Source: an uncultured Planctomycetia bacterium (GTDB lineage Bacteria; Omnitrophota; Gorgyraeia; 2-02-FULL-51-18; JAGOUK01). Taken from it: a stretch of 64,000 bases of DNA. Each line of letters opens with the position of its first letter. The stretch's first letter is position 1. The DNA is taken from assembly GCA_964430735.1 (NCBI GenBank), contig CAYSFB010000010.1, forward strand, positions 5,239 through 69,238. The letters run 5' to 3'. The notes beneath the pieces are model-generated. The model saw only the letters and a list, made by a program, of their open reading frames with translations, searched no databases and had not been told where the DNA came from. This document shows, piece after piece, positions 1 through 64,000 of the stretch. A program made the position numbers and the translations under genes.

Positions 1-720
1 CGACAGGAAGCGCTTGTAGTGCTGAAGGGCTTCCGGACGGTTGCCGAGGTACTCGTCATTGACGACGGCCAGGTTGTAGTGGGCGTCGGCGTCTTTGGGC
101 TGGTACATGATGGCTTTTTTGTACTCTTCAACCGCCGGACCATACTCCCGGTTGCGGAAGTAGAAGTTGCCGACATTGTAGTGGAGCTTGCCGGCTTCGA
201 CGACAACAGCGGACTCTTCCTTGGCGGCGAGTTCCTGCTGAAGGACCGAAGCGGTTTCTTTGTACACAGCGATTTCGTTTCGGAGGTCGGCCAGACGAGC
301 CTCGTAGACCGCTTTTTCGTCCGAGGACAGGGCGGCGGGAACGATCTGCGTCTTCAGGTCGATGTTTTCGCGGCTCAGCGACTCGATTTTTTCACCCATT
401 TTCTTCATTTCGGCGGTCATCTGGGCGCGGTATTCGTCGAACGCCTTCACCGAGGTGCGCACCTGGTTGAGGATGATGTTCTTCTCGCTGTCGAACTGGG
501 CGGCCTGGGCTTTGAGCTGGGCATTCTCGCCCTCGAGCTGGCTTTTTTGCCGCGCGAGCGTGGCGTACTCGTCCCCGGACGGAGCGGCCTGGGCTTCCGC
601 GGCGATCGCGAGACCGGAGGTTTCGTTGGCGGACTGATAGACGTAGCCGCCGGCCGCAACCACAGCGATGACAAACGCTGCGAGCGTGATTTCAAAGGCT
701 CCTTTGGACGAGTGGCTCAT
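1..720 (-). CDS. Periplasmic TPR plus coiled-coil protein (CpoB/YbgF-like architecture); C-terminus cut by window edge
   Basis: My reverse-strand translation from ATG at 720 gives MSHSSKGAFEITLAAFVIAVVAAGGYVYQ (signal/anchor), then a heptad-rich coiled coil, then TPR-like ...HYNVGNFYFRNREYGPAVEEYKKAIMYQPKDADAHYNLAVV... An AGGAAAGG SD lies 6 nt upstream. It is absent from the ORF track only because there is no stop codon inside the window. The plus-strand ORF 19..756 is its antisense artefact. Confidence 0.6.
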   Translation of the reverse strand, partial: MSHSSKGAFEITLAAFVIAVVAAGGYVYQSANETSGLAIAAEAQAAPSGDEYATLARQKSQLEGENAQLKAQAAQFDSEKNIILNQVRTSVKAFDEYRAQMTAEMKKMGEKIESLSRENIDLKTQIVPAALSSDEKAVYEARLADLRNEIAVYKETASVLQQELAAKEESAVVVEAGKLHYNVGNFYFRNREYGPAVEEYKKAIMYQPKDADAHYNLAVVNDEYLGNRPEALQHYKRFLS

Positions 721-752
721 ATGTTCACCTTTCCTTCTCATGTGGTTAAACC

Positions 753-2372
753 TTAAATAATTCCCTGGTAGTTTTTGTCGGGCAGGATGGGTTGATGCTG
801 ATCGGCTGTGCTCTTGTCTCCGGTGATGATGTGCGGAGTCAGGAAAATCGCGATCTCGGTGTCTTCAAGCGTGTTCGACTTGCTCTTGAACAGTTTGCCG
901 AGGAGCGGCAGCTTGGAAAGACCGGGGACACCGCGGTCAGTGGCGGTGTTGGTGAGCTGTTTCAGACCGCCGATGATGACCGTGTAACCGTCCTTGACGA
1001 GAATGGTGGACTCAACGAACGTCGTGTTGATCTGGGGGATTTCGGCGCCTTGAGGCGTCGTGATCGTCGTGGTCTGGGAAGAAATTTCGGGACGGATCTT
1101 GAGGAGAACCCAGCCCTCTTCGTTGATGGTCGGCGTCACGTTCAGCTTGATGCCGACGTCGATGAAGTTGATTTCTTCGCTGACGGTCGCCGTATCACCG
1201 GTACCGGTGGTGGTCGACGTGACGTACGGGATCGTGTCGCCGATGTGAATCTGAGCTTCTTCGTTGTTGGTAACCATGAGGCGCGGAGAAGCGATCGTAC
1301 GGGTGTCTTCAACCTGCTCGAGCGCCTGGATCTGCACCTGGAGGAGTGATGGATCGCTCAACCCGTAAGAAATCGCCGTCAAAGCGCCGGCCGTGGAAGC
1401 GGACGTGGCGATCGGGAAGGCCTGGCTGACGTTGAAGTCCCGGGCTGTACCGCTGCCCGAACGGCCGAACGGATTGGACCAGTTGATGCCGTAGTGATAT
1501 TCGGGATTCAGGATGAGCTTCAGGATGCGGACTTCGATGAGGACGGCCTTGATGGGCTTGTCGAGGTCCTTCAGGATGCGCTGCACTTCGTTGATGCGTT
1601 CCTGGGAACCGCTGATCAGAAGCTGGTTGGAGCGTTCGTCGGCCTGGATGGATCCGAGCGCCTTGGCGTCGAGACGCGACTTGAGCGCGGCGGCGACGTC
1701 GACGGCCTTGGCGTGCTGCAACTGATAAACCTTGGAATCGCGCGCCCGGTCGATCTGGTCGATGGTCCGCATGATGAGGTCCAGGTTCTGAGGGGTGTCC
1801 ACGACTACGACCGAACCGGAATCTTCGTCGATGACGATTTTGCCGAGGTTGGACTTGAGGCTGTCGAGCGCGGCCAGCACGTAGCTGGGCTTGGCGTATT
1901 TCAGATTGACGATGCGAACCTGGGTGACGTCGCTGAACTTCTTGCCGAAGGTGACCAGGTAATCTTCTTCCGTCATCACATAAACGATGTCGCCGATCGG
2001 CTGATAGGCAAGACGGTTGGTCTTGAGAACGACTTCGAGCGCGTCAATGATGGAAACGCTTTTCATGATGAGGGTTACGCGGCCGCTGATGCGGTTGTCC
2101 ATCGCCAGGTTGAAGTCGCCTTTCATAGAAAGGAACTTCAGAACGTCGACGATGTCCATGTCCCGAAGATCGAGTGAGATCTTCTTGGTGAGCGCTTCTT
2201 TAAGAGAAACGCTCGGACCTTCGCCGGCCTGGGCCGCCTGCGCGGCGAGCGCGCCGGCCGATGCGACCGTTTCGCCAACGGCAGACGCCGCCGGGGCGAA
2301 GAGACACATGGAAAGGAAGACCGCGGAGGTCATCACGAATGCGATGGATTTTTTCAAGTTATTCCAATTCAA
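753..2372 (-). CDS. Secretin (GspD/PilQ family outer-membrane channel)
   Basis: 539 aa. It has an N-terminal signal peptide (MNWNNLKKSIAFVMTSAVFLSMCLFAPAASA), repeated secretin N-domains and a C-terminal secretin domain with the hallmark motif GVPGLSKLPLLGKLF. Confidence 0.85.
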   Translation of the reverse strand: MNWNNLKKSIAFVMTSAVFLSMCLFAPAASAVGETVASAGALAAQAAQAGEGPSVSLKEALTKKISLDLRDMDIVDVLKFLSMKGDFNLAMDNRISGRVTLIMKSVSIIDALEVVLKTNRLAYQPIGDIVYVMTEEDYLVTFGKKFSDVTQVRIVNLKYAKPSYVLAALDSLKSNLGKIVIDEDSGSVVVVDTPQNLDLIMRTIDQIDRARDSKVYQLQHAKAVDVAAALKSRLDAKALGSIQADERSNQLLISGSQERINEVQRILKDLDKPIKAVLIEVRILKLILNPEYHYGINWSNPFGRSGSGTARDFNVSQAFPIATSASTAGALTAISYGLSDPSLLQVQIQALEQVEDTRTIASPRLMVTNNEEAQIHIGDTIPYVTSTTTGTGDTATVSEEINFIDVGIKLNVTPTINEEGWVLLKIRPEISSQTTTITTPQGAEIPQINTTFVESTILVKDGYTVIIGGLKQLTNTATDRGVPGLSKLPLLGKLFKSKSNTLEDTEIAIFLTPHIITGDKSTADQHQPILPDKNYQGII

Positions 2373-2952
2373 CGGCTTTTCCCCCGATTTTCACAATGAC
2401 TTTGTCTTCCAAGATCCGTTCCAATTCCAGCCCCTCAACGGGCTGACCGTACTGCAAAAAGTAAGTGAGTTTGGTCTGAGAGTTTTCGATCATCACGTAG
2501 GTTTCGGCGGCGTCTTTGGACTCAGAGATGCCGACCAGTTTGTAAGTGCTGGCTGCGCCCGAGCTTGCGGCACCGGCTGCTTCGACGACCGCTCCGGCCG
2601 GTTGAAAAATATTCCGGTTGTCCAACGCGGCGTCGATCACGGACGAGCGGATCGGCTGCACGTCGACCTGAGTCTGAACGGCGGCGGCTTTGGTTTCGAG
2701 CTGACGGATATGCGCGCCAACGCCGATCAGTTTGACAGCACCGCCCGCAATCGTGATCACAAAATACGCCAGCGCCAAAGCAGCCAGAACCCCCAACACC
2801 CGATTGACCAACTTCAGCGAAAGACCTCCGGCGGGCAGCAGCGCGAGCTTTTTGCCGGTCGGAGCTGAGGTTTCTTGAATTATATTTTCGGCTGTTTCGG
2901 CCATGTTTTTTATTTCAAATCCAGCGTTAGTGTTAACTGTAAGTCGGTTCAA
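2359..2952 (-). CDS. PilP/GspC-like secretin-associated inner-membrane protein
   Basis: 197 aa with a short cytoplasmic N-terminus, one TM helix (LGVLAALALAYFVITIAGGAV), an Ala/Ser-rich linker and a C-terminal beta-rich domain. It overlaps the secretin start by 14 nt. This is the usual position of PilP/GspC-type secretin partners. The family assignment is tentative. Confidence 0.4.
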   Translation of the reverse strand: MNRLTVNTNAGFEIKNMAETAENIIQETSAPTGKKLALLPAGGLSLKLVNRVLGVLAALALAYFVITIAGGAVKLIGVGAHIRQLETKAAAVQTQVDVQPIRSSVIDAALDNRNIFQPAGAVVEAAGAASSGAASTYKLVGISESKDAAETYVMIENSQTKLTYFLQYGQPVEGLELERILEDKVIVKIGGKAVELE

Positions 2953-2994
2953 ACGCTAAGGGACAACTCAACGAATTTAACCGAATACAGGCAG

Positions 2995-3022
2995 AATATA
3001 ACACGCTTACAAAATCTTGTAA
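2995..3022 (-). promoter_or_regulatory. Candidate sigma70-type promoter for the pilP-like/secretin/TPR unit
   Basis: Lies in the only sizeable AT-rich gap (2953-3096) of the left 20 kb. Minus strand reads TTACAA-N16-TGtTATATT, an extended -10, about 40 nt upstream of the 2952 start. Confidence 0.25.
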
Positions 3023-3096
3023 ATCAAAATAATACGATTACCCAAAACTTAATGCGGACTTAAGCAACCTTGACAGGGTTCTGCAGACCGGATCAG

Positions 3097-3266
3097 CGTG
3101 TTGTCGAAGTGGCTGATGCGCCGATAATTCGATTGGCATCATTAACCGGCTTGGGCTTCTTATAATGGGCCATGATGACCACGGTTACGATGGTAAGGTA
3201 GACCAAAAAGCTTATTGCGATCACCACAAAGATCCCGGGAAATTGTTTCTTGGCGGGCTTTGCCAT
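3097..3266 (-). CDS. Small (57 aa) single-pass membrane protein, not in ORF track because it is under 60 aa
   Basis: My translation: MAKPAKKQFPGIFVVIAISFLVYLTIVTVVIMAHYKKPKPVNDANRIIGASATSTTR. A GAGGAG SD lies 6 nt upstream. The ATG sits 12 nt after the stop of the upstream GT2 gene. Layout is basic N-terminus, one TM helix, basic C-terminus. Confidence 0.4.
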
Positions 3267-3278
3267 CTGAATCTCCTC

Positions 3279-4223
3279 TTACTCCCCTTCTCCGCTTCGA
3301 ATCACATAGGTCTTTTTTCGCTGGACTTCGTGATAGGTTCGCATATTCATTTCGGCTACAAGACCTATCAGAACTAATTGTACTGCAATGATTTGCATAA
3401 AAGTAAATAGATAAAATAGTGGGTTTCCGGTGAGGGTGCGGCCTTCTGCGATTTTCATCACGATGGCCGCGAAGCAGATGATCCAGCCGACAAACGAGGA
3501 CATCAGGCCGAATTTGCCGAAAAACTGAATGGGGCTGGCCGAATAGCTCAGCAGGAATTTGACCGTGATCAGATCCAAAAAGACCCGCCAAATCCGGTTC
3601 AGGCCGTATTTGGATTTGCCGAATTTGCGGGGGTGGTGGAGCACGGGGACTTCGATGAGCCGCACGCCCATCCAGCTGGCCAGTGCCGGGATAAAGCGGT
3701 GCATTTCGCCGTACAGGTGCAGCCCTTTTGCGATTTCGGAGCGGTAGGCCTTGAGGGTGCAGCCGGAATCGCGGAGACGGATCCCGGTGACGCGACCGAT
3801 GATCCAGTTGGCGACATACGACGGAAAGTTGCGGATCGCCGAGTCCTGCCGCTTCTGGCGCCAGCCGCTGACGAGGTCATATCCTTCTTCGATTTTGGCG
3901 ACGAGCATCGGGATGTCGGCCGGGTCGTTCTGGAGGTCCGCGTCCAGCGTGATGATGATTTTGCCTTGGGCGTGGTCGAATCCGGCGGAGAGCGCGGCCG
4001 TTTGACCGAAGTTGCGGCGGAAATACACCGGCTTGTGATGAGAGTCGGCGGCGGCGATCTGCTTCATCACCTGCGCCGAGCGGTCGGTGCTTCCGTCATC
4101 CACCAGAATGCACTCATACGCATCCGAATAACCGGACATCACCTTGCGGATGGCGTCGGCTAAAAGGGGCAGGTTGGTTTCTTCGTTGTAGACGGGTACG
4201 ACGATGGATATTTTGGGAATCAT
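3279..4223 (-). CDS. GT2 polyprenyl-phosphate glycosyltransferase (DPM1/ArnC/GtrB-like) with C-terminal TM helices
   Basis: SIVVPVYNEETNLPLL...ILVDDGSTDRS...ITLDADLQNDP...GWRQKRQDS. These are canonical GT2 DxD/QxxRW-type motifs, followed by two C-terminal TM helices as in ArnC/GtrB. Confidence 0.8.
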   Translation of the reverse strand: MIPKISIVVPVYNEETNLPLLADAIRKVMSGYSDAYECILVDDGSTDRSAQVMKQIAAADSHHKPVYFRRNFGQTAALSAGFDHAQGKIIITLDADLQNDPADIPMLVAKIEEGYDLVSGWRQKRQDSAIRNFPSYVANWIIGRVTGIRLRDSGCTLKAYRSEIAKGLHLYGEMHRFIPALASWMGVRLIEVPVLHHPRKFGKSKYGLNRIWRVFLDLITVKFLLSYSASPIQFFGKFGLMSSFVGWIICFAAIVMKIAEGRTLTGNPLFYLFTFMQIIAVQLVLIGLVAEMNMRTYHEVQRKKTYVIRSGEGE

Positions 4224-4229
4224 ATTTTT

Positions 4230-5201
4230 CTAAACAATATCACAAACGTCCGCAGCCGCCCAGTCTTTGAAGGCCTGGTCGATGCTGCGGGGACGGATTC
4301 CGAAGGCGCGGATCGCCGGTTCGGGGTCGCGCGTGACGGCGTCATAGATATTCGCGTATTGCGCGGGGCCCCAGCCGGCGCCCGGTACGCGGCCGAACAC
4401 GGCGGCGGCCGTCCGCCAAACGAACTGGGGAATCGGGATGAAGAGCCGGCGCCAGCCGCGGCTTGCGGCGATCTTCCGCGCGAGCGTGTTGAGGTCCGCC
4501 GCTTCGGACCCGGCGATGGTGAACGTACCGGTGACACGCCGGCGCAGCGCTGTGACCGCCATCGGAACGAAGTCGTCGATATAAATCGGCTGAACCCGGG
4601 CCTTGAGGCCGCCGAACAGCGGAAACACCGGCAGGCGCCTCACCGTATCGGCCACGCGCCCCAGCCCGTGATGATCCCCCGGCCCGTAAACGAAGCACGG
4701 GTTCAGGATCAAATGGTTCTTGAGCTTCCGGACCGCCGCTTCGGCGCGGCGCTTGGATTCGGGATACGCGTCGGTGAGGTCCAGTCGCAGCGCGTTCTCG
4801 CTGCTGAGATAAATAAAGTATTCCATGCCGCGCGACGCGTACTCAGCGGCGAGCTGCTCGGTGACGCCGGCGTTGACGGCGAAGATCTCGTCGGGCTTCG
4901 CGGTGCGCAGGCATGCTGCGGCATGAATGATGATGTTCACACCTTCACAGGCGGCTGCGAGCGCGGCGCGGTCGCGCAGATCCATCGGAACGATTTCGAT
5001 GTTGGGGTGTTTGGGAACGCGGGAGACGGATCCGGGACGGACGGGACAGCGCAGCCGGCAGTCGGGAGCGAGCGCGCGGGCGAGATGCGAGCCGATGAAG
5101 CCGGACGCGCCGGTCAGCAGGATCAGCGGCCGGTCCACAAGCGGAATCGCAGCGAAAAAATCTCCCGGAGCATGTGGAACACCAGCCCCGGCTTGAGGCA
5201 T
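4230..5201 (-). CDS. NAD-dependent epimerase/dehydratase (SDR family)
   Basis: Rossmann motif LILLTGASGFIGSHLARAL. The ORF-track start overlaps the upstream gene by 79 nt. The true start may be the GTG near 5138 (LVDRPLILLTG). Confidence 0.75.
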   Translation of the reverse strand: MPQAGAGVPHAPGDFFAAIPLVDRPLILLTGASGFIGSHLARALAPDCRLRCPVRPGSVSRVPKHPNIEIVPMDLRDRAALAAACEGVNIIIHAAACLRTAKPDEIFAVNAGVTEQLAAEYASRGMEYFIYLSSENALRLDLTDAYPESKRRAEAAVRKLKNHLILNPCFVYGPGDHHGLGRVADTVRRLPVFPLFGGLKARVQPIYIDDFVPMAVTALRRRVTGTFTIAGSEAADLNTLARKIAASRGWRRLFIPIPQFVWRTAAAVFGRVPGAGWGPAQYANIYDAVTRDPEPAIRAFGIRPRSIDQAFKDWAAADVCDIV

Positions 5202-5833
5202 TGCGACGTGCCGAAGCGGCGGTTGTAATGATGCACGCCGACCTGGCGGATGGAGGTGAGCTTTTTGGCGCGGACGAGGAGCTCGGCATCGACGAGGCCG
5301 CCGCAGGTCGCGAACGAAATTTTTTCCAACACCGTGCGGCGGATGAGCTTGAAGCTGCAGTCGATGTCCCTAAACGTGAGGCCGAGCAGAAAGAACGCGA
5401 GGATATGGAAGCAGCGGCTCGTGAACCAGCGCGAAAAACCCTCGGCGCGGTTCAGCCGATAGCCGATCACGAGGCCGTGGTCCTTCGCGTGCGGCGCGAG
5501 AAGCGCCAGCTCCGCGACGTCGTACTGCATGTCGCCGTCGGTGTAAAAAACGTAATCCATGCGTGCGGCACGATAACCGCTCTTCATCGCCTCGCCGACG
5601 CCTTTGTTGACCGGGTGGTGGATGACGCGCACGCGGCCCGGATGAGCGGCGACCAGACGATCGGCGATCTCGCCGGTGCGGTCGGGACTGGCGTCGTCGA
5701 CGATGATGACCTCGTAATCGTCGGCAAGTGTCGCGGCGACTTCGAGCATTTTGAGCGTGAGCGGCTCGACCGTTCCCTCGTCGTGATACGCGGGAAAAAA
5801 CAGGCTCAGGCTGGTCAGCGGTTTGGACGGCAT
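5123..5833 (-). CDS. GT2 polyprenyl-phosphate sugar synthase (DPM1-like)
   Basis: LFFPAYHDEGTVEPL...IIVDDASPDRTGEIA...YTDGDMQYD. It is soluble and DPM1-like, and immediately precedes three GT-C genes. Confidence 0.8.
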   Translation of the reverse strand: MPSKPLTSLSLFFPAYHDEGTVEPLTLKMLEVAATLADDYEVIIVDDASPDRTGEIADRLVAAHPGRVRVIHHPVNKGVGEAMKSGYRAARMDYVFYTDGDMQYDVAELALLAPHAKDHGLVIGYRLNRAEGFSRWFTSRCFHILAFFLLGLTFRDIDCSFKLIRRTVLEKISFATCGGLVDAELLVRAKKLTSIRQVGVHHYNRRFGTSQCLKPGLVFHMLREIFSLRFRLWTGR

Positions 5834-5834
5834 A

Positions 5835-7283
5835 TTAGTTCCAGGGTGCGGTGATCAGATTTTTTTGTTCCCACAGCACGGGCATCACCGTGCGGACCGA
5901 GTGCGCAGCCGACGCGGCCAGGATCAGCGCGACGATTCCGACGGACAGGAAACGGTGCGCCATGATCCCGGACAGGCGGCGCTCCAGACGGACGATCATC
6001 CAGCCGGACAGGGCCGCCAGCGCTGGATAAATCATGTGCAAATACCGATACTCACCGGTCCGATGAGTTAAAAAATACCCGGCTCCGAAGGTGATCCAGC
6101 ACCATAAGAACACCGGGCGGTCATCGAACGGCTTTTGACTCCAAGCGGCAAGGCCATTTTTCAACCCGTCCTTGACCGTGAGGTAAGCTGCGGCAAAAGC
6201 CCAGCAAATCGCAACCGTACCAACTGAATAATATATTACTCCATGAGGCTGACTCAAAAGCACCTGATACCAATCCCCGATATTGGCGAAACCTCCGACA
6301 GATGCAATCTCGCGCCCCTTCAACATCCGATCTGTGATCACGGGCTGCGCCAGAGGGTTCCCGTAACAACTGTACATGGTCCAAAACCAGTGGGCCGTCA
6401 TCGCAGCGGCGGTAGCGGCAAATGCCCACCACCGTCTGTCCGCGAGCATGCGAACCCAGGATTTTTTCTCCGCACGCATCATCAACATAGAATAAAATGC
6501 AAGCGCGCCGGCCGCCAATAGTGACTTTTGACTGGTCAGCACCGATCCTCCGTAAAGCACCCCGGCCGCCCCGCATAACCACCACCGACCTGATTTGAAG
6601 CCCGCCCGATAAAGAATCATCGCCGGCAAAAGCAGTAGAAGAGCCAAGTCTTCCGTCCACACGCGGTACGACGTTAAAATCGAAACAGGATTAGTCGCAA
6701 AAATAAAGGCGGCCACCAGCGCCGCCACATTCCCGAATAAAGCTCGGGTCCAGAAAAAAATCAGCGTTAAAATCAAAAGACTGGACGCAAAAGGAATGAT
6801 CGCAGCCCAGAATTGGGCTTTGAGCAGAATCGCAGGCCTGGTGTCCAGGACCTCCTTTCCAAGGTTGCTTTTTACGACCGCAAACGTCCGATCGGCCGAA
6901 CCAAAAATTCTTTGGGACAAAGCAAGCGCCTGCGGCAGCATCGGGGATTTATAAAAAATCGGAGTATCGTAATACGCCAGTCCGTTCTCATAATAAGTGT
7001 CCAGGACAAATCCGCGCTGCCCCTCTACCCGGTAGGGATAGATAATTTCGGCTGGCGGACGGCCGTCAATACGAAGAACTTCCGTATTAATCCCTTTAAG
7101 ATTGTAGTCTTCGTATCCGGCCGCGCGACTCGTCTGCAGCTTCATCGCGAGCATGACGTACTGGCTCTGGTCGCCCTGCCAGTGCGGCAGCCAGAACGTG
7201 AACTGGCGGACGTAGAACGCGCCGGCGAAGATGAGGGCGAAGAGCAGCGCCGAGCCGATCGTTTTGTTTTTCAGGTCGATCAT
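5835..7283 (-). CDS. ArnT/PMT-like GT-C membrane glycosyltransferase (paralog A)
   Basis: 482 aa multi-pass. Loop 1 after TM1 reads LPHWQGDQSQYVMLAMKL. This aligns with the ArnT WQPDETRYAEISREML acidic loop. Confidence 0.6.
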   Translation of the reverse strand: MIDLKNKTIGSALLFALIFAGAFYVRQFTFWLPHWQGDQSQYVMLAMKLQTSRAAGYEDYNLKGINTEVLRIDGRPPAEIIYPYRVEGQRGFVLDTYYENGLAYYDTPIFYKSPMLPQALALSQRIFGSADRTFAVVKSNLGKEVLDTRPAILLKAQFWAAIIPFASSLLILTLIFFWTRALFGNVAALVAAFIFATNPVSILTSYRVWTEDLALLLLLPAMILYRAGFKSGRWWLCGAAGVLYGGSVLTSQKSLLAAGALAFYSMLMMRAEKKSWVRMLADRRWWAFAATAAAMTAHWFWTMYSCYGNPLAQPVITDRMLKGREIASVGGFANIGDWYQVLLSQPHGVIYYSVGTVAICWAFAAAYLTVKDGLKNGLAAWSQKPFDDRPVFLWCWITFGAGYFLTHRTGEYRYLHMIYPALAALSGWMIVRLERRLSGIMAHRFLSVGIVALILAASAAHSVRTVMPVLWEQKNLITAPWN

Positions 7284-7298
7284 CGTTGGGGTCCGTCG

Positions 7299-8760
7299 TT
7301 AAAAAAGCATTTGGTCGGCAAAAATCTTGGGGTACGCGAGCCAGGCCCCCCAAGCGGCGCAGGCCAGGGCTATTAAGCCGATTATCATGCCACCGGCCCG
7401 GCGGTTTTGTAAAAATCTTTCGAGACCGACCGCGGCGAGGATCGCCAGGGCCGGGTAGGCGGGATAAAAGTAACGGTGCTCCTGGTTGCCGGTGATGAAA
7501 AGGTTGTTCAGATTCGCGATGCAGAGAAAAAATACCGAGGGCCAGATCCAGAGCAGAACCAGGCTCCTGGTCCGGGAGTCCTTCAGGCGGCCGATGATGC
7601 CGGACCACGCTTGATTCCAAGTTGCGGCCGCAAAGCCAAACAACGGGCACAGAAAAACCGCGCCGAGAGAAAAAAGGATCGAAGGGTGAGGCCGCGAATG
7701 CACGGCCGCGAACCAGCCCGTCACGTCGCTCCCGAGGGCCGTCGTCATCCCCTGGACAGGCTGATACAGCGGATGCCCATACGTTTGGATCACTTTCCAG
7801 AACCAGAAGCCGGTCACCGCCAGAAAAGCGGCGCCGAGCAGCCAGAAGAAGGGATCCAAAATAATTTTGATCGTCCGGGATACGACGCCGGCCGCGCGGC
7901 CGGTTTTGCGGCCGTCGTCCCCGTCCTGCCAGAGGCACAGCGCGGCAAATCCTCCCAAGGCGGGCAGAATAAGACCGGTTCTTTGGTTGACCAGGACCGC
8001 CGCTCCGGCCATTGCGCCCGCGGCGAGGCCTGCCAGGGCGCGGTTCCGCTTCCACAGCAGCGCCAGCGACGCAACCGAGGCCGTCACAAAAAATGCGGCC
8101 GTGTCTTCAGTCAGGATCTTGTGGGCCAGCCAAATCGAAACGGGGTTCACCGCCAGAACGGCCGCACTCAGAACCGTGATTGGACGCGAGCCGAAAAGAA
8201 GCCACGCCAATACGGCGGTCAAAAAAATGAGGCTTAGGTTGAAGGTCAAAGGAACCAGCGCGGCCCACAGTTGATGACGCCAGATTTTCCAGGACTCGGC
8301 TGCATGCGCGAACGTCTTCGGGCCGTAGGAGAGCACTGCGAATACCGGAGTGTCGGTCTTTTGACCGAAGGCGGTCGATCCGACGAATATTTTGTGCGAA
8401 AGAGCGAGGATCGCCGGATACAGCGGCGCGCGCACGTGGAGCGGTTCGTCGTAATAGGATTGGCCGATGCTTTTCATGAGCGCCAGATAAGCTCCGGGCG
8501 AGTCGTCGGCGCCAGGCTTCACCGCATTGAACTCCATATGATTCTCTTTGGACGGACTCACGTCCAAGCGGCCCAGCGACACCGAGCGGAGGTTGTAACC
8601 GTCGAGTCCGGCATGCGAGAGCTTCATCGCCAGAATCACATACTGCGCCTGATCCCCCCGCCAATGCGGAAGCCATAACGCGCAGATCCGCAGCCCCAGC
8701 GCCGCCAGCAACACGAGCAACACGGCTGCGATCGGGAAGCGGCTCACGCTATTCTCCATT
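7299..8760 (-). CDS. ArnT/PMT-like GT-C membrane glycosyltransferase (paralog B)
   Basis: Carries the same loop-1 motif, LPHWRGDQAQYVILAMKL. The track ORF (to 8819) begins at a TTG. An internal ATG (MENSVSRFPIAAVLL) at about 8760 gives an N-terminus matching paralog A and a 16-nt overlap with the next gene. Confidence 0.55.
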
Positions 8761-9940
8761 TCCGCGCGGCCAAAAGCGCGGCGAACGGCAGTATCGGCGC
8801 GATCGCCCGGGCGTCCCAAACCGCTTCACGGCTGATCAGCCAGCGCGAAACGGCAAAACTCAGGATCAGAAGCCACAAAATGCCGACGTTCATCCCCTCC
8901 CGCTCGTCCGCGCGTGCGGACCGGTAGTTCTTTAAAAAAATTCCGGTCGAGAGAAGCGCGGCGGCCGGGACAAAACAAAGCATCGCCGCTTCGACCGGTA
9001 CGGGCAGCACGCCCGGCAACAGCCCCGCGGACACAGACGCGGAAACGTCGGAGAGCTGAACCACGGAGGCCTTCAGAGCCGCGTGCGCATAGTCGGGCCA
9101 GACTTTGTAAATCACCGCCGCGCCGGCGGCAAAAGCGAGGCAATAACCGTTGAGGGGTTTGGGATGCGCCCAAAAAGCCCAGACGGCGAAGGCGGGCAGA
9201 AACAAGAACGCGGACGCATCGGTCAAAGCCGCGATCCCCCAGCAGGCGCCGGCCAAAAGACAGCCGGCGGCGTTACGGTTCGAGATGAAGCGATGAAAAA
9301 GAACGACGGCGGCCAGGATCAGCGCGGACAGAGTCGCCTCAGGCCAAATCCGCGTGGAAATCAGAATGTGCGCCGGAACCAGCGCCACAAGCGCCGCGGC
9401 CAGAATCCCCGAAGCCGGGCCGAACATCCGCCATCCGGCGATCAGCGTCAGGAGAACGGCGGCCAAGCCGGAAACGAACGGGACCAGAACCGCCCATCCC
9501 TGCATCTGCAGAACGGCCCGGGAAGGCTGCGCCTTTTCGCCGGCCGAAGGTTCGGCGGCGCTGAGCGGATAAAACGGGAAGCGGGGGCCAAGCGTCTGAT
9601 GGTGAGTGTAAGCCAGCAGTGAGGGAAAAAACGGCGCCTTTAATTGGAAGGGGTTGGAATCCTGGACGGGCCAAACATCGAAGGAGGCGGGGGCGGCCGG
9701 ATCCGCCGTGACGGGCGAAGCGACCGGCAGAAGACGGCCGGATCCGCCGATTTCCGCGACTTCGCTGCGCCGCACTTCGGCGCCCGAGGGATGGTATCCG
9801 CTCAGACCCGGATGGGTTCCCATCTTCATCGCGAGCGTCGCGTAAGCGAGCTCGACTGGATCGGTGTGCGGAGCCCAAAACGCGCCGATCCTCAACAGCG
9901 CCGCCAGCGCGAGAATTCCGGCGGCCAGGATTACGCGCAT
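8744..9940 (-). CDS. ArnT/PMT-like GT-C paralog C with a degenerate loop-1 motif
   Basis: The track ORF 8744..10561 is over-extended across the upstream MTase gene. The internal ATG at 9940 (MRVILAAGILALAALLRIGAFWAPHTDPVELAYATLAMKM) gives a 399-aa paralog. The motif is degenerate, with HTDP in place of HWxGDQ. Confidence 0.5.
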   Translation of the reverse strand: MRVILAAGILALAALLRIGAFWAPHTDPVELAYATLAMKMGTHPGLSGYHPSGAEVRRSEVAEIGGSGRLLPVASPVTADPAAPASFDVWPVQDSNPFQLKAPFFPSLLAYTHHQTLGPRFPFYPLSAAEPSAGEKAQPSRAVLQMQGWAVLVPFVSGLAAVLLTLIAGWRMFGPASGILAAALVALVPAHILISTRIWPEATLSALILAAVVLFHRFISNRNAAGCLLAGACWGIAALTDASAFLFLPAFAVWAFWAHPKPLNGYCLAFAAGAAVIYKVWPDYAHAALKASVVQLSDVSASVSAGLLPGVLPVPVEAAMLCFVPAAALLSTGIFLKNYRSARADEREGMNVGILWLLILSFAVSRWLISREAVWDARAIAPILPFAALLAARKWRIA

Positions 9941-10719
9941 TTTTTGAAGATGTATTGGTGGTTGCCCGTCGGAAGCACGGCAGGAAAGACCCGGATCATT
10001 TTGAAGCCCAGCTTTTCGACAAACGTTTTTATCTCGTCGATCGAAGCGTACTCGTAAGGATATCCGCCGATCCAGTCCACAACGTCGTGATAAAGGTCCA
10101 TTCCACGGTGCATTTTGAGCGGGTTCTCGCGGGTGATCACGAGCTTGGCCAGGTAGATCAGCGGGTAAAAAATCGCCGTCCAGACGGGCTTGAGCCATTT
10201 GGGGGAAACGTTGTACACGACCTTGACCGCTTTCCACATTCCGGACGTCCAGTGACGGTGATAGATCGCGAGGATAAAGGTGCCGCCGGGTTTGACGCGC
10301 GAAGCAGTGTTCGTGATCGCTTCCCACATCTTGCCCGTGTGATGCAGCGAACCCCACGCATAGACGACGTCGAAGCGGTCGAGACGGGAGATGCGGTCCG
10401 CATCCAAAATGCTGACCGTCTCGAACCGGGTATCGGCCTGAGCCGCATAAGTCTTTTGGTTGCGGCGCGACACTTCGACGCAACGCGGGTTCACGTCGAT
10501 TCCCAGAATGGGGCGGGCGCCCATGCGCGCGGCCGCAGCCGAGAACATTCCCGTGCCGCAACCCACGTCCAAAAAAGACCGGCCCGGAAGCGATTCGTCG
10601 GCCAAGAGCATTTGGAGCGATTCAACCGCAGCGGCGATGCGCTTTTCGTCGATCACCTTGTCGGTGTAGCTGGCCCAGTTTTGGCCGAAGTCGAAATCGG
10701 TCGATTGGAGCTGAGGCAT
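9931..10719 (-). CDS. Class I SAM-dependent methyltransferase
   Basis: Motif I is FLDVGCGTGMFS. The protein is 262 aa. Confidence 0.8.
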   Translation of the reverse strand: MPQLQSTDFDFGQNWASYTDKVIDEKRIAAAVESLQMLLADESLPGRSFLDVGCGTGMFSAAAARMGARPILGIDVNPRCVEVSRRNQKTYAAQADTRFETVSILDADRISRLDRFDVVYAWGSLHHTGKMWEAITNTASRVKPGGTFILAIYHRHWTSGMWKAVKVVYNVSPKWLKPVWTAIFYPLIYLAKLVITRENPLKMHRGMDLYHDVVDWIGGYPYEYASIDEIKTFVEKLGFKMIRVFPAVLPTGNHQYIFKKCA

Positions 10720-10722
10720 GGA

Positions 10723-11838
10723 TCACCCTTCCTTGAGCGCCGGGATTAGGCTCATGTAGAGTTCATCGTATTGTTGCGCAAGCTCCCGGTTACTCGGCAG
10801 GAACATTGTACTTTGAACGGATCGTTTGTCGGTAAGCTTGAGCAAATCGTTCAACCGATCAGGCGCCGTTCTCAAATCCCTCAAAGGGAGCTCAAAACCG
10901 TTCATCCCTTCCCGAATCCGAATATGCGCATGTAAACCGGTCTTAAAAGCGAGCACCGGCAATCCCCACTTCATTGCCCGCGCCGCCGACAGGTTCAGCG
11001 GCTCGTTGGTCATAAGACTCAAAAATATATCTGAATGCTTCAGAACCCAGTCGATGCTGCGAAGATATCCGGTCAAGGTCACCCGTTCGGTTAAATTCTC
11101 CCGCTTGATCAAGCGTTCGAGCTCTTTTCTGTAGGCGCCTTCCCCGCAAATATACAAATGGGCTTTGGGCATGGAGGATCTGATCATGGACATCAACTGC
11201 ACGGCATATTGATGCCCTTTGTCCGGATGTAATCGGCCAACGCTGGCCAAGACCGGAGAGTTCTGTTTAAAAATTTCTTCTGAAGCGATGCAATCAGGAC
11301 GATCTGCGGCTTCATCCAGATCCACGGCGGCCTGATAAAGCGCCATTTTTTCAGAAGGCAGGCCCATCTCCCGATACTCGTCCGGATAATTCGTAAAAAT
11401 GACACAGGCTCTCTTCAGAAGCGCCCGGTAAGCGGGACGGCGGGCACAAAAGTAAGGCACCTGCTTTTCAGATGCCTCGATCGTAAATACGAATTTAGGC
11501 ACCTTCAATCGGCCGGCGAGCACAGAACCGAACACGAGAGATCCGTCCAGCCTGGCATGCAGTATGTCGGGAGCAAACTCCCGAATCATTCGCTCTAAAC
11601 AGGACCATGTCCCGGGATTTAAAAGCGTGAGGACGCTGTTGCGATCCGTAGATACGAAATCAACGGGTGCATACTCCCGAATACGCTTCGAAAATACATC
11701 GTCGCAGGAAGAAAGGGGTATGATTTTTAGATCGATGACGGACCGGTCACAAAACTTCGCATAATCAAAGATCGCTTGTTGAGTACCGCCTCCGGCAAGT
11801 GAATCTACCAGATAAAGAACCCGGATCTTTCGGCGCAT
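10723..11838 (-). CDS. GT4 glycosyltransferase (GT-B fold)
   Basis: Shows the GT4 pattern (...ICGEGAYRKELERL...), and its N-terminus is typical of GT-B proteins. Confidence 0.8.
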   Translation of the reverse strand: MRRKIRVLYLVDSLAGGGTQQAIFDYAKFCDRSVIDLKIIPLSSCDDVFSKRIREYAPVDFVSTDRNSVLTLLNPGTWSCLERMIREFAPDILHARLDGSLVFGSVLAGRLKVPKFVFTIEASEKQVPYFCARRPAYRALLKRACVIFTNYPDEYREMGLPSEKMALYQAAVDLDEAADRPDCIASEEIFKQNSPVLASVGRLHPDKGHQYAVQLMSMIRSSMPKAHLYICGEGAYRKELERLIKRENLTERVTLTGYLRSIDWVLKHSDIFLSLMTNEPLNLSAARAMKWGLPVLAFKTGLHAHIRIREGMNGFELPLRDLRTAPDRLNDLLKLTDKRSVQSTMFLPSNRELAQQYDELYMSLIPALKEG

Positions 11839-11841
11839 GCT

Positions 11842-13038
11842 CTAGAGGTGTTGGGAAGACACGGCCGCCCGGGTAGCGACATCATAGGCCTCAAAAATCT
11901 GAGAGCGATCTTTCGACAACAGAAAAACCAGCCCGTCCTTCATGGGCTGCCTGGATGACTGCAGTTGATCAACCGTGAATGAGTTTGAGTCCTCATCGTA
12001 CGCAAAGAAGACTGGTTCCGGTGCACTTCTCACAAAATTCCGGCTGCGGCCGACATAGAGAATAAACACATCGTGGCTGCGGTCCCGCGACTGGTCCCAC
12101 AAAAAAAGCTCTTTGGCGGTCGCCCGCACCAGCGGCAGAAACGGCCGTGACAGCCATCGGATCAACGCCGGAGTCGGCGGACCGTATACTCCAAGCATGA
12201 GAGCAGCCGAAAGATTGGACAGGAACATGGTATCCGCATGAATGAAAGAGATTTTTTTGACCACTTCATAATCCCGCTCGACAATTTGATCGATCTCGCT
12301 CTCATCGAGTAAAAACTGATAATTGGCCAATTCTTTTCTCTTTGCGGCGGATGCCGAAAACCGTTTCAGCCCGATCCGCCCCAAAATTCCGGCCCAGCTG
12401 GAAGCAGACGCCCAGTAAGAAGTATTTTCGTTGAAGACGGTTGTTTCGGCGATCAAAGACCATTTTTTGAGAACTTCCGACTTCTGCGAAACATGGTGGA
12501 TGAAGTTCATGCTCAAAATACAGTCGGCCGTCCCCTCCTTGACGGGGGGATTCATCACATCGGCGACGATCAAGGCGCGAAAATGGTCAAAGCGCTTGCA
12601 TTGATAAAGACTGTAGGGACTCAGATCGCAGCCGATCACCGAATTTTTGATCCCTTCGAATATCCTTGAAGAAAGCGATGCCTCGCCGACTGCAAATTCA
12701 AGCAGCCCCTCCGCTGCGATCGTCCCATCGGCCAAGAGGTCTTTCATATAAGAAAGCTCGTACCCTTTCGCAAGAACCGGATAGTAGTGGAAAGGGTATT
12801 GCTCCGCGAATGCTTCGATGTCGACGGTTCGACGCAGGACCGCATCCGGTACTTTTCTGCCCGACACCGACCGGATAAGGGATAGAACGGTCCAGAGGCC
12901 CGCTGAATAGAGAAGAATCAGAGGAAACAGGAGCGCCCGGGGAATGGCCAATATCCAGCCTCCCAGGCGGTATAAATTCATCCGCTTCTTGAGATTAACT
13001 ACGTACTTGAGATAACCCAGATTCACTTCGGAGGACAT
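11842..13038 (-). CDS. Membrane-anchored methyltransferase-like protein with a C-terminal domain of unknown function
   Basis: Has an N-terminal TM helix, then MTase-like motifs (LEFAVGEAS, VIGCDLS, DCILSMNFIHHV), then a roughly 200-aa unassigned domain. Confidence 0.45.
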   Translation of the reverse strand: MSSEVNLGYLKYVVNLKKRMNLYRLGGWILAIPRALLFPLILLYSAGLWTVLSLIRSVSGRKVPDAVLRRTVDIEAFAEQYPFHYYPVLAKGYELSYMKDLLADGTIAAEGLLEFAVGEASLSSRIFEGIKNSVIGCDLSPYSLYQCKRFDHFRALIVADVMNPPVKEGTADCILSMNFIHHVSQKSEVLKKWSLIAETTVFNENTSYWASASSWAGILGRIGLKRFSASAAKRKELANYQFLLDESEIDQIVERDYEVVKKISFIHADTMFLSNLSAALMLGVYGPPTPALIRWLSRPFLPLVRATAKELFLWDQSRDRSHDVFILYVGRSRNFVRSAPEPVFFAYDEDSNSFTVDQLQSSRQPMKDGLVFLLSKDRSQIFEAYDVATRAAVSSQHL

Positions 13039-13078
13039 GAGGAGGGGTCAGTCGATCGGCAGCGAAGGATAAGGCCGG

Positions 13079-14128
13079 TTACTTTTGAACTTGCGCCTGA
13101 AAATCATCGTGTTCATCTAGAAGACCGGTTTTTTTCAACCGGCTTGCCTCGGCATTGCGGAGAACTTTCCAATAATTATGGTCCCAGGACCGGTATTTCC
13201 AGTCGGGACAGGTTGAACACAAAGAGATTTCTTTACCCTTATTGGCCAAGTGCATGTCCCGATAATGCCGGAATCCTTCTCCATGCCAAATATCACGAAG
13301 CGACTGATCATGCACATTGCCCATATTGGTTTTGGAGGCGATGTCATATCCGCAGACCATCACATTACCCCGGCTGTCGATATTGAGCCGTTCGAAGATA
13401 AAGGGGCAAGGCACTTCGTCCGTATTCAAATAGGGTGCTGGATCCGCGGAACGCGAATCGTCCAGAGTCGTATTGACGCCCCAAGTCAGGAATTTGCGCT
13501 TGATGAAGGTGTCGACGCCGATCTTTTCGACCCAAAAACGCTCAACCTCGTCGATGTTGACTTCTTTTTGATTCACGCCGGAAGCAATGATCTTGGTCTT
13601 GCTGCCCAGCTCATTCCGGAGCCGGAGCATCCGGCGGGCATTTTCGAGCAGTGTGTCCCAGCTGAGGCCCTTCCGCACGATCGCATAGGCCTCGGGATTA
13701 TCGGAGTCAACGGAGAACTCTATCGTGTCCAGATTGGCCGCCAAAAGTGCCCTGGAATTCTCCTCGGTGAATTTGGATCCGTTGGTGATGAGGCCCACCC
13801 GGCATCCGACATTCTTGGCGTAAACCAGAAGCTCGGTTCCCTGCGGATGCATCATCGGCTCTCCACCGCCCGAGATTCTGAGCATGGCCCCGTATTTTCC
13901 GGTTTCGTCCGCTATTTTCTTGAAGGTGTGCTCCGGCATGAACGGAACGTCTTTGAACTCTTTACGGATGTTGGAGTTGGTGTACGGACAATGCGGGCAA
14001 AGGGCGTTGCAGGGATAGACGAACGAGAGGACCAGCATCATCGGAAATTCCGATGCTTCAGGGCGCAGGCCGTACTGGCCTTCGGCTAAAATCGGCTCGG
14101 ACTTGGGGTTTGGATTCACAGACGACAT
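13079..14128 (-). CDS. Radical SAM protein with C-terminal SPASM/twitch-like Cys cluster
   Basis: CNALCPHC is a CxxxCxxC motif near the N-terminus. GGGEPMM is also present. The C-terminus contains ...CPFIF...VCGYD...CSTCPDW. Confidence 0.75.
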   Translation of the reverse strand: MSSVNPNPKSEPILAEGQYGLRPEASEFPMMLVLSFVYPCNALCPHCPYTNSNIRKEFKDVPFMPEHTFKKIADETGKYGAMLRISGGGEPMMHPQGTELLVYAKNVGCRVGLITNGSKFTEENSRALLAANLDTIEFSVDSDNPEAYAIVRKGLSWDTLLENARRMLRLRNELGSKTKIIASGVNQKEVNIDEVERFWVEKIGVDTFIKRKFLTWGVNTTLDDSRSADPAPYLNTDEVPCPFIFERLNIDSRGNVMVCGYDIASKTNMGNVHDQSLRDIWHGEGFRHYRDMHLANKGKEISLCSTCPDWKYRSWDHNYWKVLRNAEASRLKKTGLLDEHDDFQAQVQK

Positions 14129-14172
14129 GATTGGGTCATTATAAACAATGGCCGGTCAAATTGATACGCGAC

Positions 14173-16029
14173 TCACAGGCCGCTCCACACCTCATCCGTC
14201 CAATACTGCAGCACGAATAACGTCCAGATCTTGAACGTAACCGAGTCGTCGCCGCTCATGAACCGGCGGACGAGCCGGTCGATATAGCCGCTCTCAAAAA
14301 GACCCTGATCAGATCGTGCGATGCCATTCAATCGCATGGACAAATCAGAACTCAATGGGCCTCTCAGCCAGGTGTTGTTGGGCGTCACAAAGCCTTCCTT
14401 GGGACGATCGAGGATCTCTTTAGGAAGATAGCGGCCGGCCGTTTTGCGCAAAAGGTATTTGAGGACCCCGCCCCGGATCTTGAGCGATCCTGGAAGCTTG
14501 AACGCGAATTCCGCAATCCGGTAATCCAGAAACGGCGTTCGCACTTCAAGGCCGTGAGCCATCGATAAGATGTCATTAAAATAGAGGATTTCGTTCGGCA
14601 AAAGGGTTTTGACATCCATTGCCAGCATCCGGTTCAGCGGATCCACGGCGGTAGAAGTCTCGCCGTACAAGCCTTCCAAATAGGACGATCCGGTTTTCGG
14701 ACCGAAATAGTCGCGTCCTTTTTTCGTGAGCAGCTCATTCATTTCTTCGTCCGTAAAAGCCGCATAAGCCAGCCGCCACTGCGCCGGGCGAAGGCCCCTC
14801 ATCGAATCGACAAAATCTTTCCGGTCCTTGAAGAATCCATAATCCGCCTCCGAAGGTGCGCGTCCTTCGGCCGCAGCCAGCCGATGGGCTTCCAGCGCCC
14901 CCACGAGCCGGTGATGCCCATAGGAACCGAACACTTCGTCCGCCCCGTCACCGGAAAGGGCTGTCTTCACATGGGATGACATGCGAGCCGACAACCAGTA
15001 CGACGACACCACGCCGGCGAACGGCTGATCCAATTGACGCATCACGGCGCCAAAATCCCTTTTAAGATCCGTCCAGTCCATCGCCCATTCATGATGCTCC
15101 GTGCCATAACGGGCGGCGACCATCCTTGCGAATTCGGCGTCGCGCTTATGGGAAGGTGCATTTACATAAGTGAGATTGAATGTCCGAACAGGCCGGCCAG
15201 AAAGTTCGCTCATGATGGCCGTGATCATCGATGAGTCGATCCCGCCGGACAAATAAGCGCCGTAAGGAACATCGGACCGCATCCGGATCCGCACGCTATC
15301 ACGGACCAATCCATCCAACTCATCGACAAGCCGTGCTTCGTCAGAAATAGAGGCGGAAGATTCTGGTACGGGCAACCGGTACCAGCGGCGATGGCGAAGC
15401 GTGCCGTTCTCCCAGACCATCTGTTCTCCGGGCTCCATGGCACGAACACCGGCGTATGCCGTCCAAGGTGCGGGGATATGTCTGAGTGAAAGATAATAAG
15501 AAAGAGCTTCACGATCGCGCTCCCAAGAGATGCCGGGAATAGGACGGAGCGCTTTGATCTCGGAAGCAAAAGACAGGTCCTTACCCCTCAAGGAATAGAA
15601 CAGAGGCTTCACGCCGAAACGATCCCGGGTTAGCACGAGCCGGCGCTTCCGGTGGTCCCAAATCGCGATCGCGAACATGCCGTTCAAATGGTTCGCAAAA
15701 TCTTCGCCGTAAACCTGGTAGGCATGCAGGATGGTTTCGGTGTCGCTTTGCGTTTTGAAGATCCGCCCCATATCCTCAAAAGTTTTGCGGAGCTCTCTAA
15801 AGTTATAGATCTCCCCGTTGAAGACTACCGTCACGGATCCCGCCGAATCGCTCATCGGCTGTTGACCCGTCTCCAGATCGATGATCGCCAAACGGGTCAT
15901 TCCCAGGCGAACGCCGTCCGCCGGCTCGCAGGAACCGCGGCCGTCCGGACCTCGATGACTGATTAGATCCAGCATCTTTTCGATCACGTCCGGTCCGTGA
16001 GCCCCGGTAAAACCCGCTATCCCACACAT
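14173..16029 (-). CDS. Asparagine synthase (glutamine-hydrolysing) family amidotransferase, copy 1
   Basis: MCGIAGF places the catalytic Cys at position 2 (Ntn glutaminase). The synthetase domain carries SGGIDSS. The protein is 618 aa. Confidence 0.85.
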   Translation of the reverse strand: MCGIAGFTGAHGPDVIEKMLDLISHRGPDGRGSCEPADGVRLGMTRLAIIDLETGQQPMSDSAGSVTVVFNGEIYNFRELRKTFEDMGRIFKTQSDTETILHAYQVYGEDFANHLNGMFAIAIWDHRKRRLVLTRDRFGVKPLFYSLRGKDLSFASEIKALRPIPGISWERDREALSYYLSLRHIPAPWTAYAGVRAMEPGEQMVWENGTLRHRRWYRLPVPESSASISDEARLVDELDGLVRDSVRIRMRSDVPYGAYLSGGIDSSMITAIMSELSGRPVRTFNLTYVNAPSHKRDAEFARMVAARYGTEHHEWAMDWTDLKRDFGAVMRQLDQPFAGVVSSYWLSARMSSHVKTALSGDGADEVFGSYGHHRLVGALEAHRLAAAEGRAPSEADYGFFKDRKDFVDSMRGLRPAQWRLAYAAFTDEEMNELLTKKGRDYFGPKTGSSYLEGLYGETSTAVDPLNRMLAMDVKTLLPNEILYFNDILSMAHGLEVRTPFLDYRIAEFAFKLPGSLKIRGGVLKYLLRKTAGRYLPKEILDRPKEGFVTPNNTWLRGPLSSDLSMRLNGIARSDQGLFESGYIDRLVRRFMSGDDSVTFKIWTLFVLQYWTDEVWSGL

Positions 16030-16044
16030 AAGAAAATTCCGAAT

Positions 16045-17001
16045 CTAATTTGCATGATATTTCTTTCTGACCAGGATTGCGTAGGAGGCGTATCCTCGGC
16101 GATCAAACGGAGTGATCAGATCGAGCAGCCAAGCGACCAGATTGGCAATCGGACTAAGGATAAGCGAAAGACCGAGAACCAAGACTTGCGCCAGCTTGAG
16201 AATTCTGCTGCGGTTGTAAATGTCGTTGCGGACGATTTTTTGGTAGATCAATGAAGTGATCGACATCCAAAACAGACTCGGGTAATACTCCTCCAGGACT
16301 TCGACATCCATTTCTTCCAACAACATTTCATAGGCGTATCGTGTCATGTTGAAATAGTTATAAGGCTCTCCATGACTCATTAAAATGTCGCCGGGTCCAA
16401 CCAGCAGCAGGTGGCCCCCAGGCTTGAGCACCCGGACCGATTCCCGCAGTAGAAGCTGCGGCGACCGAACATGCTCGATGACAAAAACGCTCATCACCGC
16501 ATCAAGCACGCCGTCCTTGAACGGTAAATCTGTCGCATCTCCATTGACCTGCGGATACGATTCACGCCAGGGCGAAGAGGCTGCGGCCGGAACATAGTCG
16601 AGCGATATATACTCCAAGCGGTTCTCTACATCGCGTTTCCATTTTTGATCGCCCGAACCCACATCCAGCACAATGCCTTGACGCACACTCCCAAGCCACG
16701 AAAGAATCTTTTTCCTGAGAAACAGGGCGCTCAGTCCGCCCGCAGCAAACACGGAACCGGCGATCTTCTGTTCGAGCCGGGTGTTGTAGAATTCGTTGGC
16801 CGCGAACAATAATCCTTTCGGCGCCGGCGCCGGAACCGCTGCGGTGCGCGTTCCGTCAAAAAGAAGATCGATCATTCTATTGTGGATGATCGGGAACTGA
16901 CGACCCGACCGGGTACAAGTGAGGACTTCGCCTGCTGCGACCAGACTCTGCCCGCAGCCACAGGGACAGCGCAACATTTCCGCGAGCCTTTTAACTTCCA
17001 T
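16045..17001 (-). CDS. SAM methyltransferase with N-terminal Trm112-like zinc ribbon and C-terminal membrane anchor
   Basis: Starts with the zinc ribbon CPCGCG...C. MTase motif I is VLDVGSGDQ. A hydrophobic C-terminal segment (LVLGLSLILSPIANLVAWLL) follows. Confidence 0.7.
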   Translation of the reverse strand: MEVKRLAEMLRCPCGCGQSLVAAGEVLTCTRSGRQFPIIHNRMIDLLFDGTRTAAVPAPAPKGLLFAANEFYNTRLEQKIAGSVFAAGGLSALFLRKKILSWLGSVRQGIVLDVGSGDQKWKRDVENRLEYISLDYVPAAASSPWRESYPQVNGDATDLPFKDGVLDAVMSVFVIEHVRSPQLLLRESVRVLKPGGHLLLVGPGDILMSHGEPYNYFNMTRYAYEMLLEEMDVEVLEEYYPSLFWMSITSLIYQKIVRNDIYNRSRILKLAQVLVLGLSLILSPIANLVAWLLDLITPFDRRGYASYAILVRKKYHAN

Positions 17002-17016
17002 GATTATTTCTCCGCA

Positions 17017-18129
17017 TCATGCGAGATGCCTTTGAGCCAGCGCGTGCCAATCGTGAAATTCTACGGCCCTGCTGCGACCGGCCCTGCCCCAACAGCTTCT
17101 TAACTCAGCATCGGCAGCCAACCGGGCCAGCGTCGCCAGCAACTCTTCCGGCCGATCCGATCTTACAAGGGCGCCGTTGACTTCCGGCGCAACAAGCTCG
17201 TTGTGCCCGTCAATGTCGGAAAGTACGAGAGGAAGTCCGGAAGCCATTGCCTCCAAAGCTGCGTTTGGCATCCCTTCCCACAACGATAAACTTACAAAAA
17301 CATCCGCCTCCCGATAGCGAACCGGCAAATCAGCCTTGGATACCCATCCTTCGAAGTGGACACGGTCCGCAACACCAAGGTTCAGACATTTTTTTTGAAG
17401 CGCATCGCGATCATCACCGTCGCCAACGATGGTCAAATCAGCTTCGGGCAAGTCCCGCAAGACCGCAATCAGTCCGGACACATTTTTCTGCGCCTCCTCC
17501 AGTCGACCGACAAAAATGAGCCGAAGCCTGCTTCGGGCCGGCAAACGATCGGATGGCCTAAATATTTTTGTGTCCACCCCGTTCGGCAGCGCTTCGACTT
17601 CAATGCCTGGACGCGCCAACAAGGCCAATTGCCTCAGCCCGCGGCTATTGGCGATGACCTTCACCGCCTGCCTCCAAATCATCAGGATCCAAGGTTTGGT
17701 AAAAAAATGAAAGAGGCGCAAGCGCTCCGGATAAAAGCCCGGGACGTCTCCGCCTCTTAATTCCACAATATACGGTACGCGGTATAAACACTTCATCAGC
17801 CAAGCTGCCGGAGCGGCCGGGATCGTCATGAACGCCACCGAGAGGTCCGGATCGACCGTTTTACGCCAGCGGCTGGTCTGAGCGACGGAATTGATCAGGT
17901 ACAGCAACATCTCGATGATCCGCCCTTTTTCAGCGCGGCGACGGCAGGTTGAGATGCGAATCACACGAACTCCGTCAATGACGCTGTCGGCGGATTCGTT
18001 CCCAAAGGCGGAGGTCACGACCGTCACCCGGTGACCCTGTGAGTGCCAGGCCTTGGCCAAATTAAAAAGACCGTTGGACGCCCCGCCTCCGATCGGAGGA
18101 TATTCATGGCAAAACACCAGGAGTTTCAT
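17017..18129 (-). CDS. GT4 glycosyltransferase
   Basis: LLVFCHEYPPIGGGASNG is the GT4 N-terminal signature. The protein is 370 aa. Confidence 0.8.
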   Translation of the reverse strand: MKLLVFCHEYPPIGGGASNGLFNLAKAWHSQGHRVTVVTSAFGNESADSVIDGVRVIRISTCRRRAEKGRIIEMLLYLINSVAQTSRWRKTVDPDLSVAFMTIPAAPAAWLMKCLYRVPYIVELRGGDVPGFYPERLRLFHFFTKPWILMIWRQAVKVIANSRGLRQLALLARPGIEVEALPNGVDTKIFRPSDRLPARSRLRLIFVGRLEEAQKNVSGLIAVLRDLPEADLTIVGDGDDRDALQKKCLNLGVADRVHFEGWVSKADLPVRYREADVFVSLSLWEGMPNAALEAMASGLPLVLSDIDGHNELVAPEVNGALVRSDRPEELLATLARLAADAELRSCWGRAGRSRAVEFHDWHALAQRHLA

Positions 18130-19067
18130 CGACCCGACGCTCCGGCACGATTGTCTCGAAATTTGGTCTCAAGAACAAAGTCGGCTGCACCCACAAGAAC
18201 GCTGGTCATACTCATCAGTCCGGACATCAATCCGATCACGGCGCCCTGTTCCGCCGTGCCGCCCATCCGTGGAAGCAGAAAAACTAGGATGCCGATCCGG
18301 AGCGACCAGCCGAACAATGCCCCCGGGAGCGATTGGATGATATTTGCAAACCCACAGATCCAAAGCGCTGGAACAAATGCGAGCTTATACCCCACAGCAT
18401 CCGCGAGCACGACCAAAAACTGGGCGGAACATAAAAACTGCAATGTCATCCACCCGGCAGCGGGGGCCAACATCTTGAGTCTGATGTCCAAAAATCTCTC
18501 GTGAAGTTTTGCAAAAAAGCGAATTCTGGGGAACCACCGGACCCCCGCCGCAATCGCCGCAAGCATCGATGCGAATGCGGCCAGACACAGGACATACATT
18601 TTGGCCTCTTCTGAATTCTGCCAAACGTTTTGAGCGACCGGCCAAAGAATTACGTTCAAAGCAAGTGCCAGAATCCAAACAAGATAAGTCTCAGTGCCGA
18701 TCGAAGCCAATGCTGAACCGGCCGGAATATTCAATCGGACAGCCATGCCGCCCCATCGGGCGGCGGCCCCGAGCCAATCGGAGGCCATGCCAAAAAAGGA
18801 GGCTTGTAAATTCACCCGCACAATTTCCAAATAACGCCTGTGCATCCCAAAAGACCTCATCACCCATGCAGCTCCGGCGGCGCCGGTTAGGACGCGGCCG
18901 GCTTCAAGCAACAATGCGGCTCCCGTCCAACCCCAGCCGGTCTTTTGAAGGACTGCAGCCAATCCATTAACATCAATCCTCTTAAAAATAAGCCATATCA
19001 CAAAAGCCGCAGCCGTCCATCGCACCCCAAGAATGAGTATTCGTTTCGACGGGCCGTCAGGAAGCAT
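18126..19067 (-). CDS. Flippase-like multi-pass membrane protein (lysyl-PG synthase TM-region / UPF0104-like)
   Basis: At least eight predicted TM segments. This family is often paired with DPM1-like GT2 enzymes. The track start (19139) overlaps the next gene by 83 nt. The internal ATG (MLPDGPSKRILILG) at about 19067 cuts the overlap to 11 nt. Confidence 0.45.
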   Translation of the reverse strand: MLPDGPSKRILILGVRWTAAAFVIWLIFKRIDVNGLAAVLQKTGWGWTGAALLLEAGRVLTGAAGAAWVMRSFGMHRRYLEIVRVNLQASFFGMASDWLGAAARWGGMAVRLNIPAGSALASIGTETYLVWILALALNVILWPVAQNVWQNSEEAKMYVLCLAAFASMLAAIAAGVRWFPRIRFFAKLHERFLDIRLKMLAPAAGWMTLQFLCSAQFLVVLADAVGYKLAFVPALWICGFANIIQSLPGALFGWSLRIGILVFLLPRMGGTAEQGAVIGLMSGLMSMTSVLVGAADFVLETKFRDNRAGASGR

Positions 19068-20499
19068 AGGAGCCTGGCTTTTGCGTTGAGTGCACCAACG
19101 ACGAATTATCCGGCCTGATCCATCCGGGAATCGCCTCATGTTCGGTCACCGCCCCCGAATCCGTATCAACCTCATAGGCCGCTGCAAAACGGCCTTCGAA
19201 CCGGTCCGCGCTCTTTTCCAGAACATGGATGTCGAAACGTACCGACCGGGCGGACCGGCCCAAAGATCTGGCATATTTCACCAACTTCTTGTGAAAAAGG
19301 TCTTTTCGGTCGGGAAAATAATTCAATGTCGTAAAAAGGCAGACGAGCGTGATCGATTCAAACACCTGCTCGAAGCGCCGGCCTGTGATTTCCCAACCCT
19401 TGCCCGGATCGGACCACCGGACCCTTCGGGTCGGATCGGGCCCGGCGGACACCGTCACTTCAAAACGGGTGAGATCGCTCGAAAAGACCCGCCAGATGAT
19501 GATCCCGAACAAATTCGCGTACCCATCGAGCGCTCTTTGGATCGGAGCCGGCCAGCGGCGGCGGCCCAAATGGTTGTACCAAATGCCGGCAAAGCAGACG
19601 GGAATCAAAATGGTGTGGAGGGTAAAAACGGCTGTCAGAATCTGTTGCAGAACGGACGGTAAAGCAATGGCCGGATCCGGGATCAACTCCAAAGACCCGA
19701 TCGGACCCAGCATCTTGGAGAACGGGTCTCCGGCCGTCGCATAGAAGCATCCGATCAGAATCACCATGTGACACAGGAATCCCAACCGAATTTGGGTCAG
19801 AATAAAAACAAAGGTTGTCGCGAGCAGCAGCCCTCCCCATCCCATCGTGACCGGGAAAAACATCAGGAACGCCGCCACCACCTCAAAAAACCAGGCAGAA
19901 AAATTGAGGACTTTAAAAATGACGCTTTGGGGCCGGATCTTCGCAAAGAACCGGTGCCAATACCCCCACATCGGATTGGCCATGCCGTATTCCATTCCCG
20001 AACCGGATCCATAGCCGCTGAAAAGCTTATAAAAACCCGCGGATAGGAATATGCACGCGAAGTCGACTCTCAGCATGCGCACCGCAGCGGTCCGCAATTC
20101 GGGAGATGTTCCCGGCAGCGACGTGATCTCCATCAGCAGGACCGCGGCCGCCAGCCAGTTGGCGATAAAACCGGGCGCCCCGAACCCTCGGCTCAACGAC
20201 TTCCAGCGTTGATCGATGAAAAAATGTCGGCAGATTAAAAGGTTGATCCCGGCAGCGGCCAACGGCAGGATGCCCGCCGCCAAACTCAAGGATGTCAGAG
20301 TCCACACCGCCAACAGCGCACATGAAACGGCGGGGTTGTGCACGCGGTCTCCGGACGGTGACGCTTCGACATATCCGCCCCATGTTTCCGAGACCAGAAC
20401 GCGGCTGCGATTGCGCCACAGCGCGATCAGCCACAAACACATCAAAGTTCCGTAAGCGGACCGGACGAACGACTGAACCTGCTCCGGCAAATCCATCAT
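19057..20499 (-). CDS. Polytopic membrane protein, possibly HTTM/VKGC-like domain
   Basis: 480 aa, hydrophobic throughout, with a roughly 130-aa soluble C-terminus. The family call rests on pattern recognition only. Confidence 0.35.
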   Translation of the reverse strand: MMDLPEQVQSFVRSAYGTLMCLWLIALWRNRSRVLVSETWGGYVEASPSGDRVHNPAVSCALLAVWTLTSLSLAAGILPLAAAGINLLICRHFFIDQRWKSLSRGFGAPGFIANWLAAAVLLMEITSLPGTSPELRTAAVRMLRVDFACIFLSAGFYKLFSGYGSGSGMEYGMANPMWGYWHRFFAKIRPQSVIFKVLNFSAWFFEVVAAFLMFFPVTMGWGGLLLATTFVFILTQIRLGFLCHMVILIGCFYATAGDPFSKMLGPIGSLELIPDPAIALPSVLQQILTAVFTLHTILIPVCFAGIWYNHLGRRRWPAPIQRALDGYANLFGIIIWRVFSSDLTRFEVTVSAGPDPTRRVRWSDPGKGWEITGRRFEQVFESITLVCLFTTLNYFPDRKDLFHKKLVKYARSLGRSARSVRFDIHVLEKSADRFEGRFAAAYEVDTDSGAVTEHEAIPGWIRPDNSSLVHSTQKPGSYAS

Positions 20500-20512
20500 G
20501 AGCGCGGGAACA

Positions 20513-21652
20513 TCACGATCCGTGTTGCTTCAGCAGATCGCGTAGAGCGCGAACCACGGCCGTCTGATCAGCGGGCTTCATCGACGGGTAGAACGGCAGA
20601 GAGATCGCTTCTTCTCCGAACCGTTCGGCCTCCGGAAAATCTCCGACTCTGAACCCGTATTTTTTCCTGAAGTAGGAAGTCAGATGGACCGGCCGGTAAT
20701 TGACGACTGTGGCGATCCCGCGTTGCTGCAGCCCTTGCACAATCCGGTCCCGCAGACCGGCCTGCACCCGGATGACGAACAAATGCCGGGCATGGCGCGT
20801 GTGTGGGCGCAGAACGGGAAGCCGAACACCTTCCATGTCCCGCAGAAGCCCGATATAACGCTCTGCGAGCGAGGTGCGTGTGCGGTGGGTCCGGTCAAGC
20901 CGCTCCAGCTGCGGCAGAAGCAGCGCGGCCTGAAGGTTGTCCATATTGTACTTCCAACCGAAGGTCACCATGTCCCAGTGGGTGTACCCTTCTTTCTGCC
21001 GATCGGAGGCCGTTTTGTTCATCCCATGATGACGAAGGAGCTTGAGTTTTTGACGAAGACTTTCGCTGTCGGTGACAACCGCACCGCCTTCACCCGACGT
21101 CAGATTCTTCGTGGCATAAAAGCTGAAGCAGGCCGCGTCGGAGAGCTGGCCGGGCCTCACGCCGTCCCGCTCGCCCTCGACGCAATGGGCCGCATCTTCG
21201 ACGACCGACAACCGATGCCTTCGGGCCATGAGGCGCAGCGCGCGCATGTCGCACATCTGTCCGTAAAGATGGACGGGGAGGACGGCCTTGGTTTTGCGTG
21301 TAACGGCCGATGGGATCTTGGAAACATCCAGATTACCGGTGTCCGGTTCGACGTCGCAAAAAACCGGCTTGGCTCCGGCCTGCAGAATGGCCGTGGCGGT
21401 CGCAATGAAGGTAAGTGGGGTCGTGATGACCTCATCCCCGGGGCCGACGCCGAGGGCTTCCAATGCGATATGGAGCCCCCCGGTGCAGCTGGTGACGCCA
21501 ATACCATGTTTGCGGCCCAGCCACGATGCGAATTTGGCTTCAAATTCCGCGACCGTGTCGCCCGTCGTCAGAATCGGCCCCGCCAACACGCGGGCAAACG
21601 ACCGGAGCTCTTTCGCCCCTAGATCATGGCGATAAAAGGGAATCTGTTTCAT
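20513..21652 (-). CDS. DegT/DnrJ/EryC1/StrS-family PLP-dependent sugar aminotransferase, copy 1
   Basis: Fold-type I aminotransferase of the sugar aminotransferase (SAT) family. The protein is 379 aa. Confidence 0.85.
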   Translation of the reverse strand: MKQIPFYRHDLGAKELRSFARVLAGPILTTGDTVAEFEAKFASWLGRKHGIGVTSCTGGLHIALEALGVGPGDEVITTPLTFIATATAILQAGAKPVFCDVEPDTGNLDVSKIPSAVTRKTKAVLPVHLYGQMCDMRALRLMARRHRLSVVEDAAHCVEGERDGVRPGQLSDAACFSFYATKNLTSGEGGAVVTDSESLRQKLKLLRHHGMNKTASDRQKEGYTHWDMVTFGWKYNMDNLQAALLLPQLERLDRTHRTRTSLAERYIGLLRDMEGVRLPVLRPHTRHARHLFVIRVQAGLRDRIVQGLQQRGIATVVNYRPVHLTSYFRKKYGFRVGDFPEAERFGEEAISLPFYPSMKPADQTAVVRALRDLLKQHGS

Positions 21653-21656
21653 CGGA

Positions 21657-22682
21657 TCAATGCATCGCCTTGCGGCCCGACGCGTCGATCACGGGCACAT
21701 GCCGCAACCAGACCTGGGACCGCCACCAGGATTCGTTCTGACTGTACCAGTCGATCGTCTTCTTCAAGCCTTCCTCGAAGCCGGTCCGCGGCTTCCACCC
21801 CAAAACCCGATGAGCGTGCCGGGCATCGCACGTGTGGCGGAAGACCTGGCCGGGCCGATCTCCGATCAGTTCGATGGGCGAATTGCTGTTCATGGTCTTT
21901 TTGATGACTTGGGCAAGCTCCAGGATCGAAATGTGGCGGCCGGAACCCAAATTGAGCACCTGACCCGCGACCTTACGAACCGGAGCATGGATCACCTTGT
22001 CCAACGCCTCACAGTGATCTCCCACGTAAAAAAAGTCGCGGGCCGCACCTCCGTCGCCATGAACCCTTAAAGGTTCGCCGAGAATGCAGCTCGTAATGAA
22101 GCGCGGGATCACTTTTTCCAAATGCTGGTTGGGTCCGTAATTATTGAACGGGCGGATGATGACCGTTGGAATCCGGTACGTCTGATAATACGAGTAGATC
22201 AGCCGATCCGCCCCGCATTTGGCGGCAGCATAGGGACTCATCGGGTTGAGAGAGTGATTCTCGTCCATTTTTTTGGAATCGGCGGTTCCGTAGACTTCGG
22301 ATGTCGAGATATGGACAAAACGTTCGATCCGGTTGCGGTAGCGGATGGCGGCGTTGGCTAAAAATTGCGTGCCGATCACGTCGGTTTGAAAAAAATCCGT
22401 GTTGTCATAGATCGACCGCGTCACATGGGACTCTGCCGCGAGATGGACGATGATATCCGACTGGGAAACGACCGAATCGACGAAGCTGCCGTTGCAGATG
22501 TTGCCGTGACGGAATTCGAACCGGGAGGAATTGAAAATATCCTGAGGGATGTTACCCAGGTTGCCCGCGTACGTAAGCGCGTCCAGTACGATGATCCGAT
22601 ACTTGGGATACTTGTAAAACAGGTGCCGGACAAGGTTGCTTCCGATGAATCCGGCGCCGCCGGTGATGCAGATGGTTTTCAT
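21657..22682 (-). CDS. rmlB: dTDP-glucose 4,6-dehydratase family (RmlB-like NDP-sugar 4,6-dehydratase)
   Basis: Aligns along its length with E. coli RmlB: TGGAGFIGSNLVRHL, HLAAESHV and NNYGPNQHLEKVIP. Confidence 0.7.
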   Translation of the reverse strand: MKTICITGGAGFIGSNLVRHLFYKYPKYRIIVLDALTYAGNLGNIPQDIFNSSRFEFRHGNICNGSFVDSVVSQSDIIVHLAAESHVTRSIYDNTDFFQTDVIGTQFLANAAIRYRNRIERFVHISTSEVYGTADSKKMDENHSLNPMSPYAAAKCGADRLIYSYYQTYRIPTVIIRPFNNYGPNQHLEKVIPRFITSCILGEPLRVHGDGGAARDFFYVGDHCEALDKVIHAPVRKVAGQVLNLGSGRHISILELAQVIKKTMNSNSPIELIGDRPGQVFRHTCDARHAHRVLGWKPRTGFEEGLKKTIDWYSQNESWWRSQVWLRHVPVIDASGRKAMH

Positions 22683-22727
22683 TTGGCTCCTGGTATCTCC
22701 TGTGATTTTCTTAAAGTCTGCGTCAGA

Positions 22728-23309
22728 TCAAATACTTTCGAGAGTCCGGATCATCGCCTCTCCACGGCCTTCGTGTATCCGGGCCGGCACTCCCGCGGCC
22801 AACGCGCCGCTCGGCACGTCTTTTGAAACGACCGCATTCGCAGCAATGACCGCACGGTCGCCGATACGGATCCCGCCGATGACCACAGCATGAGCAAAAA
22901 AGAAACAACGGTCGCCGATTCGGGGAAACGCATGGATTTCGTCGGCAGTCCAGGATCGCACCCCGAACGTCACGCCCTGATATAAAGTCGCTCCGGAGCC
23001 GATCACCGTGCCGCGTCCAATCACGATGCCGGAAGGGTGGGTGATCAAAAGGCCGGGCCCGATCCGGGCATTGAATTCAATCTCGGCACCGGTGCGGCGT
23101 TGATTGCTTCTCGCCAGCCACCAGGCGATATACGTCCATCCTTTTTCATGAAAAGCATGGGCGATGCGATGCATTAGAACCGCTTTAAAACCGGATTTAA
23201 ACAGCAAGCTTTCCCAAAAGATTTTGGCGGCGGAATACTTTTGACCCCGGAGCCGGTAGGTTTCCGCATAGCGGTCCAGGTCGCTTTGAATCAGCTTGAT
23301 GAGGGTCAT
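22728..23309 (-). CDS. Left-handed beta-helix (hexapeptide) acyltransferase, serine-acetyltransferase-like sugar O-acetyltransferase
   Basis: Hexapeptide repeats are visible (IGRGTVIGSGATLYQGVTFG...IGDRCFFFAHAVVIGGIRIGDRAVIAANAVV), preceded by a CysE-like N-terminal helical domain. Confidence 0.7.
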   Translation of the reverse strand: MTLIKLIQSDLDRYAETYRLRGQKYSAAKIFWESLLFKSGFKAVLMHRIAHAFHEKGWTYIAWWLARSNQRRTGAEIEFNARIGPGLLITHPSGIVIGRGTVIGSGATLYQGVTFGVRSWTADEIHAFPRIGDRCFFFAHAVVIGGIRIGDRAVIAANAVVSKDVPSGALAAGVPARIHEGRGEAMIRTLESI

Positions 23310-24025
23310 GAGGGCTGAGTGGATCCTTTGAAGCTTTTCATAAAGCGGGGTGCGTCAGCGCCTTCGTTGAAAATCAGATCTAGAATGCTGACGGAATGCT
23401 CGAACGGCGAAAAGAGCTGCTTATATTCGGGATATCCGGAATAGTCCATGTAACTCACGCGGATCCCTTCTTTTTCAAACAGACTCTCGTCCAAATATGC
23501 CTTGGCGGCAGGACCCGATAAATAGTGTGAAGCGCCGACGTCCTGACAGAGCCGGACCAAACGTTCCGTCTTTCCACCCCGAAGCTCATAATCCATCGAG
23601 CGCGTGATCCGGGTTTTGATTCCGAGAACCGAACAGATCTCGGCGATGAACTTCTGATTGATCACACTCAACGAATCTTCCGCGCATTCGAGATAAAGCG
23701 GCTCAAAACGGCCTCGGTATTCCTTAAAATACCTGGCCTTCGAATAGTTCTGGCAGATCGACTTCCAATGTTTCACCGCCCAGCCCGGCTGGCTCACCTT
23801 CGCTTCGCGGATTTTTTGGCCAAAATGGTTCGTGACCGGAATCGTCAGCCACCGGGGTCCGTCGGGCGTCTGGATCCGGTTCCGGTTCCGCCAGTCGTTC
23901 ACAGTATACTGAGCGTCATCGTAAAATATGAACTCATCGACGGACTTAATGAGATCGAAATACCCCTTCCACGGAATGTAATTCGATTGAAGAATCGCCG
24001 CTTTGCGAGGGGTCATTGAGGGCAA
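23306..24025 (-). CDS. WbqC-like family protein (unknown function, common in O-antigen loci)
   Basis: 239 aa. The N-terminus AILQSNYIPWKGYFDLI recalls the WbqC family. Assigned from memory, with no enzymatic motif to confirm it. Confidence 0.45.
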   Translation of the reverse strand: MPSMTPRKAAILQSNYIPWKGYFDLIKSVDEFIFYDDAQYTVNDWRNRNRIQTPDGPRWLTIPVTNHFGQKIREAKVSQPGWAVKHWKSICQNYSKARYFKEYRGRFEPLYLECAEDSLSVINQKFIAEICSVLGIKTRITRSMDYELRGGKTERLVRLCQDVGASHYLSGPAAKAYLDESLFEKEGIRVSYMDYSGYPEYKQLFSPFEHSVSILDLIFNEGADAPRFMKSFKGSTQPS

Positions 24026-24040
24026 TTATACCATGCGATC

Positions 24041-24733
24041 TTAAGCGCTTTTCGGCAGTTCCGGCACCGGCGCGACGCAGCCGGAATCGTCGTTCTGCGG
24101 ATCGTTGACCCGGGTCGAAACGGGCTGGATCTCCCACGGCAATTCCTGCGACCCAGCCAGCAATCCGGCCGTTTGCGTGGGCGCGCTGATCCGCGGATCG
24201 AGCCACGCCGCCCGGGCCTCAGGCGGGATGATCACCGGCATCCGTTCGTGGATCGCGCGGACAGGGCCGAGCGCCTCCCGCGTGAGAATGGCGCAGGTGC
24301 GGATCTGGCCACCGTCGCCGTCGCTCCAATCCGACCAAATCCCGGCCATCGTGAAGGGCTGGCCTGATTTTTCCTTAAAGTAATACGGCTGCTTGTGCAA
24401 ACCTGCTTTTTTCCATTCGTAGTACCCGTCCGCCGGGATGAGACAGCGGTGGTGGAGCATCGAGGCCTTGAAGCTGGGCTTTTCGAGGACGGTCTCGGAG
24501 CGTGCGTTGATGAGCCGGGCGCCGATGGCCGGGTCTTTGGACCAGGATGGGATGAGGCCCCAGATCGCATGGTCGAGCCGACGGCCGGCCGAAGGTCCGG
24601 CGACGACCATCGCGATCGGCTGGGATGGCGCGATGTTGAATCGCGCGACCAACCGGGCGGCTTCGGCCTTCGGGACTCCGAATTCCCTGCTCAAAACGTC
24701 CGGAGATGCATGAAGTGAATAGCGGCCGCACAT
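24041..24733 (-). CDS. SOS-response-associated peptidase (SRAP; YedK/HMCES family abasic-site sensor)
   Basis: MCGRY at the N-terminus provides the catalytic Cys2 that forms the thiazolidine crosslink. YYEWK and the conserved His are also present. Confidence 0.75.
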   Translation of the reverse strand: MCGRYSLHASPDVLSREFGVPKAEAARLVARFNIAPSQPIAMVVAGPSAGRRLDHAIWGLIPSWSKDPAIGARLINARSETVLEKPSFKASMLHHRCLIPADGYYEWKKAGLHKQPYYFKEKSGQPFTMAGIWSDWSDGDGGQIRTCAILTREALGPVRAIHERMPVIIPPEARAAWLDPRISAPTQTAGLLAGSQELPWEIQPVSTRVNDPQNDDSGCVAPVPELPKSA

Positions 24734-24742
24734 AAATCAGGT

Positions 24743-24762
24743 TATAATCAATTTTTAAGGAG
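24743..24762 (+). promoter_or_regulatory. -10 box TATAAT plus AAGGAG Shine-Dalgarno ahead of a small plus-strand ORF
   Basis: TATAAT at 24743-24748. AAGGAG at 24757-24762, 8 nt before the GTG at 24771. The divergent SRAP start is only 37 nt away. Confidence 0.3.
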
Positions 24763-24770
24763 AACCGTTG

Positions 24771-24933
24771 GTGAAAAATTTTGTTTTGGCCATCGCCTAC
24801 ATCGACCCCGGTTCGGGAAGCCATTTGTTCCAGGTGCTGATCGCGGGGTTACTCGCCGCGCTTTATGGTATCAAGGTTTATTGGCTTCGGATCACGGGAT
24901 TCGTAAAACAATTTTTTAAGAAATCCAAAGGTT
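24771..24933 (+). CDS. Small hydrophobic protein (about 54 aa), unannotated in track
   Basis: VKNFVLAIAYIDPGSGSHLFQVLIAGLLAALYGIKVYWLRITGFVKQFFKKSKG. A strong SD precedes it. Its stop overlaps the start of the next gene. Confidence 0.4.
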
Positions 24934-26344
24934 GACGGGTTTGACGGCGTTCGTAAACGGCGCTCGGGACCTTCCCGCCTCTTTCCGCGACCGCGACGGC
25001 CGGCTCTTTACCGAATCCGGCGTGCTTTACCGCCGCGTCCATCCTTCGTACGAGCCTCACTATGCCCAGCTGATGAGTTCCGGCTTGTACCGCAAGCTGA
25101 CGGACGAAAAACAGCTGGTCGCACATGAAGAATGTCCGGTCCCGCCGGATCTGGCCGGCGTCGCCTCCCGCGTCCTGCGTCCGTTCCGGCTTCCGGTCAT
25201 CTCCTATCCTTTCGAATGGTGTTTCGACCAGCTCAAGGACGCCGCGCTGCTCACCCTCCAGATCCAAAAGACGGCTTTGGCACACGGCATGACGCTCAAA
25301 GATGCCAGCGCCTACAACGTCCAGTTCCACGAAGGCCGGCCGGTCTTCATCGACACCCTTTCGTTCCAAACGCACGTCGACGGAGATTCGTGGGCGGCGT
25401 ACCGGCAGTTCTGCCGTCATTTTTTGGCGCCGCTGGCGCTGATGAGCTATCGCGGTGCGGAACACGGACGGCTGCTCAGGGCGGATCTGGAAGGCTTGTC
25501 GCTGGGTCTAGCGAGCGCCGCGCTGCCGTGGACGTCCCGGCTCAACCTGCATCTTTTGCTCCATCTGCATGCTCACGCGGATTCCGAACGCGCGGCAGGA
25601 GCGTCGGCGCCTGCGCGGCCGGGCGCCTCCGCTTCGATGACCCGTTCCGCGCTTCTCGCCCTGGTCGAGAGCCTGCAAAACGCGGTCCGCGGACTGCGGC
25701 TCAAAAATACCCGGAACGTATGGACGCGGTATTACGGTCAAACCCACAACTACGCGGACGCGGGACTCGAAGAAAAAGAAGCGGCGGTCAAAAATCTTTT
25801 GGACCGCATCTCCTTCTCCAAAGTCTGGGATATCGGGGCCAACACCGGACGGTTCAGCCGCTTGTGCGCGGAGCGCTCGGCGCTGACCCTCGCGCTCGAC
25901 AGCGACCCCGAATGCGTCAACGAGCTCTATACCGGCTTGCGCTCCGAAGCGAACCCGTTCTTGTTTCCGCTGGTGTATGACGCAGCCGATCCATCGCCCG
26001 CGATGGGCTGGGCGCTCGAGGAACGGGATTCGCTCGAAGCGCGCTTCCGGCCGGAGCTCATCCTCGCTTTGGCGCTGGTGCACCACCTCGTAATCGGGCG
26101 CAACCTCACCTGGGAACAGCTCGCCGGGCGCTGGAGCCGGACGGCGAAGCATCTGATCGTGGAATTCGTGCCCAAATCGGATTCACAGATCGCCCGGCTT
26201 CTGGCGCACCGCAAGGACGTCTTCACGGATTACGACGAGCCGTCGTTCCTGGCGGCCTTCGGCGGACATTACCGGATCGAAGCGTCCGCCGCCATCCAGC
26301 CGAACGGCCGGAAGCTTTTTCTCATGACTTCGCGCCATGAATAA
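24932..26344 (+). CDS. Two-domain protein: N-terminal protein-kinase-like fold plus C-terminal class I SAM methyltransferase
   Basis: A kinase-like catalytic-loop / DFG-like pattern (LKDASAYNVQFHEGRPVFIDTLSF) sits in the N-terminal 200 aa. The MTase motif I VWDIGANTGRFS lies in the C-terminal half. Confidence 0.5.
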   Translation: MTGLTAFVNGARDLPASFRDRDGRLFTESGVLYRRVHPSYEPHYAQLMSSGLYRKLTDEKQLVAHEECPVPPDLAGVASRVLRPFRLPVISYPFEWCFDQLKDAALLTLQIQKTALAHGMTLKDASAYNVQFHEGRPVFIDTLSFQTHVDGDSWAAYRQFCRHFLAPLALMSYRGAEHGRLLRADLEGLSLGLASAALPWTSRLNLHLLLHLHAHADSERAAGASAPARPGASASMTRSALLALVESLQNAVRGLRLKNTRNVWTRYYGQTHNYADAGLEEKEAAVKNLLDRISFSKVWDIGANTGRFSRLCAERSALTLALDSDPECVNELYTGLRSEANPFLFPLVYDAADPSPAMGWALEERDSLEARFRPELILALALVHHLVIGRNLTWEQLAGRWSRTAKHLIVEFVPKSDSQIARLLAHRKDVFTDYDEPSFLAAFGGHYRIEASAAIQPNGRKLFLMTSRHE

Positions 26345-27914
26345 CCGCACAAAGCTTTTTTTACTCCACCCGTTCCTGACGGCGCTCTACTTTCCGCTGA
26401 GTCTCTACTCCCGGAACACGACCGAGACCAGCATCGGCACGCTGGCCTGGACGGCCGCCGTGTGCCTGACTTGTACCGGCGTTATTTTTGGGCTCCTGGC
26501 GTTTTGGACTAAAAGGGCTGAGCGGGCCGCTGTGTGCGCCAGCATCTTCGTCTTCTTCTTCTTTATTTACGGTTATGTGTTCGCGTTTGCAAGACAATGG
26601 GCCGTCGACCCCTGGGTCATGAACTTCGAGCCGGTCCAGCGGCCGCATTTCCTTCGCTCCGCAATTATGGCCCTTCACGCCGCGCTTCTCATTCTGTATT
26701 TGGCCGGAGCTGCCCTGCTGATCCGCTGGACCTTCAAGCCCTTGCCCGGCAGCCCGCGCATAAACGGCTTGATGACCCTGGCATCCGCTTATCTGATCAT
26801 CGCCGCGCTTGCTGCGACCGGGGTCGACCTGCATCGCGCCTCGCGGCCGGTATCGGCCGGTGAGCCCGCGCCCAGTCAGACACAAACCATCTCAACTCCC
26901 GACTCGATACGCTACAAACCCGACGTCTATTACATCATCCTGGACGGCTATGCCCGCACCGATGTCCTGAAGGCGCTTTATAAATACGACAACTCCGAAT
27001 TTATCGGGTTTTTGGAGCGGTTGGGGTTTTATGTTCCCAAGAACAGTTATTCCAATTACTCCAGGACGCTTCCATCCCTGGCTTCATCACTCAATATGAA
27101 GCATTTGGGACTCACGGACTCTCAAGCCGGGGAGACCGGACAGCCCAAAGCAATCGCAGGCAGCCGCGAAGCCAAGGCGCACGACAAGAGATTCTTCGGA
27201 CTGATCCGCAACAACGAAGTGATGCGGCGGTTCAAGAGGCACGGATATCGAATCGTGAACCTCGCCTCCACCTGGTCAGCGACGATGAGTCTGCCCCAAG
27301 CGGACATCCGATACAAATACGGCCGGAGCTGGTTCAAAACGGAGTTTGACCAGGTCCTGTTCGGCACGAGCCTCTTCAAGGCGTTCGACATCGGGTTCAG
27401 GCAGGATCTGGCCAACTGGCATCTCTATAATTTTCACCAGATGCCGAAGCTGGCGGAACTCAAGTCACCGAAGTTCGTGTTCGCGCATTTTGTGCTTCCG
27501 CACAGCCCGTACGTGTTCGACCGGAACGGCAACGCCCTTAAGGAAGTCCGGTACGAGAACATGTGGGACAAGGAAACCAATGACTTTGCGAGCGCCCAAG
27601 CCTACCGCGATCAGCTGATCTTCACGTCCCGGAAGGCCGCCGAGATGATCGAGCAGATCCTCCGGCGCTCCAAAACGCCGCCGATCATTATCGTCCAGGC
27701 GGACCACGGCATGAACCTGGTCGTCAATTCCCCGTTCAAATTGGTCAAAACGGCCCGGCACGCCATTTTCAGCTCCTATTATTTTCCGGACGGCGACTAT
27801 TCGCGGTTGTACGATTCGATATCGCCCGTCAATACGTTCCGGGTCATCCTCAACCAATACTTCGGCGAAAACCTCGAACTCCTCCAGGACGCGAGTTACT
27901 ACACAGGCACCTAG
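26337..27914 (+). CDS. Sulfatase/LTA-synthase-family membrane protein (phosphoglycerol or phosphoethanolamine transferase-like)
   Basis: Five N-terminal TM helices. The extracytoplasmic alkaline-phosphatase-superfamily domain carries YYIILDGYARTD and HFVLPHSPYVFD. Confidence 0.65.
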   Translation: MNNRTKLFLLHPFLTALYFPLSLYSRNTTETSIGTLAWTAAVCLTCTGVIFGLLAFWTKRAERAAVCASIFVFFFFIYGYVFAFARQWAVDPWVMNFEPVQRPHFLRSAIMALHAALLILYLAGAALLIRWTFKPLPGSPRINGLMTLASAYLIIAALAATGVDLHRASRPVSAGEPAPSQTQTISTPDSIRYKPDVYYIILDGYARTDVLKALYKYDNSEFIGFLERLGFYVPKNSYSNYSRTLPSLASSLNMKHLGLTDSQAGETGQPKAIAGSREAKAHDKRFFGLIRNNEVMRRFKRHGYRIVNLASTWSATMSLPQADIRYKYGRSWFKTEFDQVLFGTSLFKAFDIGFRQDLANWHLYNFHQMPKLAELKSPKFVFAHFVLPHSPYVFDRNGNALKEVRYENMWDKETNDFASAQAYRDQLIFTSRKAAEMIEQILRRSKTPPIIIVQADHGMNLVVNSPFKLVKTARHAIFSSYYFPDGDYSRLYDSISPVNTFRVILNQYFGENLELLQDASYYTGT

Positions 27915-27963
27915 CGGCCGTCCTGGCTACTTCCCGTCCAGGTTGTGTTAGAATCATGGACTT

Positions 27964-29070
27964 ATGAAGGTTCCCTTCGTCGATCTAGCCGCCCAATACC
28001 GTTCGATCAAGCCCCAGGTCCAGACCGCCGTCAACGCGGTTCTCGACCGCTGCGACTTCATCCTCGGCAACGACGTTGCCGCGTTCGAAAAGGAATTCGC
28101 CGCCTGGGCCGGCGCGCCGCACATGGTCAGCTGCGCCAACGGAACCGACGCGCTCGTCCTGGCCCTTAAGGCTTGCGGCATCGGACCCGGCGACGAAGTC
28201 ATCACGACGCCTTACACCTGGATTTCCACCGTCCTGGCCGTCTCCCTCGCCGGCGCCAAGCCCGTCTTCGCCGACATCGACCCGGCCACCTACAACATCG
28301 ACCCGGCCCAGATCGCCAAGCGCATCACGCGCAAAACCAAGGCCATCCTGCCCGTCCATCTGTACGGCCAGTCCGCCGCGATGGACGGCATCGCCGACAT
28401 CGCCAAAAAGCACAAGCTCCTCATCATCGAAGACGCGGCGCAGTCGCACGGTTCCTATTGGCGCGGCATGCGTGTCGGACAGACGGGCGTGGCGACCTGC
28501 TACAGCTTCTATCCCGGCAAGAACATCGGCGCCTACGGCGACGCGGGCGGCGTGACGACGTCTGACGCGAAGATCGCGCGGAACCTGCGGATGCTGCGGA
28601 ATATGGGGCAGGAAGTGAAGCACAAGCACGAGGTGATCGGCACGAACAGCCGCCTCGACTCGCTGCAGGCGGCGGTGCTGCGGGTGAAGCTCAAACATTT
28701 GGAAGAGTGGACGGAAGCCCGGCGCAAGGCGGCCCAGCGCTATCACCGGATGCTCAAGGACGTGAATCCGGCTGTGGCGCCCAAAGAAGCCGACGGGGTC
28801 CGCCACGTATTCCACGTCTATGCGGTTCAAGTCCCCCGCCGCGATGCGGTGTTGAAAAAGTTGAATGCCGACGGCGTGTCGGCCCAGGTGCACTATCCGA
28901 CCCCGGTCCACCTGCAGCCCTGCTACAAATCCCTCGGCTACAAGCGCGGCGCGTTTCCCGTGGCGGAGCGGGTCTGTTCCCGCATCCTTTCCCTGCCGAT
29001 GTACCCCGAGATCACCGAAGCCCAGCAGGCTTATGTGGTCGACAAGCTCAAAGAAGCCCTAAAAAAATAA
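27964..29070 (+). CDS. DegT/DnrJ/EryC1/StrS-family sugar aminotransferase, copy 2
   Basis: 368 aa. The N-terminus (FVDLAAQYRSIKPQV...NGTDAL) and the rest are typical of WbpE/ArnB-like enzymes. Confidence 0.85.
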   Translation: MKVPFVDLAAQYRSIKPQVQTAVNAVLDRCDFILGNDVAAFEKEFAAWAGAPHMVSCANGTDALVLALKACGIGPGDEVITTPYTWISTVLAVSLAGAKPVFADIDPATYNIDPAQIAKRITRKTKAILPVHLYGQSAAMDGIADIAKKHKLLIIEDAAQSHGSYWRGMRVGQTGVATCYSFYPGKNIGAYGDAGGVTTSDAKIARNLRMLRNMGQEVKHKHEVIGTNSRLDSLQAAVLRVKLKHLEEWTEARRKAAQRYHRMLKDVNPAVAPKEADGVRHVFHVYAVQVPRRDAVLKKLNADGVSAQVHYPTPVHLQPCYKSLGYKRGAFPVAERVCSRILSLPMYPEITEAQQAYVVDKLKEALKK

Positions 29071-29100
29071 CTCCCGCTCCTTCGTCCTGACCCGACTCGC

Positions 29101-30990
29101 CTATCCGTTCAGCCAGTTCTCCCGCCATTTTTCGAACACATAAAGCGTCCAGAGTTGTTTGCGGTTGTCGCGCTTGCCGGCCAGATGCTGGGCCAGAAGC
29201 GCCGACACAGCGTCGGGGTTGAAGAACCCGGCCTTGCGGATCCGCTCGGGCGCGAGCGCCGTCTCGAACTCGCCGCGCAGGTCCTGACGGATCCAATGCG
29301 CGATCGGGATGCCGAAGCCCTTCTTGGGCCTGTCCATGATCTCGCCCGGAATGCGGCCGGCGATCATCTTCTTAAAAAAGTACTTGGGCTGGCCGTTGCC
29401 GAACCGGATATTGGCCGGGATCCGGCGCACCGTTCCCACCAGCCGGTCGTCCAGGAGCGGTGACCGCGCCTCGAGCGAATGAGCCATGCTCGCCCGGTCC
29501 GTTTTGACCAGGATGTCCCCTTCCAGATAGAACCGGAAATAAAACTCCTGCAAGTCGTCGCGCGCGTCCGCGGGCGCGTCTCCCAGCACGTCGTCGATCC
29601 CCCGGTACACGCCGGCAGCGTCCGCCGCCAGATCCGGCGACAGCAGCGTCCCCAATTCCGTGTCCGCAAACGCGCCGAGCCACACCTGGCTGCGGATCCG
29701 CGCCGGATACCCCAGCCCCTTGGTGAACTGCTTGGCCTTGAAGTCCAGGCTCAGATTGTCCATCGACACGGGCAGCGCCTGCGCGGCACGCGCGAGCATC
29801 CCTTTGCTCCACGGCGCCCAGCGGTCGATGTGCCCGGCCATCCGCGCGGCCGCGAACGTCGGGTACCCGCCAAAAAGCTCGTCCCCTCCGTCGCCGCCGA
29901 GCGCGACGGTCACGGACTTGCGCACCAGCCTCGACAGCAGAAAGGTCGGGATGAACGAAGCGTCCGCCATCGGTTCGTCCAGATGCGCCAGGATCTGCCG
30001 GTGCTCCCGGACCATCGCGCCGAGCGTGAGCTTTTCTTCGACGTGTTCGGTGCTGAAGAATTCGGCCGCGCGGCGTGCGTGCGCAGACTCGTCGAACGAA
30101 GCCTCTTCGAACCCGATCGTAAACGTTTTGATTTTGCGGCCCGGGTCCAGCGCCCGCATCTCCGCCAGCACCGCGGTCGAATCGAGCCCGCCGCTCAAAA
30201 AAACCCCGAGCGGGACGTCGCTCACCAGCCGTTTTTTGACCGCGTCGCGGAAAAGTTCCTGAGCCTCGGCCAGCCAGCCGGCTTCAGTCTTGGCGAAGAC
30301 GGCCGGACCGTAGGGCCGTGTGTACCGGAACACGCGCGTCCCCGAGGCCGAGACTTCGATCGCCGTCCCCCCGCGCAGCTTGCGCACGCCGGCCCAGATC
30401 GTGTCCGGCGCCGGCACGTATTCGAACGCGAGGTATTTGACGATCGAACGTCGGTCCGGTTCGCGCGAAACGGCCGGATGCTGCAGAAGCGCCCCGGGTT
30501 CGGATGCAAAAATAAATCCGCCCGCGGCGTTCGTGTAATAAAAAGGCTTCTTGCCGAAAGCGTCGACGGCGGCCGTCAGCACGCGGCGCTCCCGGTCCCA
30601 GACCGCGAACGCGAACATCCCCTCCAATTCCGACAGGCAGGCCGCGCCCTTTTCCTCGAACAGCTGGAGCAGACTCTCGGTGTCGGAGCGGGTCTTAAAT
30701 TTGCGGCCGCGCGACTCGAGTCTTTGGCGGATTTCCTTGAAGTTGTAGATCTCGCCGTTGAAGACGATTGTGTATCGGCCGTCGGCGCTGGTCATCGGCT
30801 GGGCGCCGTGCTCGAGGTCAATGATCTTGAGCCGGCGGTGGCCGAGCCCCAGGCCCGATGCGGCGTCTTCAAAATAGCCTTCGGAGTCGGGGCCCCGGTG
30901 GACGAGCGCGCGGGTGATTTTTTTAAGCAGTCCGGACGGATCGGCGGGCGGGCGGGCGGCGGGATAAAAAAATCCGGCGATGCCGCACAT
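29101..30990 (-). CDS. Asparagine synthase (glutamine-hydrolysing) family amidotransferase, copy 2
   Basis: MCGIAGFF at the N-terminus. The protein is 629 aa and paralogous to 14173..16029. Confidence 0.85.
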   Translation of the reverse strand: MCGIAGFFYPAARPPADPSGLLKKITRALVHRGPDSEGYFEDAASGLGLGHRRLKIIDLEHGAQPMTSADGRYTIVFNGEIYNFKEIRQRLESRGRKFKTRSDTESLLQLFEEKGAACLSELEGMFAFAVWDRERRVLTAAVDAFGKKPFYYTNAAGGFIFASEPGALLQHPAVSREPDRRSIVKYLAFEYVPAPDTIWAGVRKLRGGTAIEVSASGTRVFRYTRPYGPAVFAKTEAGWLAEAQELFRDAVKKRLVSDVPLGVFLSGGLDSTAVLAEMRALDPGRKIKTFTIGFEEASFDESAHARRAAEFFSTEHVEEKLTLGAMVREHRQILAHLDEPMADASFIPTFLLSRLVRKSVTVALGGDGGDELFGGYPTFAAARMAGHIDRWAPWSKGMLARAAQALPVSMDNLSLDFKAKQFTKGLGYPARIRSQVWLGAFADTELGTLLSPDLAADAAGVYRGIDDVLGDAPADARDDLQEFYFRFYLEGDILVKTDRASMAHSLEARSPLLDDRLVGTVRRIPANIRFGNGQPKYFFKKMIAGRIPGEIMDRPKKGFGIPIAHWIRQDLRGEFETALAPERIRKAGFFNPDAVSALLAQHLAGKRDNRKQLWTLYVFEKWRENWLNG

Positions 30991-30992
30991 CG

Positions 30993-32780
30993 TCAGAAGC
31001 GCCGTTTCTTGGGACGGTAGATCTTGAAGTTGCCGATCGTGCGGTCGAGGTAGTAGTGGCGGTTCAAAAGCGCGAACCCGGCGCCGCTGTTCTGGGGGTT
31101 GAGACCCAAAAGCGACAGCCGGTCGACCACCGCGATGTCGAGCGCGCCGGAGGCGAAGAACTGGTCGAGCATCGGCAGATCTTTTGCGATCAGGATGTCG
31201 CGCAGCATCATGAACCGGAGACCGCCGATTTTTTCACGCCGTTCCAGATAGTACTGAAGGTCGTTCCGCATCGCGACGGCGGTGCCGGGCCGGGCGATCG
31301 CCGCCAGGTACTTCACCGTTTCCAGGTGTCCCGATTCCCCGTAATTCATCCACGACTCGGCCGTCGTGTATTCGCCGGTCTGGTTCAGGTTCAGCGCCGC
31401 GTTCACCGGGAAGCAGAACAGCAGGGACGCGGCGAGGAGCGCCTCCAGGAATTTAAGCCGGCCCGCGACCCAAAAAATGACCGCCGCGCCCGCGGCCGCC
31501 GCCAGCGGACGGTAATACGCGTTGAGAAAAATCTTGTAGCGCGGAGCGTACGGCTGATCCCATTGAAGCAGCAGGTAGTCTCCGACCCGGAAGTAATACC
31601 ACAGCACCGCGGCCGTGACGGCCGCGAGCAGCGGGACGATCCACCAGGCGTCCCGGAGCGCGGCGGCGATGTCCTCGGCGCGGCTGCGGAACACGGCGAC
31701 GCAGCCGCAGAGGATGGCCGCGATGAACAACGGGTACACCGGGTGCTGGTACTTCATCATGTCGATCGATCCCTTGACCAGCAGGTACGGGATCCAGACG
31801 GCGAACGCGGTCATCCACAGCATGTCTTCCGGACGCGTCTTCCGGACCTGGAGGAATTCGACGAACCGCCGCAGGGCCGTCACCGACATCAGCACGAAGA
31901 ACGGAACGGACATCCAGTACACCGGCCAGCGCAGAATGCGGTCCATGTTCGCAAAAACCCTTCCGAGGAACTCGGCGTTGACCGCGCGGGGGGTTTTTTT
32001 GAACAGCGTGTATTTGAGGAACACCATCACGTCGGTGCCGGTGCACACGCAATAAATCCACCAGACGCCCCAGGCCGCGATCGTCGCCGGAATAAAAACC
32101 GCGACGACGTCCTGAAGAAGCTTTTTCCACTGCCAGCCCGCGATCCGGTAGGCGAAGATGCCGCCGAAGATCAGGAACGGCGTGATTTCCTTGCTCAAAA
32201 AGACGAGCGCGAGCGCAAACGCCTGACCCAGCCGCATCGGCCATTGCCGCACGCCGTCGCGCATTTCCATCCGGACAAAAAAGTACGCGAACATGAGCGT
32301 AAAAAACGCGGTTCCCGTCGTGTCGGCGTCGAGCTCCATCGAATGCTGGAGCAGCAGCGGATTGACCGCATACAGCAGAACGCCCGTATAGGACGCGACG
32401 CGACGCAGCAGCGGGTCTTCGCTCCTGAGCAATTCCTCGACGATCCACTTGAAAAAAACGCCGCCCAGGACAAACAGGAGCAATCCGAACGCGCGGGCAG
32501 GGACTTCCGACTCTCCGAAGAGGCGGAAGATCCCCGCCATCGTGTATTCGTACAGCGGCGGATGCGCGATGTAGTGGGAGCCGTCCAAAAAGGTCTTGGG
32601 TCCCTTTTCGAGGATAAAGTGGGCGCGCAGGGAGATTTCTGTCTCGTCGAGGGTGAAGGGCTTGGTCAGCGCCGGGATCGCGGCCAGGACGGCGGTCATG
32701 ACGAGGCCGGCCGCGAGCAGGACGGCTGCGAGCCGGTTGGCGGGATGAATTTTGAGTTCTACGGCCGACAGGGGCTTCAT
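30993..32780 (-). CDS. ArnT/PMT-like GT-C membrane glycosyltransferase
   Basis: 595 aa multi-pass. Loop 1 reads FTLDETEISLRAHFILEKG, an ArnT-like DE motif. It lies directly downstream of a DPM1-like GT2. Confidence 0.55.
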   Translation of the reverse strand: MKPLSAVELKIHPANRLAAVLLAAGLVMTAVLAAIPALTKPFTLDETEISLRAHFILEKGPKTFLDGSHYIAHPPLYEYTMAGIFRLFGESEVPARAFGLLLFVLGGVFFKWIVEELLRSEDPLLRRVASYTGVLLYAVNPLLLQHSMELDADTTGTAFFTLMFAYFFVRMEMRDGVRQWPMRLGQAFALALVFLSKEITPFLIFGGIFAYRIAGWQWKKLLQDVVAVFIPATIAAWGVWWIYCVCTGTDVMVFLKYTLFKKTPRAVNAEFLGRVFANMDRILRWPVYWMSVPFFVLMSVTALRRFVEFLQVRKTRPEDMLWMTAFAVWIPYLLVKGSIDMMKYQHPVYPLFIAAILCGCVAVFRSRAEDIAAALRDAWWIVPLLAAVTAAVLWYYFRVGDYLLLQWDQPYAPRYKIFLNAYYRPLAAAAGAAVIFWVAGRLKFLEALLAASLLFCFPVNAALNLNQTGEYTTAESWMNYGESGHLETVKYLAAIARPGTAVAMRNDLQYYLERREKIGGLRFMMLRDILIAKDLPMLDQFFASGALDIAVVDRLSLLGLNPQNSGAGFALLNRHYYLDRTIGNFKIYRPKKRRF

Positions 32781-33460
32781 GTGCGGAACGCCAGCCGCCT
32801 CAACTGGGAAAAAAACTGACCGATCACCTTGCCCTCCAGCTTGCTCGTTCCGCGCGAACGGTCCTTGAACACGTACGGAACCTCGCGGATCTTTCCTTCA
32901 TGGCGCGCCCGCACAAAAACCTCCAGGCCGATCTTGAACCCTTCCGGCGTCAGCGTCACGCCGTCCATCGCCGCGCGGCGCACCATGAAAAAACCGCTGG
33001 TCGAATCGCGGACCGGCGTCACGAGGTTCGCCGCCAGACAGGCCGCGCGGGACGCGGCGCGGCGGAGAAACGGCCAGTTTTTCACGCCGCCGCCTTTGAC
33101 GTAACGGCTTCCGACGGCGATGACCGCTCCCCCGCGGATCGCCTCCGCCAGCAGCGGCAGGGCTTCGGCGGGATGGCTCAAATCCGCGTCCATGACGCAC
33201 AAAATGTCGCCCTTCGCCTCGCGGAATCCGTCCATGACCGCCGGCGCAAGGCCGCGCGGCTTCCCCTTGCGGTTCACGGCCCGGATCTTCGGGATTTCCA
33301 GACTCGTGACGAGCCTGGCGGTTCCGTCGGGAGAATCGTCGTCCATGACGATCACCTCGTAGTCCGAGATCGCCGCGTGCGCGAACACCCGGTCGATCGC
33401 CGAGAGAAGTTCCGGCATGTTGCCGGACTCGTTGTAGGTCGGGATGATGACGGAAATCAC
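32777..33460 (-). CDS. GT2 polyprenyl-phosphate sugar synthase (DPM1-like)
   Basis: ISVIIPTYNESGNMPEL...VIVMDDDSPDGT...CVMDADLSHP. Its stop overlaps the GT-C start (ATGA-type coupling). Confidence 0.8.
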   Translation of the reverse strand: MISVIIPTYNESGNMPELLSAIDRVFAHAAISDYEVIVMDDDSPDGTARLVTSLEIPKIRAVNRKGKPRGLAPAVMDGFREAKGDILCVMDADLSHPAEALPLLAEAIRGGAVIAVGSRYVKGGGVKNWPFLRRAASRAACLAANLVTPVRDSTSGFFMVRRAAMDGVTLTPEGFKIGLEVFVRARHEGKIREVPYVFKDRSRGTSKLEGKVIGQFFSQLRRLAFRT

Positions 33461-33479
33461 AGGGCTGTATTATACAGAA

Positions 33480-34970
33480 CTAGCCGTCCGTCCGGACCGG
33501 CACGTAGAAAAAGAGGCGCTGATTGACGGTTCCCGGGATGGCGATATTCCCGACGAGCCGGTAATGGGCGCGGAGTTCGGCGATGAACTCGGGCGTGAAG
33601 TTCCGGTCGGCCTTGATGGCCTTGAACCAGAAGTACGTGACGACCAGCCGGATCCGGCCGGAGCGCAGGTCTTCGAGGATGGGTGTCTGGTCCCATACCC
33701 CGCTGTAGGCGGCCTGGGCCATCGGAAACGGCTCAAAATAAACCGGCCGGCCGTTGGCCACGAGCAGCGTCATGTCCCAGCTGATGATCGGATCCGGAAA
33801 CTGCCGGATCACGGCCGAGAGTTTGTCATAAAAAGCTTTTTGCTCCGCGCGGACGGCGCGGACTTTCTCCGGAGAAAAATCCCGGATGCCGCTTCCCAGG
33901 ACGGACTGCGCGGCAATGCCGGCTGCGGCCACCAGCCCGATCAACGGCTTGAAGCGCTCCGGGCCGGAAACGCCCCACAGCCGCCCGGCCGCCAGCGTCG
34001 ATGCGGCCATGAAAGGCAGCATGTAATTGGTGTCCGACCCCTGCTTGCCCAGCGAGACGGTCATAAGCGCCGTAAAAACGAGGTAGAGATTGGGAAGGCT
34101 TGTGCCGGACGTCCCGCGCCAAAGCGCCGGCAAAGCCAGCGAAACGGCCGCGGCGATGACGTTGAACGGCTGGGACAGGAATGTATCGCGCCAATAATCG
34201 GCGATGAAACGCAGGAAGAAGATCCGCCGTCCGATCTCGTGCGTCGTATGAAAATAATACTGCCCTCCGGTCGCGAGGTTGAGCGCCGCATAAATCGCGA
34301 CCACCGCCCCTCCGGCGGCCAGCGCAAACCACGCCAAATCCTTCCAACGGCGGGTCCAGAGCAGATGAACCGCCCATGCAGCGGCGGCGGCGATCGCCGA
34401 CGATTTGGTGAACACCGCGGCGACGGCCAAAGCCGAGCCGATCCAAAAAAACTGCCGCTTCGCATATCCGGACGCCACATACGCGCCGAACGCCCAAAGC
34501 GCCGCCAGCTCCAAAGCGACCGCCGTCATATCGACATTGACCTGGGCCCCCCAGCGCTCGACAAACGGAAGCGTCAGAAAAAAGCATCCCGTCCCGAACG
34601 CGATCACCCTGGAGGATGTCATCCGGAGCAGGATGAGGCCGATCCAAACGGCCGACGCCGCCGACGCCGCCAGGCAAATGATCCTGCCGCCGGCCATCGG
34701 CAAATCAAAAAAAGACTGAACGGCGGCCGACAGGACAAGATAGACCGGTCCGTACGGCACGACGCTGAACGGCGGCTGGGAGAGGTCGTGATACGGCCAA
34801 ATGCCCAGGCCGGTCAATCGGATGGATTGGGCCAGCGCAGGTTCGCCGAGATTGGTGAGATAGGGATAGCTGATCTTAAAAGCCGCCCGTATCAAAAATG
34901 CGGCCGCACCGGTTGCCGCGCATGCCGCCGCGGCGATCCCGATCCATGAACGTAAAATCCGGATGATCAT
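33480..34970 (-). CDS. Polytopic membrane protein, putative GT-C/DUF2029-like glycosyltransferase; paralog of 42406..43878
   Basis: 496 aa. Its C-terminal soluble region (...LLVANGRPVYFEPFPMAQAAYSGVWDQTPILEDL...HYRLV) aligns with the C-terminus of the plus-strand gene at 42406. Confidence 0.45.
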   Translation of the reverse strand: MIIRILRSWIGIAAAACAATGAAAFLIRAAFKISYPYLTNLGEPALAQSIRLTGLGIWPYHDLSQPPFSVVPYGPVYLVLSAAVQSFFDLPMAGGRIICLAASAASAVWIGLILLRMTSSRVIAFGTGCFFLTLPFVERWGAQVNVDMTAVALELAALWAFGAYVASGYAKRQFFWIGSALAVAAVFTKSSAIAAAAAWAVHLLWTRRWKDLAWFALAAGGAVVAIYAALNLATGGQYYFHTTHEIGRRIFFLRFIADYWRDTFLSQPFNVIAAAVSLALPALWRGTSGTSLPNLYLVFTALMTVSLGKQGSDTNYMLPFMAASTLAAGRLWGVSGPERFKPLIGLVAAAGIAAQSVLGSGIRDFSPEKVRAVRAEQKAFYDKLSAVIRQFPDPIISWDMTLLVANGRPVYFEPFPMAQAAYSGVWDQTPILEDLRSGRIRLVVTYFWFKAIKADRNFTPEFIAELRAHYRLVGNIAIPGTVNQRLFFYVPVRTDG

Positions 34971-36652
34971 TGGACGGAATAAATATCAAAAATGGGCGGA
35001 ATCCGGGGATCCTTGGGAACCGGCCTGAAGACCGGTGGCAGGGGCTTGAGCGGCCGGAGGATGCCGGGTCTCTCGACACGATAATATTCTTTGAAGATCT
35101 GCGGGTTGTAGAGCGCCGTCGCCAGGTCGACGAACAGGTACCGGATTTTTTCGCGGCGAGTCCATTCGATCAGATCGTCCATGCTGTCGAGCTTGGGCCA
35201 TCCTTTGTAGTTCCCGCCGGAAAGAGCCTCAAAGTAAAACAGGTAGCTCGCGAACAACTCGCTGACGAGCACCTTTTCGCCGGGCTTCGTGACCGTCTGG
35301 GACCAGGCCAGCTGGAGCTTGAACGCGGATGGAAATTCGAACGATTTGCGGACGTCTTTGCGAATCCAATCGCCGCTGTGGAGGCCCAGCCCCGCGATCA
35401 AAATTCCCGACGCAACGGCTGCGGCCAAGTTTCCGCGGCCGGTCAGCTGCGGCAGACGGGACCACAGAACCCTGACGCCGGCGACCGCGTACACCGGGAC
35501 CAGGATCAGCACCGGATAGAGAAGCCGGGTCGGAGGGCTGTTGGGAAAAATCTTCGAATACCACGCCACGAACACCGCGAAGATCGCCCACAGCGCGAGC
35601 GTCGGGACCGCTGCCGCATGCCGACGGTTCGCCCACCATCCCGCACCGGCCAAAAACACGAGCGCGGCCGCCCAGACCTCCTGCCACGCGGCGGTCCGGT
35701 GATAAAACCCGCTTAAAAAATCAGGTTCCATCGGACGCCAGAACGGCAGGGGCTTGAGGCCGTCGGCGATCATCGCCGGATTCCGCCGGACCAGGCCTTC
35801 CCAGAAGGTCTGCAGCATCTGCGCCGGCGAATGCGTGCTCAGGTAATTGGCCAGCGTGAACCGCCCTTCGGCCGCGCGCTCGTAAGAGAATTCCTCCCAG
35901 CGGTCGATCCACAGCACGCCGCTCGAATCGCTGTACAACGGCGATCCATAGACCACCTGGTTCCGGATCAAGAGCGGCAGCACCGTCAGAACGAACACGA
36001 CCCAGAATCCCCAGAATGCGCGCGAACGGAAAAGTTCCCGGATGTTCCGCCGATTCCACCACAGCACGCTCACGGCGAACACCGGCAGCAGCAGAATCCC
36101 GATGCTCTTCGCCAAAAACGCGAGGCCCGCGAAAAGCCCCGCCGCAATCCATCGGCGGCGGTCGTCCCGGCCCGTGGCAAGCGCCCACCAAAACGCGATG
36201 CAAAAAACCCCGAGCAGCCCCTCGCACGCCACCGTGGTCACCAGCGTCAGGAATCCCGCGCTCATGACCCAGAGCCACGCGGCTCCGCCCGCGGCGGCGG
36301 TTCCGAACATCCGCTTCACCGCAGCAAAATACACGGCGAGGAACGCAAACCCGATCGCATAACTCACGAGCTTGGCAGTGACGAAGAATTGGATGTCCCT
36401 TGCCGCGAACGGGGAGATGAGAAGAAGGTAGAGCGGGTGCTGGGTGGCTTCGGTGTAGACACCGCGCAACAGGTTCGGAAGGTGCATGAGGACGCCGCCC
36501 GTCTCGCGGATCTGGAGCGCCGCCGAGAGGTAGGACGTGGTGTCCATTTCGGCGGGCTGGGTGTGCGAGAGAACCGCGCACCATCCCGCGAGAGCGTAGG
36601 CGGCTAACGCGGATAGAAAAAGCAGCAAAGTCCAACCGCGGCGGATGCTCAA
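34967..36652 (-). CDS. ArnT/PMT-like GT-C membrane glycosyltransferase
   Basis: 561 aa. Loop 1 (TQPAEMDTTSYLSAALQIRETGG) patterns like the ArnT PDETRYAEISREM loop. It overlaps the next gene by 4 nt. Confidence 0.55.
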   Translation of the reverse strand: MSIRRGWTLLLFLSALAAYALAGWCAVLSHTQPAEMDTTSYLSAALQIRETGGVLMHLPNLLRGVYTEATQHPLYLLLISPFAARDIQFFVTAKLVSYAIGFAFLAVYFAAVKRMFGTAAAGGAAWLWVMSAGFLTLVTTVACEGLLGVFCIAFWWALATGRDDRRRWIAAGLFAGLAFLAKSIGILLLPVFAVSVLWWNRRNIRELFRSRAFWGFWVVFVLTVLPLLIRNQVVYGSPLYSDSSGVLWIDRWEEFSYERAAEGRFTLANYLSTHSPAQMLQTFWEGLVRRNPAMIADGLKPLPFWRPMEPDFLSGFYHRTAAWQEVWAAALVFLAGAGWWANRRHAAAVPTLALWAIFAVFVAWYSKIFPNSPPTRLLYPVLILVPVYAVAGVRVLWSRLPQLTGRGNLAAAVASGILIAGLGLHSGDWIRKDVRKSFEFPSAFKLQLAWSQTVTKPGEKVLVSELFASYLFYFEALSGGNYKGWPKLDSMDDLIEWTRREKIRYLFVDLATALYNPQIFKEYYRVERPGILRPLKPLPPVFRPVPKDPRIPPIFDIYSVQ

Positions 36653-36662
36653 TCAGCGCCCT

Positions 36663-37385
36663 TTACTTCTTCAGCCCCAGCCCGAGAAGAACGATCGGCT
36701 TTAAAATGCTCCACCATCCGGTGATCGGCTTCATCTTGGTGTAACCGAGCGCCTTGGGGGGATAGATCTTGGTGACGGGCACTTCCCGGACCTTGTAACC
36801 GAGTTTGATGAACTTGTAGAAGAGGTAGGGCTCGAGTTCATATTTGTCGAGCCAGGGCTGATGGTAATCGATCTTGGGGTCTTCGAGCGCCGACAGCCGG
36901 ATCGCGCGAAAACCGTTCGTGCTGTCCGTGATGCGCCGGCCCGTGATGAGCGAGAACAGAAACGGGTGCACGTAACGGGTCGCAAGCTGACGGTACCGCG
37001 GCATGTTGCCGAAGTCCCCTCCCGGCAGATAACGCGACCCTTGGACGAAGTCGAATCCGTCTCGGATAATCGGTTCGACCAGCCGCGGAATCTCGGCGGG
37101 GCGGTCCTTGTCGTTGCCGGCCAGGATCACCACGACGTCGAATTTGTTCTGACGGGCGTACTCGATCAGGGTGCGGATCGCCGCTCCGACGCCTCGACGC
37201 TCGGGATGCGAAAGCACCTTGTACCCCATCGCCTCGACGACACGCCGGGTGTCGTCCGTCGACCCGTCGTCCATCAGCATCACCTCGTCGGCGACGTCCA
37301 AACCGGTGAACCGGTTGAAGACGCTGATGATCTTTTTTTCTTCGTTGGTCGCGATGGGGGCGGCGAGGACCCGGAGTTTTTTCAT
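36663..37385 (-). CDS. GT2 polyprenyl-phosphate sugar synthase (DPM1-like)
   Basis: VMLMDDGSTDDT...VVILAGNDKDRP...GSRY. The protein is 240 aa. Confidence 0.75.
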   Translation of the reverse strand: MKKLRVLAAPIATNEEKKIISVFNRFTGLDVADEVMLMDDGSTDDTRRVVEAMGYKVLSHPERRGVGAAIRTLIEYARQNKFDVVVILAGNDKDRPAEIPRLVEPIIRDGFDFVQGSRYLPGGDFGNMPRYRQLATRYVHPFLFSLITGRRITDSTNGFRAIRLSALEDPKIDYHQPWLDKYELEPYLFYKFIKLGYKVREVPVTKIYPPKALGYTKMKPITGWWSILKPIVLLGLGLKK

Positions 37386-37960
37386 CGTTGGGAGGCGGCG
37401 GGGCCGGCCGGCGTTTTACGGAATTTTTTCCCGCAGATGCAGCGGGCGGTTCCGGACTTGAACGTCAGGCGCTCGCGGCAGACGCACAAAAAACCCCGGA
37501 CCCTGGCGGGATTACCGTACACGAGCGCCTGCGGAGGAACGTTGCGGGTCACGACCGCGCCGGCGCCGACCATCGCATATTCACCGATCGTGACGCCGCA
37601 AACGACAGTCGCGTTGGCTCCGATCGCGGCGCCCCGGCACACCCGCGTGGACTCCAGTTTGAAGTCGTTGCAGCGGCTGACCGGAAACCGGTCGTTGGTG
37701 AACGCGGCGTTCGGGCCGACGAACACGTCGTTTTCGAGGGTGACGCCCTTCCAGATCGAGACGCCGTTCTTGACCGTGACCCGGTCCCCGATCCGCACGT
37801 CCGATTCGACGAAGGCGTGATCGCCGACGTTGCAGTCGAGGCCGATCACGGCACCCTTCATCACATGCGCAAAGGCCCAGACACGGGTACCGGAGCCGAT
37901 CGAACGGGTCTCTACCAGGGCTTTGGGGTGGACGAACGGCTTGGAAGCGGCGGCGGGCAT
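37382..37960 (-). CDS. Hexapeptide-repeat sugar N-acetyltransferase (WbpD/PglD-like) with C-terminal Cys4 tail
   Basis: LbH repeats (VGDHAFVESDVRIGDRVTVKNGVSIW...) are followed by a C-terminal CVCRERLTFKSGTARCICGKKF. Confidence 0.7.
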   Translation of the reverse strand: MPAAASKPFVHPKALVETRSIGSGTRVWAFAHVMKGAVIGLDCNVGDHAFVESDVRIGDRVTVKNGVSIWKGVTLENDVFVGPNAAFTNDRFPVSRCNDFKLESTRVCRGAAIGANATVVCGVTIGEYAMVGAGAVVTRNVPPQALVYGNPARVRGFLCVCRERLTFKSGTARCICGKKFRKTPAGPAASQR

Positions 37961-37965
37961 CGTTG

Positions 37966-38973
37966 CTAGGCGCTCCGCCGGGAATCCAGAAGGGTCTGGA
38001 TCGCCTCGAGGGTCTCGACGACTTCAAGGCCGTTTTTTCCGTCGGCGATCGGCTGCGTGCGGTGCAGAATCGAATTCATGAAGTGCTCGGCCTGGCGTTT
38101 GAGCGGCTCTTCCGCCTTCACCGCCGGAATCACGACCTCACCGTCCTTGGCCAGGAGGTGGAATTCGCCGTAATCCTTGTAATACGGTTCGCGCTCGATG
38201 CGCTTGGAAAAAATCTCGACGGGGCCGGTCGACGCGAGGTCGTTCCAGGTCGCCATCTTCTTGGATCCGACGACGGTGATCTGCCGGACCTTTTTGGGAT
38301 CGAGCCAGCTCACGTGGATGTGCGCCATCACGCCGCCCGGATACTCGAGCGACACGAACGCGACGTCCTCGACCTGCGGCTGCAGATAGCCTCGTCCGAC
38401 CGCCGAAACGACCTTGGGCCGCGCGCCCAGGAGGAAGTTGAAAATCGCGATGTCGTGGGACGCGAGGTCGAATACGGAATTCACGTCCTTGCGGACGGGA
38501 CCGAGGTTCGTGCGCTCGGCGTGCAGATAGTAGGTCTGACCCAGTTCTTTCGAGTCGACCACTTCCTTGAGTTTGACGATGCCGGGATTGAAGAGAAAGA
38601 CGTGCCCGACCATGAGAATGAGCTTTTTGTCCTGGGCGATCTTGACCAGGTCGCGCGCTTCGGCGGAAGTGTGGGTGAGCGGTTTTTCGCAGAGGACGTC
38701 TTTGCCGTGAAGGAGCGCGTCCTGGGCGATCGCGAAGTGGGAAGAAACGGGAGTGGTGATGACGACCGCGTCGATGTCGGCCGCCTGCGTGACGTCCTGA
38801 TAACGCGTGGTCACCTGGACGCTCCGGTAGAGGTTCTTCATCGCGTCCAGCCGCCGGGTGTCGGCGTCGCACACGCGCACGACCTCCGCATGCGGATGAA
38901 AAAAGAAGGTGCGAATCTGGTTGGGGCCCCACTGGCCGCAGCCGATCACGCCGATGCGTTTTTTATCAGCCAT
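37966..38973 (-). CDS. Gfo/Idh/MocA-family NAD(P)-dependent sugar oxidoreductase (WbpB-like)
   Basis: Rossmann motif IGVIGCGQWGPNQI. The EKPL motif is also present. The protein is 335 aa. Confidence 0.8.
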   Translation of the reverse strand: MADKKRIGVIGCGQWGPNQIRTFFFHPHAEVVRVCDADTRRLDAMKNLYRSVQVTTRYQDVTQAADIDAVVITTPVSSHFAIAQDALLHGKDVLCEKPLTHTSAEARDLVKIAQDKKLILMVGHVFLFNPGIVKLKEVVDSKELGQTYYLHAERTNLGPVRKDVNSVFDLASHDIAIFNFLLGARPKVVSAVGRGYLQPQVEDVAFVSLEYPGGVMAHIHVSWLDPKKVRQITVVGSKKMATWNDLASTGPVEIFSKRIEREPYYKDYGEFHLLAKDGEVVIPAVKAEEPLKRQAEHFMNSILHRTQPIADGKNGLEVVETLEAIQTLLDSRRSA

Positions 38974-39011
38974 TCGTCCGATCTCCGGTAAGCATTTTCA
39001 TATTTTGGCCA

Positions 39012-40619
39012 TTAATATAGCACATTTTTCATATCCGGCTTTTGGGAGCAGATCCGTACGACGCTCACGATCGCGAGGATCGCCGCCGGGATCAGACACT
39101 CCCCCGCTTCAACCGGCCGGAGCGGTTTGAACAGCATCATCTCCGCAACGGCCAAACCCCACAACGCCAGAATCGACGGCCAGACGGCGCGGTCGAAGCG
39201 CTCCCAGGATGCCCTGAGGACCGCTTCGGCTTTGGGAACTGTGAGCCACAACGCCGTCACCGCGTATAGGACGAGAGCCAACGCTCCGTTGACGCTCAAA
39301 AACAGCGGCTCCGGCCGCTCCCAGGGCCTGACCAATCCCGGCAGCATCATCGGCAGAGAGATCGTGAACATCAGTCCCAGAAGCGGACGGAAGCGGTCGC
39401 GCTCGGACGACGCCCAGCAGCCGACGATCAGCGCGGCGATACAGGGAATCAGATACCGGTTGCCGAACGATGTGCCGGGATTGCTGCGCACCGCGATCAA
39501 CGCGGCCGTGAACCCCGCCCACAGCAGGGCGATGCACACGTGCAGCCGCCAGAACCGCCGGCCGTCCCGGACCGCGCCGCGGATCCAGACACCCGCGGCG
39601 GCGGCCGCCAGCGGGTTGAGCGCCAAAAATCCGTAGGTTTTAAATTGAGCGACCGCGTACGCGATCGGGTCCGCGGTCCGCGCCTGCAGCTGGCGGAAGG
39701 ACTCCAGCGCCATCGTGAGCTCCTTGTCCCCGAGACCCAGCTGCTTCACGCGTTCGGTGATCACCGTCTCGTTGAGCCCCGGCATCATGAAGGGCTCATA
39801 GAACTGCGTGCTCAGCTGGGTCCATCCGGGTCCGTACCGGAAGTAGTAGTGCGCCGGTTCGAAATAAAAAAACTTCCAGGTCCCGTAAAGCTCGAAGTGC
39901 ATCCACAACCCCGCTCCGGCGACGGCCGCCGCGGCCGCCGCAAATACCGCCGCCCGGCGGAAGCCGCCCAAAAGAAACGCCAAACCCGCCGCCGCGACGA
40001 GCAAGGTGCCGGACATCGGATGGATATTCCACTGGAGTCCGGCGCACAGACCGGCCAGCGCCGCGTACCTGAGCCGCGGCCGCGCATGATCCGCGACCAG
40101 CGCGCAGACCGCGCACAGGGTGAGCGACGCTTCCGCGATATGGGTCGTAAACGCGGACAAAAACCCCAGGACGAGGGTTCCGAGGAGCAGCTGATGGCCG
40201 GCGCGCAGCGTCGAGGCCGCCGGAACGCCGGCAGCGGCTCCGGTGCGGGTCCAGATGATGATCAAGAGCGCCAAAAAAAGTCCGTTCAGCGACAGCACGG
40301 CTGCGCGGTGCAAAACGCCCGAGCCGAACGGATCCGTGAAGCTGAACGCCGGAACGAGCGGGCGAAGCACGGTCGCGGTATAAAGACTCACGATCGGCGG
40401 CTTGTCGGAATAATGCAGCCGGCCGCGTTCGACCTGATCGACGGTGTTGAAGAACGGTGAGCGGTTCACGAAGGTTTCGCCGCGGACCAAGAGACTTTCG
40501 GCAAGCGCGAGGCGGCTGGCTTCATTGACCGACCGGGGCTGACTCTGCTGCAGGCAGGCCAAAAAGCCGCACAGGACCAGCGCTGCCCAAAGTATTATGG
40601 AGTTCGTCCTTAAATCCAC
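39012..40619 (-). CDS. ArnT/PMT-like GT-C membrane glycosyltransferase
   Basis: 535 aa multi-pass. Loop 1 is SVNEASRLALAESLLVRGE. The block here is DPM1-like GT2, then SGNH, then this gene. Confidence 0.5.
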   Translation of the reverse strand: MDLRTNSIILWAALVLCGFLACLQQSQPRSVNEASRLALAESLLVRGETFVNRSPFFNTVDQVERGRLHYSDKPPIVSLYTATVLRPLVPAFSFTDPFGSGVLHRAAVLSLNGLFLALLIIIWTRTGAAAGVPAASTLRAGHQLLLGTLVLGFLSAFTTHIAEASLTLCAVCALVADHARPRLRYAALAGLCAGLQWNIHPMSGTLLVAAAGLAFLLGGFRRAAVFAAAAAAVAGAGLWMHFELYGTWKFFYFEPAHYYFRYGPGWTQLSTQFYEPFMMPGLNETVITERVKQLGLGDKELTMALESFRQLQARTADPIAYAVAQFKTYGFLALNPLAAAAAGVWIRGAVRDGRRFWRLHVCIALLWAGFTAALIAVRSNPGTSFGNRYLIPCIAALIVGCWASSERDRFRPLLGLMFTISLPMMLPGLVRPWERPEPLFLSVNGALALVLYAVTALWLTVPKAEAVLRASWERFDRAVWPSILALWGLAVAEMMLFKPLRPVEAGECLIPAAILAIVSVVRICSQKPDMKNVLY

Positions 40620-41575
40620 CGGTATCTCCCCGCCAGGAATTCATAAATCTTCCGGCAGACATATTCGTTCCCCAGCGGCGTCCAATGACCGCCATGCGTG
40701 TTGTAGCGGAACGGGTTGCCGACCTGGACATGTGGAATGGAGTTGCGGTCCGCATACGCTTCGAGCACCGGGTCCGACTGGACGAGCGCCAGGACAAAGG
40801 ATCCGCCGCGCGACTCGGCGAGACGCCGCATCGCCCCCACCAGCTCTTCGCTGGGGTCCGGCACCCGGACCTCGCGCCGGCCGGGCCAAATTCGGGCAGC
40901 GGCGCGGTCCAGCAGTTTGGCGGCGGCGGTGATCGCCCGGCTTTTGAACAGCAGCGGATATTCGCGGTAAAAGTAGTTCACCGAACGCGGCACCGGCACG
41001 CCGTGCGGTTCGAGCCCGCCTCCGGCAACGGTGAAGTAGGGCTTGTAATATCCGGAATAGCGCCGGTTGGAAGTATTGTCCTCCCGGTCGTTGCCCGCAA
41101 AAAAGACGAGACAGACGATGTCCGGTTGATACCGGTCGAAGAATTTTTGAAGCATCAGATACTGCTGATCGGTGCCGTACCCGCTCACTCCGAGGTTCAG
41201 CACCTCCCAACCGGGGATGAGGGCCTGCAGCCGGTCCGTAAAGCGCTCGGAGACCTCCGCGTCATACCCCCAGACGAACGAATCGCCGACGAAGGCGATG
41301 CGCGGACGCGTCTTGGGTCCGTGTGCGACATCGCGGAAGCCGTCGGCGTTGTTCTCCACCCGGATGGTCCGGGCTCCCTCGAAGACGGACGTCCGGCCGC
41401 CTTCCGGGAACCATCCCAGTTCGGAGTCGTAACGGTATACCAGGCTGCGTTCGTCGGAATATTTGAAAAAAAGCGGATGATCGGCGGGAAACAGGCGGCA
41501 GGCACCCTCGGCGGCCGCAAAACAGAACAGGCCGGCGGCGGCGATCCGGATCGCCTGGACAAAATGCTTTTTCAC
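40610..41575 (-). CDS. SGNH/GDSL-family hydrolase or acyl-esterase, membrane anchored
   Basis: Contains IAFVGDSFVWGY (the GDS block) and GVSGYGTDQ. The track start (41638) overlaps the upstream GT2. A GTG at about 41575 (VKKHFVQAIRIAAAGLF, which also supplies a TM anchor) removes the overlap. Confidence 0.55.
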   Translation of the reverse strand: MKKHFVQAIRIAAAGLFCFAAAEGACRLFPADHPLFFKYSDERSLVYRYDSELGWFPEGGRTSVFEGARTIRVENNADGFRDVAHGPKTRPRIAFVGDSFVWGYDAEVSERFTDRLQALIPGWEVLNLGVSGYGTDQQYLMLQKFFDRYQPDIVCLVFFAGNDREDNTSNRRYSGYYKPYFTVAGGGLEPHGVPVPRSVNYFYREYPLLFKSRAITAAAKLLDRAAARIWPGRREVRVPDPSEELVGAMRRLAESRGGSFVLALVQSDPVLEAYADRNSIPHVQVGNPFRYNTHGGHWTPLGNEYVCRKIYEFLAGRYRWI

Positions 41576-42309
41576 GAACGGCGTCGGGACCAGAAGCGCA
41601 GCGGCCAAAGGCGGAACACCATCGCCAGCGACTCCCATGCGACGGAAGCCCGCATTTTGGATTCGCCCTCTTCCCGTTCGATGAAAAGGAATGGAATTTC
41701 CTTGGCGTCAAAGCCCTGGCGGTACGTCTCAAAAACCAGCCGGATAAAAAACGCATTTTGCCGGCCGTCCATCCGGTCCGCGTGCAGCGCCTCGAGCGTT
41801 CCGCGCCGGAAACACTTGTACGCCGTCGTCGTATCGGTGCTCGGAATTCCGAGCATGAACCGGATGAATTCGTTCGAGAATTTGCTCAGGAGCAGCCGGC
41901 CGAACGACCAGTTGAAGACCCGAACCCCTTTGAGGTAGCGGCTGCCGAAGACCGCTTCGTGATGCCGGATCTGCTCCATGAAAAGCGGAAGGGCTTCCGG
42001 GTCGTGGGAAAGGTCTGCATCCATCATCAGAATCACCGTGTAATCCCGTTCGAACACCCAGCGGAATCCCGCCTTGTAGGCGTTGCCGATCCCGTCCTTG
42101 CGGGTCCTCCGCAGCACATGAAGGCCCGGATAGTCCTTCCGCATGCTGTCTGCCAGATCCGCCGTGCCGTCGGGCGATCCGTCGTCGATGATCAGAATAT
42201 CCGTCTGGATTTTTTCGCCGATGCGGCGGACGAGGTTCGCAAGGTTCTTGCGCTCGTTGTAAGTGGGAATGAGGATGACGCTTTTAAAAGGATCAAGTGC
42301 GCTTGGCAT
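41572..42309 (-). CDS. GT2 polyprenyl-phosphate sugar synthase (DPM1-like)
   Basis: ILIPTYNERKNLANL...ILIIDDGSPDGT...LMMDADLSHDP. The protein is 245 aa. Confidence 0.8.
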   Translation of the reverse strand: MPSALDPFKSVILIPTYNERKNLANLVRRIGEKIQTDILIIDDGSPDGTADLADSMRKDYPGLHVLRRTRKDGIGNAYKAGFRWVFERDYTVILMMDADLSHDPEALPLFMEQIRHHEAVFGSRYLKGVRVFNWSFGRLLLSKFSNEFIRFMLGIPSTDTTTAYKCFRRGTLEALHADRMDGRQNAFFIRLVFETYRQGFDAKEIPFLFIEREEGESKMRASVAWESLAMVFRLWPLRFWSRRRS

Positions 42310-42405
42310 GGTGATTACCGACGATGTTACTTAAGATTGTCATTCCTTGTAAAGTTCTTTTAGCGTCCGTAGCAGCTCCTGTGTTATCCTTTCGAAGGTC
42401 CTCGA

Positions 42406-43878
42406 ATGGGCCCTTTTATGAACCCTTTTTTCATGGCTCACGGCAAGCCGATCCAAAAAATTCTGATGATCGCGGGAGCGGTGATTGTCGCCGCCGGCTG
42501 GGTACGCACGGTCATCGTTGCGGCGGTCGGCATCCCCTTCCGGTATGCGCACAACTACGCCGAACCGGCCGTGGCGGCGATTCTCCTCAACATCCCCCGC
42601 AACCCGCTGCTGTATCACGATTTTCAGCACGAGCCGTTCATCGTCAATCCGTACAACCCGGTCTACATCTATCTGTCGTACGCCGCCTCCTGGGTAATCC
42701 GGGAACCGATGGCGGCCGGACGGGTCGTTTCGTTCGCCGCGGGTTTGGCCGTCTGCGCGCTCATTTTTCTTATCTTGAGGCGGATCGGAGTCTCCCGGCT
42801 GCCCGCGTTCATCTTCGCCGCGCTGTTCGTGCAAATGCCGTCCACGGCCGGACAATGGGCGACGATGCGGCCGGATGTCACGGGTCTGGCCTTCAGCCTC
42901 GCGGGGATTTACTGCCTGCTGCGGTACGAAACCGCCTCTCCCCGCCGGCCGGCCGGATGGCTCGGAGCCGGCATCGCCTGCTTCGTCCTGGCTTTTTTTA
43001 CCAAGCAGAACTTTTTGGCCGGACCGGCCTGCTACTTCTTGTATCTTGCGTCGGAGCGGCGGGCGGCGGACCTGGTTCGCTTTTCGGCGGTTTTTGCGGC
43101 AGGGCTCTTCCTACCCACGCTGGTTTTGAATCATCTGACCGGCGGCACCTACCTCATGAATCAGCTCATGAGCGTCAAAAAACCCTTTTTCGCGGCGCTT
43201 TTTGCGCAATTCTGGAGTCGCTATTTGATCGGTCATGCCGCGCTTGCGGCCTTGGCGGCGGCCGCGTTCATTTGGGGTCCGCGCAGGGGCGTTCATAAGA
43301 TGCTGCTTTTTTATGCGGTCCTGGCGGCGCTCTCGACCGTGACGCTCGGCAAAATCGGAGCGGACATCAATTACTTCCTGGAGCCTTCGGCGGCGATCTG
43401 CATCCTCGGTGGCGTCTTTGCGGGTGCGGCGGTGAAACATAGAGGTCCGGTGTTCGGAGCTTTATTGGCGGCCGCGCTGCTCCAAACGATCCCGTTGGCG
43501 GAGCTGGGCAAGGGGGTTCGGTTTTCGGGACCCAAAACGCCGGAACTGGACCGGATCACGGCATGGATCCGACAGACCGACGGTCCCGTGTTCGCGGAAA
43601 ACATGGGCCTCCTCATCGCCGCAGGCAAACCCGTCGTGTACGCTCCGTTCGAATTCACGCAGCTCGCCGATGCGGGCGTCTGGGACGAAAACAAAGTCCT
43701 CTCCAAACTCGAGCGCCGGGAGTTTGCGGCGGTCATTCTCGAGACCAATCTGTGGAAGATCGCCCGTTCGAGCCGCTTCACACCCGCGTTCGTCAGCCGG
43801 GTCCGCACCCATTACTCCCCCGTGGCCCGGATCGGCGGCCAAATCATCTGCGTTCCCAAAAAAGGGCCGGACGCATGA
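42406..43878 (+). CDS. Polytopic membrane protein, putative GT-C/DUF2029-like; paralog of 33480..34970
   Basis: 490 aa. The C-terminus (...LLIAAGKPVVYAPFEFTQLADAGVWDENKVLSKL...HYSPV) is shared with its paralog. Confidence 0.45.
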   Translation: MGPFMNPFFMAHGKPIQKILMIAGAVIVAAGWVRTVIVAAVGIPFRYAHNYAEPAVAAILLNIPRNPLLYHDFQHEPFIVNPYNPVYIYLSYAASWVIREPMAAGRVVSFAAGLAVCALIFLILRRIGVSRLPAFIFAALFVQMPSTAGQWATMRPDVTGLAFSLAGIYCLLRYETASPRRPAGWLGAGIACFVLAFFTKQNFLAGPACYFLYLASERRAADLVRFSAVFAAGLFLPTLVLNHLTGGTYLMNQLMSVKKPFFAALFAQFWSRYLIGHAALAALAAAAFIWGPRRGVHKMLLFYAVLAALSTVTLGKIGADINYFLEPSAAICILGGVFAGAAVKHRGPVFGALLAAALLQTIPLAELGKGVRFSGPKTPELDRITAWIRQTDGPVFAENMGLLIAAGKPVVYAPFEFTQLADAGVWDENKVLSKLERREFAAVILETNLWKIARSSRFTPAFVSRVRTHYSPVARIGGQIICVPKKGPDA

Positions 43879-44894
43879 GTTTCCCGAACCGGATCTCCGC
43901 CCCGCTTCGCGTCCTTGCGCTCGTCGCGGCCAACTGGCTTCTGCTCGAAGCGCTGCTGCAGGGCGTTCATCTCGTCTACCCGCTCGAAATGCCCAAACGG
44001 CTGGAAGCGGTTTATCGGAACCGCTGGATCCAGGGCTTCGACACTTACAACGGCCGGACACGCCTGTACAACTATCAACCCGGATCGACCGGCAGCACCA
44101 ACGGACATCCGATGCGGTTCAACCGCTGGGGTTTCCGCGGTGCGGAGTTCCAGACGCGGGCCGACGCCGGACCCGGGGCCTTTCGCATCATGGCGCTTGG
44201 GGATTCTTGTCTCATGGGCCAGGGAGTCGCCGAAGAAGACCGGTTGACCGAGCGTCTGGCGGCCGCGCTTCAACAGGAGCGGCCCGGCCGGCCGGTGGAA
44301 GTGATCAACCTCGGTGTGCAGGGGTTCGAAACGCTGCAGCAATACAAAATGATGCGGATCATGGGCGAAGCGGTGGGCCCGAACCTCGTCATGGTCGCGT
44401 TTTGGGTCAATGACCCCAATCTGCATTATGACCATTACAAGCCTTTTCGATTCCCGCTCAAAGGCTTTACCTCCAAACTCCGCGGCCTCATCACCGTCCG
44501 GCTGGCGGAGCGCGCGTATGACCGGATTTGGCGGCGGTTCAAAGGCATTCCCACACACGAGGAAGAAGTCGACCGGGCGTACGATCCGGCTTCGGAGGAT
44601 TGGAAAATTTTTGCCGCGTCAGTCCGCGGCATCGCCGAATGGTCGCGCAAAAAAACCGGACGGGCCCCGGTCGTCCTTTACCTCGCAGACCCGGCCGAAG
44701 GCCGGAAACGCGGCAAGTACGAATCGGTGCGCCGGGTTTTTGAACAGAGCGGATTCGACTGGCTCGAGATCCCGACCGGCCGGTACCGCCCGGTCTCCCG
44801 GTTTGACTTTCACCCCTCGGCCGCGACCCACGCTCTGTACGCGGAAGTCCTGAAGAACTACCTCACCGCGTCCGGGGCTCTGGAACCAGAATAA
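43875..44894 (+). CDS. SGNH/GDSL-family hydrolase, second copy
   Basis: The ATG overlaps the upstream stop (ATGA). FRIMALGDSCLMGQG is a GDS block. An N-terminal hydrophobic anchor is present. The track ORF 43563.. is over-extended. Confidence 0.55.
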   Translation: MSFPNRISAPLRVLALVAANWLLLEALLQGVHLVYPLEMPKRLEAVYRNRWIQGFDTYNGRTRLYNYQPGSTGSTNGHPMRFNRWGFRGAEFQTRADAGPGAFRIMALGDSCLMGQGVAEEDRLTERLAAALQQERPGRPVEVINLGVQGFETLQQYKMMRIMGEAVGPNLVMVAFWVNDPNLHYDHYKPFRFPLKGFTSKLRGLITVRLAERAYDRIWRRFKGIPTHEEEVDRAYDPASEDWKIFAASVRGIAEWSRKKTGRAPVVLYLADPAEGRKRGKYESVRRVFEQSGFDWLEIPTGRYRPVSRFDFHPSAATHALYAEVLKNYLTASGALEPE

Positions 44895-46776
44895 AATTTC
44901 CGAACCGTTCCGCGCGGCGTCCGTGCAGGCGTCCGGTGATGACGGACGGATTCAGGGACAGAAATGCCCGGGTATAGACCACCGCCTCGGGCTCAAAATC
45001 CTTCCTCGCAAAGCGGGCGGAAGCGTTGTCGACCTGCACGTGTTCCCACCGAACGCCGCGCAAAAGGGCCCAGAACGGATACTCCCAGTCGTTCCCGCCC
45101 ATCGCCAGCCCGACACGCTCCAAGCCGAGGCTCCGGATGCGCTCGGTCAATCTTTTAAAATCCTGCTCCATCCCCGGAGAGCTGTTGAAATAGTTCTGCT
45201 CGGCGGTCCGCTTAAAAATCGAGCGGGACCCGGTCCACGGCCGCGTCTCGTTTCCCAGAGCCCAATAAAACGAAAGAAACAGCAAACAGAGCGCGACCAT
45301 CCGCATCCCCCGCCGGCGTCCGTCCGCTCCCCAAATGGCATGCACCACCCAAGGCGCGGCCAGGACAAAAAAAGTCGTGTGAAAACGGACACCCCACACC
45401 TGCCACTTGAGCGCGGCGGAGATCAGCAGAAAGCCCAGCACGGTCGCCGATGCGTAGCCGACCGCGGAGCGGCCGGATGACCGGAACCGCGCGGCGAGCA
45501 GGATCGCCGCAACCGCTGCGAGAAGCGCGTGAAGCGGATTTCCGGCCGTATCTTCAAAGGTTCTTTGGCGGGAGATGAAAAAAGTTGAATTGACCGTGAT
45601 CCTGGGATCGTCCGGATCGACGCCGGCCGCTTGCTGGAGTCGGCGCGCGACGTCCTGCGCGGCGGCCGTCCCCGTCTCAGTCGGAATCTGAAAATGCGTC
45701 CAATAATTCCGGACCGCGTTCGCTGCCAGGAGCTTCGGATTGAGCGTCTGCGTGTGGTAGACATACGACTCAACGACAGATTGGCCGAACGGACTGCCCG
45801 CAAACGCCATGTTGCGCGCATAATGCCCCGCATTCAGCGCCAAAAACGCGCAGACCAGGATCACCCCGTGGCCGCACGCCCGGCGAATGCCTCCTCGCAG
45901 CAGGAGGACGAGCGCCCAGAGACCAAACGGCGCGAGAAAAAAGTAGGAAGTGATCTTGGTGAGACAGGCCAACCCGAGCGCAAGCGCCGTGACCAGAATC
46001 CATGCGGCAGATCCGGTCCGGCGGTAGAGGAGTAAAAAATAGGCGCACGCGGCGCACCAAAAAGCCGCGAGCAGATCCGTCTGGACGCTGGACGCCTGAA
46101 GCACCGCCATCGGAAGCGTCGCGCACAGCACCGCGGCCATCCACCCGTTCCTGGATTTAGGAAAAAGCTCCCGATGGATGAGACTGGAAGCGGCCAAAAT
46201 ACCGAACCATGCGGCGGTCTGCACCAGATTCAGCCAACGGTCCGACCCTAAAATCAGGATGAGATTCAGATAAACGTATTCCGCGAATGGGTGGTTCTGC
46301 AGCTGCCGCAGATCCGCCGTGGCAAAACCCGCCAGCGAACCCTGCTGAATCCAATGAAAGACCCGCGGAAGCCGGTAGGTCATGGCGTCGTAGTTATTCG
46401 GGGAGGACACGATCGCCGTGACGGTCACAACGAGACCCAGCGCCGCGGTCAGCCCCATTTCCCACCGCGGACCGCCGGTCAGGACGCTGCGGATCCGGAT
46501 CGGAAGGCCGGCCCAGGCCCGCCGGACTTCCGGCCGAAGCCACTGAGCCGCACACAGCAATAAAACAACGGACCACCAAGCCGGAATCCAGGGAACCTGG
46601 TTACAAACGCCGAAACTCCACACCTCCGTGGTCAACGTCAGGAGCCCGCCGCCCAGTACCGAAGCGGTGAGCGCCGCCTGACGCCACGAATCCGTCTTTG
46701 CGCGCAGCCAACCGAGGAGTCCGGCGGCGCCGAACCCCGCGCCCGCAAACCCCAGCAACACGAGAATCGTCCTCAA
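44863..46776 (-). CDS. Large polytopic GT-C-like membrane protein
   Basis: The track ORF (to 47007) overlaps the upstream gene by 234 nt. The likely start is a TTG or nearby codon around 46776 (TILVLLGFAGAGF...). About 640 aa. Function is inferred from topology and context only. Confidence 0.4.
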   Translation of the reverse strand: MRTILVLLGFAGAGFGAAGLLGWLRAKTDSWRQAALTASVLGGGLLTLTTEVWSFGVCNQVPWIPAWWSVVLLLCAAQWLRPEVRRAWAGLPIRIRSVLTGGPRWEMGLTAALGLVVTVTAIVSSPNNYDAMTYRLPRVFHWIQQGSLAGFATADLRQLQNHPFAEYVYLNLILILGSDRWLNLVQTAAWFGILAASSLIHRELFPKSRNGWMAAVLCATLPMAVLQASSVQTDLLAAFWCAACAYFLLLYRRTGSAAWILVTALALGLACLTKITSYFFLAPFGLWALVLLLRGGIRRACGHGVILVCAFLALNAGHYARNMAFAGSPFGQSVVESYVYHTQTLNPKLLAANAVRNYWTHFQIPTETGTAAAQDVARRLQQAAGVDPDDPRITVNSTFFISRQRTFEDTAGNPLHALLAAVAAILLAARFRSSGRSAVGYASATVLGFLLISAALKWQVWGVRFHTTFFVLAAPWVVHAIWGADGRRRGMRMVALCLLFLSFYWALGNETRPWTGSRSIFKRTAEQNYFNSSPGMEQDFKRLTERIRSLGLERVGLAMGGNDWEYPFWALLRGVRWEHVQVDNASARFARKDFEPEAVVYTRAFLSLNPSVITGRLHGRRAERFGNFILVPEPRTR

Positions 46777-48182
46777 GCGCGTCCCGTGTCTTTTGCGCCG
46801 GTCAAAATCCGCGCGGCCAGAACCAGATACGCGGCGATGAGAATCATCCCCGTCGCCTGCAAGACGAGAAGCGCCGAAAAACTTCGCTCCGGAAACCCGA
46901 ACACGAATTCGTTGACCCATCGGGGCAACGCAACTCCCAGCGTCCAAAGGCCCGCGCCCCATGCCAGCAGCGGTCCTCCGCCGGCCGGCTTCATGTACAA
47001 AAGGCACACGGCGAGCGGTATGGCGGTGATGAGGTTATAGTCGAAGCTTTCGGTCCCCGGAATCAGATAGGTGCACAACGCGCCGACAAACGCGAATGCG
47101 AGCCATTCGTGCGCGCGACGGTCGGACATTCGCCCGCGGCCGGCCGCCAGAACGCACCAGGCCGCCGTCGCCGCCAGCCAGAGCGCGCCGCCCAGCACCC
47201 AGCCCCATTTTCCGTAAGACATGAGAAAAGCATGGTCCAGCGCGGAGCCGCTGATCATCGTTTTTTCTGTGATCAGCGCAGGGTCCAAATCCTTCGAGCC
47301 GCGCAGCACGGGATACCGGCCCACATCCGCCGCGTAGCGTTCCAAAAAAAACCGGTAATCGCGGCCGAGCGGAATCAGCACCGTCGCCACGCCCGCGGCT
47401 AATCCCGCCAGCCAGCGCGTCGCGCGCCGTCGATCCGTCCACAGACCCGCCGCGCCGACCGTAATGGCTGCGATCCAAAGCGGCGCGGGATAAAGCTTGA
47501 GCATCAGACTCCACCCCACGCAAAGGCCCGCCGTCATCCAATGCCCGCGGTGCCAGAAGAGCATGGCCGCCGCGTACAGCAGCAGCACCCAGACGTCGTT
47601 ATTCCCGCGTTCAAACGCGAAAAGGACGGGATAAAAAAGGGTGAGCAGAAGCGCTGCCTGAACCGGTGCGGTCGTCCCTGCGCCGGAAACGCCGGGCCCA
47701 CGCGACGCCGCACGGGCAAGCGCCCAGGCGGCGGCAAACACCCCGGCGAGAATAAAAATCGACCACAGGCCGAGCGCGGTCTGGAACGGCATCCACCGGG
47801 ACCAGGACATGGCATACGCCATGAGCGGAGGGTATCTAAAATTGCGGCCGTACGGATCGTTCGTGGAACAAGTATCTCCGTATATTTCTAGGCCCGGACC
47901 CGCGCAGCGCAGATGGGCGTCCATGCATTTGAAGTCCAGCCCGATGGAAGGCTTCCGGAGCACGTGATCCGCCGCAGCTTCGGGCACGCCGGGCGGGGCC
48001 GGGATCCGGACCCACTTGACGGCCGGAATACCGAAGTCGGCCTTCAATGCCCAGTGGTCGACTTTGCGCACGCCGATCAGGTTCAGCAGCGCCGGTTCCG
48101 CAAACGCAAGCACCAGGCTCGCGCATAAAATACCGAGCACCCATGCGCCCGGAGACGGCGCCTGCCGCGGCCGCCGGCTCAA
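46773..48182 (-). CDS. Polytopic GT-C-like membrane protein
   Basis: 469 aa with at least ten TM helices. Belongs to the same tandem triplet as the genes on either side. Confidence 0.45.
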   Translation of the reverse strand: MSRRPRQAPSPGAWVLGILCASLVLAFAEPALLNLIGVRKVDHWALKADFGIPAVKWVRIPAPPGVPEAAADHVLRKPSIGLDFKCMDAHLRCAGPGLEIYGDTCSTNDPYGRNFRYPPLMAYAMSWSRWMPFQTALGLWSIFILAGVFAAAWALARAASRGPGVSGAGTTAPVQAALLLTLFYPVLFAFERGNNDVWVLLLYAAAMLFWHRGHWMTAGLCVGWSLMLKLYPAPLWIAAITVGAAGLWTDRRRATRWLAGLAAGVATVLIPLGRDYRFFLERYAADVGRYPVLRGSKDLDPALITEKTMISGSALDHAFLMSYGKWGWVLGGALWLAATAAWCVLAAGRGRMSDRRAHEWLAFAFVGALCTYLIPGTESFDYNLITAIPLAVCLLYMKPAGGGPLLAWGAGLWTLGVALPRWVNEFVFGFPERSFSALLVLQATGMILIAAYLVLAARILTGAKDTGRA

Positions 48183-49744
48183 CGGACCGCGCCCTCGGAT
48201 ACCGGCGCCTTCCGTCGGTAGACCGTGTATGCACCCATGGGAATCCGATCAAAATGCGCACGGTCGAACCACTTTTTGGATTGCATCAAAAAGAACACCT
48301 CCATCGTCGGCAGCACCACGATGTCGCGGACCGACGCGCCGTCAAACCCGGGACCTGCGATCCGTCCGGCAAAGATCTTGAGCGGGCTCTTGGTCGATTT
48401 TTCGATGAGCATTTTTTCGAGCTCGGAGTACCGGGGGCGGAAGGTCGGAAAGTAAACGAGGTTGTGGCGGTCGTATTTGAGTTCGAGAAACAGACTCATG
48501 CCGAGCGTCCATTCAAAATGGCGCGCCGGATCCCCCGCGATCACGATCCGGTCCCCCGCGGCCGTGCCCGAAGCCACCTTTTCGATCACCGCGCCGACTT
48601 CCGCGCATTCCTTCCTGAAGTCGCCGGCATCCCGGAACGCCAGCGCCCATTGGGCGCCGAGCGCCGCGATCAGGACGGCCGCGACCGCAACGCGGACAGG
48701 CGCCGGAATACGGGCAAAAAGCGTCTCGAAGCATCGGACTGTCAGATACGCCGTGCCGAGCGCCACGGGCAAAAAGTAGTGCTGATAAAAACCGGTCTGC
48801 TGAAACAGCAGGATGCTGGGAGCAATCACCATCGCGGCGAAGATCAGGTCGCCGGCAAGCGTCGCCGCCGGTGCGCCGTCCCGGCGCCGAGAGCCGAGCG
48901 CCGCGATCGCGATCACCGCTGCCAGATAACCGCCGCACGACAACGCCACCTGTCCGGCCGCCGCGGCAAACAACGACGAATCGAAGCCCTTGTATCCCGC
49001 ATAACCGTTACCCATCGGCCCCGGTCCCTTGAGAATCACAGTCAGATCCACGAGCACCCAAGCCGCCAAAAGCAGCGCGTGCGGCAGGCTCTCCACGACG
49101 GCCTGAAGAAACGTCCGCCGGTGCAGACGCATCCAGGACCAAACCCGCAAAAAAACAAACGCCGGGATGACCGGCATAAAACTCTCTTTGACGAGGCTTG
49201 CGGCGATCAAACTCAACACAAAGACCGCTGAAGCGGCGGCCGAGGCCTTTCCAGCCCGGACCTCAGCCGCCAACGCCAGCAGCGCGATCGCAAAAAAGAA
49301 AAGCCCCCAACTCTCGTACGTCGCGAGCCGCCACCAGGTCGACAGCTGCGGTCCGCAAATCGTGAGCGCCGAAAAAAGCAGCGCTCCGGCACGCCCGCTC
49401 CCGAGCCAGCGCATCGCCAAAAACAGCAAAAACGCGGTGATTACGCCCAGAACCCCTCGGACAAACCGGTAAATAAAAAAGTCGGATCCTAAAAACGCGG
49501 ATTCCAGAATCCGCCCGAGGCAATTGAAGGGCCGGAAGCGAATTTTAAAGTCCTCGACCTGATACCGCCAGTAACGGCCAGGAATTGATTCGGTCTGCAG
49601 CTCTTGACGGAGGGTGAGGATCTCGTAGTCCTCGGTGAGCGAAAAACCGGCCGTCAGCGCGCCGCTCCCCGCGGACAATCCGAAGATCATCGCGGCGAAC
49701 AGGAGGACGGCGGCGAGGTTCTCCTTAATGCGGGATTGTGTCAT
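48179..49744 (-). CDS. ArnT/PMT-like GT-C membrane glycosyltransferase
   Basis: 521 aa. Loop 1 reads SLTEDYEILTLRQEL. A roughly 150-aa C-terminal soluble domain follows. Confidence 0.5.
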   Translation of the reverse strand: MTQSRIKENLAAVLLFAAMIFGLSAGSGALTAGFSLTEDYEILTLRQELQTESIPGRYWRYQVEDFKIRFRPFNCLGRILESAFLGSDFFIYRFVRGVLGVITAFLLFLAMRWLGSGRAGALLFSALTICGPQLSTWWRLATYESWGLFFFAIALLALAAEVRAGKASAAASAVFVLSLIAASLVKESFMPVIPAFVFLRVWSWMRLHRRTFLQAVVESLPHALLLAAWVLVDLTVILKGPGPMGNGYAGYKGFDSSLFAAAAGQVALSCGGYLAAVIAIAALGSRRRDGAPAATLAGDLIFAAMVIAPSILLFQQTGFYQHYFLPVALGTAYLTVRCFETLFARIPAPVRVAVAAVLIAALGAQWALAFRDAGDFRKECAEVGAVIEKVASGTAAGDRIVIAGDPARHFEWTLGMSLFLELKYDRHNLVYFPTFRPRYSELEKMLIEKSTKSPLKIFAGRIAGPGFDGASVRDIVVLPTMEVFFLMQSKKWFDRAHFDRIPMGAYTVYRRKAPVSEGAVR

Positions 49745-50747
49745 ATCGAGGCATTTTATCGGACGCGGAGCGCATCGGTCGATTATTTAATTCCTCCAGC
49801 GCGCGGTTCAGGTCCTGCGTGAATCTTCGCGCGCCGTACACGTTCAAATGGTCGGGGTCCATGAACATCTGATCGCCATAGACCTGTTTGGCTGCAAAAT
49901 CATAATAAACAACATTCGCCCCGCCGGCTGCGGCATCCATCGCGGAACGGATCATGCGGTGCGCCCGCTCCGCCGCATCCGGAGGCAAACGATCACGGTA
50001 ATTTGACGTCACCGGCGGAGTCACGATCAGAACCCGCCACCCCCGTTCCCGGGATTTGCGGATCAGCTCCGTGAGCGCCTCCCGGTTCCGGGACTCGGCA
50101 TCCGGACTGTAGATGCCCGAAAAATGAAGCAGGCTGCGTCGACGGCTCCAAGCGCTTTGCTCGGATTCCGAGAGCCGGTTGAACCGGCTGAGCGGCGATG
50201 TCCGGGGGTCGTCCGATCCGCTGCCGATGCCGGGAACCAGGCGCTGCGTCAGCCGCCGGACAAAAATCGACCGGTACCGCAAAAATCGGCTTCGGGTCAT
50301 GAGCTCTGTTTTGAGCCGAAGTATCCAATCATCCGGATGGATCCCCAAAGAACGGTAGTTAACCAGGATCGATTTTTCAAAGTCTTGCAACCGGTAACCG
50401 AATGAAAAATAGCTGACTCCCAGAACGACTTGATTGACGTCCGTCAAAGACGGCCCGTACTTTTCGAGCAGCTCCAGATCCAGCGAAAGGTCCTGGCTGG
50501 TCCGGGCCATCTTGAACGATGGCGTCCTGGAAGCAGACGCGAGCCAGGCGGACTGCATGTGGGAATTCCCAAAAATGACCGTCCTGACGCCGTGAGCTGC
50601 GCCCGACGCAAGCCCCTGATAGTGTTCCGTAAATTCCCGGTCAGTCGCGTCCGTTTCAAAAATCCTGCGTGCGGTCCATTCGCAGGCAGCAAAACCTGCG
50701 GAGAAGAGCAGGGCAAAAACGATCACCGGAACCATTTTGTGCTTCAT
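49725..50747 (-). CDS. DltD/AlgJ/AlgX-like SGNH-related protein (partner of MBOAT)
   Basis: The true start is probably the internal MKHKMVPVIVFALLF (ATG at about 50747), 2 nt after the MBOAT stop. It has a signal anchor, then TVIFGNSHMQS. Confidence 0.5.
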   Translation of the reverse strand: MKHKMVPVIVFALLFSAGFAACEWTARRIFETDATDREFTEHYQGLASGAAHGVRTVIFGNSHMQSAWLASASRTPSFKMARTSQDLSLDLELLEKYGPSLTDVNQVVLGVSYFSFGYRLQDFEKSILVNYRSLGIHPDDWILRLKTELMTRSRFLRYRSIFVRRLTQRLVPGIGSGSDDPRTSPLSRFNRLSESEQSAWSRRRSLLHFSGIYSPDAESRNREALTELIRKSRERGWRVLIVTPPVTSNYRDRLPPDAAERAHRMIRSAMDAAAGGANVVYYDFAAKQVYGDQMFMDPDHLNVYGARRFTQDLNRALEELNNRPMRSASDKMPRYDTIPH

Positions 50748-50749
50748 GA

Positions 50750-52195
50750 TCAAAATTGAAAATAAATGAATTGCTGCCCCTGGTCCGTTCCAAAAACGAG
50801 CACCGTAAGAGCCAGGCATGCGACAATCGCCGCACGGGCCGTCCCGCGGGGAACAAGAGAACTCAAGGATTGTCCGGAGGCCCTCAGCCGGATCTCTGCG
50901 GTGAACATCAAACCCGCCAGAATAAATACCGTCCAGAATTCGTCGGGACGGACCGGCAGGCCGAACGCGGGGCGGCCGAACAGCGCCTGCCACAAGGTCC
51001 AGGGCGCTTGAAGCACCCTCGCCGCTCCGAATGCGAGAGCGCCGATGATGTCAAAGGCCTGGGCAATGTCCCGGGAACGGAAAAAAATCCATCCCGCCAT
51101 CACGGCGTGAAATGTCCACAGAGTGCCGATCCAGCGCGGAAGCCCAAACCGCCTCGCCACCCAGGATTCCGCGACCATCGCGATACCATGATACATGCCC
51201 CAGGCAAGGTACGTGAGGCTGGCTCCGTGCCACAACCCGCTCAAGATGAAAACGGCGAGAATGTTCACAATCCAACGTGCCTGGGACCCGCGGTTGCCTC
51301 CCAGCGGCACATAAACGTAATCCCGAAACCAGGTGGATAGAGAAATATGCCACCGGGACCAGAATTCCCTGAGCGAAGCGGATCCGTACGGATGATCAAA
51401 GTTCATCATGAGCCGGAATCCCAGGAGTCTCCCCGATCCGACTGCGATGTCCGAATAACCTGAAAAATCACAATAGATCTGGACTCCGAAGGCGCAAGTA
51501 GCAACCCAGAGCGCGACCGGATCGAATCTTCCGGAATCGGAATAGACCGAATTCACGATCGGGGCAAGCCGGTCCGCCACGACCATTTTCTTGAAAAGGC
51601 CCCAAGCGATAAGGCTAATGCCTGATCCGGCAAGCTCTGCGGAGAACCGGTGTTTTTCATAAAATTGGGCAATCAGACGGCCGGAACGCTCAATCGGTCC
51701 CGCGACCAGCTGCGGAAAAAACGATACGTACAACGCGACGTCTCCAAATCGTTTGCGGACGGAAGCCGGGTCCCGATAGACATCGATCGCGTATCCAAGC
51801 AACTGAAACGTGTAAAACGAAATGCCCACGGGCAGCAGCACATGTGAAGCGCCGAACTCGTGCCGCAAACCGATTCCCGCAAGCGCCCGCTCGGTCAAAT
51901 CACTCAAAAAATTCCAATATTTAAAATAAATCAAAATGCCCAGATTGACCAAAAGACAGGCGCCCAGCCACAGGGATCTCTGGATTCCGGAGGAACTGCC
52001 TGCGATTCGGATCGTCGTAAACCAGACGACTGCTGTCGACAGAAGCATGAGCAGCGTGTACTCCGGCCTCCAGCACGCATAAAAGCCGTAACTCGCCGCC
52101 AGGAGCATGGCATTTCGGCATTGAAAAGGAAGTCCGTAGTAGAGCAGACAGACGAGCGGAAGAAAAAGGAGGTATTCGAGCGAAGAAAAATTCAT
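50750..52195 (-). CDS. MBOAT-family membrane-bound O-acyltransferase (AlgI/DltB-like)
   Basis: 481 aa. The conserved MBOAT His region is WHISLSTWFRDYVYVPLGGNR...GLWHGASL. Confidence 0.85.
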   Translation of the reverse strand: MNFSSLEYLLFLPLVCLLYYGLPFQCRNAMLLAASYGFYACWRPEYTLLMLLSTAVVWFTTIRIAGSSSGIQRSLWLGACLLVNLGILIYFKYWNFLSDLTERALAGIGLRHEFGASHVLLPVGISFYTFQLLGYAIDVYRDPASVRKRFGDVALYVSFFPQLVAGPIERSGRLIAQFYEKHRFSAELAGSGISLIAWGLFKKMVVADRLAPIVNSVYSDSGRFDPVALWVATCAFGVQIYCDFSGYSDIAVGSGRLLGFRLMMNFDHPYGSASLREFWSRWHISLSTWFRDYVYVPLGGNRGSQARWIVNILAVFILSGLWHGASLTYLAWGMYHGIAMVAESWVARRFGLPRWIGTLWTFHAVMAGWIFFRSRDIAQAFDIIGALAFGAARVLQAPWTLWQALFGRPAFGLPVRPDEFWTVFILAGLMFTAEIRLRASGQSLSSLVPRGTARAAIVACLALTVLVFGTDQGQQFIYFQF

Positions 52196-52225
52196 GGGAG
52201 CGCGGCCGTACAGGCCCTCCGGAAA

Positions 52226-53887
52226 TCAGTACACCCGGAAGAGCGCGTCACGGTCGTCCTCGTACACTTTTTGATACGCGGCGGCGTATCTCCTGGACAG
52301 CTGGGTGATCCCCGCATAGATCCGGCGCTCTTCGGCGCTCAGGGGGTCCCAGCTCATGCGCTTTTTACGGATCAGCACGTATTTGACGCGGTGGTGCTGC
52401 AGAATTTTCTTTTGGAGCGCCAAGTCGTCGAACGGCAGCTTGCCGATCAGGGGCATCGAGAACTTCCGCCCCAGGTACCCCTGCAAGTCCGGCAGGCCGT
52501 GCACCGTCTGTTCCATGAGGTAACGGCCCTTGTCCCAAGGGAGGTTCATGATCGCGAAGTTTTTCTGCGCGTAATCCGGGTCCTGGAGCACCGCTTCGTA
52601 CACCGGGGGCAATTCCACCGGTGTCACATCCGACCCGATGGAATAAAAGTCCATAAACGCCAGACCGGCCACCAGCACGAGGCCCAGCTGGTGCTTGAGT
52701 TTTTTGGATTCCGACCGGAACAGCGCCCGCACCGCGAGCGCCGCGAGCGCCGCCCAAAACAGGTAGCCAAACGCCATCGTGCGCGACGGATTGCGGGCGT
52801 GCTGTACGAACGGCAGCGACTCGAACAACGCATACGGCAGCGGCACGCCGGTGAGCCGACCCTGAACATGCAACTCGACTCCGAGCGCGAGCACCGCGAA
52901 GAACAAAAAAGCCGCCAAATAAGGAAAAGCCCGGGTCCGGATCTTCCAAAGGGCCGCCGCGACGAGCAGCAGGTTCACCCACCCCAGATAAACCGCCTGT
53001 TCCCAGACCGGCCCCGTCATCCCGGCGCTCGCCGCCTTGACCGCGTCGACGCCGGCCAGCGCATGATACGCATGCGGCACGAAAAACCCGAGCAGGTCCG
53101 CGACGAACAGGTTGTGTCCGGGCAGATGCGCCGAATCCGGATGCGCCAGGCCGATTCGGATCATCGGAACCAGCACCGGCGCCGTCAGCAGCAGCGCGCC
53201 TCCGCCGATCGCGAGCAGGTTCACCGCCCCCCGCACCGAAAAAACCCGGCGTTCCTTCCAGGCGGTCCAGGGATACGAAAGCGCCAGGCACATCCCGCCG
53301 TAGATCAGATAATTCCATTCCGAATAGGCGCTCAAAGCGAGACCCGCGGCGGCGCCCGCGCGGTTCCCCCATCCTCCGGACCGGTGCGCCCGGATCAAAA
53401 ACAGGACGAACAACGGAATGAACTGGATCGACGCGACCGACGGATGATGCAGCGCGTGGGCGAAGTGCATCGGGTTGAACGCGTAGACGAACGCGCCGAA
53501 GAGCGACGCGACACGGTCGCGCGTCACCTCCATCAGCAGCAGGTAGGAAAAAATCCCGGCCAGCACGAACGACAGCAGCACGGTCAGGTTGTACGCCGCG
53601 GCCAGGCCGAAGAGCGGCTTGAGCACCGCGGCGGCGGCGACGCCGGTGTAGAAATAGTTGGCGTACCACAGCCCCATCCCCTCCGGGAAATACATCAGCC
53701 GGGTGTGAAAAAATTCGAGCGACGGGTCGAACAGGGCCTTGGAGCCGTACCACAGGAACCAGACGAACTGGGTGTTGTCTTCGGGCGGACCGATGATCGC
53801 GGACCCGAACCTGGAAAAGACGGGATAAAAAAACAGCGCGGTGAGGGCGGAAAAGAAGACGGTGACGGCGAGCGCGCGCTTCACCAT
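52226..53887 (-). CDS. Polytopic membrane protein (GT-C/YfhO-like, tentative)
   Basis: 553 aa with at least twelve TM helices and an IGPPEDNTQFVWFLWYG loop after TM1. Its start overlaps the stop of the upstream fusion gene. Confidence 0.45.
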   Translation of the reverse strand: MVKRALAVTVFFSALTALFFYPVFSRFGSAIIGPPEDNTQFVWFLWYGSKALFDPSLEFFHTRLMYFPEGMGLWYANYFYTGVAAAAVLKPLFGLAAAYNLTVLLSFVLAGIFSYLLLMEVTRDRVASLFGAFVYAFNPMHFAHALHHPSVASIQFIPLFVLFLIRAHRSGGWGNRAGAAAGLALSAYSEWNYLIYGGMCLALSYPWTAWKERRVFSVRGAVNLLAIGGGALLLTAPVLVPMIRIGLAHPDSAHLPGHNLFVADLLGFFVPHAYHALAGVDAVKAASAGMTGPVWEQAVYLGWVNLLLVAAALWKIRTRAFPYLAAFLFFAVLALGVELHVQGRLTGVPLPYALFESLPFVQHARNPSRTMAFGYLFWAALAALAVRALFRSESKKLKHQLGLVLVAGLAFMDFYSIGSDVTPVELPPVYEAVLQDPDYAQKNFAIMNLPWDKGRYLMEQTVHGLPDLQGYLGRKFSMPLIGKLPFDDLALQKKILQHHRVKYVLIRKKRMSWDPLSAEERRIYAGITQLSRRYAAAYQKVYEDDRDALFRVY

Positions 53888-55332
53888 CAGACGAATTTGA
53901 GTTTTTTAAGCGCGATCGCGCACATGCCGAGCAGGAGCGTTCCGTGTTTGAACCGTTCGATCTTGATGTCGCCGTAACGCCGCTCGTAATAGCGGACCGG
54001 GAGTTCCAGAATCCGCATGTTGAGCTTCGCGGCCCCGAACAGGAGGTCGAAGTCGCCGAACGGGTCGAATTCGCCGAAATAAGCGCGGTTGGCCATGATT
54101 TTTTCGTAGTCGGACTTGTAGAGCGCCTTCGTGCCGCAGAGGGTGTCCTTGAGGCGCTGGCCCAGGAGGTATGTAAACGCGAGGCTGAAGAACTTGTTCC
54201 CCCAGATGTTGAGGAAGCGCATCGCTTTTTCCTCCATCGGATAGACGAGGCGGGAGCCGTTGATGAATTCACCCCGGCCCGAAACAAGCTGACGGTAAAA
54301 CTTGGGAGTATCCTCCGGCGCGACCGAGATGTCGGCGTCGAGGATGATGAGGATGTCGCCCTTGGCCTCGCGCATCCCCAGATGGACCGCCGCGCCCTTG
54401 CCCTTCGTCGCGCCCTGGTCCAGAAGGCGGATGTTCTTCTCGGGATGGAGCGCCTGCATCCGGCGGATTTCGTCCTGCGTGCCGTCTTTGGAGTTTCCGT
54501 CGATGAAGACCATTTCGAGCTCCCCGTCGAAGGCGGGCGTGCGCTCGACGAGCTCGGCGATGTTGCCGCGTTCGTCCTTGCACGCGACGATGAGCGAAAC
54601 GCCCGGGTTCTTTTTCTCGCGCGCGGCGAGCGGACGCGCGACCAGGAACTCCGCGAGACAGAGCTGGTTCACCCCCGGCAGGTTCGCGACACAGCCGTTC
54701 AGGAACCAGGACACGAGCGGAAGATAAAACGGAAACAGGATCTTCTTGGTGCGTTTGACCGTTTCAAATCCGGCCATGGTCAGCAGGTTTTCGAGGTCGT
54801 CCTGCGAGAGCCAGTTCTGCGGGCCCTGATTCACGCGGATGCCCAGCCAGTTGCCCAGGCGCAGCAGCGGCTCCCATAAATAATTGTAATAACAGACGAC
54901 CACGCGGGTCTGGGGCTTGACCGACTGGCGGAGGTTCTCGAAAACCCGCTGGACGTCGTCCAAATGCCCCACCAGATCGGACAACACGACGTAATCGGGA
55001 GGTTCGGCCGGACGGTACGTTTCCGCGCAGCCCTCGACGAACTCCAGCGCCGGATGGGCGGCGCGGGCCTCGCGGACCATCACGGGGCTCAATTCGACGC
55101 CGACGCCGTGCGACGGCTTGAGGGCGGCCAGCAGATCGCCGTCGCCCGATCCCAGCTCGAGGACGCGGTACCCATCGGGAATCAAAAAGCGCAGATAATC
55201 GTGCAGCTTCCGGTAATAGTAGGAATTGCGGCGCTTGGAGCGCTTGAACTGCGGAGCGAGGCGGTCGAAGCGCTCCCGGGTCTCCTCGAGATGCTTGCGG
55301 GTCCGGGCCGGGAGGGCAAAAAAATCGCTCAT
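53887..55332 (-). CDS. Bifunctional fusion: N-terminal class I SAM methyltransferase plus C-terminal GT2 (DPM1-like) glycosyltransferase
   Basis: The MTase domain carries [12 protein letters not shown]. The GT2 domain carries [15 protein letters not shown]...[11 protein letters not shown]...[10 protein letters not shown]. The start was trimmed to ATG about 55332 ([11 protein letters not shown]), which overlaps the fcl stop. Confidence 0.7.
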
Positions 55333-56318
55333 GCGCGGCTCCGGTCCGACGCGACGAACCAATCCCAGGTCTTCTTCAGCCCCTTGTCAAAATCGACGGC
55401 GGCCTTGAATCCGAATTCGCGTTTCGCCCGGCTCACGTCCAGACGCCGGCGCGGCTGGCCGTTGGGTCTGGACGTGTCCCAGACGATCCGGCCGTCGAAG
55501 CCGGACAATTTTTGGATCACGGCCGCCAGACGGCGGATCGTGATTTCCCGTCCGGTTCCCAGGTTCACCGGCTCGCGGCCGTCGTACCGCTCGAGGGCCA
55601 GCGCGATCGCCCGCGCGCAATCTTCGACATACAGGAACTCGCGCGACGGCGATCCGTCGCCCCAGAGCGTGACTTGCCGGTCGCCGCGCCGCTTCGCCTC
55701 ATAAAATTTGCGCATCAGCGCCGGAATGACGTGGCTGGACTCGAGGTCGAAGTTGTCGTGCGGGCCGTACAGGTTGACCGGCAGCAGGTAGATGGAATTA
55801 AATCCGTATTGCTCGCGGTACCCCTGCGACTGGACGAGCATCATTTTTTTGGCCAGCCCGTACGGGGCGTTGGTTTCTTCCGGGTATCCGCTCCAAAGAT
55901 CCTTCTCCTTGAACGGAACCGGTGCAAATTTGGGGTAGGCGCAGATCGTTCCGAGTGCGACGAATTTGTCGACGCCGGCGAGCCGCGCCTCTTCGATCAG
56001 GAATGCGCCCATGAGCAGATTGGAATAGTAGTAAAGGCCCGGGTTCGCACGGTTGGCTCCGATGCCCCCGACACGCGCAGCCAGGTGGATGACGGCGGCC
56101 GGCTTGTACTTCCTCATCATCGCCTGCACGTCGCGCTGGACGGTAAGGTCGAATTCCCGGTGTGCGGGCGCCACGACCTTGCGGTAACCCCGGGCCTTGA
56201 GCTCGGCGGTCAGATGCCGGCCCAAAAAACCCGAACCGCCCGTGACGAGCACGGTGCGGTTCTTAAAACGTGTTGGAATGGTTTTAGGCTTTTGGCGCTT
56301 GGGCATTTCAGGCGTCAT
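55329..56318 (-). CDS. fcl: GDP-L-fucose synthase (GDP-4-keto-6-deoxy-D-mannose 3,5-epimerase/4-reductase)
   Basis: Aligns along its length with E. coli Fcl: [20 protein letters not shown]...SHVIPAL and [16 protein letters not shown]. Confidence 0.75.
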
Positions 56319-56338
56319 TATACCGGACGCCCGGGCGT

Positions 56339-56863
56339 CTAGTCGCGGTTATCGAGGTAGATGAGCACGTCTTTGATCGAGACGATGCTCATCGGGGTCC
56401 CGTCGGGGTTCATCACGGGGATGTGCCGGAACCCGCCCATCGCCATTTTGCTGACGACGAACGCGATCGGATCTTCGGGACGGACCGTTTCGGGATTGGG
56501 AGTCATCACGGCCGCGGCCGTGACTTTGCTCAGGTCGGGATATTTGCCGGCGGCGCGCAGGAGCAGATCGCGCTGGCTGATGATGCCGACGAGCTTGCGC
56601 TTCTTGAAGACCAGGACGCAGTCCTTGTGCTCGTTTTCGAGGACTTTGACGATCTGCTGCACGGAGTCGTCGTCGGCGCACACCAGGAGGTCTTTGCCGG
56701 TCACGAGCTCCGAGATCGGTTCGGTGAGCATGACCTTCTGGATCTTTTCGCCGCGCTTGGGTCCGGGCAAATTCTGATGCATCAGCGAATGGAAACACTT
56801 GGGGCAGCGGTCCGCGCCGAGGATGTAAGCCGAGCCGCAGGAGGGACAGTGCAAGTCAGCCAT
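56339..56863 (-). CDS. Zinc-ribbon plus tandem CBS-domain protein
   Basis: The N-terminus has the zinc ribbon CPSCGS...CPKC. Two CBS motifs follow. Confidence 0.7.
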
Positions 56864-57921
56864 TATTTGACCGTCCAGGTTTCGGAGCCGTACACGAGCC
56901 GCTTCAAGTCCCCGGGACCTTTATCCTTCAAGACCTGATTCATCTGCTGGTCGAGCAGGTCGTCGTAGGTCGGCCGCTCGATGGCGCGGAACACGCCGAA
57001 CGGCACGGGCTTCTCGGGGTACTGCATCTGCGTGAGGAGATACGCGGGCGTCGGGTCCGCCTCTTTTTCGTTGTGGATAAAAAGTTCCTGTCCCGCGGCC
57101 TTGGCCTCTTCGGTGTTCACGACCTCGGTCTTCAGGCGGTGGATGCGGATCGCTTTTTCCTTCTGCTTGCCGAACACGAGCGGTTTGCCGTCCTCGAGGT
57201 AGATCATCCGCTCGTCGCGGGTGTCCTTGCCGGTGGTCGGCGCATGCGCCTTGTCGTTGAAAATGATGCAGTTCTGGAAGATTTCGATGAACGAGATGCC
57301 CTTGTGCAGGAGCGCGCGCTCGAACGTCGTCTGCATGTGCTTGGGGTCGGTGTCGAGCGTGCGCGCGATAAAGGTCGCTTCCGACGCGATCGCCAGACAC
57401 AGCGCGTTGATCGGATGTTCGATCGAGCCGTAGGGGCTGGACTTGGTCACCTTGCCCACTTCGGACGTCGGCGAGTACTGGCCCTTGGTCAGGCCGTAAA
57501 TCTGGTTGTTCACGAGGCAGACGTTGATGTCGACGTTGCGGCGCAGGGCGTGGATGAGGTGGTTGCCGCCGATGGAAAGGCCGTCGCCGTCGCCGGTGAT
57601 GACCCACACTTTGAGCTTGGGGTTGGCGCATTTGACGCCGGTCGCGACGGTGAGCGCGCGGCCGTGGATGGTGTGGAAGCCGTAGGTGTTCATGTAATAA
57701 GGGAAGCGGCTCGAGCAGCCGATGCCGGACACGAACACGTATTCTTCGCGCGGCACGTTGAAGCGCGCAAGCGTGCGCTGCATCATCGCGAGGATCGAGT
57801 AGTCGCCGCAGCCCGGGCACCACCGGACGTCCGCGCCGGAAGCGAAGTCGTCCTTGGTGTACTTCGGCTGTTCGGGCGCCGTGATGATCTTGATGTCGTC
57901 GGGCAGTTTAATGTCGGGCAT
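56863..57921 (-). CDS. korB: 2-oxoacid:ferredoxin oxidoreductase beta subunit (TPP-binding; KorB-type)
   Basis: WCPGCGDYSIL, GIGCSS and GDGDGLSIGGNH form the TPP-binding pattern. Confidence 0.85.
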   Translation of the reverse strand: MPDIKLPDDIKIITAPEQPKYTKDDFASGADVRWCPGCGDYSILAMMQRTLARFNVPREEYVFVSGIGCSSRFPYYMNTYGFHTIHGRALTVATGVKCANPKLKVWVITGDGDGLSIGGNHLIHALRRNVDINVCLVNNQIYGLTKGQYSPTSEVGKVTKSSPYGSIEHPINALCLAIASEATFIARTLDTDPKHMQTTFERALLHKGISFIEIFQNCIIFNDKAHAPTTGKDTRDERMIYLEDGKPLVFGKQKEKAIRIHRLKTEVVNTEEAKAAGQELFIHNEKEADPTPAYLLTQMQYPEKPVPFGVFRAIERPTYDDLLDQQMNQVLKDKGPGDLKRLVYGSETWTVK

Positions 57922-57935
57922 AAATCCTCAGAATA

Positions 57936-59801
57936 TTATTTGGAAGCCGATTGAAGGACTTCTTTGATCTTCGCGACCATCTCGGTCACCTTGAACGGCT
58001 GACCCTGCACCTTATGGAAGCCGACGGTGTTCACGCCCGGGAAGGCCCGGCGGACCAGCGTCAGGAGCTGGCCCATGTTCAATTCCGGGATCAGCACCGT
58101 GTCAAAATTCTTGAGCACCGCTTCGGTGTTCTTCGGAAACGGATGGATGTAGTTCAGGCTCGCGTGCGAGACCTGGACACCCTCCCCTTCGAGCCGCGAG
58201 ACGGATTCGTACGCCGCGCCGTAGGTGCTGCCCCAGGTCAGGATGAGCAGTTTGCCCTTCTGCGGACCGCGGACTTCGAGTTCCGGAATGTAGTTGGCGA
58301 TGCGCTGGATCTTTTCGGCGCGCAGATTGATCATCTTCTGATTGTTCTCGCCGTCGTAGCTGACCGCGCCGGTGAGGTCAGCCTTGCCGAGGCCGCCGAT
58401 GCGGTGCTCGAGACCCGGAGTGCCGGGGACCGCCCACGGACGGGCGAGCGTCTGCGGGTCGCGCGAATACGGCATGAACTTCTGTCCGGTCGCGACCGGA
58501 TGCTTGATCTCAATCTTCGGGAGTTTGTCGAGATCGGGCAGCTTCCACGGCTCGGAGCCGTTGGCGACGTTGTTGTCCGACAGGATGACGACCGGCACCA
58601 TGTGCTGGAACGCGATCCGGACGGCTTCGTACGCCATCATGAAGCAATCCGACGGCGTCTTGGCCGCGAGCACGCAGACGGGCGATTCGCCGTTGCGGCC
58701 GTACATGACTTGAAGTAGATCCGACTGTTCGACCTTGGTCGGCATGCCGGTCGAAGGGCCGGAACGCTGCACGTCGATGAGGACGAGCGGGAGTTCGGCC
58801 ATGACGGCCAGGCCCAGCGCTTCGGACTTGAGACAGACGCCGGGACCGGACGTGCCGGTGATGCCGAGCTCGCCCGCGAACGACGCGCCGATCGCGAATC
58901 CGATCGCGGCGATTTCGTCTTCAGCCTGGAAGGTCTTGATACGATAGTTCTTGAGTTTAGAAAGCTGGTGCAGGATGTCCGAAGCCGGTGTGATCGGGTA
59001 TGAGCCGTACATCAGCGTTTTGCCGGTGCAATGAGCCGCGGCGACAAGCCCGAGCGCAAGCGCCTGGTTGCCGACGACTTTGCGGTACGTGCCGGGGCTG
59101 ATCGGCGCGGACGGGATTTCGATCTTCTGATAAAAAGTCTCGGTGATGTCGGCGTAGTTGAAGCCGGCCTTGAGCGCGAGCGTGTTGGCCTTGGCGATCT
59201 CGGGCTTCTTGCCGAACTTCTGCTCGATCCAGCGCAGCGTGAAATCCATCTTGCGGTCGTACATCCAGAACATCATGCCGAGCGCGAAGAAGTTCTTGCA
59301 GCGCTCCGTTTCCGTCGGGCGCAGGCCGAGTTCGGCCAGCGCGTTGCGCGTCAGGTCCGACAGCGGAACCTTGATGATCTGAAAATCTTTGAGCGTCTCG
59401 TCGGTCAGGGGGTTGGAGGCGAAACTCGCCTTCTTGAGGTTCTCCTCGGTGAACGTGTTCTCGTTCACGATGATGAGGCCGCCCTTTTTGACGTTGCCGA
59501 TATTGACCTTGAGACCGGCCGGGTTCATCGACACCAGCACGTCCGCCAAATCGCCGGCGGTAAAGATCGCGGAGTCCGAAAATTGGATCTGGAAGCTCGA
59601 CACGCCCGGCAGCGTTCCGATCGGGGCGCGGATTTCGGCCGGGAAGTCCGGCAGCGTCGCGATGTCGTTGCCCATCATCGCCGACGCGTCGGTGAACTGT
59701 TCTCCGGTGAGCTGCATGCCGTCTCCGGAATCGCCCGCGAAGCGGACGGTGACTGAGTGGCGGATTTCTTTAGGCTTGGCCTGGGTTGTATCGGCAGACA
59801 T
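57936..59801 (-). CDS. korA: 2-oxoacid:ferredoxin oxidoreductase alpha subunit (KorA-type)
   Basis: 621 aa. GYPITPASD, GTSGPG and the rest are typical of two-subunit OFOR alpha subunits. Confidence 0.85.
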   Translation of the reverse strand: MSADTTQAKPKEIRHSVTVRFAGDSGDGMQLTGEQFTDASAMMGNDIATLPDFPAEIRAPIGTLPGVSSFQIQFSDSAIFTAGDLADVLVSMNPAGLKVNIGNVKKGGLIIVNENTFTEENLKKASFASNPLTDETLKDFQIIKVPLSDLTRNALAELGLRPTETERCKNFFALGMMFWMYDRKMDFTLRWIEQKFGKKPEIAKANTLALKAGFNYADITETFYQKIEIPSAPISPGTYRKVVGNQALALGLVAAAHCTGKTLMYGSYPITPASDILHQLSKLKNYRIKTFQAEDEIAAIGFAIGASFAGELGITGTSGPGVCLKSEALGLAVMAELPLVLIDVQRSGPSTGMPTKVEQSDLLQVMYGRNGESPVCVLAAKTPSDCFMMAYEAVRIAFQHMVPVVILSDNNVANGSEPWKLPDLDKLPKIEIKHPVATGQKFMPYSRDPQTLARPWAVPGTPGLEHRIGGLGKADLTGAVSYDGENNQKMINLRAEKIQRIANYIPELEVRGPQKGKLLILTWGSTYGAAYESVSRLEGEGVQVSHASLNYIHPFPKNTEAVLKNFDTVLIPELNMGQLLTLVRRAFPGVNTVGFHKVQGQPFKVTEMVAKIKEVLQSASK

Positions 59802-59804
59802 GGA

Positions 59805-60284
59805 CTAACCGCCCTCCACGGAACGGGAAACTTGCTGGGGATCCGGCGGAAGGTTGTAGATTTCCGTCGGATAATACGCCGCCAAAAAACGGATGAGCGT
59901 CCGGACGGACAGCATGCCCATGTAACGCTTGTTCTCGTCGGTCAGCGGCAGATGATAAATTTTTTTCTTCGCCATGAGGTCGATCGCCTCGCCGACGGAA
60001 GCGTCGGGCGAAAGCGTGAGGACCACCGAGGTCATGAAGTCGCCCACCGGGCGGGTCAAATCGACGTTGTGGCCGAGAATTTTTTGAACCACGTCGGTCT
60101 CGGTGAAGATGCCGACGACGATGCCGTCCTGGGTCATGATGACATACCCGGACTTGTAGAACTGCATCTGATGGATCGCCTCTTTGAGCGAAATGGTCGG
60201 AGGCGCCTGGACCACCCGATCATTGATGATCTGGGAGATCTTCTTTTCTCTGAGGAGGTCTTCGATTTTTTTAGGTGTCGCCAT
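59805..60284 (-). CDS. Tandem CBS-domain protein
   Basis: 159 aa with two CBS repeats. Its stop lies 3 nt before the korA start. Confidence 0.7.
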   Translation of the reverse strand: MATPKKIEDLLREKKISQIINDRVVQAPPTISLKEAIHQMQFYKSGYVIMTQDGIVVGIFTETDVVQKILGHNVDLTRPVGDFMTSVVLTLSPDASVGEAIDLMAKKKIYHLPLTDENKRYMGMLSVRTLIRFLAAYYPTEIYNLPPDPQQVSRSVEGG

Positions 60285-60321
60285 AAAATCTCGTTAATCT
60301 TTTCCTAACATTAGAAAGCGG

Positions 60322-60350
60322 AATATATCATGCTTTACCAATAATATCAA
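60322..60350 (-). promoter_or_regulatory. Candidate sigma70-type promoter upstream of the CBS-korAB unit
   Basis: Minus strand reads TTGATA-N17-TATATT in the 76-nt AT-rich gap between hemW and the CBS gene. Confidence 0.35.
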
Positions 60351-60360
60351 GACCGGCGGA

Positions 60361-61488
60361 TCAAATGTCCCGAGAAAGTTGCGTCAAGACGCTTTCTGCA
60401 AGATAGCGTCCTTTGGGGGTCAGCCGAAGCACGGATTCATCATACTCGACCAGCCCCCGGGCTGCAAGCGCAGGGACCTCGGACTCAATATGCGCCCGAA
60501 CCAACGGGACCCGTGACAGATCGAACCCCGGCTTGAGCCGGATCCCTGTGAGCACCGTCTCCATTTCCCGCTCCTCGGGTGTCAACCGGTCCTCCTCGTC
60601 ATTTGTCCAATCCCCCCGCAGGGCTTTTTCCAAATAGCGGGACACCGTTTGGGCATAGACGTACCGAACCCCTTCCATATAGGAAAAAGCCCCCGGCCCC
60701 AATCCCAAATAGGGCTGGTTCCGCCAATAGATCAGATTATGCCTGGACTCAAAGCCCGGTTTGGCAAAGCTCGAAACTTCATAGTGTTCCAGCCCGGCCG
60801 CCGCCAAACCGCGTTCCACCGCCTCAAACATCCGCTCATGCACTTCCTCGGGCGGAAGCGTCAATTCCCCCCGCTTTTGCTTGATTCCAAAGTGGGTTTC
60901 TTGATGCACCATAAGATCATAAACAACAACTTGGTGGGCACCCCACTCCACTATGTCTGATATAGACCGTTCAACATCCCCCACTTTTTGATTTGGAAGA
61001 CGAATGATGAGATCCATGCTGATATTGGTGAATCCGGCTTCCCGGGCCGCTTGCGCCGTCCGCCGGGCATCCTCCGTGTTATGCGCCCGGTTCATTGCCT
61101 TGAGCAGCTCGTCATTGGTGCTTTGAACGCCCAGACTGATCCGGTTCACGCCGAGCCGCCGGTAAGCCGCCAGCTTTTCGGGATCGACTTCGCCGGGGTT
61201 CACTTCGACCGTGATCTCCGCGTCCGACTTCCAGGCGAAACTCCGTTTCAGCAGTGAAAAAACTTGTTCCATCTCCCCGGTCGACAACGCCGAGGGTGTG
61301 CCCCCGCCGAGATAAACCGTGTCAAAGACGATGGGTCCGTGCCGCCGTCGAGCCTCGGCGATCTCGGCCTCCAGCGCGCGCAGGTAATCGGCACGCAGCT
61401 TCGAGTCGCCCGACGGCGCGATCACAAAATTGCAGTAATGGCATTTGCGCAGGCAGAACGGGATGTGGACGTAGAGGCCGATCGGCAT
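60361..61488 (-). CDS. hemW: Radical SAM heme chaperone HemW (HemN-like, oxygen-independent coproporphyrinogen oxidase family)
   Basis: CHYCNF is a CxxxCxxC motif. GGGTPS is also present. The protein is 375 aa, the HemW-class size, and lacks the HemN C-terminal extension. Confidence 0.8.
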   Translation of the reverse strand: MPIGLYVHIPFCLRKCHYCNFVIAPSGDSKLRADYLRALEAEIAEARRRHGPIVFDTVYLGGGTPSALSTGEMEQVFSLLKRSFAWKSDAEITVEVNPGEVDPEKLAAYRRLGVNRISLGVQSTNDELLKAMNRAHNTEDARRTAQAAREAGFTNISMDLIIRLPNQKVGDVERSISDIVEWGAHQVVVYDLMVHQETHFGIKQKRGELTLPPEEVHERMFEAVERGLAAAGLEHYEVSSFAKPGFESRHNLIYWRNQPYLGLGPGAFSYMEGVRYVYAQTVSRYLEKALRGDWTNDEEDRLTPEEREMETVLTGIRLKPGFDLSRVPLVRAHIESEVPALAARGLVEYDESVLRLTPKGRYLAESVLTQLSRDI

Positions 61489-61998
61489 CTACAGGTACTC
61501 GACGTAGCAGAGGCTTTTTTTGTCGGTGACGCGGTCGAGGTAGACTTTGCCCTGGAGATGATCGTATTCGTGCTGCAGGATCCGCGCGTGGAAGCCCTTG
61601 GCCTCAATCGTGAGCGGCTCGCCGTGACGGTCAAAGCCCTCGACGCGGACGGCCTTTGCGCGGGGCGTATCCCCCCGCAGATCGGGGATGCTCAGACAGC
61701 CCTCCATCATCCGGACCGGGTCCGCCTCCGTCACCGTCAGCCGCGGATTCACCACGGTGTACACGGGGATGTTCGGCATGTCGGGATAACGGCGGTTCGA
61801 CTTGTACTCGACGCAAAAAACGGCGATCGGCAGGCCGATTTGAGGCGCGGCGATGCCCACGCCGTCGTATTTTCGCATCGTCGCGATCATGTCGTCGACG
61901 AGCTTCTGGAACTTCGAGTCCCGCACGCGGGCCAGGTCGACTTCGGCCGATTTTTGCCGCAGCGCCGGATGTCCGAGCCGCACCACCTGATAAACCAT
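61489..61998 (-). CDS. def: Peptide deformylase
   Basis: All three Def motifs are present: GIAAPQIG, EGCLSIP and HEYDHLQG. Confidence 0.9.
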   Translation of the reverse strand: MVYQVVRLGHPALRQKSAEVDLARVRDSKFQKLVDDMIATMRKYDGVGIAAPQIGLPIAVFCVEYKSNRRYPDMPNIPVYTVVNPRLTVTEADPVRMMEGCLSIPDLRGDTPRAKAVRVEGFDRHGEPLTIEAKGFHARILQHEYDHLQGKVYLDRVTDKKSLCYVEYL

Positions 61999-62101
61999 TC
62001 CGCCTCCAAAAATTGAACTGCTTTTTAATGCCGTTTTTTAAGCGATTTTAAGCCCTGATGACATGTTTTTTTCAGAGAGAAAACCGCGCCCAAACTATTG
62101 A

Positions 62102-62130
62102 TTGAACATGCTCTCTATTTATACTAAAAT
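62102..62130 (+). promoter_or_regulatory. Candidate sigma70-type promoter for the coiled-coil protein gene
   Basis: TTGAAC-N17-TAAAAT in the 205-nt divergent region between def and the coiled-coil gene. Confidence 0.3.
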
Positions 62131-62203
62131 TCTAAAGGTTTTTTGAAAAAATTTTCTTCCCGTTTTTGTCAACCCGCAAGACGAACCACCTAGAGGTGAC
62201 CGC

Positions 62204-64000
62204 ATGATCCGCTTCCAGAAGTTTTTGGCCATTTTTACCGCCGTTGTTCTCCTTTCGTCCGCGACCGGGCTTCCGGCCTGGTCCGCCCAGACGGCCGCCC
62301 AGCAGGCGACCTCCAACTACGAACGCGGGATTGCGCTCTACCTTCAGGAACGTTACTCCGAAGCGATCGAAGCTTTCAAGCTGCACCTCAAAGAAAATCC
62401 CGACCACGCGCCGTCCAAGGAGTGGATCGGACTCATCGAAGCGCTCGGTCCCGTGCAGCCCGCGTCGGCTCCGGCCGCCGCGGCCACCTCAGCTGCCGCT
62501 CCGACCCAAACGGCCTCGACCCCGTCCGCCTCCAAGCCGGCTCCCGTCAAAACGGCCGCTCCGGCCTCCGTCACGTCGCCTGAACTCAAGGCCTCCATCG
62601 CCAAATTCGAAGCCGAGCTCAACAAGTCCAAAGCCGAGACCGAGCGTTTGCAGTCGGTCTCCGCCCAAAAAGAGTCCGAGCTCGCTCAGCTCCGCAAGGA
62701 CCTCGCATCCGCGCGTGCCGCAGCCGACCAATCCCAGGCGACCGTCAAGCTCCAGGAAGAAATCGCGACGCTCAAGACGGCGCAAGCCGCCAACGACCGC
62801 AAAAACCAGGACCTGCTGAACGGCCTCCAGAAAAAACTCGACGCCAAAAACGCGGAGATCGAAGAAGTCCGCAAAGACCTCGCCGTCAGCCAGGACCAGA
62901 CCCGCCGCGCGCTGGAACAGTCCAAGCAGCTCATGGCGCTTCAAGCCCAGCAGCCCGCCGCCGCAGCGACCGCTGCGCCTGCCGCGAACTCGGCCGAACT
63001 CAAAACGCTTGAGAACCGGGTCCACAACCTGGAATCCGCCAACTCCCAGCTTTCGCGCCAGCTCTCGGACGCCCAGCAGGCGCTGGATGCGGCCAATAAA
63101 AAGCTGCAGGACAGTAAGCCCGCCGACAATTCCAAGGCGGTCGAAACGCTGCGCACTGAAAAATCCAAACTCGAAGCCAGCCTCGCCGACCTGTCACGCA
63201 ACATCTCCGACCGCGACCGTGCGATCGATGTGCTCAAGTCCGAACGCGACCGCGCCCAGAAAGACCTCGCCGCGCGCACAGCCGAAATCGAAGTTCTAAA
63301 AAAATCGACGCCCGTCGACGCAGAACGCGCGGAACTCGCCAAGAAAAAAGCCGAGTACGAAGCCAGCCGCGATCAGCTTCAGGTTTCCATCGCCGATCTT
63401 CAGCGCATCCGCGAAGAAGTCGAAGCCGGCAAAACGGCGCCTGCGGCGGCTCCCAAGGCCGACAACAGCAAGGAATTGGAATCGCTGCGCCAGGAGCGCG
63501 ACCGCCTGAGCAAGCAGGTCGCCACACTGACCGCCGGCGCCGGATCCGGCTCGGACGCGGCGAAGAAGCTTCAGGCTCAGCTGACCGAAATGGAAGCCCA
63601 GCACCGCAATCTCTCCACCGCATACGATACGATCCGCGCGAAGTCGGAAGCGCTCGAAGCGGAGCGGAACAAGCTCGCCGCCGAAGCTGCCTCCCTGCGC
63701 ACCGCCACGCAAAAACCTTCGGACTCCGAAGGCCGCATCAAGGCCCTGACCACCGAGCTCGAGAGCCTCAAGACCGCCAACGCGGGTCTCAACCAGCGCC
63801 TGGCCGAAACGGAACGTTCGCTCGGACAGATATCGAAGAAGTACGAACTCGCCGAAGAGCAGCGCACCGCGCTGGCGGCGGGACAGACCAAAGTCGAGGA
63901 TTCCCGCAAGGCCCTCGAGAACAGCCTGCAGTCGCTCACGCAGGCCAAGGACGGACTCGCGCAGCAGCTCGCCGCCGAAAAGCAGGCGACCGCCCGCGCC
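62204..64000 (+). CDS. Secreted or periplasmic long coiled-coil protein with TPR-like N-terminus and Ser/Thr/Pro/Ala-rich linkers; C-terminus beyond window
   Basis: The ATG at 62204 has an AGAGGTGA SD upstream. The signal peptide is MIRFQKFLAIFTAVVLLSSATGLPAWSA. A low-complexity linker (PVQPASAPAAAATSAAAPTQTASTPSASKPAPVKTAAPASVTSP) is followed by more than 450 aa of heptad-rich coiled coil. It is absent from the ORF track because it has no in-window stop. Confidence 0.7.
   Translation, partial: MIRFQKFLAIFTAVVLLSSATGLPAWSAQTAAQQATSNYERGIALYLQERYSEAIEAFKLHLKENPDHAPSKEWIGLIEALGPVQPASAPAAAATSAAAPTQTASTPSASKPAPVKTAAPASVTSPELKASIAKFEAELNKSKAETERLQSVSAQKESELAQLRKDLASARAAADQSQATVKLQEEIATLKTAQAANDRKNQDLLNGLQKKLDAKNAEIEEVRKDLAVSQDQTRRALEQSKQLMALQAQQPAAAATAAPAANSAELKTLENRVHNLESANSQLSRQLSDAQQALDAANKKLQDSKPADNSKAVETLRTEKSKLEASLADLSRNISDRDRAIDVLKSERDRAQKDLAARTAEIEVLKKSTPVDAERAELAKKKAEYEASRDQLQVSIADLQRIREEVEAGKTAPAAAPKADNSKELESLRQERDRLSKQVATLTAGAGSGSDAAKKLQAQLTEMEAQHRNLSTAYDTIRAKSEALEAERNKLAAEAASLRTATQKPSDSEGRIKALTTELESLKTANAGLNQRLAETERSLGQISKKYELAEEQRTALAAGQTKVEDSRKALENSLQSLTQAKDGLAQQLAAEKQATARA

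Follow-up and report, generated by a model that had tools for sequence, protein, structure and literature searches.

A locus of six putative lipid-carrier sugar synthases and twelve GT-C transferases in an uncultured member of Candidatus Omnitrophota

The window analysed here is a stretch of 64 kb from a MAG of an uncultured, diderm member of Candidatus Omnitrophota, in which a locus of approximately 53 kb combines six predicted lipid-carrier single-sugar synthases (GT2) with twelve GT-C membrane transferases (table 1). Together, the GT2 and GT-C genes take up about 45% of these 53 kb, far beyond chance, and the open reading frames are present where a preliminary description had placed them. 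The donor and GT-C genes named in that description all lie on the minus strand and are transcribed from high to low coordinates.

Table 1. Features of the locus, in coordinates of the window; functions are putative and follow family membership.
Coordinates	Strand	Feature	Evidence
3093..3266	-	57-aa single-TM ORF, downstream of ArnC-like GT2	also gene-called in independent assembly
3279..4223	-	GT2 polyprenyl-phosphate sugar synthase, full-length ArnC/GtrB-like	PF00535 116 bits
4230..5201	-	NAD-dependent sugar epimerase/dehydratase	PF01370
5123..5833	-	DPM1-type GT2, soluble, 236 aa, no TM helix	PF00535
5835..7283	-	GT-C, PMT_2-like, trio 5835/7299/8744	PMT_2 E 5e-4, under gathering score
7299..8819	-	GT-C, same trio	E 1e-39 vs 5835, 7e-14 vs 8744
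8744..9940	-	GT-C (PMT/PMT_2)	PF02366 29.4 bits, over gathering score
9931..10719	-	SAM-dependent methyltransferase, overlooked in preliminary description	LDVGCGTG motif I; inspection only
10723..11838	-	Leloir GT4 glycosyltransferase, cytoplasmic	PF00534
11842..17001	-	Methyltransferase, radical-SAM/SPASM enzyme, AsnB-type amidotransferase, second methyltransferase	
17017..18129	-	Second GT4 glycosyltransferase	PF00534 120 bits
18126..19139	-	LPG_synthase_TM (MprF flippase-domain-like) membrane protein	PF03706 44.8 bits, over gathering score
19057..20499	-	Multi-pass membrane protein, 480 aa	
20513..24025	-	DegT aminotransferase, RmlB-like 4,6-dehydratase, hexapeptide acetyltransferase, WbqC	
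26337..27914	+	4-TM protein with sulfatase/alkaline-phosphatase-like domain	Sulfatase E 0.086; motifs by inspection
27964..29070	+	DegT-family sugar aminotransferase	PF01041 410 bits
29101..30990	-	AsnB-type glutamine amidotransferase, last gene of conserved core	
30993..32780	-	GT-C (PMT_2), C-terminal soluble domain	PF13231 44.3 bits
32777..33460	-	DPM1-type GT2, soluble, 227 aa	PF00535
33480..34970	-	GT-C, PMT_2 superfamily	PF13231/PF02366 in homologs at 40-64% identity
34967..36652	-	GT-C (PMT_2)	PF13231 35.6 bits
36663..37385	-	DPM1/AglJ/PpgS-like GT2, soluble, 240 aa	PF00535
37382..38973	-	NeuD/WbpD-like N-acetyltransferase, UDP-GlcNAc 3-dehydrogenase-like oxidoreductase	
39012..40619	-	GT-C, small divergent family without Pfam model	all-helical, ArnT-like
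40610..41575	-	GDSL/SGNH hydrolase or acyltransferase	PF13472
41572..42309	-	DPM1-type GT2, soluble, 245 aa	PF00535
42406..43878	+	GT-C (PMT family)	PF02366 31.5 bits, over gathering score
43875..44894	+	GDSL/SGNH protein, N-terminal signal anchor	
44863..46776	-	GT-C (PMT_2/PMT)	PMT_2 over gathering score
46773..48182	-	GT-C, family GT87 (PimE-like)	PF09594 43.5 bits
48179..49744	-	GT-C candidate	PMT E 0.056; L041 ortholog at same position
49725..52195	-	MBOAT (DltB/AlgI-like) and SGNH partner	PF03062 86 bits; DltB model 159 bits
52226..53887	-	GT-C (DUF6311-type), C-terminal soluble domain	
53887..55362	-	Methyltransferase-GT2 (DPM1/AglJ-type) fusion	domain matches
55329..56318	-	Fcl-like (GDP-6-deoxyhexose synthase-like) epimerase/reductase, first gene of locus	

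The six GT2 proteins of table 1 were tested against PF00535, and all match it well over the gathering score. The best model for each is one of a polyprenyl-P glycosyltransferase (ArnC, PgfS, AglJ, Dol-P-hexose transferase or PpgS), aligned over approximately 200 residues; only the N-terminal 100 residues or so align with processive synthases such as PgaC. Likewise, a joint profile of the GT2 proteins aligns at full length with the PDB structures of Pyrococcus DPMS (5mlz, 203 bits), ArnC (158-161) and GtrB (108), other GT2 structures matching over its N-terminal half only. The QxxRW motif was sought in the six proteins and found in none, a synthase-type membrane domain is absent from all of them, and each has a DxD motif, in a region that is degenerate ('NDKD') in 36663. 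This evidence bears out the earlier view of polyprenyl-phosphate-monosaccharide synthases, and by family all six are of the DPM1/ArnC/GtrB type, not processive. TM helices are predicted in one of the six, 3279..4223, which has two at its C-terminus (residues 238-290) and scores 242 bits with the NCBIfam ArnC model over residues 2-309; the other five are soluble. The adjacent 57-aa ORF has no match in Pfam. As previously described, the protein at 53887 contains a DPM1-like GT2, but fused to a methyltransferase domain.

Among the transferases, a Pfam gathering score is exceeded by 8744 (PMT), 30993, 34967 and 44863 (PMT_2) and 46773 (GT87), as well as by 42406, for which an independent gene call also gives PMT. 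The earlier estimate of about twelve GT-C genes agrees with the twelve counted, even if it had overlooked this plus-strand gene. Calling them all paralogs holds for 5835 and 7299, both paralogous to 8744, and for 33480 and 42406 (32% identity, E 1.5e-52), but the proteins are otherwise mostly unrelated at BLAST level, and the set spans at least five divergent lineages. In 5835, the loop 'WLPHWQGDQSQY' follows TM1, while 7299 has no Pfam match of its own. The ORF listed as 8744-10561 is over-extended, its GT-C start being placed near 9940, and that of 44863-47007 probably begins near 46776. A probable, weakly placed GT-C is 48179, which hhalign relates to the 33480 family with 62% probability (E 7.7e-5). 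In fold, 52226 is similar to AglB, STT3 and PglB, which are oligosaccharyltransferases, and also to AftA and AftD. Family, homolog and fold evidence thus agree that these large membrane proteins are GT-C enzymes, as had been proposed, and not transporters or ligases.

Stop and start codons overlap by four bases or one at 55362/53887/52226, 48182/48179, 34970/34967, 32780/32777 (where GT-C 30993 is translationally coupled to its GT2 by four bases) and 37385/37382, in accord with the preliminary description. The modules are co-directional on the minus strand, as that description held, but a GT2 does not always lead: in the 5123 block the order is 8744, 7299, 5835 and then GT2 5123. Nor are two of the supposed modules uninterrupted, for a GDSL gene separates GT2 41572 from GT-C 39012, and the MBOAT and SGNH genes stand between 52226 and 48179. 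Relatives, at approximately 40-85% identity, retain a syntenic core of three GT2 and 4-7 GT-C genes. In L041, L042, L043 and L044 the order is kept, at 39-87% identity, from the Fcl-like gene, the methyltransferase-GT2 fusion and the DUF6311 GT-C to, further on, the 3-dehydrogenase, acetyltransferase, GT2, one or more GT-C, GT2, GT-C and AsnB. The AsnB gene 29101..30990 is conserved in the first three of these, the fusion has 59-81% identity in L004, L043 and L044, and the modules that the window has in addition are missing from L041 and L043. Shown by these analyses are the families and folds of the products, the operon-like coupling of the genes and the synteny kept among relatives.

Domain searches find the nucleotide-sugar tailoring genes adjoining the modules, as previously stated. 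Those of 20513..24025 jointly form an amino-dideoxyhexose pathway, and the presence of two GT4 genes means that cytoplasmic enzymes make some of the glycan. The MBOAT gene and its partner, which has a weak SGNH match, constitute an extracytoplasmic O-acylation pair; the start of the GDSL gene 40610..41575 follows an independent gene call. The product of 26337..27914 is possibly an LtaS/EptA-like periplasmic phosphotransferase. This gene and 24932-26344 had been among the neighbours regarded as secreted coiled-coil proteins; instead, they resemble a membrane-anchored sulfatase-type enzyme and a SAM methyltransferase, respectively, the real coiled-coil/TPR proteins lying at both ends of the window. 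Genes for a secretin and a T2SS-C-like protein flank the locus, as do coiled-coil proteins with signal peptides.

No domain of Wzx, Wzy/WaaL, ABC, Wza/Wzc or WbaP/WecA-type PGT was found in any scanned ORF of the 64-kb window, as expected from the preliminary description. GtrA, SMR/ArnEF, MATE and Wzx flippases are also absent among the scanned window ORFs and the intergenic gaps hold no small multi-TM ORF; hence the flipping step lacks a canonical component. It was nevertheless inaccurate to consider the locus free of cytoplasmic and flipping machinery, for it encodes the two GT4 enzymes, the LPG_synthase_TM protein 18126..19139, which has at least six TM helices and would be the only candidate lipid flippase of the window, and the 480-aa multi-pass protein, without match in Pfam, NCBIfam or PDB.

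How might these products work together? Judging from their families, nucleotide sugars would be tailored in the cytoplasm along three routes: by 3-dehydrogenase, aminotransferase and N-acetyltransferase; by 4,6-dehydratase, aminotransferase, acetyltransferase and WbqC; and by the Fcl-like enzyme. Further changes would come from several methyltransferases and from the two amidotransferases of AsnB type. Each of the six DPM1/ArnC/GtrB-type GT2 enzymes would then load one sugar onto polyprenyl phosphate, presumably undecaprenyl phosphate, at the cytoplasmic face. After flipping of the lipid-linked monosaccharide, with the LPG_synthase_TM protein as sole candidate agent, the twelve GT-C enzymes of at least five lineages would pass the sugars to an acceptor at the periplasmic face. 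Outside the cytoplasm, the MBOAT/SGNH pair, two more GDSL proteins and possibly the sulfatase-type enzyme would add non-sugar substituents. Since the transferases are twice as many as the donor synthases, each donor probably serves several linkages, much as RgtE does for RgtA-D and as the PPM and DPA donors do in mycobacteria. We infer the donor identities, flipping, periplasmic orientation and a single acceptor common to all modules; this could be a protein, a polysaccharide or a glycolipid, whether lipid A/core or some other.

The locus is, in our judgement, likely to be a cell-envelope glycan locus in which the known 'three-component' module of extracytoplasmic glycosylation recurs in tandem. 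The GT2 type, junction overlaps, synteny, periplasmic tailoring genes and three-component precedent support this reading; against it weigh the lack of a canonical flippase, five of six synthases without TM helices, the 'NDKD' of 36663, the weak placement of 48179 and the two GT4 genes. Three-component periplasmic glycosylation in diderms comprises the Gtr (GtrA/GtrB/GtrC of Shigella and Salmonella), Arn, Rgt, Lgm and GT136 (pentofuranose) systems, with Gram-positive examples in CsbB/GtcA/YfhO, GacI/J/K/L, SccN/M/P/Q and lactococcal CsdAB/CD/EF (PMC11127046). The GT2 plus GT-C module is therefore well described (PMC11127046), contrary to the notion of an architecture new to diderms, and only its number and density are unusual. 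As in these systems, a polyprenyl-P-monosaccharide synthase (GT2 or other) is genetically paired with a GT-C, the donor would be a product of the cytoplasm that is used extracytoplasmically, and sugar-tailoring genes adjoin the pair. However, they have 1-3 pairs, against six synthases and twelve GT-C in one place here; the lack of a GtrA, SMR or MATE flippase and the synthase-methyltransferase fusion are further differences. The TM anchor of GtrB and ArnC is missing from five locus synthases, which resemble DPM1 and GacI. Both of the latter need a membrane partner. DPM2/3 homologs were not recognised in the locus, which also differs, as a bacterial operon, from the eukaryotic and archaeal Dol-P-sugar pathways (DPM1-3 with PMT, ALG3/9/12, PIG-M; AglJ/AglD).

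Could the modules instead decorate side chains after assembly, in the manner of Gtr serotype conversion? A Wzx/Wzy or ABC O-antigen or capsule would then be encoded elsewhere in the genome and initiated outside the window, the GT-C modules adding only variable branches and O-acyl groups. Most diderm three-component systems characterised so far serve for such decoration (PMC11127046), the locus combines two GT4 genes with sugar pathways typical of O-antigen clusters, module content differs among relatives as expected of a diversifying surface-antigen locus, and LPS/capsule glycosyltransferases are reported in Omnitrophota hypervariable loci (bioRxiv 10.64898/2026.06.07.730766). We hold this only as a tentative possibility: twelve GT-C far exceed any known side-chain system, neither the 64 kb nor the relatives' loci of approximately 20 kb contain Wzx, Wzy, WaaL or PGT, and the retention of a core of 4-7 GT-C even at about 40% identity speaks for a structural role and against an optional one. 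Rather unlikely is the strong reading of the preliminary description, periplasmic chain building like that of mycobacterial LM/LAM or arabinan, in which a lipoglycan or polysaccharide would be polymerised mostly from polyprenyl-P-monosaccharides without need of Wzx/Wzy/ABC export; an 'assembly line' that makes the glycan entirely in the periplasm goes beyond what the window DNA shows. The mycobacterial and corynebacterial LM/LAM and arabinogalactan pathways (Ppm1, PimE, MptA-C, AftA-D, EmbA-C) do share many GT-C served by few polyprenyl-P-sugar donors, a GT87 member, the AftA/AftD-like fold of 52226 and, in Ppm1, a soluble catalytic domain. In contrast, the Omnitrophota host is diderm, the locus has neither a DPA pathway (UbiA-type synthase, DprE1/2) nor a GT53 Emb-type enzyme, and amino, acetamido, deoxy and methylated sugars are predicted in place of mannose and arabinose.

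Decoration of lipid A or core, with amino or acidic sugars capping lipid A phosphates or core sugars, recalls Arn (ArnB/C/A/D/T/E/F), Rhizobium Rgt (RgtE, RgtA-D) and Bordetella Lgm through the ArnC-like two-TM GT2 3279-4223, the ArnT-like fold of 39012, the DegT aminotransferase and the Rgt precedent of a single donor supplying several GT-C. It is improbable nonetheless, as scores fall far under the Arn equivalog cut-offs (ArnC 242 vs 529, ArnB-like 303 vs 631), ArnA, ArnD and ArnE/F are absent, the window has no lpx, kdt or waa genes linking it to lipid A, and the modules are many more, twelve transferases exceeding the plausible number of lipid A and core sites. We give equally little credence to protein O-glycosylation like that of PMT, TfpW or PglL, whose targets would be proteins that are secreted or exposed at the surface, for example pilins, the coiled-coil/TPR proteins beside the locus or the giant surface proteins of Omnitrophota; the matches of several GT-C to PMT/PMT_2 protein-mannosyltransferase families, the resemblance of 52226 to AglB, STT3 and PglB, and flanks bearing secretin, T2SS-C-like and signal-peptide coiled-coil genes are consistent with it.

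In the preferred reading of tandem three-component modules, the type of module is already known from Gtr, Arn, Rgt, GT136 and the Gram-positive Csb/Gac systems. What is unusual is its multiplicity and density, the solubility of five of the six synthases and the absence of a GtrA/SMR/MATE flippase, the window holding, in enlarged form, a locus that is conserved among relatives.

The six GT2 proteins of the locus can be assigned by family to the polyprenyl-phosphate sugar synthases of the DPM1/GtrB/ArnC type, in agreement with the preliminary description, which had read them as donor synthases. Their best NCBIfam matches span about 200 residues and include ArnC, PgfS, AglJ, the haloarchaeal Dol-P-hexose transferase and mycobacterial PpgS; alignment with processive synthases, PgaC among them, is confined to the first ~100 residues. 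When a joint profile built from the six domains was run against all PDB sequences, the top match was Pyrococcus DPMS (203 bits), followed by three ArnC entries (158-161 bits) and GtrB (108 bits). These cover profile positions 4-239, namely the whole domain including its C-terminal acceptor-side region, while the remaining GT2 structures in the PDB cover only positions 1-130, the N-terminal nucleotide-binding half. That the proteins might instead be processive synthases is contradicted by the lack of the QxxRW motif ([QR]xxRW) in all six and by their zero to two TM helices, with no multi-TM channel domain of the kind found in processive enzymes. The DxD motif is present throughout, in the degenerate form NDKD in the protein encoded at 36663 (genes are named here by their start coordinate). 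Only 3279-4223 ends in the pair of TM helices that characterizes GtrB and ArnC; the other five proteins are devoid of the C-terminal anchor of GtrB, ArnC and archaeal DPMS, and resemble the soluble subtype known from eukaryotic DPM1, GacI of streptococci and the catalytic domain of Ppm1 (Ppm1-D2). All three of these depend on a membrane partner. One synthase, 53887-55362, carries a SAM methyltransferase at the N-terminus of its DPM1/AglJ-type GT2 domain. This fusion is retained at 59-81% identity in three related loci (L004, L043 and L044), always with a DUF6311-type GT-C gene following it, and suggests a methylated lipid-linked sugar donor.

Among the transferases, five genes exceed the Pfam gathering score, namely 8744 (PMT), 30993, 34967 and 44863 (PMT_2) and 46773 (GT87), which upholds that part of the earlier inventory; a sixth, 42406-43878 (PMT, 31.5 bits), had been overlooked in it, and this gene is called as PMT on an independent assembly too. 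The ORF 42324-43298 (+), which overlaps this genuine PMT gene, is Arg/Gly/Pro-rich, has no matches and was rejected as spurious. Gene 5835 falls below the PMT_2 threshold and is a paralog of 7299 (E 1e-39) and 8744 (E 1e-11), which are in turn related to each other (E 7e-14). The 33480 protein has no Pfam match of its own, and PF13231/PF02366 is present in homologs sharing 40-64% identity with it; its identity to 42406 is 32% (E 1.5e-52). Gene 48179 is a probable GT-C judging from its PMT similarity (E 0.056) and from its hhalign match to the 33480 family (62%, E 7.7e-5, 278 columns), and has an ortholog in the same position of the related locus L041. The proteins 52226 and 39012 have no significant match to any family or PDB sequence, and PDB sequence searches with 52226, 48179 and the 39012 family profile returned nothing meaningful. 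Since a precomputed PF19830 (DUF6311) match of 52226 was not reproduced by our own Pfam scan, its assignment rests on the fold. Alignments by hhalign of 39012 with the 33480 and 52226 families were negative, and this protein could be resolved as a putative GT-C only through structure prediction. It belongs to a small and very divergent family without Pfam or NCBIfam model: a word-indexed search of 5.8 billion proteins retrieved only 39012 itself, and exhaustive HMMER searching gave 114 representatives (35% identity for the best). The family has the N-terminal consensus NDxSRLAxxESL...D...YSDKPP.

These large membrane proteins have the multi-pass core (7-13 TM helices) of the GT-C fold. By inspection, each of the twelve opens with a TM helix that has K/R residues ahead of it and an acidic loop motif (D/E) behind it, with an acidic residue in the first loop; their predicted extracytoplasmic orientation follows the positive-inside rule. 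In the families aligned for modelling, D37 is invariant for 52226 and D61 for 39012, while the 33480 family has a nearly invariant E43 and an invariant D147. The earlier proposal of about twelve GT-C paralogs holds for the class, 48179 being a probable member, and fails for close paralogy, since BLAST links only the trio 5835/7299/8744 and the pair 33480/42406.

The gene map obtained by scanning ~60 ORFs of the window with Pfam (table) shows most genes tightly packed on the minus strand between 3.2 and 56.3 kb. Synthase and GT-C genes adjoin each other in the same direction, with overlapping stop and start codons, and together fill about 45% of the 53 kb (six synthases, twelve GT-C). The window gave no match in Rfam and tRNA scans. 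The mechanically called ORF 8744-10561 (-) conceals, in a different reading frame, a distinct gene for a SAM methyltransferase; the initial ~200 codons of this ORF are Arg/Pro/Gly-rich and probably untranslated.

Genes of the locus and its flanks from high to low coordinates, the direction of transcription of most genes (single numbers are start coordinates)
Feature	Coordinates	Strand	Position
Truncated gene	~62048-64000	+	window end
CBS, 2-oxoacid:ferredoxin oxidoreductase, HemN-like, deformylase			high-end flank, outside locus
Fcl-like epimerase/reductase	55329		first in transcription order
Methyltransferase-GT2 fusion	53887-55362	-
553-aa membrane protein	52226		after fusion
MBOAT (DltB/AlgI-like)	50750	-	pair spans 49725-52195
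SGNH protein	49725	-
Membrane protein	48179		after MBOAT/SGNH
GT87	46773
PMT_2	44863
GDSL protein	43875-44894	+	start approximate
PMT family	42406-43878	+
GT2	41572
GDSL protein	40610-41575	-
Membrane protein	39012-40619	-
GFO/IDH/MocA oxidoreductase	37966		after 39012
Hexapeptide acetyltransferase	37382
GT2	36663
PMT_2	34967
Membrane protein	33480
GT2	32777		after 33480
PMT_2	30993
AsnB	29101
DegT	27964	+	plus-strand block
Sulfatase-like 4-TM protein	26337-27914	+	plus-strand block
Methyltransferase-like	24932	+	plus-strand block
SRAP (SOS-response-associated peptidase)	24041-24733	-	mid-locus
WbqC, acetyltransferase, RmlB-like dehydratase, DegT			classical sugar-pathway stretch
Unknown 480-aa membrane protein	19057-20499	-	after DegT
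LPG_synthase_TM protein	18126-19139
GT4, methyltransferase, AsnB			after 18126
Radical-SAM/SPASM	13079-14128	-
Methyltransferase, GT4
Methyltransferase	9931-10719	-
Membrane protein	8744		locus end
Membrane protein	7299
Membrane protein	5835
GT2	5123
Epimerase	4230
GT2	3279-4223
57-aa TM ORF			last
Secretin and T2SS-C-like gene	753-2952	-	low-end flank, outside locus
Truncated gene	1-~745	-	window end

As for export, the Pfam scans bear out the claim that the 64-kb window is free of conventional machinery: domains of Wzx/MOP, Wzy/O-antigen ligase (WaaL), Wzz/Wzc, Wza, ABC transporters and WecA/WbaP were not detected in the scanned ORFs, nor were those of GtrA, SMR/ArnEF, MATE or Wzx-like proteins, and the intergenic gaps of the locus contain no small multi-TM ORF. 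The candidate flippases are 18126, a member of the LPG_synthase_TM (MprF flippase-domain) family, and the membrane protein 19057. A PDB sequence search with the former gave nothing meaningful. The latter is multi-pass with a soluble C-terminal domain of ~170 aa, and its gene overlaps that of the LPG_synthase_TM protein by 83 bases; it has no detectable relative in Pfam, NCBIfam or PDB, and hhalign against the 39012 family was negative.

The sugar-pathway genes fall around the synthases. A UDP-GlcNAc 3-dehydrogenase-like gene, a DegT and a NeuD/WbpD-like acetyltransferase adjoin GT2 36663, a second set comprises RmlB-like, DegT, acetyltransferase and WbqC genes, the Fcl-like gene adjoins the fusion, and two AsnB-type amidotransferases are also present; all these assignments lie below equivalog cut-offs and therefore indicate chemistry rather than identity. 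The radical-SAM/SPASM enzyme within the sugar-pathway block is 81% identical in the related locus L042. Non-sugar substituents are also predicted: the MBOAT protein (159 bits with the DltB model), its SGNH neighbor and two further GDSL proteins imply extracytoplasmic O-acylation. The MBOAT/SGNH pair sits between GT-C genes; the compact loci L041 and L043 lack both it and the GDSL genes. The sulfatase-like protein 26337 has four N-terminal TM helices and C-terminal alkaline-phosphatase/sulfatase-like motifs (DGY, PHSPY, ADHG); with a weak Pfam match (E 0.086) and nothing meaningful among PDB sequences, it is possibly an LtaS/EptA-like phosphotransferase.

The flanking oxidoreductase alpha subunit shares 93% identity with that of a single MAG contig and 62-70% with those of many Candidatus Omnitrophota MAGs; 33480 homologs carry the annotation Omnitrophica. 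The same contig recurs across multiple runs belonging to one metagenome project. In L041, proteins are 61-90% identical to those of the window, except for three more divergent GT-C genes (28-48%), and follow the order DUF6311 GT-C, 33480-like, 48179-like, GT87, oxidoreductase, acetyltransferase, GT2, 34967-like, 33480 ortholog, GT2, 30993 ortholog, AsnB and, further on, DegT and SRAP, the latter two adjoining as in the window. L042 retains the same core at 40-70% identity. L043 is a compact form beside the same CBS/oxidoreductase genes (39-76% identity), with the order Fcl-like, fusion, 52226-like, oxidoreductase, acetyltransferase, GT2, 33480-like, GT2, 30993-like, AsnB, 5835-like GT-C, methyltransferase, WbqC, acetyltransferase, dehydratase and DegT; in L044 the upstream half of the gene order is seen. 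The linkage of synthase and GT-C genes is retained in all four, and their shared gene order shows that, in this clade, three synthases with four to seven GT-C genes form a core conserved under purifying selection. The extra modules of the window are MBOAT/SGNH, 44863, 42406 and the 41572-GDSL-39012 unit, together with the trio, where one gene has become three. Since the cluster is absent beside the oxidoreductase in most Omnitrophota loci centered on that gene (L005-L040), the arrangement is clade-specific and not phylum-wide; scanning metagenomes with the 33480 family found only four loci, and the searched literature on Omnitrophota contains no mention of the locus. At the low end, the gene of a 197-aa protein weakly similar to T2SS-C/T2SS-B precedes that of the secretin (PF00263, two Secretin_N domains), and this region directly adjoins the ArnC-like GT2, an adjacency not found in relatives. 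The truncated genes at the window ends, the low one directly downstream of the secretin, encode a signal peptide or TM helix, long Ala/Gln/Glu-rich coiled coils and TPR-like segments.

The proposed pathway would run from sugar tailoring through GT2 transfer to polyprenyl phosphate and flipping to GT-C transfer outside the cytoplasm, with donors, flippase, orientation and acceptor all putative. Such a sequence is an established three-component system (PMC11127046), so that the earlier view of an architecture not yet described does not apply to the GT2/GT-C module itself; the locus shares the genetic linkage of synthase and GT-C with these systems but differs in that no canonical GtrA/SMR/MATE flippase was found in the window. 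It also departs from the Arn pathway (242 bits for the ArnC model, whose cut-off is 529, 303 for ArnB, whose cut-off is 631, only a weak partial match to ArnA, and no ArnD or ArnEF domains in the scanned ORFs), from Wzx/Wzy or ABC loci for O-antigen or capsule, whose initiating phosphoglycosyltransferase and export genes were not found in the 64 kb, and from mycobacterial arabinan/LAM assembly, of which the locus has neither a UbiA-type DPPR synthase, nor DprE1/2, nor GT53 Emb proteins. The mechanism is already known, and the single families are either known or new lineages of a known fold; what is unusual is the density of six synthases and twelve GT-C, the fact that most synthases are soluble, the absence of a canonical flippase from the window and the host phylum.

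In functional terms, what does the locus build? One candidate answer is that it decorates an O-antigen or capsule made conventionally, as its GT4 genes and the variation of accessory modules between relatives would allow, and the genome beyond the 64-kb window keeps this reading alive; however, the conserved multi-GT-C core favors more than an optional side-chain role, as does the absence of export genes both from the 64 kb and from the loci of relatives. The other candidates are LAM-like periplasmic chain building, capping of lipid A/core and protein glycosylation. GT-C genes are twice as many as synthases, suggesting that each lipid-sugar donor is used for several linkages. A bolder scenario, which we consider rather unlikely, is that this Omnitrophota clade builds a major envelope glycoconjugate mostly in the periplasm, in LAM-like fashion and without Wzx/Wzy/ABC, its soluble DPM1-type synthases docking on the translationally coupled GT-C proteins or on the LPG_synthase_TM protein, and the resulting synthase-flippase-transferase units taking the place of GtrA-type flippases.

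In Gram-negative bacteria, glycosylation outside the cytoplasm from polyprenyl-phosphate sugars usually counts as an add-on, limited to one or two modifications of side chains or lipid A, and to our knowledge it is regarded as the main assembly route only for the mycobacterial envelope. The practical value of the locus is limited until its acceptor or glycan structure is established. It offers two GT-C lineages without a usable family model (39012-type and 52226/DUF6311-type) and a methyltransferase-synthase fusion, besides a naturally occurring system in which to study the anchoring of soluble DPM1-type synthases and the flipping of their products without GtrA/SMR proteins. Omnitrophota are an uncultured, ultra-small and possibly host-dependent phylum, and a conserved array that can expand to six synthases and twelve GT-C proteins would show that this route can dominate the synthesis of envelope glycans in a diderm.

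Follow-up and report, generated by a model that had tools for sequence, protein, structure and literature searches.

Closest Described Systems

The genes noeA and noeB of Sinorhizobium meliloti, which form part of the nodL-noeA-noeB operon, have counted as host-range nodulation genes since 1995. The accounts in PMC9048898 and PMC4053727, which cite Ardourel 1995, report host-range genetics only for this pair. A kinase-like family represented by Lani_1194 of Legionella, together with its two conserved neighbours, was described in silico in a 2022 kinome survey (Sci Rep; PMC9758233). In that description, the ATP-binding lysine equivalent to K72 of PKA is an arginine, the equivalents of D166, N171, and D184 are kept, and the ion-pair glutamate is absent. 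In the survey's remote-homology tables, the templates for Lani_1194 include APH-type kinases and phosphoethanolamine N-methyltransferase, and NoeB/Lani_1195 has HHpred matches to EptA at an E-value of about 1e-26 (PMC9758233).

WbdD of E. coli O9a also harbors kinase-like and class I methyltransferase folds in one polypeptide. It comprises 708 residues in the order methyltransferase, kinase, and coiled coil; the C-terminal coiled coil recruits WbdA, and the enzyme works with the carbohydrate-binding module of Wzt in the ABC-transporter pathway (PMC3482155).

Gene Module and Locus

The window (the whole stretch of DNA analysed, 64,000 nucleotides) stems from an uncultured diderm bacterium, and around the cassette it is a large glycan-biosynthesis locus. 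The target ORF, whose existence was confirmed, lies at 24932..26344 on the plus strand and encodes 470 residues from a TTG start; the public annotation begins at a TTG three codons further downstream, for 467 residues. It is preceded by a membrane mini-protein gene at 24768..24935 (plus strand; 55 residues from a TTG, or 54 from the GTG at 24771 in the public annotation), the stop codon of which overlaps the target's TTG start. A NoeB/Lani_1195-like membrane protein of 525 residues follows at 26337..27914 on the same strand, starting 8 nt before the target's stop codon and giving ATGAATAA. The three genes are translationally coupled, with overlapping start and stop codons. The block closes with a DegT/DnrJ/EryC1-type sugar aminotransferase (27964..29070, plus strand; Pfam E-value 8e-123) and is flanked on both sides by minus-strand genes. 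Sequence inspection places possible expression signals at 24743..24762 of the plus strand, namely TATAAT (24743-24748) and an AAGGAG Shine-Dalgarno element (24757-24762), in the gap of about 35 nt that follows a divergent SRAP gene.

The sequence-only reading had described a plus-strand island amid minus-strand genes, in which a tiny, translationally coupled membrane ORF and a sulfatase-superfamily membrane protein flank the target; each of these points held, with the aminotransferase as a fourth gene. Both neighbours of the target are conserved across phyla. In independent gene calls, the same trio recurs with unrelated genes around it, and it is also present in S. meliloti; the module is self-contained. 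The aminotransferase keeps its place in the closest relative (L082), is missing from most other loci, and lies outside the conserved three-gene core.

Family Membership

The target belongs, as an ordinary member, to the widespread NoeA/Lani_1194 family, which is known in silico and biochemically uncharacterised. In BLASTP, Sinorhizobium NoeA is 32% identical to it over 458 residues (E-value 1e-67), and tblastn retrieves annotated noeA on 57 Sinorhizobium plasmids with 96% coverage at an E-value of 3e-44. The kinase domain of Lani_1194 is 47% identical to that of the target (E-value 3e-54). Alongside full-length homology and domain order, the target shares with NoeA and Lani_1194 the replacement of lysine by arginine together with the Asp/Asn/Asp pattern of the kinase-like domain, the C-terminal methyltransferase, and, on the same strand, a small ORF upstream and an alkaline-phosphatase-fold membrane protein downstream. 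The published description of the family (PMC9758233) agrees with the target point by point.

There are also differences. NoeA is encoded in a nodulation operon, whereas the target is part of a large glycan locus, and no NodL-type or OafA-type acetyltransferase stands immediately upstream of it. The family was missed by the sequence-only reading. A kinase-methyltransferase fusion peculiar to the source genome was considered and rejected, given a full-length homologue in NoeA and the spread of the family. At 90% identity, the latter falls into at least 8000 clusters, at 50% into 4807; it occurs in many bacterial phyla and some archaea; its members include monoderm lineages, an archaeon, candidate-phyla bacteria, and a Nod-factor operon.

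NoeB-like Partner and Proposed Role of the Cassette

In the NoeB-like protein, 4-5 hydrophobic segments (putative N-terminal transmembrane segments) precede a putative EptA/LtaS-type domain of the alkaline-phosphatase superfamily. The candidate nucleophile is T244, and D203, H389, D456, and H457 are conserved. The window protein matches PF00884 (Pfam Sulfatase) very weakly (E-value 0.086), 7 of 13 members of the partner family match it with a best E-value of 4e-8, and a PDB profile search returns only weak sulfatase matches. NoeB itself matches the partner-family HMM at 3e-16 to 1e-27. Such a partner is found in 54 of 81 family loci, in 43 of which it is adjacent to the target homologue; it is undetectable in about one third.

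EptA/MCR-1, LtaS, BcsG, and PptA are the closest described counterparts of the NoeB-like protein, which would share with them the N-terminal transmembrane segments and the alkaline-phosphatase-superfamily domain, and which has a conserved threonine and a putative DHG metal site. Enzymes of the EptA/LtaS type use phospholipid donors and release diacylglycerol, which needs recycling. The BcsE-BcsF-BcsG system offers an analogy in gene content, as the transferase is encoded there alongside one cytoplasmic protein and one tiny protein with a single helix. Unlike the cassette, none of these systems includes a kinase-methyltransferase.

The folds, conserved residues, family membership, and gene linkage are shown; the catalytic activity of both domains, the membrane topology, the substrate, and the division of labour are inferred as follows. 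Most likely, the cassette serves to decorate an envelope glycoconjugate with phospho- and/or methyl groups, the target cooperating with the NoeB-like enzyme. The product of the middle gene would be a soluble cytoplasmic enzyme, modelled as a phosphotransferase domain packed against a SAM methyltransferase domain, and would act on a lipid-linked precursor or a lipid donor. The polytopic NoeB-like enzyme, whose catalytic domain is probably on the outer face, would then carry out an extracytoplasmic phospho-group transfer. Between them, the two enzymes would introduce or alter a small substituent, phosphate-containing and/or methylated, on a glycoconjugate that is secreted or part of the envelope; in this case, that is presumably the glycan made by the surrounding locus. 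Several observations count against this model: the kinase-fold match is weak and finds no sequence-profile support in Pfam, PDB HMM, or hhalign searches, the Lys-Glu ion pair is missing, and about one third of loci have no detectable NoeB-like partner. Neither phosphate nor methyl groups are known from S. meliloti Nod factors, and the one genetically studied member therefore gives no chemical clue. As a whole, the explanation of a NoeA/Lani_1194-family enzyme in a three-gene membrane module for glycoconjugate decoration is likely to be right.

A more specific version of this model has a small but appreciable chance of being correct. In it, the kinase-like domain would re-phosphorylate the diacylglycerol released by the NoeB-like transferase, and the methyltransferase would modify the head group (yielding, for instance, the methyl ester of phosphatidic acid or, from phosphoethanolamine, N-methylated forms or phosphocholine), regenerating a dedicated donor whose head group NoeB transfers onto the glycan. 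The release of diacylglycerol by EptA/LtaS-type enzymes, the tight linkage of the three genes, and the threonine-nucleophile pattern of the partner all fit such a cycle, as do the templates reported for Lani_1194 (PMC9758233). However, those template matches are generic for the folds, the partner is missing from about one third of loci, no lipid-binding feature was identified, and the scheme is entirely inferential.

Kinase-like Domain

The full-length AlphaFold model of the target has two domains (pLDDT 86, pTM 0.89), the first of which is an atypical protein-kinase-like domain at 24962..25606 of the plus strand (residues ~11-225). It harbors the catalytic-loop motif LKDASAYN (nt 25295-25318, residues 122-129), which carries D124 and N129, and the DFG-like motif FIDT (nt 25346-25357, residues 139-142), which carries D141, both on the plus strand. 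In an alignment of 35 homologues with ~45-52% identity to the query, D124, N129, and D141 are invariant, as are W299, D300, G302, N304, and G306 of the second domain; the motifs are therefore not due to chance. The Asp/Asn/Asp triad, R34, and SAM motif I of the second domain are invariant across phyla.

The model of the isolated N-domain (pLDDT 85.7) shows the bilobal fold that defines the protein-kinase-like superfamily, and its top 50 Foldseek matches in the PDB are all kinase folds, with protein kinases and lanthipeptide-synthetase kinase domains at the top. The scores are modest (E-values 6e-4 to 4e-3, TM 0.3-0.46), and no WbdD kinase domain is among these 50. Sequence comparisons are silent: the Pfam kinase families match none of 26 N-domains even at E<=10, the N-domain profile retrieves no kinase from PDB sequences, and hhalign of this profile against the PKA catalytic core (an approximate sequence) gives a non-significant probability of 0.1%, on account of which the alignment is unusable for residue mapping. 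Whether run with the single target sequence or with the full-length and N-domain profiles, PDB sequence searches find neither a kinase nor WbdD. For the whole target, Pfam gives no match, and NCBIfam gives only sub-threshold matches at methyltransferase motif I.

The Lys/Asp pattern of kinases is kept in part. The aspartates are in place, whereas the usual position of the ATP-binding lysine is occupied by R34, which aligns with R38 of Lani_1194, and the canonical Lys-Glu ion pair is absent. The domain is probably an atypical, ATP-dependent phosphotransferase.

The same features bear on a different reading, in which catalysis is left to the methyltransferase alone, and the kinase-like domain does no more than bind a nucleotide, the substrate, or the membrane partner. 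Such a pseudokinase scaffold would accommodate the arginine, the missing ion pair, the modest fold scores, and the lack of sequence similarity to any active kinase family. Against it stands the invariance of the triad in very distant phyla, which is difficult to account for unless the domain is catalytic or, as a minimum, engages in metal-nucleotide binding, and the chance that it is correct is small.

Methyltransferase Domain and Comparison with WbdD

The second domain, at 25643..26341 of the plus strand (residues ~238-470), is a class I SAM-dependent methyltransferase by its modelled fold, presumably an active one. SAM motif I, VWDIGANTG (nt 25823-25849 on the plus strand, residues 298-306), contains the invariant residues listed above. 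The acidic residue of motif II is D323, and past strand beta-4 lies a conserved [ND]PSP...GW motif. NCBIfam matches are weak and fall on motif I. Foldseek matches of this half include ChlM, NodS, and the WbdD methyltransferase domain, among others, at E-values of about 1e-7, with WbdD at ranks 6-7 (about 5e-7).

The sequence-only reading had proposed a kinase-like N-terminal half, a class I methyltransferase C-terminal half, and a fusion that arose independently of WbdD, all of which are borne out, the two folds by Foldseek. Its further proposal of a WbdD-type function fared differently. A terminator of this kind would place a phosphate on the terminal sugar at the non-reducing end of a polyprenol-linked glycan and then methylate this phosphate, capping the chain and setting its length, and such a role is very unlikely for the target. 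The two fold types are those of WbdD, both proteins belong to a surface-glycan context, phosphorylation followed by methylation is chemically conceivable for the target, and the WbdD methyltransferase domain is among the structural matches. However, that match covers ~200 columns of a generic methyltransferase domain only, and the family profile matches no WbdD chain in the PDB at E<=10. In the target, the kinase-like domain comes first, opposite to the order in WbdD, and the model ends at residue 470 with no coiled coil.

The genomic context also differs. The ORFs of at least 180 residues scanned in the window include no ABC transporter, and thus no Wzm/Wzt, and none of the 81 family loci has an ABC ATPase signature (an ORF with Walker A and LSGGQ). 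The family's membrane partners, which WbdD lacks, include, as a constant companion, the EptA-like enzyme of predicted periplasmic location, for which WbdD has no need, and the occurrence of the family in monoderms, an archaeon, candidate-phyla bacteria, and a Nod-factor operon also argues against chain termination.

Membrane Mini-protein

Within the three-gene module, the mini-protein is the tightest genomic partner of the target family. It consists of an AYIDPGSGS core, a hydrophobic helix with an invariant glutamine, and a basic tail. Across loci, the core follows the near-invariant motif Y-[LI]-D-P-G-[TS]-G-S, in which Y, D, P, G, and S, along with the helix Q, are 100% conserved over 70 loci. 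In 64 of 80 loci, a mini-ORF with this motif directly precedes the target homologue in the same orientation; counting any position in the locus, the figure is ~72 of 81. Pfam and NCBIfam give no match for it, and a homology search with the 55-residue sequence yields only 4 matches, as the query is so short. A chance ORF was considered and rejected: the conservation across phyla marks the mini-ORF as a real gene.

A mini-ORF with the shared motif is also found upstream of S. meliloti noeA, and the two correspond; judging by size and position, Lani_1193 would be a further counterpart. Both S. meliloti and the closest relative have a signal-peptide-like extension, which the mini-protein of the window lacks.

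On the basis of hydropathy and charge, from which the topologies of both the mini-protein and the NoeB-like protein are predicted, the former would be a single helix with its YxDPGxGS end most likely outward and its basic tail toward the cytoplasm. A probable role is to tether the target enzyme to the membrane or to partner it there. In two database proteins, P0134 and P0127, an in-frame fusion links the mini-protein with the kinase-like domain, an arrangement in keeping with a membrane anchor whose tail is cytoplasmic. These fusions could be artefacts of frameshift or gene calling.

Extremely unlikely is a protein-directed reading, in which the mini-protein or the NoeB-like enzyme, instead of a glycan or lipid, would be the substrate of the kinase and/or methyltransferase, for regulation or maturation. 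The protein-kinase and lanthipeptide-synthetase fold matches and the invariant Tyr/Thr/Ser of the tightest partner speak for it. Against it, the invariant motif is most likely outside, away from the cytoplasmic enzyme (topology and P0134/P0127 fusions), and the predicted cytoplasmic tail is poorly conserved save for its charge.

Implications for the Family

The target is one further member of a very large family and brings no new principle. Comparison across loci yields three gains: a mini-protein with a near-invariant YxDPGxGS-helix core emerges as the tightest partner, the module proves self-contained, and no link to ABC-transporter glycan export shows in the 81 loci. Together, these provide concrete, testable hypotheses on the biochemistry of the family.

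One such hypothesis, which has a slim chance of being correct, extends the decoration model to a trans-membrane relay. The target would build an unusual lipid-linked phospho-head group (e.g., a methyl-phosphate donor), the NoeB-like enzyme would transfer this group on the outer face, and the outer peptide of the mini-protein would participate. With the same slim prospect, this invariant peptide of eight residues, Y-L-D-P-G-T-G-S, may either carry or accept the group covalently, by analogy to DltX in D-alanylation or to protein phosphoform modification by PptA/EptC, or else form part of the active site of the transferase. If true, the relay would be a new and very widespread envelope-decoration machine, and it would explain why noeA and noeB are host-range genes.

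Family Assignment and Gene Organization

The ORF at 24932..26344 (+) encodes 470 residues from a TTG start; the identical gene in the public annotation starts at a TTG three codons downstream, giving 467 residues. The motifs quoted in the sequence-only reading are present as described, with LKDASAYN, FIDT, and VWDIGANTG at residues 122–129, 139–142, and 298–306, and these motifs are strongly conserved across 35 aligned homologues. The stop codon (TGA, 24933–24935) of a mini-ORF of 54/55 residues overlaps the TTG start, and a 525-residue ORF begins at 26337, 8 nt ahead of the TAA stop. The overlapping starts and stops at both junctions indicate tight coupling of the three genes. Together with a DegT-type aminotransferase gene following the cassette (27964–29070, +), the second such gene, they form a plus-strand block flanked by minus-strand genes.

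In a 2022 survey of the Legionella pan-kinome, Lani_1194 was described as a novel kinase-like family (PMC9758233). Its R38 is the likely equivalent of PKA K72, the D166, N171, and D184 equivalents are kept in atypical motifs, and the ion-pair Glu is not identifiable (PMC9758233). A class I methyltransferase is fused in 94% of about 2000 homologues (PMC9758233). Two neighbors on the same strand are conserved: Lani_1193, a ~65-residue hypothetical protein, in 65% of 816 neighborhoods, and, in 38%, Lani_1195, whose alkaline-phosphatase fold is matched by HHpred to EptA at about 1e-27 (PMC9758233). The survey equated Lani_1194 with NoeA and Lani_1195 with NoeB, both from the Sinorhizobium meliloti nodL–noeA–noeB operon and suggested decoration of secreted signals or the envelope (PMC9758233). 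Known since 1995 from genetics, where they act in host range, the nodulation genes noeA and noeB are needed on particular Medicago species; that they modify Nod factors is a hypothesis only (PMC9048898, PMC4053727).

The 470-residue protein matches annotated noeA on Sinorhizobium symbiotic plasmids (tblastn; 96% coverage, 31.7% identity, E 3e-44), NoeA (BLASTP; 32% identity over 458 residues, E 1e-67), and the published Lani_1194 kinase domain (47% identity, E 3e-54); in the last alignment R34 pairs with R38. NoeB is matched by an HMM of the downstream partner family at 3e-16 in the first iteration and 1e-27 when iterated. On the strength of these homologies and of an S. meliloti mini-ORF, the three genes are identified as the mini-ORF/NoeA/NoeB cassette.

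A word-indexed search returned full-length relatives, at least 8000 in number and about 460 residues long, mostly unnamed or else called PrmA or SAM-dependent methyltransferase, which rules out a fusion private to one genome. A profile of the N-terminal domain alone retrieves 4807 clusters at 50% identity, the top matches having the same architecture. Species-representative genomes hold at least 595 family loci, distributed over Chloroflexota, Acidobacteriota, Omnitrophota, Desulfobacterota, Pseudomonadota, Clostridia, and Actinomycetota, as well as a candidate-phyla bacterium and an archaeon.

Kinase-like and Methyltransferase Domains

The full-length AlphaFold2 model, built from the family alignment, is confident (mean pLDDT 86.2, pTM 0.89). 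It shows a compact protein divided into a kinase-like and a methyltransferase domain, in which residues of catalytic type are conserved. With this model, Foldseek places the C-terminal half among class I SAM methyltransferases in the PDB (E about 1e-7), including ChlM, NodS, AzeJ, and the methyltransferase domain of WbdD. Motif I (W299/D300/G302/N304/G306) is invariant among the 35 homologues, which are about 45–52% identical to the query, and the methyltransferase proposed for this half is borne out. Pfam gave no match, NCBIfam gave motif-I methyltransferase matches alone, all sub-threshold, and sequence searches of the PDB found nothing significant.

When residues 1–232 are modeled on their own (pLDDT 85.7), all of the top 50 PDB matches adopt a protein-kinase-like fold, among them PknG, RNase L, CK2, Rio2, AceK, and lanthipeptide-synthetase kinase domains. 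These matches have modest scores (E 6e-4 to 4e-3, TM 0.30–0.46), and the relationship is undetectable in sequence-profile searches. The modeled order of elements, two strands, helices, two strands, a long helix, and short strands bearing D124/N129 and D141, fits a kinase. The kinase-like fold anticipated for this half is therefore found in the model, as a very divergent example in which Arg appears to replace the usual ATP-binding Lys. D124, N129, D141, R34, and an N-terminal SFRD motif are invariant; the expected catalytic Asp residues are present, and the Lys is not. A pseudokinase scaffold, with the methyltransferase alone active, is an unlikely rival reading of this domain; the substituted Lys speaks for it and the invariant Asp residues against it.

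Coupled Membrane Proteins

Neighborhoods were compared in 81 loci, comprising 80 of the species-representative loci and the window. Of the 80 loci that extend far enough ahead of the NoeA-like gene, 64 have the mini-ORF directly upstream on the same strand; three more are masked by mis-called starts and five occur elsewhere within the locus. Its product has a Y-[LI]-D-P-G-[TS]-G-S core, a hydrophobic helix, and a basic tail. Conservation across 70 loci reaches 100% for Y, D, P, the second G, S, and a Q within the helix, and 93% for a W where the helix ends. The 55-residue ORF of the window carries this core, and the small coupled membrane ORF suspected upstream is thus a common family feature. 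It is the tightest partner of the NoeA-like gene. In S. meliloti, the start of noeA is overlapped by a hypothetical ORF of 71 residues; its sequence, ...VPAHAYLDPGTGSMLVQGLIGAL..., identifies it as the mini-protein.

The window mini-protein (24768–24935) has about 9 residues ahead of the invariant motif. The closest relative (P0273, 73 residues) and the 71-residue S. meliloti protein have a signal-peptide-like extension ending in A-H-A directly ahead of the invariant Tyr (comparison with P0273 and L085:4754-4969). Because of the charge distribution and the frequent A-x-A signal-like junctions of mini-proteins, the basic tail should be cytoplasmic and the invariant octapeptide external. Two database proteins, P0134 and P0127, contain the mini-protein and the kinase-like domain as one in-frame chain; these could be frameshift or gene-calling artefacts and, if real, would establish that the tail is cytoplasmic.

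In 54 of the 81 loci, an iterated profile detects a polytopic membrane protein belonging to the alkaline-phosphatase/sulfatase superfamily; its gene adjoins the NoeA-like gene in 43, though many contigs are truncated. Pfam Sulfatase matches 7 of 13 family members (best E 4e-8), in agreement with the sulfatase-family phosphotransferase predicted for the overlapping downstream gene (26337..27914, +). D203, T244, H389, D456, and H457 are conserved in the family, a pattern that marks phosphotransferases with a Thr nucleophile, EptA and LtaS for example, and not sulfatases that use formylglycine. The NoeA-like gene is translationally coupled to the gene of a conserved membrane mini-protein on one side and, on the other, to that of a putative EptA/LtaS-like membrane enzyme. 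Since gene calls made independently recover the three genes together in three contexts unrelated to one another, twice amid unrelated neighbors, the module looks self-contained.

Surrounding Glycan Locus

The locus is rich in GT-C (PMT_2, GT87), small GT2, MBOAT, and GDSL proteins. Small GT2 enzymes (227–245 residues, polyprenyl-phosphate-sugar-synthase-like) are repeatedly paired with large PMT_2/GT-C or GT87 membrane glycosyltransferases (30993–37385 and 41572–48182). The pairs number at least three, with additional GT-C genes besides, and point to several steps of periplasmic glycosylation that depend on lipid-linked sugars. A 4,6-dehydratase, a hexapeptide acyltransferase, and a WbqC-like protein (21657–24025, −), accompanied by a DegT aminotransferase (20513–21652), are typical of acylated amino-dideoxyhexose synthesis. 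A 491-residue protein fuses a Methyltransf_23 class I methyltransferase to a GT2 glycosyltransferase (53887–55362, −). Also present are a radical-SAM/SPASM enzyme adjoining a 398-residue methyltransferase-domain protein (11842–14128, −), an unusual pairing for sugar modification, and two AsnB-type asparagine-synthase-like paralogues (14173–16029 and 29101–30990, −), whose cluster, c38, is also found close to the NoeA-like gene of two Aminicenantes-type loci (L027, L042).

An SOS-response-associated peptidase (SRAP) gene (24041–24733, −) diverges from the cassette in the middle of the locus; only about 35 nt separate it from the mini-ORF start, and their promoter regions must overlap. A secretin gene (753–2372, −) and pyruvate:ferredoxin-oxidoreductase-type genes (56863–59801, −) indicate a diderm, probably anaerobic host, with a GC content of about 60%.

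Proposed Function and Alternatives

In the most likely mechanism, both domains of the NoeA-like protein would be active at the cytoplasmic membrane face, where the mini-protein would tether it or act as its partner, a placement that the P0134 and P0127 fusions, possible artefacts, would fit. By analogy with EptA and LtaS, the NoeB-like catalytic domain would act outside. Jointly, they would most probably add or alter a small substituent, phosphate-containing and/or methylated, on the glycan that the surrounding locus makes. In a specific and attractive, if purely speculative, lipid-donor version, diacylglycerol released by the transferase would be recycled by the kinase-methyltransferase into a dedicated methylated phospholipid donor. 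An unlikely rival is a protein-directed activity, with the coupled mini-protein or NoeB as the substrate.

Another unlikely rival is a WbdD-type chain terminator. WbdD (708 residues) begins with a methyltransferase, continues with a kinase, and ends in a coiled coil by which WbdA is recruited, and its methyl-phosphate cap is read by the Wzt carbohydrate-binding module in an ABC-transporter pathway (PMC3482155). In contrast, the modeled NoeA-like protein has the opposite domain order and lacks the coiled coil, its family extends to monoderm lineages and archaea, and its structural match to WbdD is limited to the generic methyltransferase domain. The family profile detects no homology to WbdD among PDB chains, no ABC-transporter component was found among the window ORFs scanned, and none of the 81 loci has an ABC-transporter ATPase signature. 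Of the earlier capping proposal, the inverted order and independent fusion stand and the chain-terminator model falls; the protein could still perform WbdD-like chemistry, phosphorylation followed by methylation.

The domain composition, atypical catalytic residues, and both conserved neighbors were published in silico in 2022 (PMC9758233), and the cassette is a further member of a known, biochemically uncharacterized family. New here are the near-invariant motif of the mini-protein and its standing as the tightest partner, higher linkage estimates, the Thr-nucleophile pattern of the NoeB-like partner, and the absence of a link between the module and ABC-transporter export.
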